Below are positions 1-38,409 of a stretch of 38,409 nucleotides of DNA, piece after piece. The position numbers were made by a program, and so were the translations under genes. The notes beneath the pieces were generated by a model. It saw only the letters and a list, made by a program, of their open reading frames with translations. It made no database searches and had not been told where the DNA came from. The number at the start of each line of letters is the position of its first letter. Within the stretch, counting starts at the first letter, position 1. This DNA comes from Chiloscyllium plagiosum. Its lineage: Eukaryota. Where the stretch lies: NCBI RefSeq assembly GCF_004010195.1, contig NC_057758.1, positions 1,205,396 through 1,243,804 on the forward strand. The letters are read 5' to 3'.

Positions 1-243
1 TGACTGTGTGGAGTTTGCACGTTCTCCCCGTGTCTGCGTGGGTTTCCTCCGGGTGCTCCGGTTTCCTCCCACAGTCCAAAGATGTGCAAGGTCAGGTGAA
101 TTGGCCATACTAAAATGCCTGTAATGTTAGGTAAGGGGTAAATGTAGGGGTATGGGTGGGTTTCGCTTCTGCGGGTCGGTGTGGACTTGTTGGGCCGAAG
201 GGCCTGTTTCCACACTGTAATCTAATCTAAATCTAAATCTAAA
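1..243 (+). mobile_element. HE1/V-SINE-type SINE, central domain and 3' tail (5' end outside window)
   Basis: V-domain-like core GGAGTTTGCACGTTCTCCCCGTGTCTGCGTGGGTTTCCTCCGGGTGCTCCGGTTTCCTCCCACAGTCCAAAGA, LINE-like 3' end GGGCCGAAGGGCCTGTTTCCACACTGT, (TCTAA)n tail; closely matches the full copy at 29583-29899. Confidence 0.9.
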
Positions 244-1127
244 AGGTTCAAGAAGATGGGGCACTTACGTCTCAACCAACCTCCGACCAGTTTGGATATG
301 CTGGTGCAGCTTTTTAACTTCTACTGTGCTTTCTATACCTCTTCCAATTATTAATTGATTTATCCTGTTTTCTGACATCAGTCTTCCGAGTCCTTTTCAT
401 AAATAACCAACACTGTGACTTTGTGGGACCCATTTTATTGCATCAGAACCTTTTCAATTCCTCTTAAACCATTCACTGGTTTCCTTTTTACTCTGTGGTA
501 ACCTATCTTTATTATGTTTCCACATGAGGATTTCTCTTTTCCTCAATTTCTATCTCTCACAGGTTGAAATCGATGGTGGAAACTGAACTTTGATATATGA
601 ACCAACTCGTAACGATTTGTCATTTCCGTTGCTAATCATGCTGTTTTGACTCTTTGTTTTTCCCCATGAGTTTTCATGAACTCGGGAAGGGAATTTTTAA
701 GCTCGTCCATCCTTTTAAGCCGACTTTCCTGTTAAAGTGCCAATTTCTGAAGTTCAAACACTCTCTCTTTGTTCCTTTCCTCTCGCTCCTTGTCTCTTTC
801 CACTCCTGGAGCCTTCCTCTCCTTTTATTATTGTTATCCCAAAGTGATGCTTCATTTTCTTTTTGTTCTGCGAGGCCGATTCATTCCTTTTTTTCTCTTT
901 TCTTTGCTTTTAACAGTAATTTAAACGGTTCCATTTTATTTTCATGTTCAAACTGTCTCATCTGCAATTGAATTGAAATCTGATGATTTTTCCAGCAAAT
1001 TTAAATGCCAAACCAGTTCTGTAACAATCGCTCCATTCCTCACAGATGAATGCAACGCCAACTTCCACTTGTCTGCCAATTCTCACAAATCTGCTTTTCT
1101 CACCTTGTGTATAACCCACAAAGTCAC
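241..1127 (-). mobile_element. Gypsy (Gmr1-like) gag fragment; near-identical inverted copy of 12309-13194
   Basis: Reverse complement matches 12309-13194 almost base for base (compare ORFs 654..971+ with 12512..12781-, and 973+ with 12278..12463-); ends at an assembly gap. Confidence 0.9.
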
Positions 1128-1627
1128 NNNNNNNNNNNNNNNNNNNNNNNNNNNNNNNNNNNNNNNNNNNNNNNNNNNNNNNNNNNNNNNNNNNNNNNNN
1201 NNNNNNNNNNNNNNNNNNNNNNNNNNNNNNNNNNNNNNNNNNNNNNNNNNNNNNNNNNNNNNNNNNNNNNNNNNNNNNNNNNNNNNNNNNNNNNNNNNNN
1301 NNNNNNNNNNNNNNNNNNNNNNNNNNNNNNNNNNNNNNNNNNNNNNNNNNNNNNNNNNNNNNNNNNNNNNNNNNNNNNNNNNNNNNNNNNNNNNNNNNNN
1401 NNNNNNNNNNNNNNNNNNNNNNNNNNNNNNNNNNNNNNNNNNNNNNNNNNNNNNNNNNNNNNNNNNNNNNNNNNNNNNNNNNNNNNNNNNNNNNNNNNNN
1501 NNNNNNNNNNNNNNNNNNNNNNNNNNNNNNNNNNNNNNNNNNNNNNNNNNNNNNNNNNNNNNNNNNNNNNNNNNNNNNNNNNNNNNNNNNNNNNNNNNNN
1601 NNNNNNNNNNNNNNNNNNNNNNNNNNN
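1128..1627. other. assembly gap (N run)
   Basis: Ns. Confidence 1.
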
Positions 1628-2228
1628 AACTACCGGACGCCTGGATGCCTCATCTTACACTTTGGGATCCTCCAACCATAGAGGATCAATGTGGATTTCA
1701 CTAGTTTCCTCGTATCCTCTCTACACCCTCAACTGTATCTCAGATGCAACCTTCCAACTCGGCACAGCCTTCTTGAACTGCACTATCTGTTAATCTTCCA
1801 CCCGACCTGTCCGTCCACTGCCCTCTCCGACATCTTCCACCCGACCTGTCCGTCCACTGCCCTCTCCGACTTATCACATTCACCCCCACCTTCATCGACT
1901 TAGTGCATTCCCAGCTACCTTCACCCAGCCACACCCACTCCCATTTACCTCTCCACCCCATCGGGTCAGAAGACTCCTCCTTCAAACACCGCAATTTCCC
2001 CCCAGTCGTGGTCAACGATGCTCTCCACCGCATCGTCTCCACTCCCCGCTCCTCCGCCCTTGAGCCCCGCCCCTCCTACCGCCACCAGGACAGAACGCCA
2101 CTGGTCCTCCATTACCACCCCACCAACCTCCATATACAGCATATCATCCGCCGTCATTTCCTCCACCTCCAAACGGACCCCACCACCAGGGATATATTTC
2201 CCTCCCCTCCCCTATCAGCGTTCCGAAA
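1628..2228 (+). mobile_element. Penelope-like element fragments (end of GIY-YIG domain and 3' region, followed by RT C-terminal/linker region)
   Basis: ORF 1903..2250 contains FKHRNFP..DALHRIVSTPRSSALEP..RTPLVLHYHPTNLHIQHIIRRHF..IFPSPPLSAFR; paralogous to ~28333-28899. Confidence 0.8.
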
Positions 2229-2230
2229 NN

Positions 2231-2311
2231 TGTTGGGAAAGGGTGTGTAAGGAAGGCACTATTACAATATTCACGGTAGACCTCTGTATGCAGGTGGACT
2301 GGGAATATCAG
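2231..2311 (+). mobile_element. short CR1-type LINE endonuclease fragment
   Basis: VCKEGTITIFTVDLCMQVDWEYQ resembles the decayed 'IIMGDFN..VDW' motif of the APE domain. Confidence 0.5.
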
Positions 2312-2858
2312 TCTGGGCCACCCGGACGAACCAACCCAATCACCCTGTAGCACAGCATTTCAACTCCCCCTCCCACTCCACCGAGGATATGCAGGTCATT
2401 GGTCTCATCCACCGCCAAACCACAACAACCCGATGGTCGGAGGAGGAGCGTCTTATCTTCCGACTGGGAGCCCTCCAACCGCAGGGGATGAACTTGGGCT
2501 TCACCAGTTTCTTCATCCCCCCTCCCCCCACCTTGTCTCAGGCGGATCCCTCCCGCCCGGCACCGCCTTCCTGCCCTGCAGTCTTCTTCTTGGCCTCTCC
2601 GCCTCCACCCTACTCCGACCTATCACCTTCACCTTGACCTCTTTCCACCTATCACATTTCCAACGCCCCTCCTCCAAGTCCCTCCTCCCTACCTTTTATC
2701 TTCTCCTGCTGAACACTCTCTGCCCTTCTTCGGGCACAGGCCTGTGCCCGAAACGTCGAATCTCCTGTTCCCTGGATGCTGCCTGACCTGCTGTGCTGTT
2801 CCAGCAATAAAGTTTCAACTTTGATCTCCAGCATCTGCAGACCTCACTTTCTCCTCGA
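2312..2858 (+). mobile_element. Penelope-like element 3' end (GIY-YIG C-terminus, 3' UTR and pLTR with rearranged hammerhead-like motif)
   Basis: HPVAQHFNSPSHSTEDMQVIGL..EEERLIFRLGALQPQGMNLGF; C/T-rich UTR; pLTR GCCCGAAACGTCG..GATGCTGCCTGACCTGCTG..TCCAGCATCTGCAGACCTCACTTTCTCC. Confidence 0.85.
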
Positions 2859-2859
2859 A

Positions 2860-2997
2860 GAATTAACCATGCTAAATTGCCCGTAGTGTTAGGTAAGGGG
2901 TAAATGTATGGGTGGGTTGCGCTTCGGCAGGTTGGTGTGGACTTGTTGGGCCGAAGGGCCTGTTTCCACACTGTAATGTAATCTAATCTAGTCTAAA
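2860..2997 (+). mobile_element. HE1-type SINE 3' half
   Basis: Matches ~29762-29899, including the same tail TGTAATGTAATCTAATCTAGTCTAA. Confidence 0.85.
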
Positions 2998-3637
2998 GCC
3001 TAGGAAGGTGATTTGGGTTTTGAAAAATTCACTTTTATCTAGCTCTATCACCAAGCATACCTTCCACAATCAATCAAACAATTCCAACAAATGGTGCAAA
3101 CGATGCTTCTATGACTGACTAAAAATCACTAGGTCAACAATACACATCACACAGGTGGGTAATCGAGCAATAACCTTATTAGCTAGTCTCTGAAATGTGG
3201 CTAGAGCGGTTTTATGCCAAATGGTTTCTGCACTGATATGGTCCACAGTCCTTTGAACTGCTCTGTCAGATGTATTTGCCAACTTAGAATTGTAAGTTGC
3301 TTGCCCCACTTCTTCGACAGTCCGCCAACTGCAGAATTGGATATGTATCACTCTTTGCAACGGTGTGACATTGCAATAATTCACACATAACCGTTGGGTA
3401 CCATCTCGCTCTGGCACAATGAACATGGTTGAGCTCCAGTCACAGTAACTCACTTCCGTTATGCCAAATCGAAGCATGCGGTCTACCTTCTTCTGAATAT
3501 GTGCCAATTTTAGAATGTTATGCCTACAAAGATGTTGCTTAATCAGAACAGCATCTCCTATTATGCACAATTAGGTTGGTACTTCCCAGTTTATTTCCAC
3601 ATATCTCCCCATGTGAAAGTAATAACTCTTTTAAGTC
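2998..3637 (-). mobile_element. Gypsy RT fragment (duplicate of ~29900-30540)
   Basis: ORF 3109..3570: WSSTMFIVPERDGTQRLCVNY...ALATFQRLANKVIARL..CIVDLVIFS (decayed YIDD motif). Confidence 0.85.
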
Positions 3638-3649
3638 GTTTGTGGTTGT

Positions 3650-4200
3650 GTGCACAACCATCTAATCTCATTCCCAGTGGTCACAATGCCAGTCTCACTC
3701 TTGGTCTCAGAGCTCACTGTCTCAGTCTCTTTTAGACCCAGTACACACTATGACACTCCCTGTCTCTCTACCAGACACAGACATCACTATCCAAGTCTCT
3801 GTTTCACTGAATTCACTGTAAACATACACGGTGAGTCCCACAGATTGCCGTCCCATTCTGTGTCAGTCACAGAGCTCAATGCGCCAATTTCTGTCAGTCC
3901 CAGACCTCCCTGTCCCAGTTTCACTCTCGGATCCAGGGCTCATTGTCTCGGTTTCTCTCTCAAACCAAGAGCTGACTGTCCACGTCTCTGGTAATCCAAG
4001 AACTCACTGCTCCAGTCTCGGCAAATCCCATCGTGCACTATGCCTGGCTGTGTCAGTCACAGAGCTCCTGTTCCAAGCTGTGTCAGTCACAGTGATCGCT
4101 TCTTAGCCCCGTGCTCACTATCTCAGTCTGTGTCAGCCCCAGAGCTCACTGTCCCAGTCTGTCAGACACAGACCTCCCTGTTCCAGTCTCACTCTTGTTC
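3650..4200. repeat. degenerate 31-bp minisatellite, first block
   Basis: Recurring CCCAGAGCTCACTGTCCCAGTCT(C/G)TGTCAGT-like units, e.g. at 4138-4168. Confidence 0.8.
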
Positions 4201-4471
4201 TGAAGGTGATTTCGACACCTCTCTGATAAATGAAATCAAAGCACCCAGACGTTAGAACCTTGCCTCTGTAATCAGACAAAGGAGTGTGACACGGTAATAG
4301 CCTACTTCTCACCACTCGTCTGTTTTGAATAATTTAACAGAATTACTAAAATCCGGACAATTTCCTGACAACTGATCAAAATTCCACTGGAAAGAATGTT
4401 ATTCAGAATAAATACAAAGTCCCATTTATATAAACGGAAGTAATAAGAAAATAATAAATGAAAATATAATC

Positions 4472-4529
4472 NNNNNNNNNNNNNNNNNNNNNNNNNNNNN
4501 NNNNNNNNNNNNNNNNNNNNNNNNNNNNN
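4472..4529. other. assembly gap (N run)
   Basis: Ns. Confidence 1.
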
Positions 4530-4730
4530 AAAAGAACACTTCCTTAGACACGATCGATGATGCAACAAAGACTCATGATATGATTGATTTTAGGCTGAAA
4601 CACCATGAATTGGCGTTGGATTTCTGTGTGTTTGTTTTAAATTATTCGGCCAAATTCAAAATTGCCGTCTAAACAAGCTTAAGGCATCCATTAACAAAAC
4701 CAATTGTTCCATGTTTCCATTTTAGAACTA

Positions 4731-4959
4731 GGAGAAAGTGAGGACTGCAGATGCTGGAGATCAGAGCTGAAAAATGTGTTGCTGGAAAAGCGCAGCAGGT
4801 CAAGCAGCATCCAAGGAGCAGGAGAATCGACGTTTCGGGCATAATCCCTTTTTCAGGAAAATTTTCCTGAAGAAGGACTCATGCCCGAAACGTCGATTCT
4901 CCTGATCCCTGGATGTTGCCTGACCTGCTGCGCTTTTCCAGCAACACATTTTTCAGCTC
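4731..4959. mobile_element. fold-back (palindromic) Penelope pLTR-derived insertion with TSD
   Basis: 98-bp inverted arms 4764-4861 and 4862-4959 with no spacer; 33-nt unpaired extension; flanked by TCCATTTTAGAACT (4716-4729) and TCCATTTTGGAACT (4958-4971). Confidence 0.85.
4863..4898 (+). ncRNA. minimal type-I hammerhead-ribozyme-like motif
   Basis: CTGAAGA(4867-4873)-A-GGAC TCAT GCCC-GAAA-CGTC; stem II has one mismatch and stem I is weak; a mirrored, mutated copy lies on the minus strand at ~4828-4858. Confidence 0.5.
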
Positions 4960-5084
4960 CATTTTGGAACTGTGTACTTTCTCCACCTGATTCCTTTAAG
5001 TGATAAAAGGATTATATCTTAAAGGGGGCATACGTTGTTTTGCAATTCATGATTATTTTATAAAAGTATTTAGCACTTTCATCT

Positions 5085-8000
5085 CCAATGCTCACTGTTT
5101 AACTCTCACTCTCAGTCTCAAAGCTCACTGTGCCAGTCTGTGTCAATCCCAGTGCTCAGTGTTCTAGTCTGAGATATTCCTGAAATTTAGTGTAATTGTG
5201 TGTTGGGGGGTGGGGGCACAGAGCTCACGACCTCAGTCATAGTCGCAGATCTCACTTTTCAACTCCGTCAGTCCCTAAGTTCGCTGACCCAGTCTGTGGC
5301 AGTTCCAGAACTCAATGTCCCAGTCTTACTCTCAGTCCCAAGGCTCAGTGGCCCAGTCTGTGCCAGTCCCAGACAACACAGGCCCAGCATCTTTGAGTCG
5401 CAGAAATTGCAGTCCTGTTCTCACTCGCATTCCCAGAGCGCAATAATCCACCCTCTGTCCGCCCCACAACCCACTGTCAAATTCTTTCACTTACAGAGCT
5501 CTCTGTTCCAATATCTGTCAGTCCGAAGCTTCATTGTCACTGCCTCAATCAGCCACAGAGAGCACTATCCCAGTCTCTGTCAGTCCTAGAGCACAATGCC
5601 CAGGTGTCTGTGAGTCCCAGAGATCACTGTCTCATCCTAAATCACCCCGAGACCTCATTTTCCCAGTTTCTGTCAGCCCGTGTTCACTGTCCCAGGATGT
5701 GTCAGTCCCAGAGCGCAGTGCCCCAGTCTCATTCAGTTCCAGAGATCGCTCTGTCAGTCTCTTTCAGGCCCAGTGCTGACTGTTTCAGTCTCTTTCCGTC
5801 TTAGAGCTCATTGCGTCTGTCTCATTCTCCCTTCCTCTGCTAACTCTCCAGGTTTCTGGGAGCTCTCTCCTACATTCTTCCCCGCCGTCTGTCTCAGTCC
5901 CAGATCACACTGGCCCAGAAACGTTCAATTCCAGTGCTCACTGTCTCAGTTTCACTCTTAATCCCAGAAATCACTGTCCCAGATTCTCCCAGTCCCACAG
6001 CCTAATGTCACAGGCTTATTCAGTCCCAGAACTTGTTGTTCCTGTCTCTGCGAGGCCGACAACTCAATGTCCCAGTCTCACTCTCAGTCGCAATCTCACT
6101 TTCTGCCTCGAGTTCATTGTCTCAGTCTGTGCTCCAATCTGTCATTCTCACACCTCACTATCCCTGTCTCTGTTAGTTCGAGGACTCACTGTCCCAGTCT
6201 CACGCAATCCCAGAATTTACTGCCCCAACCTCGGCCAGTTCCAGACCTCATATTTACATTCGGTGACAATTCTAGAGCTTACTGCTGCAGTCTGTGACTG
6301 TCCCAGCGCTCACTGTCCCCATCACTGTCAGTCCCAGACCTCACAGTCTCAATCTTTTTCTTTTAATTTTCAGAGGTCACTGTCACACTCTCACTCTCAA
6401 TCCCAGTGATCACCTTCCCAGTCTCACTCTCAGATCCAGAACCCATTGTCCCTGCCTCTTTCATTGCAAGAGCCCATTGCCCACTTTCAGGCTCACTTTC
6501 AGTCCCAGTCCCGAGCGCCCAGTGATTCTCAGATCTCACTGGGACAGTCTCTTTCTGTTCCAGACCACACTGTCTCACTCTTGTGTCCCATCGTTCAACA
6601 CCACAGTCTCATTCTGGGTCCCATGCGCTCACTGCGACAATCACCTTCTGTCAGGACTTGATTGTCCAAAGTCCATATCATTTCCAGTGCTCATTCTTTC
6701 AGATTTGGTCAGTCACAGTGTTTACTGTCCCAGTCTTTCTCAATCCCAGAGCTCGTTCTCCAAGTCTCACGCTCAGTCCTACAGCTCTTTCACAGAAGCC
6801 TCTGTCAACTCCACTTCTCACTGTCCCACTTCCTGTCCGTCTGTGTGTTCACTCTCCCAGTCACTATTTGCATGACAACTCACTATCCTAGTCTGGGTCA
6901 ACCCCGCAGCTCATTGTCGCAGTCACTGTCAGTCTCAGAGGTAACTATCCCAGTCTCTCTCTCGTCTTAGTGCTCAGTGTCCAAGTCTGTCAATCACAGA
7001 GCTCACCGTCTCAGTCTGTTTCTGGTACAGAACTCACTTTCACAGTTTGTGTCAGTTGCAGAGCTCACTGTCATAGTCTGTGTCAGTCCCAGTGCTCATT
7101 GTACTAGTCTGTGTTCGTCCCAGATCTCGCTAGTCCAGCCTATTTCAGTTCCAGAGTTGAAATATCCCAGTCTGACTCGCTGTTCCAATTTCATTCTCGA
7201 TCCCAAGTGCACAATGTCCCAATCACTTTCAGTCTCAGATCTCACTCTCCAAGTAGCTGACTGCCCCAGCTTTCACTCTTCCAATCTCTTCCCCACTACA
7301 TTCCTCACTCTTCCAGTTAGTCTCAGTCCCAGAACTCACTACCCCAGTCTATTTCATTCCCAAATCTCAGTGAATCAGTCTGTGAGGGACCCAGATCTTA
7401 CTGTTCTAGTCTCTTTCAGTCCCACAGCTCACTGTCCCGGTCTCACTTTCGGTCCCAGAGTTCACTGCCCCACTTTCTCCCAGGGCCGGCTTGCTGACCC
7501 AGTCTGGCTCTCAGTCCGAGGTCTCAATGAACCAGTCTGTGTCAGCACCAGATCTAAACTGGCCATGTCTCTTTCAGTCCCAGAGCTTGTTGTCCCAGTC
7601 TCACCTTCGGTCCCACAACTCACTGTACGTATCTCAGTCTCGGTACAAGAAATCACAGTCTTGGGCGCTGCCAGTTCCACAGCTCACCATTCCAATCTGT
7701 GTCAGTCCCGGAGCTCACTGTCACAGTCTTTGTCAGTTCCAGAACTCACTTACCTAGCTCCTGTCAGTCCAAGTCCTCACTCTTCCAGTCTCTCTTAGTC
7801 TCCATGTTTACTCTCCGAGTTTCTCGTCAGTCCCAGAGCTTATTCCGCCAGTCTCTGTCAGTTACAGTGCTTGGTGTCCCAGTCTATTACAGTCCCAGAG
7901 CTCACTGACCCAGTGTGTGTCAGTCCCATATGTCACGTCCACTGTCTTTCGGTCCCATAGCTGACTGTCCCAGTCTCTGTCAGTCTCAGAACTCACTGCC

Positions 8001-9265
8001 CTCGTCTCTGTCAGTGTAATTGCTCACTGTCCCAATCTTCCCATTCCTATTAAGCACTATTCCAGTCTTACTCTCAGTCCCAGGTCTCAGTGACATAGTC
8101 TGTATTAGTCCCAGAGCTTGCTTTCCCATTCTCACAGTTGGTCGCAGAGCTTAGACGTTGTCAATCCCTGCTCACTGTTCCAGTCTGTGTTAGTCCCAGC
8201 GCTCACTCTGCCAGTTCCTTGTAGTTCCAGGCCTCACTGTCCGAGTCTCTGTTAATCCCGTTGTTCACTCTCCGAGTTTGTTGTTATTCCCAGTGCTTAA
8301 TCTCTCAACTGTCAGGCAGCAGTTCACAGTTACAGTCTCTGTCAATCCCTGTGCTCAATCTCGCAGTCTCACTCAGTTCCAGTGCTCTCTGTCCCACTTT
8401 AAATCTCAGCCCCAATACTCTCTGCTCTTGTCTCTTCCTGTCCAGAAATTAATCTTCCAGTGCCATTCAGCACCAAATCTCACTATGATCATCTCACGCT
8501 CGGTCCCAGAGCTCACTGTCCCCAGACTGTCAGTCTCACAAATCGCCGTACCACTCTGTGTCAAAGCCACACCTCATTGCACCACAGTTGTGTTCAGCCT
8601 CAGAGCTTACTGTCCCAATTGCTGTCAGTCCCAAAGCTTACAGTCCCTGACTGTGGTAGTCGCAGAGCTCACTGTGCCACATTGCGTAGTCTCAGGGCTC
8701 CATTGCAATCTCACTTTCTGTCCCTGCGCTGTCTGCTCAAATCGCATTCTATTCCAAAACCAATCTCCCCGTCTCATTGACTCCTGGTTCTCACTGTCTC
8801 ACTTCTGAAGCTCGGCCACAAAGCTCACTGTCGAAATCCCTGTCAGTCTCAATGCTCACATTCCAAGTCTGACTCAGTCCAAATGCCACTCTCCCAGTCT
8901 CAGTCAGATCTCATTCTCCCAGTTCCTTGTCAGTACCAGTGCTCATTTGCCCAGAACCGACTGTCAGCATCTGTCAGAATCACAGATGTCACTGTCCTGG
9001 GCTGTTTCAGTCCTAGACCTCATTGTTTCAGTCTCTCTTAGTCCCAGAGTTCTCTTGCACAGTGTCACGCTCAGTCCCATTGCTCGTTGTCCCAGTTTCA
9101 CTCTCAGTCCCCAAGAACTCACTGTCCAAGTCTCACCTTCAGTCAAAGAGCTAACTGTCTCATCCTCTGTTAGTTTCAGAGCTCACTGTCTGAGTCTCAG
9201 TCAGTTCTAAGAGTTCAGTGTCCCTGTCTGTTTCAGACCCAGTGTTCACTGTCAGTCTGTGTCAG
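5085..9265. repeat. degenerate 31-bp minisatellite, main block (~4.2 kb)
   Basis: Consensus read by eye as CCCAGAGCTCACTGTCCCAGTCTCTGTCAGT (variant ..CTCACTCTCAGT); accounts for the many SQSLSVPELT/PRAHCPSL-type spurious ORFs. Confidence 0.9.
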
Positions 9266-9422
9266 TCTAAGGGGCGGGTCATCAAGAAAATTAAGACATT
9301 GTTGATCTCAAAGTTAGACGTAAAAATGGCAGGTTCATAAAAAACATAGGTACTGCGTCTGCAAATGAACAAAAAGTAAGCAGTGAATAGGAAAGGTGAG
9401 ATACAGCTGCAGATTTTAACCA

Positions 9423-9646
9423 GGCGAACGTGAGGAATGCAGATGCTGGAGATCAGAGTCGAGGTTAGAGTGGTGCTGGAAAAGCACGGCAGGTAAGGCA
9501 GCATCCGAGGAGCAGGGAAAACGACATTTCAGGCAAAAGCCCTTCATTATTCCTGATGAAGGGCTTTTGCCTGAAACGTCGTTTTCCCTGCTCCTCGGAT
9601 GTTGCCTGACCTGCTATGCTTTTCCAGCACCACTCTAATCTAGACT
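9423..9646. mobile_element. second fold-back Penelope pLTR-derived insertion with TSD
   Basis: ~93-bp inverted arms 9457-9549 and 9554-9646; 34-nt unpaired extension; flanked by CTGCAGATTTTAACCA (9407-9422) and CTGCAAATTTTAACCA (9645-9660). Confidence 0.85.
9549..9584 (+). ncRNA. minimal type-I hammerhead-ribozyme-like motif
   Basis: CTGATGA(9553-9559)-A-GGGC TTTT GCCT-GAAA-CGTC: intact core boxes, 4-bp stem II, palindromic ACGT at stem III; stem I poorly paired. Confidence 0.6.
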
Positions 9647-9798
9647 GCAAATTTTAACCACCTACAAAATAAATATAATTTTGTGGGTGCTCCATTGTCT
9701 GGGTCTAACGAAGACAAGGACTAGGTGTGACACATTCCTGATTACAAGGTGTTCAGGTATGTTAAGAAAATTTGTGATGGTAAATGTTGCAGATATTG

Positions 9799-9903
9799 GA
9801 GAGAGACGGGTGACAGAGACACAGAGAGAGAGAGTGAGACTCTGTGTGTATGTGTGTGTGTGTGTGTATGAGAGAGAGAGAGAGAGTGAAAGAGTGAGAG
9901 AGG
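9799..9903. repeat. compound (GA)n/(TG)n microsatellite
   Basis: gagagagagagtgagactctgtgtgtatgtgtgtgtgtgtgtatgagagagagagagag. Confidence 0.9.
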
Positions 9904-10429
9904 AAACAAACCATCCCCTTCATAGATACAAGAAATTGGGAGTGTCCATTTGCACAGTTCATTGTAGGGCATTGAGACAGGTTGTCATCATTGGTTTCGA
10001 TTTGATAAAGGCGAGCATGGACCAGGACTGGGTCAAGATGAAAGGAGCGAAAAAGGATCTCACCCAGGTTAACTTTTACACATCGTTTATGAGGTTCATT
10101 GATAACAGAGCCACAGGCTAGTGTTTAAGGAAGAGTTCGTTCAGACACAGTCGCGGGGAGGACAAGTATAACAGCCAGAGAAAAACTGAAGCCATTTGTC
10201 ATATCTGAGGCCTGATTCACTATTCAGTAGGACCTTGTCCGATTCTATTGTAAATCCGTACATTCCAAAATCCATGCCCCTTAAGTTCTGGATTGACCCA
10301 CACCAGAGACATCCTTCTCACGTCTGCCTTGTCCAAGTGATTCAGTGGCTTAAACTCTTCAATCAGGTCACCCATCCACCAACCACTGGCTCAACGAACT
10401 CTTCAGCAACGCAGCTGGAACAAGCCAAA

Positions 10430-10885
10430 TATGCCCAAACTTCATAAGAAAACAATCCCACTCATTCGAGGAAACCACCCCCTGAACCAGCTCCGACACA
10501 TTTAAATCCCTCCTTCAATAAGGAGAGCAGAACTGCATACAGCATTACACATGTGGTTTCTTAGGCATCCTGCGTAACATAAACATCATTTTTTGTGTGC
10601 GCTGCATCTTATCAGAAAGAATATCACTCCATTAGCTTCTTTCATTATGTTCTGTGTTTACACAATAACTTATTGAGTCTCAAGCGCCTCAAGATGTAAA
10701 TCGCTTTGCTCCTCAGATTTTTGAAGTCGCCGTCTTTTGAAATAATACATGCTCTAACTTTAACATTTTGTTCCAATCTGAAAAACTTGCTATTTTCCCA
10801 GCTTGTGTCCAGCTGCCAGAGTTTTGCCCACTCGATTAACCTATCTCTGTGAGTTTGTAAGCACCTTGTGCCTTCCACACCAAAC
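10430..10885 (-). mobile_element. old CR1-type LINE RT C-terminal fragment
   Basis: ORF 10645..10878 RCLQTHRDRLIEWAKLWQL corresponds to the CR1 'LQ.D.DRL.EWA..WQM' motif. Confidence 0.7.
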
Positions 10886-11283
10886 CCTGCCTTTCCTGCT
10901 GCTGCCTGTGAAATTTGCTCGACACAATCCCTTCCTTATCTCAGACCATGATCAAAAAATGACTGACCTGTTTCTTTGTGGGTTTTTTTCGCATTGCTAC
11001 TACTCTCAACAGTTTAAGGAAAGAAAAAACTATTCATATCACTGTAGAACACCTTGTGACATTATTGATGTTAGCTACCAGTCATCTCTGAATCTCACTC
11101 TTCGTTTCTATACAATTCATTCACCACGTCTTGAATGTTCTGATCATCTCTTGTTTTTCTACTGAATATCCTATATGTCATCAATCACATTTTTCAACGT
11201 TATATTATCAATTTTCCAATCGTGACGCCAAGCATTTGTTTGAGCTACCTTTCCAGCATGGAAAATAAGCCTTAATCGTACCT

Positions 11284-12120
11284 NNNNNNNNNNNNNNNNN
11301 NNNNNNNNNNNNNNNNNNNNNNNNNNNNNNNNNNNNNNNNNNNNNNNNNNNNNNNNNNNNNNNNNNNNNNNNNNNNNNNNNNNNNNNNNNNNNNNNNNNN
11401 NNNNNNNNNNNNNNNNNNNNNNNNNNNNNNNNNNNNNNNNNNNNNNNNNNNNNNNNNNNNNNNNNNNNNNNNNNNNNNNNNNNNNNNNNNNNNNNNNNNN
11501 NNNNNNNNNNNNNNNNNNNNNNNNNNNNNNNNNNNNNNNNNNNNNNNNNNNNNNNNNNNNNNNNNNNNNNNNNNNNNNNNNNNNNNNNNNNNNNNNNNNN
11601 NNNNNNNNNNNNNNNNNNNNNNNNNNNNNNNNNNNNNNNNNNNNNNNNNNNNNNNNNNNNNNNNNNNNNNNNNNNNNNNNNNNNNNNNNNNNNNNNNNNN
11701 NNNNNNNNNNNNNNNNNNNNNNNNNNNNNNNNNNNNNNNNNNNNNNNNNNNNNNNNNNNNNNNNNNNNNNNNNNNNNNNNNNNNNNNNNNNNNNNNNNNN
11801 NNNNNNNNNNNNNNNNNNNNNNNNNNNNNNNNNNNNNNNNNNNNNNNNNNNNNNNNNNNNNNNNNNNNNNNNNNNNNNNNNNNNNNNNNNNNNNNNNNNN
11901 NNNNNNNNNNNNNNNNNNNNNNNNNNNNNNNNNNNNNNNNNNNNNNNNNNNNNNNNNNNNNNNNNNNNNNNNNNNNNNNNNNNNNNNNNNNNNNNNNNNN
12001 NNNNNNNNNNNNNNNNNNNNNNNNNNNNNNNNNNNNNNNNNNNNNNNNNNNNNNNNNNNNNNNNNNNNNNNNNNNNNNNNNNNNNNNNNNNNNNNNNNNN
12101 NNNNNNNNNNNNNNNNNNNN
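11284..12120. other. assembly gap (N run); may hold the 5' LTR of the downstream Gypsy element
   Basis: Ns; the gag leader begins immediately after. Confidence 0.95.
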
Positions 12121-15064
12121 GGTTCTAGCCTGGACCATAACAGATTGGTTCCCTTGTTGGGAATGATTCTATAATTCCAATTTGGGTTTTGGTTTGTTGA
12201 ACTCAAAGATGGTGTTGATATGTTGTGTTCTGGTTGTTAAAATCCATTAGTTTCAACCGTGCTTGTGTCGTAATGGCTCATTTAGAAAGATTCTGGCGGT
12301 TAGAATAAGTGACTTTGTGGGTTATACACAAGGTGAGAAAAGCAGATTTGTGAGAATTGGCAGACAAGTGGAAGTTGGCGTTGCATTCATCTGTGAGGAA
12401 TGGAGCGATAGTTACAGAACTGGTTTGGCATTTAAATTTGCTGGAAAAATCATCAGACTTCAATTCAATTGCAGATGAGACAGTTTGAACATGAAAATAA
12501 AATGGAACCGTTTAAATTACTGTTAAAAGCAAAGAAAAGAGAAAAAAGGAATGAATCGGCCTCGCAGAACAAAAAGAAAATGAAGCATCACTTTGGGATA
12601 ACAATAATAAAAGGAGAGGAAGGCTCCAGGAGTGAAAAGAGACAAGGAGCGAGAGGAAAGGAACAAAGAGAGAGTGTTTGAACTTCAGAAATTGGCACTT
12701 TAACAGGAAAGTCGGCTTAAAAGGATGGACGAGCTTAAAAATTCCTTTCCCGAGTTCATGAAAACTCATGGGGAAAAACAAAGAGTCAAAACAGCATGAT
12801 TAGCAACGGAAATGACAAATCGTTACGAGTTGGTTCATATATCAAAGTTCAGTTTCCACCATCGATTTCAACCCGTGAGAGATAGAAATTGAGGAAAAGA
12901 GAAATCCTCATGTGGTAACATAATAAAGATAGGTTACCACAGAGTAAAAAGGAAACCCGTGAATGGTTTAAGAGGAATTGAAAAGGCTCTGATGCAATAA
13001 AATGGGTCCCACAAAGTCACAGTGTTGGTTATTTATGAAAAGGACTCGGAAGACTGATGTCAGAAAACAGGATAAATCAATTAATAATTGGAAGAGGTAT
13101 AGAAAGCACAGTAGAAGTTAAAAAGCTGCACCAGCATATCCAAACTGGTCGGAGGTGGGTTGAGACGTAAGTGCCCGATCTTCTTGAACCTTTTACTTGC
13201 AGTATAACCTTTTACTTGCAGTATAAGTATAACTCGCAGATATTTGATTTGTTTAAGCCAGGAACAGCAGGTAAATAATTACAGAATCAAGAGATCATGT
13301 CATTCTTTGATATTGAGAGATGAGGTTTATTGCCAGAAGAACAGCTAATGCGTGGAATTCAAGATGAGACAAGAAGTGCATCATTGTATAGAGTGAGGTT
13401 ACAATGTCCAGTGAAAAGTAGAAAAGTGGTCATACGAGTACCGGACAACCTTACGGCTCCAATAGTACAGGTGAGCCTTGGTAATGATATAACTAAGTGA
13501 CACGTTGATGTGCTGCTTACTGTGGTCAAAACTGCGGTAAATCAGGCAACTGAGGCGTTAAAGGAAGCATGCTCCGGGATCTTTCCCCCATCTGTCTGAT
13601 AACAAGTTCACAAAGTCATTAGCTGAAACAGGGAGCGAAATGAAAGAATACCAATAAGCAAGTTGAAGTATAATTATCAGAAATCATGTTAGATCAAGTG
13701 CTTGAAACAAAACAGAAACAGGTGGAGATCAAAGTGAATTAGTTTACCTCAGAGAAATGAATTGAATTACAACAGAAGCAATTGTAACAAAAAACATACA
13801 CAGAATAAATATCTGAGTGTATACCTGAATACGACTATCTTAAAATTGAAGTCTTGTTCAGGAAATGGAAAACATCACATACTGAGGCAGATGAGAAATG
13901 GGCAGCGTTTCGTCAAGTTAGATATGTGAGATATAGAAAGGAAGTGTTGTGGCTTGTGCATGAATTCATAGTAGGTAGCAATTTTGGGATAAGACCAGCT
14001 GCAGTTAAAATGCAAAACTCATTTTTACTGGCCTGGTTGACTCAGAATGCAATTGAATTATGCCAGATATGTCACCCATGTCAGATAATTGGGGAACCGT
14101 AGGCAATAATACAACCATTTATAAATGCCTTCAATATCTATTCTTGCATTTGAGGGAACTTTGACAAGGATCTTAATTGATTACCCAAGACAAAAATGCG
14201 AATCAGTACCTGCTAACAATAATGTGCCCACGAGACTTCCAAAGGCCAGTCCATTAGATGATTTCACAGCAGAAGCGTTACTCAATTTTTTTTTTTCACG
14301 AGATATGGAATATTTACATAGATACAATCAGACCAAGGGTCGCATTTTGCTTCAAAATTATTCAGGGACATTATAGACAACTTTTGAACAAAACAATTCA
14401 AATCTATTGCGTGCTGTCCACAATTGCAGGGAACGCTAGAAGCGTGGCATCAGACGCTAAAGACCACGTTAAAACGCTAATACTCAAGACTACCCAGATG
14501 ATTGCGATAAAGGAATTCCATTTTCCTGTTTGCCGTTAGATGCGCACCAAATGAATCGATGAAATTCAGTCTATTTAAATTAATTTCTGGGCATGATGTG
14601 AGAGGATGACTGAAATTAATTAATGAGAAATTGGTGAGTCAGAATTCAGAGACCACAAATTTGGAATGGTTAAATATATCGTGGAACTTTGTGGACAATA
14701 TGTAAAAATAACACTGTATATGGTAAAACAGCAAGCATACAAGAAATCTAAAACTCGCAATTTTGCTAAAGGAGTTAAAGCGTTGGTGTTGTTTCCAGTG
14801 ATAAGTGAACCTCTGACATCAAGGTGAACTATTTGGTAAGGACTCCAGACAGAAATAAATTTCACAGCGATTTTTAAGTGAATATGCTCAAAAGTGTATT
14901 TTCGTCGGGAACGAAAGCAAAAGCTGAATGTTTTACGTAATACAGCACAGAGTGAAGAACCAAGTTCAGAACGTTATGACTCGGATATTCCTCAAAATAA
15001 TATTGAATGCATGCGACATGACTACAGAATCAAAGTGAGTTGTAGTGACTGCAGCTCACCCATA

Positions 15065-16357
15065 CCGCAATGGGGCAACTGATGTTTGTCATTTGTATAA
15101 ATGACAGCGATGAGGGCGTTGAAGGATGTGTTAGTAGATTTGTGGAGGACAGTAATGTTGGTGGAGTTGAGGATCGTGCTGAAGGGTATAGCAGGTTACA
15201 GAGGGACTTAGATAAGGTGCAGAGCTTACATTACATTACATTACATTACATTACATTACAGTGTGGAAACAGGCCCTTCGGCCCAACAAGTCCACACCGA
15301 CCCGCCGAAGCGCAATCCACCCATACATTTACTCCTTACCTAACACTACGGGCAATTTAGCATGGCCAATTCACCAGACCTGCACATCTTTGGACTGTGG
15401 AGGAAACCGGAGCACCCGGAGGAAACCCACGCAGACACGGGGACAACGTGCAAACTCCATAGTCAGTCGCCTGAGGCGGGAATTGAACCCGGGTCTCAGA
15501 CGCTGTGAGGCAGCAGTGTGCCTCCCACTGGGCCGCCCACCGTGCCACCTCTCAGCTGGGCTGAGAGGTGGCAAATGAAGTTTAATGCGGAAAGTATGAG
15601 GTGATTTACTTTGGAAGGTGTACCATGAATAAAGAGTACTTTATGGTAATGGTAAGATTCTTGGTAGATTAGATGAGTAGAGAGACCACCGTGTCCATGT
15701 ACATAGATCTCTGAAAGTTGCCACCAAGGTTGATAGAGTTGTTGAGAAGATATAAGGTGTGTTCCCTTGTGTTGTTTGAGGGATTGAGTTTCGGAGTCAC
15801 GAAATCATGCTGCTGCTGAACAAAACTCTGATGCAGCCGTGTTGGAGTATTGCATACAGCTTTGTTCACTACATTATCGCAAGCATATGAAAGCTTTGCA
15901 AAGGGTTAAGAGGAGATTTTGACGGGTTGGAGGGAAAGTCTTAAAAGGAAAGGCTGAGGGACTTAAGGCTGTTTTGGTTACAGAGAAGAAGGTTGAGATG
16001 TGACTTCATTGACACATATAAGATAATGAGAGTGTTTGGTAGGGTAGACAGTGAGAACCTTTTTTTCGTCGAATGGTAATGGCTAGCACGAGGCTACATA
16101 GCTTTAACTTGTGGGGTGATAGATACAGAACAGATGTCAGAGGTAGTTGTCTTACTCAGAGTGTAGGAAAGTTCGTGGAACACGCTATTTGCAACGTTAG
16201 CAGATTCGCCAACTTTAAGGGCATTTAAATAGTCTATAGACAAACATACGAATGAAATCCAGTAGTGTGGGACAGATAGGCTTCATATTGATTCCAAAGG
16301 TCGGCGTAACACGACAGCCAAAGGGCTTTTCCTGCACTGTAATGTTCTATGTTCGTT
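15065..16357 (+). mobile_element. 5'-truncated CR1-type LINE inserted in the Gypsy RT
   Basis: LMFVICINDSDEGVEGCVSRFVEDSNVGG..RLQRDLDKVQS/WAERWQMKFN; 3' end CCTGCACTGTAATGTTCTATGTTC. Confidence 0.85.
15226..15550 (-). mobile_element. HE1-type SINE nested in the CR1 LINE
   Basis: (TTACA)n tail on the + strand, reverse-complement V-domain, reverse-complement B box GGAATTGAACCC at ~15479-15490. Confidence 0.9.
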
Positions 16358-17283
16358 GTGCTAATGGTGCCAAAACCAGATGGTACTGAACAATTATGTG
16401 TGGACACAAAGTCAATGAAGTTACAAAGTGAGACTCATATCCGATTCCACGTTTGGAAAACTATGTAGTAAATGGGATCGGGGTGGGCATGCAATGTACA
16501 TTTTGTAGTTGGACTTAGTTAGAGAATATTGTCAGGTATCCTTATCCGAAACAACAAAGATAAATTCATCTTTAGTAACACCGAAAGAACTGGATGAATT
16601 TAAAGTCATCCTGTCTGGTGGGAACAATACGCCCGCTGCTTTCAAATACGAAGCAATAATGTCATGTCTAGATAAATCACTTGCCTGGTACACATCGATG
16701 ACGTAGTGATTTGTATTCACAGATGGAAGGGACATTTACAGCATTTGTTGGAATTATTTGATCGATGTCGGGAGGCAGGCTTAGTGGTAAACCTGGTGAA
16801 GTGAATTCACTAAAGTGCATGTCATGTTCCTGGACCTTGTCATCCGTCATGGACTGATGGCTCTATGGAAGGTTATTAGGAAGTTTCCCATATCATTGAC
16901 GAAGAGAGCAGTGGTACAATTCCTGGGTTTGCATGTGGTATATTGGAATTTTTTTGACTCAATTTTAGTAATGTGGCTTCTCCACTCACCGATTTTTGGA
17001 GAAATTTAGGGACAAAAATACCGAACTGCTAAAATGAAGATCATTATTGTGGAGATTTAATGTGAGCATTATACATGTGGCAGGGCTAGAAACCATTGTC
17101 GAGACCCAGATGAAAAATTGAGGCATTCAGTGGCAGGAGTAAACGGACTGAAATATAATGTGGTTGCGAATGTTTGCGTGGTAGTCGTCAATGCAATGTA
17201 TATGTATTGTGGTGTACTAACGGGCTGAGGCAATGTGTTTAAAGTGAAGCTATCTATGTATATTTATTTTTTAAGTGGGGAGG

Positions 17284-17850
17284 TGTGACAATGCCTTTAA
17301 CGCATTCATTTTGTCCTTGAGAGGTTTCTTTTAAGAGAGTTCAAAAAGGCAGCAGAGCCGTGGAGTTTGGAAAGATCTTGATTTAACAATGGCAGGGGAA
17401 CGGTCAGTTTTCCCAGTTCAGGTGCTTTCCCGTTTGGTTCAGCTGTGGCTGTCAGAAAATGCTGAAGTCCAGAAAAAGCTTGTGACTTCAGCAGGTAATT
17501 CCGGACGGACTTGCTGTCTGAAGTATCGTTGGATGTTGTTCCGTCCTGACTGTAAGAATCTTCGTTCCAGTTTCCTTTTTGCCAATGGGTGTATTTATTG
17601 GAACAGTTAGTTAAGTTGCTGTTTCCCATTGGTTACGTTTTCTAAGAGTTAAGTTATTCAAAATTCTGCTCTGTACGTGCTTCAACACTAGAGTTTTCAA
17701 ATAAAATTTGTTTTGTTTAAAACCGAGTGGTTTAACGAGCTGCTGTACACCTGGAATATCCACTTTTGCATCTGCCTTTACAATAAGAAAAAAGTGAGGG
17801 CCAAGGCTACCTTCTTAACTATTTTCTGCGAGCTGGCGTGGTACATAACA
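17284..17850 (+). repeat. 3' LTR of the Gypsy element
   Basis: Starts TGTGACA directly after polypurine AAGTGGGGAGG, contains AATAAA at ~17700, ends CATAACA; 3' end resembles the LTR at 33379-33993. Confidence 0.75.
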
Positions 17851-17921
17851 AAATACAACTAGACATTTTTGAAACCAAACCTGGATATTGTCCGGGAATG
17901 TCACATTTGGATGTAAGTTTA

Positions 17922-18020
17922 TAAGAACCAGGAGCTGGAGTAGGCCATCTGGCCCTTCGAGTTCGCTCCCCTATTAAATAAGAGTATGTTTGATCTTTTT
18001 ATGTCCTCGACGCCACTCAC
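17922..18020 (-). mobile_element. LINE 3'-terminal fragment (CR1-type)
   Basis: ATAAGAACCAGGAGCTGGAGTAGGCCATCTGGCCCTTCGAG resembles a reverse-complement CR1 3' UTR. Confidence 0.55.
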
Positions 18021-18021
18021 G

Positions 18022-18355
18022 AGAACCATAGAATCCGTACGTGCGGAAACAGGTCATTCGGTCCAGCAAGTCCACACCGACTTTCTGTAAAGTATCCCAA
18101 ATAGACCGTTTCCTCTTTTACTCTGCCTTTACCACTGACCTATGCATCTAACCTACATATCCCTGAACATTATGAAAAAATTAGCATGGCCAATTCACCT
18201 AATCTGCACTTGGATTGTGGGAGGCAACTGGAGCACCCGAAGCAAACCCACGCAGACACAGTCAGAATGTGTAAACTCCACAGACATTTGCACGAATCCT
18301 GAATCGAACCCTGGGTCCCAGGCGCTGTGAGGCAGCAACGCGAACCACTGAGCAA
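18022..18355 (-). mobile_element. older HE1/V-SINE-type SINE
   Basis: Reverse-complement tail (GGAAACAGGTCATTCGGTCC), V-domain (GGAGCACCCGAAGCAAACCCACGCAGACAC) and B box (GAATCGAACCC). Confidence 0.8.
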
Positions 18356-18500
18356 CAGTGCACTGTCACTGGGTAGAAATCCTGGAATCCCCTACCTAAG
18401 GCATTGGAAGTCTGCCTACAAAATGTGGACTGCAGTGATTGAAGAAGGTCGCTCAACAACATCTTCGCAAGGGAGTAACGAGAAACGATCAATAAATTCT
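18356..18500 (+). mobile_element. LINE-like 3' end fragment
   Basis: TCACTGGGTAGAAATCCTGGAATCCCCTACCT..TGGACTGCAG..AAGAAGG..AATAAA; a WN.LP-type LINE C-terminus. Confidence 0.45.
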
Positions 18501-18704
18501 ACAACCATATTGCACCAGGGAAGGAGAAATTGCAAATGTCTGGGAAATAGACTCCAAGCGGAAGTTTCAGTTGGATGCAAGAATTTTGAAGAAGCAAATG
18601 GAATCGAGCATTAAGACGAAGCATAATAAGGATTCAAGTCTCTGGTAAATATCGTAGACAATAAGAACAGTTAATAACATTTTTTCTTCAACAGTGGGGG
18701 AGGT

Positions 18705-18978
18705 GGTTCTGTCGAAGGATCACTTTACCCAAGACGTTATCTCTGATTTCCTTTCACAGATGCTGTCAGTCATGCTGAGCTTTTCAGCACTTCCTGCTTT
18801 TTTTTTCTTTTTTGCCAAATTCAGAGTCATTTCGATTTCTGGGTACTGTTCTTTGGGCTGTCAGGAGGTAATCAGTAATGAAAGCAAACATTGTTGGAGA
18901 AACCCAACAGGTCTGGCAGCATCTATGAAGACAAAACACCGTCAACATTTTTGGTCCAATTACCCTTCTTCTGAACTC
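18705..18978. mobile_element. two degenerate Penelope-type pLTR tails in convergent orientation
   Basis: Plus copy TTCTGTCGAAGGATCAC..ACGTT..CAGATGCTGTCAGTCATGCTGAG..CAGCA (18705-18800); minus copy TTCAGAAGAAGGGTAATTGGACCAAAAATGTTGAC..AGATGCTGCCAGACCTGTTGGGTTTCTCCAACA (18880-18978). Confidence 0.6.
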
Positions 18979-20129
18979 AGGAGACAACTAGCTCCTGTTA
19001 TTCAAGGTTCAATGGCAGGCTCAATTCTCTATCTCGTCGACATTGTTGAGTTCATAGGACAGCATTGTACAATCGGCAGGCTTTCGGATGACATACGTTT
19101 TGGCAGAAGAATGGGGAGACGTAAGACAGAAATCCTTTACAGTCCAGTAAAGGAGATGTGATAGCGGGCTTAAAACTCATCGCGGCCGTCGATGGATTTA
19201 AATGTCAAGGTAGGGGTGGGGAAGGTGGGACCATCATGGGATTCAGGAACTAAACCCCTGCTGCTGGTATTACTCTGCATCATAGTGCAGCCGTCCAGTC
19301 TGCCAAGCCCCTCAAAGGCAGAATGCAGTCAGTGTAAAATTCTAAACTGTTTGATCTCTCCTCATTTGACACAATCATCATCTCAGGTTCATGGACTAAA
19401 TTCATGAGAGACGTCGGAAAGCACCAACAGCAGCAAGGGAGGGACAGTAGACGTGGTGTAAGAGCATGAGTACAATGTTACAATCAACTGCAGACTATCA
19501 TCCAATGGTGACTTCTAATGTTATTAATCAATTTTCGAAAAAAATTTCCAGTTCATGTTTCTGAATTTCCAGTATGATGTGCCCAGATTCCGTTCCACTG
19601 TTCTAATACTCAAGCGTGTCCTTATTGTAGTACGAGCACTCCTCTCCCTCTCTCTCAGAAATGCTGATTCCTGCACATGGCAGAGCTGGGGCCATGAGAT
19701 GACACTTCGGAAGGTCGCCTCATGAAGGGAGAGGAGATCTCTCCAACGACGCAACGAGGATCCCTGCAGACTGACATGAGATGCAGTCTTCGAACAAACA
19801 GATTCAGATGTCCGTCCAACCAACAGGACTTCGACTAGGAGCGGCAGGAAAACAAATAACATGCACTTTCACCGTTGACACATCCAAAAACAAGGATTAC
19901 AAAAGAAAGCGCGCGCACACACACACACAGAGCAGTGGCACTGTCCATGACCTACCCGTGTTGTAATTCGAAGCTTTTTTTTTCATTTCAGCCAGAGGTG
20001 CTCTTGAAAACAATGCATCTCTTAAATAGATCTCTCAGCGTAATGTCAGAGATAGTGTGGGGAGGGGGCATGGTCTTACAACATGCTAATACAAACATGC
20101 TTTATAAAACAACATGCATGTACCACAGC

Positions 20130-20375
20130 ATAGAAATAGGACGTTCAGTCCATCATATGTGTACTGACCCACAAACACCAAATTACGCTACTCCCTTTTC
20201 CTGTTGCTTGGTCCAATGCCAACTATACCTTAGCAGATGTTTCTGAAATATGAGAGTACCTGCATCTGCGACCGTCTCATGTAGCACATAACATGAAAAG
20301 AAAATCTCCGATCTTCTCTAAATCACCTGCTTCTCACCGTAAACTGATGCCCCCGCACGAAGACCCGTCTGCCAA
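20130..20375 (-). mobile_element. degenerate CR1 3' fragment
   Basis: Weak resemblance to the reverse-complement CR1 3' end (GAGAGTACCTGCATCTGCGACC..CCTGCTTCTCACCGTAAACTGATGCCCC). Confidence 0.45.
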
Positions 20376-21082
20376 TAGAACATAGAACATAGAAAAATAC
20401 AGCGCATTACAGGCCCTTTGGCCCTCGATGTTGCGCCGATCCAAGCCCACCTAACCTACACTAGCCCACTATCCTCCATATGCCTATCCAATGCCCGATT
20501 AAATGCCAATAAAGAGGGAGAGTCCACCACTGCTACTGGCAGGGCATTCCATGAACTCACGACTCGCTGAGTAAAGAATCTACCCCTAACATCTGTCCTA
20601 TACCTACCACCCATTAATTTAAAGCTATGCCCCCTCGTAATAGCTGACTCCATACGTGGAAAACGGTTCTCATGGTCAATCCTATCTAAACCCCTAATCA
20701 TCTTGTACACCTCTATCAAGTCACCACTAAACCTTCTTTTCTCCAATCAAAACAGCCCCAAGTGCCTCAGCCTTTCCTCATACGATGTTCCTACCATACC
20801 AGGCAACATCCTGGTAAACCTCCTCACCACATCCTTCCTATAGTATGGCGACCAAAACTGCACACAATACTCCAGATGCGGCCTCACCAGACACCTTTCT
20901 GCCCAGCTCTGCAACTTATCTATATCCCGCTGTAACCTGACACATCTTTCCTCACTGTCAACAACTCCACCGACTTTCGTATCATCCGCAAACTTGCTCC
21001 AACCTTCTAGCCCCTCCTCCAGGTCATTTATAAAAATGACAAACAGCAATGGTCCCAAAACAGATCCTTGCAGAACACCAAG
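20376..21082 (-). mobile_element. CR1-type LINE 3' portion with internal deletions
   Basis: ORFs 20747..21112 (GVLQGSVLGPLLFVIFINDL..SKFADDTKVGG..LVRPHLEYCVQFWSP) and 20456..20746 (GDLIEVYK..FFTQRVVSSWNALP); (TAGAACA)n tail. Confidence 0.92.
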
Positions 21083-21149
21083 GGATTGCCAAGGGATATT
21101 GACAGGAAACAAAACTGGGCTGAGAAGTGGCAGGTGGAGTTGGGAACAG

Positions 21150-22215
21150 TACCTTCCTGATCTAAATCACACACAGAGGTATTCCAAATCTTCGCTCTCT
21201 CAACACAGTGACATCTCTCCCAAACTATATTACTTACTGAGTGCCCCATACCCATTCTCTGTTCCCACAATGACAGCTCCCCCAATGAATATTACTCACT
21301 CGGTTCCCCACACTTTTACCACTTTGACAGCAACATGTTGATTTATATTACACACTGATTGCCGCCACCCTGCCTGTCTGTTAACCCAGTCACAGCTCTT
21401 TCTGGTCCATATTAGTTTCTGAATGACACCCTGTTACCACAGTGACAGCTGTCCCAGTGAATATTACTCAGTTCGTGCCACATGCACAGTCTCTGTTACT
21501 ACACTGACAGTTCCCTCCTGATATATCTCACACAATGAGTGACTGCACATAACATCTTTATGACCAAAATGACAGTCCCCTTCAGATCTATATTACATCC
21601 TGAGTGACTCCACAGCCCCTCTCTTTTGCTGCGGTGACACTTACCCACATGTGTATAACACACGGAATGACCCTGCACTCCCCCTTTGTTAGCACTCAGA
21701 CAGCTCTTTTCAGATCTATATTCGACACACAGTGATTCCACATCTCCACACAATTAGCACAATGACAGCTCCCCCAATGAATATTACTCAGAGTACCCCA
21801 CACCCACTCTCTGTTACCACAGTGACAGCTTGGTCCTGATCTGCTACCACGGTGATTACTCTCTCTGAGTTATTTTACACACAGTGTTATTCAAACCCTC
21901 CTTCTCTTACCACCATGACAGCTCCCTCCTGACCTACATTACTTACAGTGTATCCCACTAATAACTCTATATTTTTCCGTGGTGTCAGCTCGCTCCTGAT
22001 CTACTTTACAATCTGATTGTCTTCACAACTGCTCTCTGTTAACCAAGTGACAATTTTCTCCTGACCTGTATTACAGAATGAGTGACTCCACATCTCTTCT
22101 CTAATAACAAAGTGATAGCTTCCACCTGATCGGTATTACACACTCAGTAATATCATAGTCCCTCTCTCTCCTACCACCGTAACATCTCCCCTCCTGATCT
22201 ATGTTACTGCAGTGA
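21150..22215. repeat. degenerate ~60-66-bp tandem repeat
   Basis: Recurring CTCTGTTACCACAGTGACAGCTCCCTCCTGATCTATATTACA-like units; TGACAGCT at ~21763 and ~21823, related motifs at ~21916, 21983, 22049, 22113, 22180. Confidence 0.8.
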
Positions 22216-22246
22216 AAATTCTAGACGCTCTCAGTTTTCGACGTTC

Positions 22247-23128
22247 TCATCCTTTAATACATTGAAGAAGTGAAGTGAAGGGATATTTCAGAGCTTTTCC
22301 AAACTGCTGTCTAAAATTTCTCTGAATCACACAATAAAAAATAGAATTAGTGCAGCAACCCATGATTTGTAGCATGAAGCCTAGTTCACGTGCAAAACCA
22401 TCGATCGAAGTTCCATAGAACCATTTCCTTAATCGGTACCATATGCAATAAACTGTTAACGTTGACCATAGGACGATGAAATTGGCTGAGATTGTAAAGA
22501 TCAGAATAACTGACTTCCTGCGTCTCTGCATCTCTGGGTCTCTTGAACACTCCAAGGAACTGTTGGAAAATAGTCTTCTGCGGCTTCTGCTTGTGACTAA
22601 AATGTGTCTGACAATGAAAGCATTGGGTGCCAAAGAAATGGGCACCCAGGACTTAGGATGTATTGTAGAAACTCAAGAGCTCCCCAAAATCGAGAATAGA
22701 CGATCTTCAATCTTACAACACAGAACCAAGGAGCGTTCCACAGTCGATACTTGCTCGTGAACATAAAAAACCAGAATACATTCTCTACGCAGTCACTATT
22801 CCAAGGACGACAAGTGTCATTTTATTCGTGAAGTATTTACTTTGAAGTTTGTGACAAGAAATCGCCACAAATCGATCCAATGTGAATGCGACGGTGAACC
22901 AGACAGAACAGTCAGAAATTGTGTTCAGCAGAACTGCATGAATGTTGCAAATGGGGATGGAAATCATGAAATAAAACTGTTCCTGGAAAACAATCGGAAT
23001 GTGCCTCAATATCAGATCAAAAATAACGACGAGTAGATCCGCCACCGCCATGGACAACAGGTAATAGGTGATGCTTTTGGAGAAACTGCACTTCTTTTGA
23101 CAGAGTATTACAATTGTCAGTCCGTTCA
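22247..23128 (-). pseudogene. GPR139-like: GPR139/GPR142-like class A GPCR, coding exon 2 (TM1 end to TM7), frameshifted
   Basis: NGLTIVILCQKKC..YYLLSMAVADLLVVI..CSVWFTVAFTLDRFVAISCHKL; a middle frame (ENVFWFFMF..PWFC..FWGALEFLQYILSPG); then IVRHILVTSR..DPEMQRRRKSVILIF..CCTNSIFYCVIQRNFRQQF; frameshifts at ~22787 and ~22645; polypyrimidine tract plus AG acceptor at 23129-23150. Confidence 0.88.
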
Positions 23129-23619
23129 CTTTGAGGAAGAGAAAGAAATGATATGTAAATAATATTACTTAGCTGCAGATAATATTGAGATCATTGCTAA
23201 ATTGACTCTTAATGTTCCTCACATTTGGTTTGAAAATTTGAGCTGACGTTGAGCATCGAAACTTGAACGTTGAACAGCAGCTTGTTTGAATTTCTGACGA
23301 GGGAAAAGCACAAAAGCACATAAACTGATATTTGGATAAGGGAACTGGTCTGGAAAGATAATTACAGATGAATTATTGTTCTAAGAAGACTGCAAATATT
23401 TCAGCACGGGTATGCGTTACGTTTAAGGTCTGACTAACAGTTGAATGTTCGATTAGTCAATCGTGGGAGGCTGGTCCCAAAAGGCCAACCACAGCGAATG
23501 TTGAAAATGAGAAGGATGCTGTGGAATAAATCGTGCATGGGTGGTTTTTTCAAGTCACCGTCCGCTTGCATGAAAGCTGGTAGACTAGTGAGCTGTGTTT
23601 GAGCTTCATTTTAGAAACC

Positions 23620-24310
23620 CTACAGCTCAACCCTTTCATGGTGACCAGATTTCCAAACTCGAATAGTCTGATTTTCCTCCATTAAATACGTATCCCCTAA
23701 ACCCTTTCTATTCATATAACTGCTTAAATGTCTTTAAGATATTTCAACTTTACTCACCCCTACCACTTCACCTGGCAGCTCATTCCATTTACGCACCACC
23801 CTCTGTATAAATAAAAGTTGCCTCTCACGTCTCTTCTCAATCCTTCCCTCTCAGTTGAGCCCGTGTCCTCTAGTTTTCGTTTTTCACTATATCTTTGGCC
23901 TTGTAACGCTGCAAAAACATATAAGGACACTCCTCCACCTCCTACACTCCAGGGTAAAAAACACAGCCTATCTCGGTTCTCTTGCAAACTGAATCCCTTC
24001 AGTATTTTTAACACACCTGTAGGTCTTTTCTTCAACATTTTCATTTTTAGAACATCCACTCTGCAACAGGAAAATTAGAATTATGCACAATACTCCAAAA
24101 CATGGCCACACTAACTTTTTCTTTAGCTGCAACCTGATACCCAAACTCCTAAACCCAATTCTCTAACCAACGAAGGGAAGGGTGCCAAATACCTTCTTCA
24201 CCACGTTATCTGGCTGTGACGACAATTTCAACGAACCATCTACCTGCATACCTTGGTCTGTCTGTTCGATAATATTCCTCAGGGCCTTAACATTAACTAT
24301 GTAGGTTCTG
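23620..24310 (-). mobile_element. CR1-type LINE 3' fragment
   Basis: Reverse complement of CR1 C-terminal/3' region (ACCACTTCACCTGGCAGCTCATTCCA, ATGCACAATACTCCAAAA). Confidence 0.8.
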
Positions 24311-24549
24311 CCACAGTGGAGAGCACGCCACTGTCTGCATCAACAATGATGACAGAGAGATAGTCAAGAGCGTCAAGATTCTTTGATTGATTATCTGTGC
24401 TGCTTCACCCAATTGGGCGTGATGATCAAGGAAATATAACAACAGCTTGAACAGAGGCTAAGTAACTTTTAATGGCCTCCTAATTGCCGGAGGCCCCTTT
24501 GCCTGAAAGCGAACTACTCCAATCCACATCTGAAATGTCCTGCCTACTT

Positions 24550-26030
24550 CTGTCGAAATGCGAGTTTGCCCACTTTAGAATTTGAACCTGCAAACCAGTT
24601 TCTTTTCCAGGTTCATAACTGTTATAAAATTAATAGAACTGTGGTCACCGGTTCGAAAATACTACCTACTGTCACCTTAACCACCTGTCCTACCCTATTT
24701 CGCAAGAGAGGATCGAGTTTTGCTCCTTCCCGAGGAGAACCCTTTCCATACTGCTTCAGGAAACTTTAATGACCGCACTATATAAATTCCAAAACATATA
24801 AATCTTTAACGTTCTGGCAGTTCCTATCTATATTAGGAAATTTAAAACATCCTACTAAGACAACCCAATTGCTCCTCCAATTCTCACCATGTCCTTGCAT
24901 AGTTTTTCCTCTAATCCCCGTGCACTATTACGTAGCCTCTACTACAATCCAAATAACGTCACAGACCTTTCTTACTTCTTTGCTCCATTCACAAAGCCTC
25001 ACTGGATGGTCCTTCAACTATTAAATCTTTGACTACTGATTTGATACTCGCTTTTATTAAATGCAAAGCCCTCATCACTTTCCAACACCTGTGTCCGCAT
25101 AAACCACATGTTTCCTGGCAAAATAAGCAGCCAGTCCTGTGCCTCCCTTCGCCATGTTTCTGTGATGGCTTTAATATCCCAGTTCCACGTTCCTATCCAC
25201 GCCCTGCTTTCATCAGCCTTACCTGTCAGTCGCCTTGCATTGAAATAAATGCAAATAAATTCAATTGATATTCCTCTCCTCCTGCCGTGTTCCAACCTGA
25301 CCTTTCTCTTCAACTTACTATTTCTGATTATTGTGTCTCCTTGACGCCTCCACTTGCCTCCCTGCTGTTGATGATTCCATCTCCCTGCCTATCTAGTTTA
25401 AATCCTCCCTTGTCTCACTTGCCGTCAAGATGTTGTCCCCCTCCACTTCAGTTTCAATCCGTCCTTTTTGAACCGCCTGCCTCTAATTTAGAAAATATCC
25501 CAATGTATGCATTTTCCACAGGTGCCGTCAACAGAGATGATGTAAGTCTCCCTGAACTCCAACATCCTGCAGGAGGAACATGCAACTGTGTTAACTGTCA
25601 TCTATGCTGCTCGTAGACTAAAGAGGTAAGTTAAAGAGATATTAACTGTAGCGTATTTTTTCTGAGCCATTTTACGTAGCCTGCTACTAACAAATTTTCC
25701 AACGGCAGTTCTCTCAACCAGCACGACCACAGATTTTATTTTTTGGTGAAAGAAGGAGAGAAATACTACAATGCTGCAGTGCTTGGACCTTAAGCACACC
25801 TTGATATCATGTGCACTACGACTCGCTCTTCAACGCAGGTGACTGCTTGGAGGCTGTCATGTATGCTCCAAAGTAATAACTACGTCACTCGGTCGCCCTC
25901 AGCTGGATGTTCTTCCTGCCGCTGCTCACGGCGACAGTTGCCAGTCAATCCACTTTTCAGTGAGGTGACTGCTTTCATGCTGCAACGTATGTGCCGACGT
26001 GTTGCCTCCACCTCTCAGTTGCTGGATGCT
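24550..26030 (-). mobile_element. CR1-type LINE 5' remnant (APE endonuclease and upstream ORF1 debris)
   Basis: ORF 25014..25313: CIYFNARRLTGKADESRAWIGTWNWDIKAITETW matches the APE N-terminus; boundaries approximate. Confidence 0.7.
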
Positions 26031-26243
26031 ATAGGCTCCTGTGACTTGAAGATCAAGTTTGGAAGGATTAAGGGACACCGGGTGGCAAAACATATTGAGG
26101 TTTTGAATATAAAAAAGGATGCATGGCTGAGGTACAGGCAGCCGAGATCGAGGGAATGCTGTAAAGTATGCAAGGATTACAGGAGTTTATGAAAAAGAAA
26201 TCAGAAGGGCAAGATGGAGTCACGAGGTATTCTCAGTTGAGAA

Positions 26244-26598
26244 GGGTGGTTAGCACAGTGGTTCAGTGGTCAGTACTGCTGACCCACAGTGCCAAGGAGT
26301 CCAGTTCGATTCAACCCTTGTCTGACTATCTATGTGGGAAATTCATATTCTCCCTGTGCCTGCATGGGTTTCCTCCGCCTGGTCTGATTTCCTCTCACAA
26401 TAAAAAGATGTGCAGGATTGGCGAATTTACTGTGTTAAATGACCCATAGCGTTCAAGGATGCGTGTTTTACATGTATTAGTCAGGGGTAAATGGAGAGTA
26501 ATGGGTGAGGGGAATGGGCCTGTGTGGGTTAGTCTTTCGAGGGTTAGTGTGGACTGGTCGGCTAAATGGCATGCTTCCACATTGCAGAGATACTATAA
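26244..26598 (+). mobile_element. diverged HE1/V-SINE-type SINE
   Basis: A box TGGTTCAGTGG, B box AGTTCGATTC, decayed V-domain and tail. Confidence 0.75.
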
Positions 26599-27026
26599 AG
26601 ATTACAGTGAATGCAAAGAAACTTTTATTGAAATGTACTTAAGGAAAACGAATAGCTAAAAAGTGATAGGACCCCTCAAGAGCAAAAGTGACCATGTATG
26701 TGTGGAACAGCAGGAGATTCAAGAGCCGCTCAATGAATATTTCTCCACTGCGTTGAACGTATAGAAAGACAAGAAGACTTAGGAACATGGTGGCGTCATG
26801 GTGATATCTTGAGGGCAGTCAATATCACAGTGGAGGAGGTGTTGGGTGTATTAGAATGTATGAAGTTGGAACAATTTCCTGGTTCTGAACAGGTGTAATC
26901 CAAGAACCCTGCAAGAGGCTACAGAAGAAATTACAGGGCCACTAGCTCACATTTTTGCATTGTTGTTATAGCCACTGGTGAGATCCCGGAAGAGCTGAGG
27001 ATAGCGAATATTGTCACCTTATTTAA

Positions 27027-27096
27027 GGATCGGTGTAGACTCGTTGGGTCGAAGGGCCTATTTCCACAATGTAAGTAATGTAATCTAATCTAATCA
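27027..27096 (+). mobile_element. 5'-truncated HE1 SINE/LINE tail
   Basis: TTGGGTCGAAGGGCCTATTTCCACAATGTAAGTAATGTAATCTAATCTAATC. Confidence 0.75.
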
Positions 27097-27579
27097 TATA
27101 TACTTTTAGAAAGACGCCAATTGATTATGAGTAGTCAGCATGATATTGTGAGTAGAAGGTCATACCTTACCAGTTTTCTGAGAACTATTTCATAAAGTGA
27201 TCTGGTAGACTGATGACGGCAGGAGATCATATGCAGTCTACATGGATTTCAGTAAGGTATTTGGTAAGGTTCCACCGAATGGGTTGCAATGGAAGGTGAG
27301 ACAGCATTGAAAATAATTCAACCTGGCAAATTAATTGACTTGTTGACTTGTTGATAAGAAGCAGACGGTAACAGTGGAATGATGTTTGTTGGATTGGAGG
27401 CCTCTGACTAATGGTGTGCCTCAGGGCTCTCTGCTGGGCACATTGCTGCTTGTCATCCACGTCATGATTTAAATGAGAAGGAGGGAAGGCATGATGGTTA
27501 AGTACGCAGATGACATGAAAATAGTTGGGATCATGGGCAGTTAGGAAAACCATGAGAAATTGCCGCATGATCTTGATTA

Positions 27580-27853
27580 GGAGAAAGTGATGACTGCAGA
27601 TGCTGGAAATCAAGAGTCAGAGAATTTGGCAATGAAAAAGCAAAGCATGCCAGGCAGCATCTGAGAAGCAGGAAAGTCGATGGATCAGCCAAAAAAGCCT
27701 CATGATTGAGGCTTTTTGATCAAGGTGGTTGATCCCGTGTGGTTGTGGGCCCCAAGGCGGAAGATGAGGTATTCTTCGTCCAGACGTCGATGGCGAGGAA
27801 TTGGTAGTGGAGGAGGCCCAGTATTTGCATGTACTTGACGGAGTGGGAGGGGT
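27580..27853 (-). mobile_element. Penelope-like element 3' end (GIY-YIG C-terminus and pLTR)
   Basis: Starts GGAGAAAGTGATGACTGCAGATGCTGG, the same terminus as at 4731 and 9423; minus strand encodes RRLDEEYLIFRL / GPQPHGIN. Confidence 0.8.
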
Positions 27854-29175
27854 TCTTCCACACATGCCATCCCTTACCTCCGTTGAAGGCCGCAAAGGAT
27901 CCTTACACATGTGACAGATATATAAACGTACTTCCACACACGTCACGGGACGTGAGACAATTTCCTCCTCGACTCCCTTGTTAGGACCATGGCACCGACC
28001 AACACACTCTCCACTCCCGGCACTTTCCCCTGCCACTGCAAGCAGTGCAAAACCTGCACACACACCTTCACTTTCCTCCGTCCATTTCCCCAAAGCATCC
28101 TTCCAAATGCAACAGAAATTTACCTGTACTTCCAAACATGTCAACTACTGTGTGCTTTGCTCCCCATGTGGTCTCCTCTGCACTGCAAAGGAGACTGCAG
28201 AATGTTTCACTGAACATCACTGAGACACAATCAGGAAACATCCCCACAGTCCTGTGACCGAAAACTTTAACTCCGCCTCCCACTCCGCCAAGGACATGCA
28301 AGTCCTGGGCCTCCATCACCTCCAAACTCGAACCACCGGACGCCTGGAGGGAGAACGCCAGGCTTACACTTTGGGATACTCCAACCACAGAGGATCAATG
28401 TGGATTTCACTAGTTCCCTCGTTTCCTCTCCACACCCTCAACTGTATCTCAGATGCAACCTTCCAACTCGGCACAGCCTTCTTGAACTGCCCTATCTGTT
28501 AATCTTCCACCTTACCTGTCCGGTCCACTGCCCTCTCCGACTTATCACATTCACCCCCACCTTCATCTACTTAGTGCATTCCCAGCTGCCTTCACCCAGC
28601 CACACCCGCTCCCATTTACCTCTCCACCCCTCGGGTCAGAAGCCTCCTCCTTCAAACACCGCAATTTCCACCCAGACGCGGTCAACGATGCTCTCCAAAG
28701 CATCTTCTCCACCTCCCGCTCCTCCGCCCTTGAGCCCCGTCCCTCCAACCGCCACCAGGACAGAACCCCACTGGTCCTCCATTACCACCCCACCAACCTC
28801 CATATACAGCATATCATCCGCCGTCATTTCCTCCACCTCCAAACGGACCCCACCACCAGGGCTATATTTCCCTCCCCTCCCCAATCAGCGTTCCGAAAAG
28901 ACCACTCCTTCCGTGACTCCCTCTTCAGGTCCACACGCCCCACCAACCCAACCTCCACTCCCGGCACCTTCCCCTGTAACTGCAAGAAATGCAAAACTTG
29001 TGCCCACACCTCCCCACTTACTTCCGTCCAAGGCCGCAATGGATACTTCCATATCCGCCACAAATTCACCTGTATCTCCACACACATCATTTATTGCATC
29101 CACTGCACCCGATGTGGCCTCCTCTATATTGGGGATACAGACCGCCGACTTGCGGGACATTTCAGAGAACGTGCC
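27854..29175 (+). mobile_element. two tandem Penelope-like (Neptune-type) fragments: Cys-rich linker and GIY-YIG endonuclease
   Basis: GTFPCHCKQCKTC (~28020-28060); second copy GTFPCNCKKCKTCAH..KFTCISTHIIYCIHCTRCGLLYIGDTDRRLAGHFRE (~28960-29170). Confidence 0.85.
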
Positions 29176-29582
29176 TTTCTTCACCGTTACATGTTTCTGT
29201 TGATGAATATTTCAATTTCCTGGAAAAATACCAATGGGTCTTTATATTCTTTCGTAATAATCCCAGAGTATCATCGTTCCGACACCGACATCATTGGCCT
29301 AGATAGCCTCCTTGAAGTCTTCATGTTGGGGGTTAAGGTAGTTTTCAGGCTATCAAATGCCTTTTCACAGTCCGCTGTGCACCGAAATTATTCGCCTTTA
29401 TTAGCAAGTCAATGTTTGGAGCAGCCACACTGTTAAGTTTCGGCACAAACATTTGGCAAACTTCACACAATACCAGAAAGTGTAGTATTGCTATTTCTGC
29501 CAACCATGTGGGAAATTCCCCAATTACTTACATTTTCCAATCCGTGGAGCCATTTTCCCTTTCTCAATAACAAAACGGCATC

Positions 29583-29899
29583 GGGTGGGCGGCACGGTGG
29601 CACAGTGGTTAGCGCTGCTGCCTCACAGCGCCAGAGACCAGGGTTCAATTCCCGCCTCAGGCGACTGACTGTGTGGAGTTTGCACGTTCTCCCCGTGTCT
29701 GCGTGGGTTTCCTCCGGGTGCTCCGGTTTCCTCCCACAGTCCAAAGTGGTGCAGGTAAGGTGAATTGACCATGCTAAATTGCCCGTAGTGTTAGGTATAG
29801 GGGTAAATGTATGGGTGGGTTGCGCTTTGGCAGGTTGGTGTGTATTTGTTGGGCCAAAGGGCCTGTTTCCACACTGTAATGTAATCTAATCTAGTCTAA
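29583..29899 (+). mobile_element. full-length HE1/V-SINE-type SINE inserted in the Gypsy RT
   Basis: A box TGGCACAGTGG (29598-29608), B box GGTTCAATTCC (29642-29652), V-domain, LINE-like tail and TCTAA repeats. Confidence 0.93.
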
Positions 29900-32800
29900 A
29901 GCCTAAGAAGGTGACTTGGGCTTTGACAAATTCACTTTTATCTAGCTCTATCACCAAACATACCTTCCACAATCAATCAAACAATTTCAACAAATGGTGC
30001 AAACGTTCCTTCCATGACTGACTAAAAATCACTAGGTCAACAATACACATCACACTGGTGGGTAATCGAGCAATAACCTTATTAGCTAGTCTCTGAAATG
30101 TGGCTGGTGCGGTTTTATGCCAAATGGTTTCTGCACTGATATGGTCCAGAGCCCTTTGAACTGCTCTGTCAGATGTATTTGGCAACTTAGAATTGTAAGT
30201 TGCTTGTCCCACTTCTTGACACAGTCCTCCAACTGCAGAATTGGATATGCATCAGTCTTTTCAACGGTGTGACATTGCAATTATTCACACATAGCCGTTG
30301 GGTACCATCTCGCTCTGGCACAATGAATATGGTTGAGCTCCAGTCACAGTAACTCACTTCCGTTATGCCAAATTGAAGCATGCGGTCTACCTTCCTCTGA
30401 ATCTGTGCCAATTTTGGAGTGTTATGTCTACAAAGATGTTGCTTAATCAGAACAGCATCTCCTATTATGCACAATTAGGTTGGTACTTCCCAGTTTATTT
30501 CCACAAATCTCCCCATGTGAAAGTAATAACTCTTTTAAGTCATTTTCATTTTCTTGTGGAAAGTAACTCAGTAATACATCCCATTTTTGACAAATTACTC
30601 ATTATACAATTTGATTTGAGGAACGTCCAGTTAAGAATCCTTTGAATTTGGTTCTTTCGTCTGTGCTAAAATCATTAACACATCCTTCTCTTGCTTTCCT
30701 TCCCTTTCGAAAAACCTTTTGAGCATATTCAAATGAAACACTCTGTGAGATTTCTTCCTGTCTGGAATCCTTATCATATAGTTCATCTCACTCAATTTCG
30801 TCTCGATTCAATAAGGCACACTGAACCTTGCTTTTACCTGGAAGTAATACCATACCTTACCTCTAATGACAAATTTGCGAATTTGTATTTCATTATACGC
30901 ATCCTGTTTCATTGAATGCTGTGATACTTTTAAAATCTGTCTAGCCATCTCTCCGGATATCTTTAGTTGTGCTCCAAAATTTGACACATGGTCCAAATAT
31001 GTGGTCTGCCAATTCTAATTTATAAATTTTTCTTTAATCAATTTTAACAGTCTCCTTTCTTCATGCCCAAACATTAATACAAATGGCCTGAATTTGGTCG
31101 ATTCATTTGGTGCATCTCTGATCGAAAAAAGTCCACACTGAATTCCTTTATCCCAATCATCTGGATAATCCCGTCCATAAGCCGTCAACATGGTCTTTAG
31201 TATTTGATACCATCTCTCTAGCACTCCCTGCGATTCTGGGGCGGCCCACAGTAAATTGCTTTACTCTCAAGTGATCCAGAACTACCTTGAATACTTTTGA
31301 TGTGAACTTTCGTCTTTGAGTTAACTGGATCTCTGTTGGCAGTTTGTAACTAGTAAAAAAGAAAGTGTTATTCTTCTGCAACCCTTTTAGCTGTGATGTC
31401 GTGTATTGGGATTGCCTTGGAAATCAAGTCGATACATCCATTATTGTTCCTAAATATATATTCCCAGTTTTTGTTTGAGATGGAGGACCTATGAAATCAA
31501 TATTGTGAAAGGTTACTCAAATGCGAGGATAGATATTAAAGATGCTGGTTTTATGTGGTTTCACGATTGGCTGACATGTACGACACGTCTAGCAAAATTC
31601 ACCGACATCCCTTTGTAGCCCAAGCCTTAAAAATGTATTTGTATTTTAGCCTGTGTTCTCCTCACTCCTAAATGATCTCTAAGTGGAAGCTCATCCGTCA
31701 TTCACAGCACTGCCTTTCTCTGCCCCACTAGCAAAGCAATCTGATGAACTTCTGCCCATTTCTCATCTGCTTGAAGGTATGTTGGTCTCCATTTCCTAAT
31801 TCACACATCATTTGTTAAGGCTTAACACACAGGGATGCATTCACTCTCCCTCTCTGCACATACATTTTAATGCAAAGTTTTAAGTTCTCATCTTTCAGCT
31901 GCAACTCGATAATCTTAGCAGAGCAAAAGATATTTGCATGTTTACCTGTTTGCTCCTTCTCTGTCCCATTTATCTGATCAAAAAGTCCCTGTTGCAGCTA
32001 TCTCAGCTTAACTATCTGTGCCTTTTGATCTCTGCTGCTTCAGCCTGTGCCTCTGTGATCCTGTGGCTACACAATCTAGGAAAATCCCTCGATAAAGATC
32101 CTTCATGTCTTCAGTTGTCTGTGTCTCCACTGGGTTTTCAATTCGAGTAGATAGCATGTCTACCGGTGAGTCAATGTTACCATTTCCAAGAAGAAATGGT
32201 AACATTGAGCTGAGAGTTTGTCCAGTACTCCTACCACAAATTCTCCACTCTTCTCTGGACACACTAGCCTCATTTTATATCAGTGATCACTTTGTATCTC
32301 AACATGAATTCCTGTTACCAGTGACTTTTCTGGCAATAATCCTTCAAGCGTATATATCTCCTCAACCCTCAGCATCAGAGACTGAGATGATGCTGGGACC
32401 CTCAAAATCGTAACCTCTTTACTTGCTACTTCTTGCCAATGCGAATCCACTTTACCATTGCATGGATATTTTTAAGAGATCTGGCACTTCATTCCTCAAA
32501 CAGCCTGTGATCATTTGTACACTCTGAGGCAGACGTCTAATTTGCCTTGTACATTTTGTTACTAGTCCAACAAAACATCCAGGCACGTCAGGATTTCCTA
32601 CATGTGGCTTTTTCCGACCCAACAATTCGGATTTCTTGTTTATTACAATGAAAACACGAGAGCTTTTTTATTTCTTTGTCACCTCAACGGTTTCCTTTTT
32701 ACCTTGTGATATTTTCTTCATACGATCTTCACTAAGATCGACCTTCCCGTTCAACGTGAGGATTTATCTTTGCCCCAATTTCTATCCCTCATGGACGGAA

Positions 32801-33378
32801 CCTGACTCTGGAAGTCAACCCGTATTCTATCAACCAGCTCATAATCATCAGCCACTTGAGCTGCTAAACTTGCCGTTTTCACTCACTGCTCTCCAACATT
32901 CAGCTTACCTTCAGCCTTGATCTCCTGCCTTTTATGCTGACGTCACGTTTTAAGTGTCAGTTTCTGAACTTCAAACTCTTTCCATTTTTTTCTGTTCTGC
33001 TTTTAACCGAAAGTCAAACTGTTCCGTTTCTGCTGCCCATTCCATTTCTCTCGCCTTTAACTCAGGCTGCTTCATTTGCAATCGAGTTTTTGCTGTCTCC
33101 CTAGATTCTGATTGTTTTACCAGTAGGTTTAATGGTTGAGCTACTGCTGTAATCATTTCTCCTATCCTCACAGAAGGAGGTAGCTCTAATCCCAGCGTGT
33201 GTGATAACTCCTGCAATTTGGTCTTATTCACCTTGTGGAAAACTTCCAAAATCATCACATCCAGTGTCAGAAAACATTTGGCGACTGAAACAGCCATTTC
33301 CATTCCAAGCTTTGCCTACCCAAATAAACCAACGTCCGATATAAAGACACTAGAACCAACTACTCGCTGTTTAACATC

Positions 33379-33993
33379 TGTTATGAGCTCGGTCAGATCA
33401 CTCAAAACATTCTTAAACAGGCAGCCCACAATTTGCAATTTGCAAAAATTTGCAATTTGCAAAACTTTGCAATTTGTTTCGGTCAGTGTACAGTAAATGT
33501 TACCAGGAGTAAGTTAGGTACATTGACTGCTAGGTTTTAAGAGAGACAAAAACAAAATATTCACAATATTACGGAATGAAACACACAGAATAAAGAACAT
33601 TTACAGAAATCGGACTATCCATAACTAAACTTAATTATGCTGTTCCAAATATACACAACAGCAACAATCATCAAACGCCTTACACACAGAACAACACCAT
33701 TACAACAAAGGCTTCCAGGTCGAAGCTAGAAGGGCAGAAGGAGAGAGTCTATCAGCCGGTTCCCACACAAACCACTGTTTAACTGAATCTAACTTAACAT
33801 TATACAGGTCACTTCTCAAATATGATCACTTTGGCCTGACGGCACATCTTTTTCAAAATCTTTTTTCCTCTCTGTACCAAACTAGCCACACCGGAGATGG
33901 GAGCTGGATTCCGACCCCTCTGAAAAAGACGAATAACACAGCATCCTTGAAAAAAGGAACAGCTTTTTGAAAACAAGAAGCAGCTTTGTGACA
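33379..33993 (-). repeat. 5' LTR of the second Gypsy element
   Basis: On the minus strand starts TGTCACA and ends CTCATAACA; lies just upstream of gag; no clear primer-binding site survives. Confidence 0.65.
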
Positions 33994-34101
33994 AGAGGTA
34001 GATAGAGGTGTAGAGAAAGATAAAGAGAGATAAGGGGAGCAAGAGAGAGAGGCAGTTTGGCGTGGAGAGAGAGTGGGAGAGATAGCGAGCAAGAGAAAGA
34101 T
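33994..34101. repeat. GA-rich low-complexity tract
   Basis: Purine-rich imperfect (GA)n. Confidence 0.7.
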
Positions 34102-34459
34102 AAATGTCCTGCTTTATCGGATATACAAGCTTCCTGAAGTCCAAACAATGGAACGCTGAATTAGAAGTATTGATGCATTTGCCTGAATGGGTTGGGATGG
34201 TAATCCTAATAATCCGTTCCAGAAAGATAAACAGCTGACGTCGACATTTATGTGTGGGAAATAACGTCTCGTGAAGGACATATAAGAATCTGGCCAGCTT
34301 TTTATTACTATAATGAATGTCTTATTGTGACTGTGTTTGTTTGTCTGTATTTATTATTTATGGGGGCTGATTTTTTGTGTTTCTTTCTTTTATAAGGCAC
34401 AAGCATTAATCAGCAATTCTTGTTATTTTTTAAATGAATTGCTAAGATTGTCTTTAAGA

Positions 34460-35194
34460 TAGTGGTAAGTTCCACGGAAGTGTTGCTGACCAAAGATACC
34501 TTGGAGTGCAGGCTCATAGCTCCTTGAAAGTAGAGTCGCAGCTAAATAGGATAGTGAAGAAGGCGTTCGGTATGTTTTCCTTTATTGTTCAGAATATTGA
34601 GGACAGTAGTTGGGAGGTCATGTTGTAGCTGAACAGAACATTGATTCGGCCAAGTTTGGAATATTGCATGCACTGCTGGTCTCCTTCCTATCGGAAGGAT
34701 ACTGTGAAACTTGAATGTGTTCAGAAAAGATTTACAAGGATGTTACCAGGGTTGGACGTTCTGAGCTACAGAGAGAGGTTGAATAGGATGAGACTGTTTC
34801 CCCTGGAGTGTCGGTGGCCATATGGAGGTTCATAAAATTATGAGGGGCATCGAAAGGATAACATGACAAAATCTTTCTCCTGGGGTGAGGGAATAAAGAA
34901 CGAGAGAGACAAGGTGTAGGGTGAGTGGGGAAATTCCGGAGAGACCTAAATGATAACTTCTTCATGCAGAGGGTGGTGTATGTATGGAATGAGCTGCCAG
35001 AGGAAGTGGTGGAGGCTGGTACACTTGCAGCATTTAAAAGGCATCTGGAAGGGTATATAAATAAGAAGGGCTTGGAAGGATATGGATTGAGTGCTGGCAT
35101 GTGAGACTAGATTGGGTTGGGACATCTGGCCGTTATGGACGGATTGGATTGAAGGGTCCGTTTCCGTGCTTTATAGCTCTATGACTCTATGACT
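34460..35194 (+). mobile_element. CR1-type (HER1-like) LINE 3' end
   Basis: ORF 34641..34835 IRPSLEYCMHCWSPSYRKD..VQKRFTRMLPGL; VWNELPEEVVEAG; tail GAAGGGTCCGTTTCCGTGCT..(CTCTATGA)n. Confidence 0.9.
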
Positions 35195-36105
35195 TGAAGA
35201 TACAAAATCTGTGCGTGGAAATTTACTATTTGACAAGTCTGGAATTCATTGAATTGGAAATTCTGATCCGAATCATTGCAGTGATTAGTCGAGGTTCTTC
35301 GATTGTTTATTTAAACTATGCTGTGAATATAGTGTGTGTGTGTGTTGTGGGGAGCGGGGTGTTCGGGGGAAGGGGGGGGGGGTGGGGGAGAGTGGGGGAG
35401 CTCTCTGACTCTATGTTATAACAGTCTTTGTCCCCATATTCAGGATTCTACCATCTTCCACGGTGAGTCAATGATCGTAAAAGTCATTGTTATAAACAGG
35501 GACAGAGAAACAATTTCACTTCAAACTGTAAATTGGATACCGTGTTGAAAGAAAAAAGAAACGACAGGCGTGAATAGGGCGCGGGGAGCCTCTAATGAGA
35601 TTCTTTGCGGAGATGAAACCATGAAGGGAATTCAAAAGAAGAAAATGAAACATCTAAGCTGAGATACAAACCAAAACCAATAAATTACTGTCAGAAGAGG
35701 GATAATTGTCTAGGCTGTGTCTAACCCTGGCTTATAATTACGGGGAGCGGACAGGTGACATTTGGAATACAAATGTGAGTTGCCAAGCGCACAGACAAGG
35801 GGTTTGCACAGTCAAAAAAGGCAGAAACCCACGTTCAAAAGTTTCAATAAGGAAAAGGCTACGAGGCTGGAAATGAATGCGGTTTCAAAGGAGTGGCGCA
35901 ATCGGTGAACCCATTCACTCAGATGTTGGCCAGTTTTGAAAGTGTGGGTGGGGCTGGGTGATAGGGCTGTCATATGGCCGGTACCAATGGGTAAGAATTG
36001 GAATTGAGATTGAAGATATTGGCTTTAGCTATATCCATATTTCCATGAAAGATTGTAACAGAGGTTAGCCGTGGGTTAGAGGAACAGGGTTTTAGAGACA
36101 CTTAC

Positions 36106-36226
36106 CAGTGATGCCAAGAATTGCGAGCATTGGGTAATAAGCACCCTGTATAACCTGAAGTGCAAACGAAATCCGATGAGCTATAGTTATCCAAGATTTA
36201 TCTGAAAAAAAGCCATTGAAAGCCAT
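36106..36226 (-). pseudogene. GPR139-like: GPR139/GPR142-like GPCR coding exon 1 (N-terminus and first half of TM1)
   Basis: MAFNGFFSDKSWITIAHRISFALQVIQGAYYPMLAILGIT+G followed by consensus donor GTAAGT (36105-36100); phase 1 joins TG-AAC at 23128 to give ..YYPMLAILGIT-V-NGLTIVIL..; the ancestral start was probably further upstream (36266 or beyond), across a T7 frameshift. Confidence 0.8.
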
Positions 36227-37894
36227 ATGTGAAACTCCTGCCTAATGTAGTGACATTCCATTCCATTGCTCTCAGGTTTTGATCCACTGTAACAATATTC
36301 CAATCCTTTGTTCTCAGGTTCTTATCTCTCCATATCTGGACCTGTTGGCCCCAGTTATTGTTGGCATTGAGCTTCCCAGGCACAGATTGTTATAATTACA
36401 TCAAAAGCAAGGATTATTAATGCCAGGCATGCAATCTTTTCAGGATCAATGGAGGCTGTCATTAATTACAGTGGTTAAACAAACAAGTTCACTTAACACC
36501 TTAATACCCAGCACTGACTGTAACATAATACATTCGCTCATGTTGAGTGCTGACTTGGTAGTTTTTTTAAGGACTTCCACTGCGTAAAACAATCGTGAAG
36601 AAAAAGCAAAGACCTACCATTGAATGTGGCAGAGGTTTCAGAGGATTGGAGTATTGGAACATGCTTTGTTGATACCTCTGTAGAAGTGGAGAACAATAAA
36701 GCCTAGAACGACAGAACAGTCAGCATAACATCTGAGAAGGGGTCAGGAAACTCTTGAATGCATAATCACAGACAGAATTTGACAGGGCGTTGGGATGACA
36801 AGGACAAATCCGTCTAGATATCTGCAAAATCAAATCGTGTCAGTCTTCAGTGAACTGCAGGCAAACGTCTCAGGATCTCTCTGTTCCGCTGAATTTCCTA
36901 GAGTCCTCGTCACCAGAATCTGGCAACATTTTCCTCCCTTCATCACAAGACAGAGCTCAGACATTCTCAGTTTCACACGACTCCTCCAGGGTGCTCAGCA
37001 AATACTTCTGGTCTGAAATGTTCTGGTCTGGAAATCCCTACCTTGCCAATCCTAAACAATCTCACTCTCAGCAAAAGTATTTTGCATCGGCATCATCAGC
37101 CAAAATTTGGCAAGTCTGCTCAGGTTAAACTGTGAAGGTTCATTTTTCAGATGTTCGTTGTTTGCCCAAAAATGAACAAAACAAACCCCACCATTTGCCA
37201 TTGGAATATTCGACCTGACAGCCTCATTTAATGTTTGCTTGATTCCTGTGTAAAACTTCCCCAATGCTTAAGAAAGATGCTATGACTCTCCTGGAAGTTT
37301 CTCCCTAATTATGTGATTTACTAGAAATTGCAAGGGGTGCAAGGCTTGAAGGGCTGAATTATATACGTACACTAATCATTCCTGTGCTTTTAGGATGCAT
37401 GTTAAATTAAAATAGATCATAGAGGAGATTTGTATCGAAGAAATGAACTATCTCAGATGAATAAACTCTGCTCCATGGGCTACCGTTAACTTACTGATGT
37501 CAAACAGAGTCCGTTCCTAGACCGGCAGGAAGTACCATTGGGACGCCATTAAGCATCAAAGCACGAAATTCTATGAGGCTGAGCATTATCAGAACGCGAG
37601 AGTGTGGTCAGCATCGTGAAGGTAGTTGGAATGCAAATCTGTCATTCCGAACCACTTTGATTCCCTAAATCAACGTGATTCGCCAAAGGCAATTTTGTCC
37701 AGAAACATGCGTCACGAAAGGAAGGCTATTAAGGTTGATTCACATACGTGACAACAGTCTCTGTGGAGTTATTTCAATGCCGAAAAGAGAAAACAAATGC
37801 TTTTGCAGGAATTTAATAGCAACTGCCGTTATTGAGTTGAACAAATATTTCTGGTGTCATGCTGCTATTTGGGAAGCTTAATTCATTCAATCAA

Positions 37895-38409
37895 CGGGAA
37901 GAGGAAGGTCAGCTTGCAGCATTCCTCGAGCAGTGGCTGCCATAGCTTTTAAAACTGGAAGCCGGATCAGGCCGGGTTAGGGTAGAATGGGCCTACCGGG
38001 TCGCAATACCCGGGCCCGGCTCGAACCAGCGCCCATGCCCGGTCCTGTTCCGGCTGCAGAGCTACAAGGTGAGGCAGATACTCCTAGAAGCCTCTAGAAA
38101 TCTCGGAAAAGACCCCCAAGCTATGATCTATAAAGGATCCAAGATCATGTTATTCCAGGACTTTTCGCCAGCTCTGGTCCGAAAGAGGAAGGCATTCGAC
38201 GATGCGAAGAAGCGTTTAAGGAACTTAAATATTCAGTACTCCTTACACTATCCAGCGACGTTACGCTTAAACCATGAAGGATCCGTATATAACTTTGGAT
38301 CACCAGAAAAGGCTAAGGAATTCTTGGACTCTCTTAGATAAACTGGAAGACATAATGGATGTTGGTTTGCCTTCCCCCCCGCTTTGGTTTATATCCCCCC
38401 CTTTTTTTT
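37895..38409 (+). mobile_element. L1-clade LINE, 5'-truncated ORF1 (RRM and CTD) and start of the inter-ORF spacer
   Basis: FLEQWLP*LLKL..RVEWAYRV..RPCPVLFRLQSYKVRQILLEASR..IMLFQDFSPALVRKRKAF..YSLHYPATLRL..FGSPEKAKEFL; in-frame TAG at 37943-37945. Confidence 0.85.

Follow-up and report, generated by a model that had tools for sequence, protein, structure and literature searches.

At positions 4716–4971 of the window, by which we mean the whole stretch of 38,409 nucleotides of Chiloscyllium plagiosum DNA that was analyzed, lies an insertion that folds back on itself. From left to right it consists of an AT-rich copy of host DNA (left copy of the target-site duplication, TSD; 4716–4729), a 34-nt tail of a Penelope-like element (PLE) on the left arm only (4730–4763, minus strand), a left arm made of a 5′-truncated terminal repeat (pLTR) with the element sense on the minus strand (4764–4861), a spacerless head-to-head junction (4854–4869) with its axis between 4861 and 4862, a tail-less pLTR copy on the plus strand as the right arm (4862–4959), and the right TSD copy with one mismatch (4958–4971). 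Position 4730 is the usual outer end of the family, and the right arm ends with 2 nt of microhomology to the target. The unpaired left extension had been given as 33 nt in the sequence-only reading of this DNA and measures 34 nt. The flanks of the insertion contain no long open frame. N gaps lie nearby (4472–4529), and an old, degenerate array of a 31-bp satellite (approximately 3670–9170) is interrupted by a nonsatellite segment (approximately 4195–5075) that contains the fold-back.

Several other features share the window. An inverted duplication at 99% (240–1127 and 12309–13195) adjoins N gaps and may be recent or an artifact of the assembly, and 1632–3641 and 28335–30545 are direct duplicates at 88–95%. 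Copies of a repeat with a short tandem tail, which we take to be tRNA-type SINE-like, occur at 1–240, 2860–2997, 15236–15516 and 29600–29899, one of them directly after the PLE tail that ends at 2855. Two open frames on the minus strand (22247–23168) presumably resemble the gene of a seven-transmembrane receptor, interrupted by a frameshift, and we assume that the frames at 37946–38341 (−), 20747–21166 (−) and 15049–15360 (+) resemble the end of an L1-type ORF1 and CR1-type LINE fragments.

Alignment of the two 98-nt arms bore out that they are inverted with no spacer and no indel, and that their axis is located 5 nt upstream of CTGAAGA (4867–4873). Left and right arm match at 90 of 98 pairs and differ at eight. 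An ungapped extension gave a palindrome score of 66, compared to a maximum of 10 in 20 local window shuffles, and the hairpin fold of −170.7 kcal/mol (z −22.8) was not equaled in stability by any of 200 shuffles. The fold-back hairpin, 230 nt as a whole unit, exceeds chance. The 14-bp TSD that had been proposed also stood up to analysis, with copies that are identical at 13 of 14 positions and an overlap of 2 nt between the TSD and the right arm. The chance of this match is 6.6e-7 per offset and 3.2e-5 across 49 offset pairs, and no other 14-mer with up to two mismatches to the left copy occurs on either strand of the whole window.

The sequence-only reading had also recognized homology between the arms and the 3′ terminus of a Penelope element elsewhere in the window, and we could confirm this relation (88% over 112 nt relative to 2745–2855). 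The arms are 77% identical to a second fold-back at 9413–9633 and equally to a decayed copy at 27578–27680. At two sites of the window, the same terminal repeat lies directly 3′ of GIY-YIG-type remnants. The first is the 3′ part of a PLE on the plus strand (1975–2855), where a broken GIY-YIG-type C-terminus (1975–2526) is followed by terminal repeat and tail (2741–2855). The second is an older PLE end on the minus strand (27579–27860), where a GIY-YIG C-terminal remnant (27733–27860) precedes a decayed terminal repeat. Two of the four GIY-YIG C-terminal remnants directly precede the repeat in this way; the other two precede more element body. The frame upstream of the copy at 2745 is 53–55% identical to predicted proteins, some of them named as bamboo-shark (tblastn E 8e-56). 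The relatives P0004 (23.4 vs 22.6 bits) and P0010 reach the Pfam cutoff for GIY-YIG, and among the atlas neighbors of the longest PLE piece in the window GIY-YIG and HTH_animal are found on 18–55% of members. The PLE pieces of the window itself gave no GIY-YIG Pfam hit in two sets of four and three queries (0/4, 0/3), and no RT-coding stretch of the PLE family was found within the window.

The homology of the repeat, the TSD and the linkage of the repeat to GIY-YIG support the earlier claim that a Penelope-like terminal repeat was inserted here without coding sequence. The connection of the fold-back to GIY-YIG goes by way of repeat homology, as the fold-back itself contains no ORF. We are highly confident that the fold-back is a truncated PLE insertion. 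It is also likely that this copy is dead and represents an extremely 5′-truncated insertion of an endonuclease-bearing PLE, made in a single event and in trans by an intact member. Cleavage and mobility are both improbable for this copy. The proposal of a distinct kind of "mini-element" found no support, because the unit matches the published arrangement of inverted pLTR, tail and TSD. Pattern scans for the repeat recovered 0 loci in metagenome contigs, viral contigs and prokaryote genomes, as expected for a shark repeat, and no Rfam model matched anywhere in the window at its gathering threshold.

Long inverted arms, a direct repeat and the N gaps nearby could also be read as a MITE or a fold-back DNA transposon, or as an artifact of assembly or amplification. 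We give such readings hardly any credence. Between left TSD and left arm lie the 34 nt of the tail, so that terminal inverted repeats are absent, and the arms are retroelement ends. The eight mismatches between the arms, together with the TSD, exclude a recent copying artifact, and 62–88% of the words of this locus are present in eight organism-A runs from two studies.

An open frame in the arm runs through the tail. The possibility that the arm is the start of a PLE ORF was unsupported in a weak search, in which two of six candidates matched and both were one unrelated host-gene isoform carrying the repeat. Two annotated FUBP3-like isoforms of the bamboo shark (P0012 and P0013) terminate in the translation of a repeat copy that has no tail and starts at the hammerhead core; identical stretches of five residues on either side of it give an apparent 15-nt TSD at the protein level. 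From its sequence, this ending is apparently an exonization or a mispredicted last exon.

The right arm contains a minimal type-I hammerhead motif on the plus strand (4867–4894), composed of CUGAAGA (4867–4873), A (4874), stem II (4875–4886), GAAA (4887–4890) and CGUC (4891–4894). The cut that had been predicted after 4894 is placed at the correct coordinate, with GAAACGTC at 4887–4894. This motif presents the CUGANGA and GAAA boxes, an NUH triplet, palindromic positions 15.2–16.2, the unpaired base before stem II and the pair G10.1–C11.1. A palindromic ACGU accompanies the minimal-hammerhead motif in the PLE family, and the stem III segment forms a duplex of −3.1 kcal/mol. The mirror motif in the left arm (4829–4856, minus strand) is degenerate. 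It reads CUGAAAA because G8 has changed to A, C3 is unchanged, and GAAACGUC is intact. The statement that the motif is present on both strands was therefore not sustained: CUGANGA is intact on the plus strand only. A regular-expression search of the whole window returned intact cores only at 4867 (+) and 9553 (+), and CUGANGA is intact in two of six arm or end copies in the window.

Could this motif be a functional hammerhead, a dimer-cleaving or switchable ribozyme under selection at this locus? The plus-strand core would speak for this idea, as its two boxes, unpaired nucleotide, G10.1–C11.1 pair and palindromic CG agree with the available text of PMC4209133, and the family consensus, among the loose-end rows listed (18 of 760), keeps the CUGAUGA box. 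The secondary structure is less favorable. Helix I of the right arm has only 2 bp, as opposed to 4–5 bp, and stem II has 4 bp with one A·C mismatch. The accessible part of PMC4209133 reports a 2-bp helix I for D. virilis, and by this analogy the short helix would lower the odds of activity without abolishing them. In a monomer model of the full read-through transcript all five ribozyme pairs tested had a probability of 0.0, and in the isolated arm the same type of model, which cannot judge a dimer, assigned 0.16–0.34 to stem II pairing and 0.0 to helix I. The read-through RNA is thus predicted to be one hairpin that excludes the ribozyme. No hammerhead family appeared among the 13 Rfam matches with E up to 10 at 4650–5050, and 11 of these subthreshold matches are miRNA hairpin models. 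CpG decay at C17, G1.1 and the stem III G affects 5–20% of family depth (among the difference rows listed, 40 of 90, none over 4832–4861). Together with the lost G8 of the mirror motif and the intact box in only two of six copies, these observations make a functional hammerhead at this locus very improbable.

Nor did the back-to-back placement of the two motifs prove meaningful, given that they lie on opposite strands, that one has lost G8, and that the ribozyme helices are predicted not to pair in the hairpin. With motifs on opposite strands, no single transcript can supply the pair of sense copies that a dimer requires. Mutants of the anole PLE ribozyme inserted in vitro without any effect of the mutation, according to the available text of PMC11167929. 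The best reading of the motif is that of a passenger carried over from the active parent. Its central place would follow from a position at the 5′ margin of the RNA that was copied, and not from any use that the hairpin makes of it. Two body-linked PLE ends without CUGANGA, at 2729–2752 and 27692–27717, carry a short palindrome in its place, with 12-bp arms and no spacer in the first case and 11-bp arms and a 4-nt spacer in the second. Judged by these letters, the ribozyme region looks as if it were a hot spot for template switching.

The window contains a second, independent fold-back from another subfamily (9407–9659), with arms at 9457–9547 and 9556–9646 and a 34-nt tail. Its TSD of 15 bp (9407–9421 and 9645–9659) has one mismatch, and its center resembles a once spacerless junction from which approximately 6 nt of the left core have been lost. 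The two fold-backs are 77–80% alike, whereas the arm pair within each is 92% alike. Both of them have a 34-nt tail, tail-less ends that agree within 1 nt, and a 2-nt microhomology, and both are centered within 4–5 nt of C3. Our full examination covers these two fold-backs.

To place the locus within its family, we considered contigs aligned to its left half (4530–4861) in three DNA-type runs, one from organism A (X1) and two from organism B, a related species. One arm drew 95,562 contigs in organism A and 109,748 and 46,030 contigs in organism B, hence large numbers in three of three runs. The fold-back is real but ordinary, one decayed copy among a great many. In X1, 899, 1211 and 968 contigs have their outer loose ends at 4729, 4730 and 4731, respectively, and continue in unrelated AT-rich letters (agreement 0.33). 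At the inner side, 533 contigs leave the reference at 4850 and 823 at 4859, continue for a few natural upstream letters and then fall to an agreement of 0.34–0.41. This pattern suggests that many copies stop shortly upstream of the hammerhead core. Compared to the consensus of these loose ends (4850 and 4859), the arm becomes homologous to the natural pLTR from 3 nt before C3, and the four A/T letters in the middle of the junction are absent from the natural upstream sequence.

Joints between distant positions provide a further view of the family. Near-perfect hairpins may break short-read contigs, and no joint at the axis is found among the joints listed (15 of 100). Asymmetric opposite-strand joints (4760-4859, 4766-4844 and 4771-4850) are represented by 1–3 contigs each, in organism B only, among the joints listed. 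The same set includes tail-to-tail joints at 4729-4771 (31, 16 and 10 contigs) and 4726-4771 (10, 6 and 4 contigs), which suggest a nesting of insertions, with older copies hit in their A/T run. It also includes joints 4762-4730 and 4764-4730, suggestive of tandem tails, and joints 4844-4726 and 4848-4731, suggestive of head-to-tail units cut at loop II.

Organism B probably carries the empty orthologous site. In each of its two runs, which come from separate samples and studies, a single contig matches 4530–4729 without a gap at 176 of 200 positions. The alignment breaks off exactly at 4729, where the left TSD ends, and the contig goes on for another 1281 or 2231 nt off the element. The depth at 4602–4613 equals a single contig in all three DNA-type runs, and therefore the flank appears as single-copy in both species; parts of the flank also draw a few other contigs. 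That a single TSD copy is joined to the right flank in organism B is what we infer rather than read. The arms differ at 8 of 98 positions (95% CI 3.6–15.5%) compared to 24 of 200 positions for the flank between organisms A and B (7.8–17.3%; Fisher p 0.43), and these divergences are compatible with insertion after the split of the two species without proving it. Relative to the family majority, three mismatches fall to the left arm and five to the right arm, and the TSD has one in 14, as if the arms had decayed neutrally since insertion. In organism A (X1) we observed a 200-nt contig that covers 4530–4729 with zero differences and ends exactly at the end of the left TSD. Contigs of a unique flank should reach approximately 20 nt into the repeat, and a fork at 4729 is therefore possible in this organism. 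Such a fork may reflect an empty allele or a paralogue, precise excision of the hairpin between its TSDs (in vivo or during PCR), or a nearby variant.

How may such a structure have formed? Read inward from the TSD, right and left arms both show by their sequence the polarity of a cDNA that starts at the 3′ side of the element. We regard priming on two strands followed by head-to-head joining of the cDNAs as the most likely mechanism, and hold it with about even confidence. In this scheme, the GIY-YIG domain would nick the two strands of AT-rich DNA with a stagger of 14 nt, and both freed 3′ ends would prime reverse transcription. The top strand would prime at the start site at the end of the tail (4730), and the bottom strand would prime at a second site 34 nt further in (4959) with the help of the 2-nt microhomology. 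Both cDNAs would end 3–5 nt upstream of the hammerhead core, either at the 5′ end of the RNA or at a stop of the RT. Head-to-head joining via A/T ends and gap filling would then yield the palindrome and the TSD. The tail-less end, constant within 1 nt, the 34-nt tail and the 2-nt microhomology in two of two fold-backs from different subfamilies count in favor of this mechanism. The available text of PMC11167929 describes an anole PLE protein that favors AT-rich DNA, nicks the two strands of its target and extends both, and is a predicted dimer. According to the same text, this protein initiates at two sites of its RNA, the interval between them being the tail, and no difference in start site was seen between top and bottom strand. 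This equality does not account for a tail that is usually present on one arm only, and it counts against the two-strand scheme.

A less likely course of events, though one that we take seriously, is self-priming or a template switch, in which a cDNA begun at the tail end turns back on itself close to the hammerhead and serves as its own template, so that arm 2 derives from arm 1. Self-priming is the explanation given for palindromic PLE junctions in PMC3846280, and the A/T-rich spacerless center could be a 4-nt loop. The asymmetric opposite-strand joints fit a looped fold-back; they suit two independently truncated cDNAs equally well. Self-priming does not by itself account for a second arm whose end varies by no more than 1 nt between the fold-backs of two different subfamilies (two of two). 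This position also coincides with the second RT start site known in vitro from the available text of PMC11167929.

We also considered a nonautonomous fold-back family, in which master copies give rise to transcripts of the entire hairpin that PLE enzymes mobilize as a unit. The centering of both hairpins within 4–5 nt of C3 would agree with such a family, as would the finding that pLTRs in cis suffice for mobilization in trans (PMC3846280). In addition, the right-arm letter at 4909 makes up 9% of organism-A depth and <1% in organism B (among the difference rows listed). Since this letter is present in the family depth of organism A, the differences between the arms need not all have arisen after insertion. 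On the other hand, the two hairpins belong to different subfamilies, have different centers and are only 77–80% alike. Hundreds of contigs (533 and 823 in X1) pass the axis with natural upstream letters or unrelated flanks, and an annotated bamboo-shark protein includes a monomer that lacks the tail and has an apparent 15-nt TSD, which indicates that a fold-back is not required for insertion. A hairpin of −170 kcal/mol would presumably also be a poor template for RT. We consider a fold-back family improbable.

Returning to two-strand priming, we propose, with somewhat less than even confidence, that hairpins as small as these are traces left in the genome when a dimeric PLE enzyme carries out target-primed reverse transcription in both directions, with one cDNA primed from each nicked strand at start sites one tail apart, and with cDNAs that end at the 5′ edge of an uncut hammerhead and are then joined. 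How PLEs acquire inverted repeats and tails is stated to be unresolved in the available text of PMC8557442. If our proposal is true, shark genomes would constitute a very large natural record of the origin of both, and the role of the ribozyme as an RNA boundary or RT stop, instead of a cutter, would be open to statistical testing. Fixed start sites and a 5′ stop at the hammerhead would lead to countable predictions for the whole PLE family. The single locus is of little importance beyond the annotation risk that such hairpins are mistaken for MITEs or miRNA precursors; the PLE family as a whole could matter.

Among known systems, non-LTR retrozymes resemble the fold-back in several respects. 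As described in the available text of bioRxiv 10.64898/2026.07.22.740005, they are noncoding, carry type-I hammerhead ribozymes (HHRs), derive from the pLTRs of PLEs and occur in a chondrichthyan. In contrast, the retrozymes of this text are head-to-tail tandem units with complete HHRs, whereas the fold-back is one head-to-head pair with one broken motif. No tandem array, and hence no run of ≥2 consecutive head-to-tail units by which retrozymes are recognized, is found at 4716–4971.

The minimal HHRs in the accessible part of PMC4209133 share with the fold-back CUGANGA, GAAA, the unpaired base before stem II, G10.1–C11.1 and the palindromic 15.2–16.2. They differ from it in that here helix I has 2 bp instead of 4–5, stem II has 4 bp with a mismatch, one motif is without G8, and the motifs are 10 nt apart. 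The same part of that paper describes dual minimal HHRs on opposite strands at distances of ~100–700 bp, and many solo motifs from truncated PLEs. With the anole Poseidon element PAc, as far as the available text of PMC11167929 shows, the fold-back shares AT-rich targets and a ribozyme in the pLTR and, under two-strand priming, a tail between RT starts and the nicking and extension of both strands. This text draws no link from two-strand extension to inverted insertions. In the accessible literature we found no description of such hairpins from sharks and no stated two-strand model, either of which may exist in supplements and subscription papers.

The closest match is the insertion unit of endonuclease-bearing (EN+) PLEs. 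An inverted pLTR with a 31-bp tail and a 9-bp TSD is called "typical Penelope structure" in PMC3846280. Units with inverted pLTR, tail and TSD likewise appear in the available text of PMC8557442 and PMC8969392, and the tail is also found in PMC3846280, PMC8557442 and PMC11167929, to the extent that these texts are accessible. The accessible text of PMC3846280, PMC8557442 and PMC8969392 contains no shark example and no class of ORF-free hairpins this small. Head-to-head inverted pLTRs, a tail at one end (34 nt here, 31 bp in Pen2a_Av), a palindrome at the junction, an AT-rich target and microhomology at a junction are common to this unit and the fold-back. The TSD has 14 bp here, compared to 8–10 bp in the rotifer, and the fold-back differs in having neither an ORF nor captured DNA between its repeats, with a total of 230 nt. 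The fold-back is the published PLE insertion unit of inverted pLTR, tail and TSD at the shortest end of 5′ truncation.

What the first reader, a model, noticed from the sequence alone, without database searches (positions are those of the whole stretch)
4731..27721. Candidate system: stereotyped fold-back at the Penelope hammerhead, seen four times in one window
Seen: four independent pLTR copies with different sequences invert at the ribozyme motif (2729-2752, axis 4861/4862, axis ~9551, and 27692-27717). The two complete cases share an architecture: total ~225 bp, 33-34-nt unpaired tail starting GG(A/C)GAA(A/C)GTGAGG, 93-98-bp arms, right arm ending at nearly the same homologous base, 14-16-bp TSD with an ATTTT core, and 2-nt overlap between arm and TSD. 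Established: Penelope elements often show inverted partial pLTRs and a short 3' tail. Inference: either a non-autonomous, retrozyme/MITE-like family that would transcribe as a ~95-bp dsRNA hairpin with ribozyme motifs in both polarities, or a reproducible integration by-product in which cDNA synthesis stalls at the hammerhead and snaps back. I cannot tell from the sequence whether this has been described in sharks.
Basis: partly seen in the sequence, partly recalled or inferred. Interest (0 to 1): 0.78.

Follow-up and report, generated by a model that had tools for sequence, protein, structure and literature searches.

The report
Twin-primed Penelope hairpin stubs in shark
These mirror-image stubs are real and very common insertions of a known kind of jumping gene (a Penelope-like retroelement); their layout is already described, but their exact ends suggest that each is likely built on the spot from two DNA copies of the front end of one RNA, which would explain how this group makes its inverted ends.

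Summary
Real, but two kinds. 4731-4959 and 9423-9646 are complete head-to-head stubs with one tail and a TSD. 2729-2752 and 27692-27717 are short copy-back scars in copies that carry on in the same direction.

In 1.53 Mb of evenly spaced genome samples, 48 of 63 head-to-head pairs have TSDs, and all 48 have exactly one tail. The farther arm stops at the first base of hammerhead helix I (+5..-3) in 27 of 48, at the ribozyme cut in 1 of 48. In 18 of 48 the tail-less arm reaches further than the tailed one, which copy-back of one cDNA cannot give. One shared axis occurs in several subfamilies with the tail on either arm (7 vs 8), so it recurs de novo. This is not a MITE or retrozyme.

Best model (inferred): two primings 33 nt apart on one RNA, run-off at its 5' end, end-joining.

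The layout is published (PMC3846280, PMC8557442); my searches did not find this mechanism in print. The scan noted the same stubs before, here and in other genomes.

The parts
4731..4959 (.). E1: complete head-to-head Penelope stub, subfamily A. Both arms end at +2, with a 4-nt filler at 4860-4863.
   Evidence: same axis at one other independent locus and a local duplicate
4731..4763 (-). E1 tail, 33 nt, between the outer and inner inferred RT start sites; part of the ORF's 5' end
   Evidence: the tail continues into the ORF in L283 and L125
4716..4729 (+). E1 TSD, left copy (right copy 4958-4971)
4864..4898 (+). E1 right-arm minimal hammerhead; core boxes present, one stem II mismatch
9423..9646 (.). 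E2: complete head-to-head stub, subfamily C. Left arm ends near +8, right arm starts at +1 (9549).
   Evidence: axis pattern has 119 exact matches in G000
9407..9422 (+). E2 TSD, left copy (right copy 9645-9660)
9549..9584 (+). E2 right-arm minimal hammerhead, core intact; +1 = 9549, predicted cut after 9580
1974..2856 (+). E3: 3' part of a Penelope-like element (endonuclease region, pLTR, hammerhead, tail), subfamily B
   Evidence: 88-91% identical to near-full-length copy L281
2723..2752 (.). E3 scar: 16 nt around +1 replaced by copy-back pieces, giving the 24-nt palindrome 2729-2752; the element resumes in the same direction
27580..27852 (-). E4: old tailed arm with a degenerate hammerhead, a 26-nt fold-back (27692-27717), then a jump to the element's upstream body in the same direction
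   Evidence: 27729-27852 matches L283 3251-3126

Best explanation
The stubs are Penelope-like insertions with one tail and a target-site duplication, each likely built anew at insertion by twin priming rather than copied as a unit. SHOWN: the parent is an RT + GIY-YIG element whose tail lies inside the RNA, about 95-130 nt from +1 (the first base of hammerhead helix I); arms start at two fixed sites, about +130 and +95; arms pile up at +1; the two arms share one haplotype; junctions carry microhomology or filler. INFERRED: (1) the endonuclease makes a staggered cut of about 15 nt; (2) each 3' end primes RT, one at the outer and one at the inner site of the same RNA, which forces one tail per element; (3) both cDNAs run to the RNA's 5' end at +1, likely the capped transcription start; (4) the two cDNA ends are trimmed and joined by end-joining. 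If only one cDNA survives, a solo results, with or without tail. If one cDNA starts further down the RNA, the textbook element with an inverted 5' pLTR results. The ribozyme marks the place but likely neither cuts nor stalls the enzyme here. A read-through transcript is predicted to lock it in a ~95-bp hairpin.
For: One tail in 48 of 48 TSD-flanked pairs and 59 of 63 pairs overall, while solos are 73 of 141 tailed. Tail-less solos with their own TSD exist, 7 of 21. The tail-less arm reaches >=5 nt further in 18 of 48, the tailed arm in 13. Arm ends: 65 of 241 at +1..+5, 18 at -1..-5, 9 at +31..35. Genome-wide, 8,093 exact subfamily-A copies leave the template right after +1, against 2,952 after +5, 3,876 after -1 and 15,132 that run to -4; 0 of 60 inspected loci continue into the template. 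Copies that enter the ORF obey the same limit: 3 of 20 extend upstream of -3, 6 start at +1..+5, 12 carry an inverted arm, and 4 start at +98..+101, next to the inner site. The base after +1 is C in 63 of the first 100 rows against 40 of 100 in the +5 control (p=0.002), as expected for a copied cap or run-off addition. An A/T-rich motif sits at -30..-32 in 37 of 41 extended copies, and -3..+3 is one initiator-like hexamer in 29 of 41 (consensus recalled). Arms differ by 7.3% within and 15.3% between elements, with no excess of chimeras (15 seen, 18.9 expected). In vitro, an anole PLE cuts and extends both strands, starts RT at two sites bounding the tail (main start 111-118 nt into the ORF), and does not need hammerhead cleavage (PMC11167929). 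In subfamily A the outer site is about 112 nt past the ATG in the stem II loop.
Against: No direct RNA 5'-end data: the one raw RNA lay showed no place where many molecules begin. The C excess is weaker in subfamily B (45 of 100, not different from the subfamily-A control, p=0.57), the control is itself C-rich, and many C junctions can also be read as microhomology. Clean single extra bases are only 3 C against 1 T. Stops are spread over +1..+10 rather than one base. Shared haplotypes fit copy-back equally well. Arm asymmetry could come from later deletion at the palindrome centre. One RNA cannot be told from two sister RNAs, except by the one-tail rule. The clade (Poseidon or other) was not tested.
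Confidence: 0.62

Rival explanations
1. Self-priming (snap-back): one cDNA or antisense RNA folds back near +1 and copies itself, the endonuclease trims the copy at the inner site to leave the tail, and later deletions make the centre asymmetric.
For: This combines two published readings: self-priming for palindromic junctions (PMC3846280) and endonuclease resolution for the tail (PMC8557442). The arms share haplotypes. Short copy-back pieces do occur (E3, E4).
Against: It needs a second event in the 18 of 48 elements where the tail-less arm is longer, including by 100 and 105 nt. Loops of 0-2 nt and foreign fillers of 80-130 nt occur at junctions (L020; L263/L264). Tail-less solos have their own TSDs. 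An identical axis has the tail on either arm.
Confidence: 0.17
2. Dual priming: the same two-cDNA join, but from two separate RNAs held by a protein or ribozyme dimer.
For: The anole protein is predicted to be a dimer (PMC11167929) and minimal hammerheads are proposed to work as dimers (PMC4209133). E1's arms differ at a few subfamily-variable sites.
Against: Independent choice of start site would give two-tailed and no-tailed pairs; 0 of 48 are seen. There is no excess of chimeric arms.
Confidence: 0.12
3. The hairpin is a non-autonomous unit (MITE- or retrozyme-like) that is itself transcribed and copied.
For: E2's axis pattern has 119 exact matches. One long complex junction occurs at 9 loci.
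Against: The 15 E2-type loci read span several subfamilies with the tail on either arm. 6 of the 9 long-junction loci abut N gaps and none shows a TSD at the element's ends, so assembly error is likely there. E1's axis has one other independent locus. Lengths run 143-384 bp.
Confidence: 0.04
4. The ribozyme sets the end: RT stops at the self-cleaved RNA end or stalls at the fold, or a 5'-to-3' exonuclease is blocked at the fold's edge.
For: +1 is exactly the first base of helix I (fold of L281). An exonuclease block would give the same boundary.
Against: The farther arm ends at the cut site in 1 of 48. A stall should occur on entering the fold, not on leaving it. The -30 motif, the initiator-like site and the C excess point to a start site. 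Cleavage is dispensable in vitro.
Confidence: 0.05

Closest known systems
EN+ Penelope-like element insertions with inverted pLTR, one-sided tail and TSD (Adineta vaga Pen2a_Av and others, PMC3846280; general scheme, PMC8557442)
   Same: Head-to-head inverted pLTR, 30-40-nt tail on one end, TSD, palindromes at the junction, TATA- and initiator-like motifs in the pLTR.
   Different: Here the commonest form has no ORF (median 211 bp), TSDs are longer (10-21 against 8-10 bp), and there are on the order of 10^5 copies. Those papers invoke self-priming and endonuclease resolution, which the nesting test does not favour.
Anole Poseidon element PAc in vitro (PMC11167929)
   Same: Tail inside the ORF's 5' end, two RT start sites bounding it, hammerhead at the ORF start, both strands cut and extended.
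   Different: In the two parts of four that I read, it does not link the two sites to inverted copies or to run-off at the RNA 5' end. Shark TSDs were tested only for the ATTTT core, which is not enriched.
L1 twin priming and dual priming (PMC2837659; PMC11702581)
   Same: Two primings from the two ends of a staggered cut, an inverted 5' part, TSD preserved, microhomology at the internal join.
   Different: In L1 the second site is variable and the two cDNAs mostly cover different parts of the RNA. Here both sites are fixed, 33 nt apart, and the cDNAs cover the same ~95 nt.
Non-LTR retrozymes (bioRxiv 10.64898/2026.07.22.740005) and minimal hammerheads of PLEs (PMC4209133)
   Same: pLTR-derived, non-coding, type I minimal hammerhead; opposite-strand hammerhead pairs 100-700 bp apart were noted in Schistosoma.
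   Different: Retrozymes are head-to-tail tandem units with a ribozyme in each unit. These are head-to-head, with mostly truncated ribozymes.

Membership tests
EN+ Penelope-like element (parent) | Single ORF with RT and C-terminal GIY-YIG endonuclease | tested here: met
   The window ORF fragment's homolog P0001 (66% identical) hits GIY-YIG (E 2.5e-4) and RVT_1 (E 0.008), both under Pfam's cut-offs; the window fragments alone hit neither. Genome copies have 670-890 aa open frames ending before the same pLTR.
EN+ Penelope-like element (parent) | Minimal type I hammerhead in the pLTR | tested here: met
   Core boxes, an unpaired base before stem II and a 4-bp helix I match the description in PMC4209133. 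Rfam found no hammerhead. Activity not tested.
EN+ Penelope-like element (parent) | Inverted pLTR, one-sided 30-40-nt tail, TSD | tested here: met
   48 of 63 pairs with TSD, all with one tail
Penelope/Poseidon clade | RT phylogeny; no zinc finger in the RT-EN linker | not tested
   No tree built; only the geometry resembles PAc.
Non-LTR retrozyme | Head-to-tail tandem units, each with a complete hammerhead | tested here: not met
   Head-to-head; most arms trimmed into or to the edge of the ribozyme
Non-LTR retrozyme | Self-cleaved linear and circular RNAs | not testable with these tools
   Only one polyA single-cell run gave reads
MITE or other non-autonomous unit | Copies share a fixed length, centre and polarity | tested here: not met
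   143-384 bp; the same axis on different subfamilies and polarities
MITE or other non-autonomous unit | Symmetric terminal inverted repeats, short fixed TSD, DNA-transposon parent | tested here: not met
   One-sided tail, TSD 10-21 bp, retroelement parent. Dfam and Repbase were not available.
Twin priming (works like) | The two inverted parts come from separate primings of one RNA | tested here: inconclusive
   Non-nested arms, the one-tail rule and shared haplotypes fit; later deletion is not excluded.

The most novel reading that the evidence does not exclude
Twin priming at two fixed sites is the normal Penelope integration mode, and the short cDNA from tail to cap is a counterpart of retroviral strong-stop DNA. 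Joined to its twin it gives the hairpin stub. When it jumps onto upstream sequence of an RNA it rebuilds the pseudo-LTR and its promoter; E3, E4 and about 4 of 68 sampled solos would be scars of that jump. One mechanism would then explain the tail, the inverted pLTR and the partial tandem.
Probability: 0.3. Interest if true: 0.75.

Novelty: new member of a known kind. Interest (0 to 1): 0.5.

Why it matters
How Penelope-like elements make their one-sided tail, inverted pLTR and partial tandems is an open question in the papers read (PMC2377424, PMC3846280, PMC8557442, PMC11167929). This genome holds on the order of 10^5 natural products of the reaction (31-41 per Mb in the sample, extrapolated). 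Their ends discriminate between models and give sharp predictions for the existing in vitro system. The stubs also scatter ~95-bp potential RNA hairpins through introns, can mimic miRNA precursors (sub-threshold Rfam hits), and can be misfiled as MITEs. No host function is claimed.

Tried and rejected
Rfam: no hammerhead hit; three sub-threshold hairpin matches were dismissed. Pfam and PDB scans of the window's own ORF fragments found no relevant family. ATTTT-core TSD rejected. Cut-site end rejected. A splice acceptor at +1 was considered because the D. virilis intron ends at helix I; it was rejected because there is no AG at -2/-1 and no shared upstream exon follows. Chimeric arms from unrelated RNAs: no excess. 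The long junction shared by 9 loci was first read as a mobile unit, then set aside as a likely gap-filling error; it is not proven either way. Runs: no RNA holder listed. X21 gave reads on both strands with a depth step at +1 that mirrors genomic copy number, and no start peak; X22 gave none. This is not evidence on expression. No empty site for E1 was among the joints shown (list cut). Single arms fold no better than shuffles. In the same-direction resumption test, 11 of 68 hits fell to about 4 after removing matches to an inverted arm inside reference L282 (judged by eye).
Full report
Numbering. +1 is the first base of hammerhead helix I on the element's sense strand (window 9549 in E2). The first core box starts at +5, the predicted cut follows +32, and the tail spans about +95 to +130.

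Observation. E1 (4731-4959) and E2 (9423-9646) are as described: 98- and 91-nt arms at 92%, 33- and 34-nt tails, 14- and 16-bp TSDs with a 2-nt overlap. The other two sites differ. At 2729-2752, 16 nt around +1 are replaced by copy-back pieces and the element carries on upstream. At 27692-27717, an 11-bp fold-back is followed by a jump to the upstream body. A duplicate of the E1 locus lies 24 kb away and is not independent (L007).

Parent. The arms match the 3' pLTR of near-full-length copies with 670-890 aa open frames. The closest protein, from a bamboo shark, has weak GIY-YIG and RT hits. In L283 and L125 the tail runs on into the ORF, so it is internal to the RNA, as in the anole element.

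Unbiased sample. I took 160 stretches of 10 kb at fixed positions on the 20 largest contigs, 1.532 Mb without N. They hold 285 arms, 71 raw head-to-head pairs, 4 tail-to-tail and 13 direct. I dropped 16 arms of two divergent groups (I, H) and repeated pairings, leaving 63 pairs. Detection needs an arm to cover about +50, so shorter partners are missed; 5 of 61 tail-less solos have one. TSDs were found in 48 of 63 pairs against 7 of 315 controls. Tails per pair: one in 59, none in 3, two in 1 (beside an N gap); one in all 48 with a TSD. Solos are tailed in 73 of 141. Only 21 of 113 evaluable solos gave a TSD at my threshold; 14 are tailed and 7 not, and 13 of the 21 end at +10..-3.

Where arms stop. 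Of 268 arms with a call, 27 were censored by N or an edge. Among the 241 left, 65 end at +1..+5, 33 at +6..+10, 18 at -1..-5 and 9 at +31..+35. In TSD-flanked pairs the farther arm ends at +5..-3 in 27 of 48, upstream of -3 in 8, and at the cut site in 1. Exact genome-wide counts for subfamily A: 8,093 leave the template after +1; 3,876 after -1 (about half end in GG, perhaps a variant); 15,132 run to -4; 2,952 leave after +5, using a 24-mer shifted by four bases. Subfamily B: 2,352 after +1. None of 60 such loci continues into the template. Of the first 20 distinct places of 144 that enter the ORF, 3 extend upstream of -3, 6 start at +1..+5, 4 at +98..+101, and 12 carry an inverted arm. The last two groups recall an L1-type inversion, where one cDNA stops at the second primer.

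Is +1 the RNA's 5' end? An A/T-rich motif lies at -30..-32 in 37 of 41 extended copies, and one initiator-like hexamer covers -3..+3 in 29 of 41 (many copies are close kin, and the consensus is recalled). The non-template base after +1 is C in 63, T in 20 and A in 17 of the first 100 rows for A; 45, 44 and 11 for B; and 40, 26 and 34 in the +5 control (counted by hand). The difference holds for A (p=0.002) and not for B (p=0.57). Among solos C is 15 of 29 against 26% expected (p=0.003), after dropping one duplicate; one of the 15 (L225) has a short partner on inspection. That a copied cap leaves such a base is recalled; one passage of PMC11702581 mentions an extra G at a 5' junction, but it was cut off before its source. 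The evidence is suggestive, not proof, and the RNA lay did not help.

Snap-back or two primings. Copy-back makes the second arm a subset of the first, and only the first can carry the tail. The tail-less arm reaches at least 5 nt further in 18 of 48, the tailed arm in 13, and 17 are within 5 nt. Junctions show short microhomologies, loops of 0-2 nt, templated fillers and foreign fillers. Later deletion at the centre remains possible.

One template. Across 123 of 127 elements from all loci (random and targeted), arms differ by 7.3% within against 15.3% between elements. Discordance is 8.7% at subfamily-variable sites against 6.4% elsewhere, and elements with three or more discordant sites number 15 against 18.9 expected. 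With the one-tail rule this points to one RNA primed once at each site.

Unit or by-product. E2's axis pattern has 119 exact matches, but the 15 loci read span several subfamilies, with the tail on the short arm in 7 and on the long arm in 8. E1's axis has one other independent locus. A long junction at 9 loci is the one result pointing to a copied unit; 6 of the 9 abut N gaps and none shows a TSD.

RNA hairpin. E1 and E2 fold at -162 to -173 kcal/mol in either direction, which is predicted to bury the ribozyme. Function was not tested.

Literature. Seen: PMC11167929, parts 1-2 of 4, plus a supplement search without hits; PMC4209133, parts 1-2 of 4 (59, 62); bioRxiv 10.64898/2026.07.22.740005, part 1 of 5 and passages (11, 79; its supplements are closed and may name the cartilaginous fish and families); passages only of PMC8557442, PMC3846280, PMC8969392, PMC2377424, PMC11702581 and PMC2837659. 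The layout is known. Ten searches, including 'Penelope + twin priming + inverted' and 'shark + Penelope + palindrom', listed no paper whose title or abstract start applies twin priming or 5' run-off to Penelope elements or describes these stubs in sharks; most listed papers were not opened. Subscription papers and Repbase/Dfam were not seen.

Earlier notes of this scan. 65 findings hold the same words, and several reach the same twin-priming reading. My reading was written down before I looked. Those notes are not independent evidence.

Verdict. A real and very abundant miniature of a known Penelope layout, made anew at each insertion. Its value is as a natural test set for an unresolved mechanism. 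Interest 0.5.

Noticed in passing
window 22247-23168 (-): Rhodopsin-type GPCR coding sequence in two open frames; the first hits 7tm_1 at E 6e-11. Possibly a frameshifted single-exon gene or pseudogene.
   Followed up: partly
window 240-1127 and 12309-13195: An 888-bp inverted duplication at 99% identity, each copy near an N gap; a recent duplication or an assembly artefact.
   Followed up: no
window about 3700-9270: Long degenerate satellite-like tract of short units, 65-80% alike, into which E1 is inserted.
   Followed up: no
L007 (G000:C49:1184712-1187841): Segmental duplicate of the E1 locus 24 kb upstream of the window copy; 2860-3641 and 29762-30545 are also 95% identical.
   Followed up: partly
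L286, L291, L292, L295: ORF-entering copies whose sense part starts at +98..+101, next to the inner start site; two sit beside a tail-less inverted arm, like an L1 twin-priming inversion.
   Followed up: partly
L191-L199: One long complex fold-back junction at 9 loci, 6 beside N gaps, none with a TSD; one has inverted flanks. Likely gap-filling error, but a real copied unit is not excluded.
   Followed up: partly
L020; L263/L264; L132:1685; L164:4953: 80-130 nt of unrelated sequence captured between the two arms.
   Followed up: no
L053:4217-4384; L031:331 and 1257: Short tandem repeats (36 and 18 nt) of a segment inside the arm, possibly template slippage.
   Followed up: no
window 27954-29170 and 1628-2228: Further Penelope ORF fragments, 67-88% identical to near-full-length copies.
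   Followed up: partly
window 37946-38341 (+) and 20747-21166 (-): Open frames resembling a LINE ORF1 and a CR1-type RT (labels recalled, not tested).
   Followed up: no
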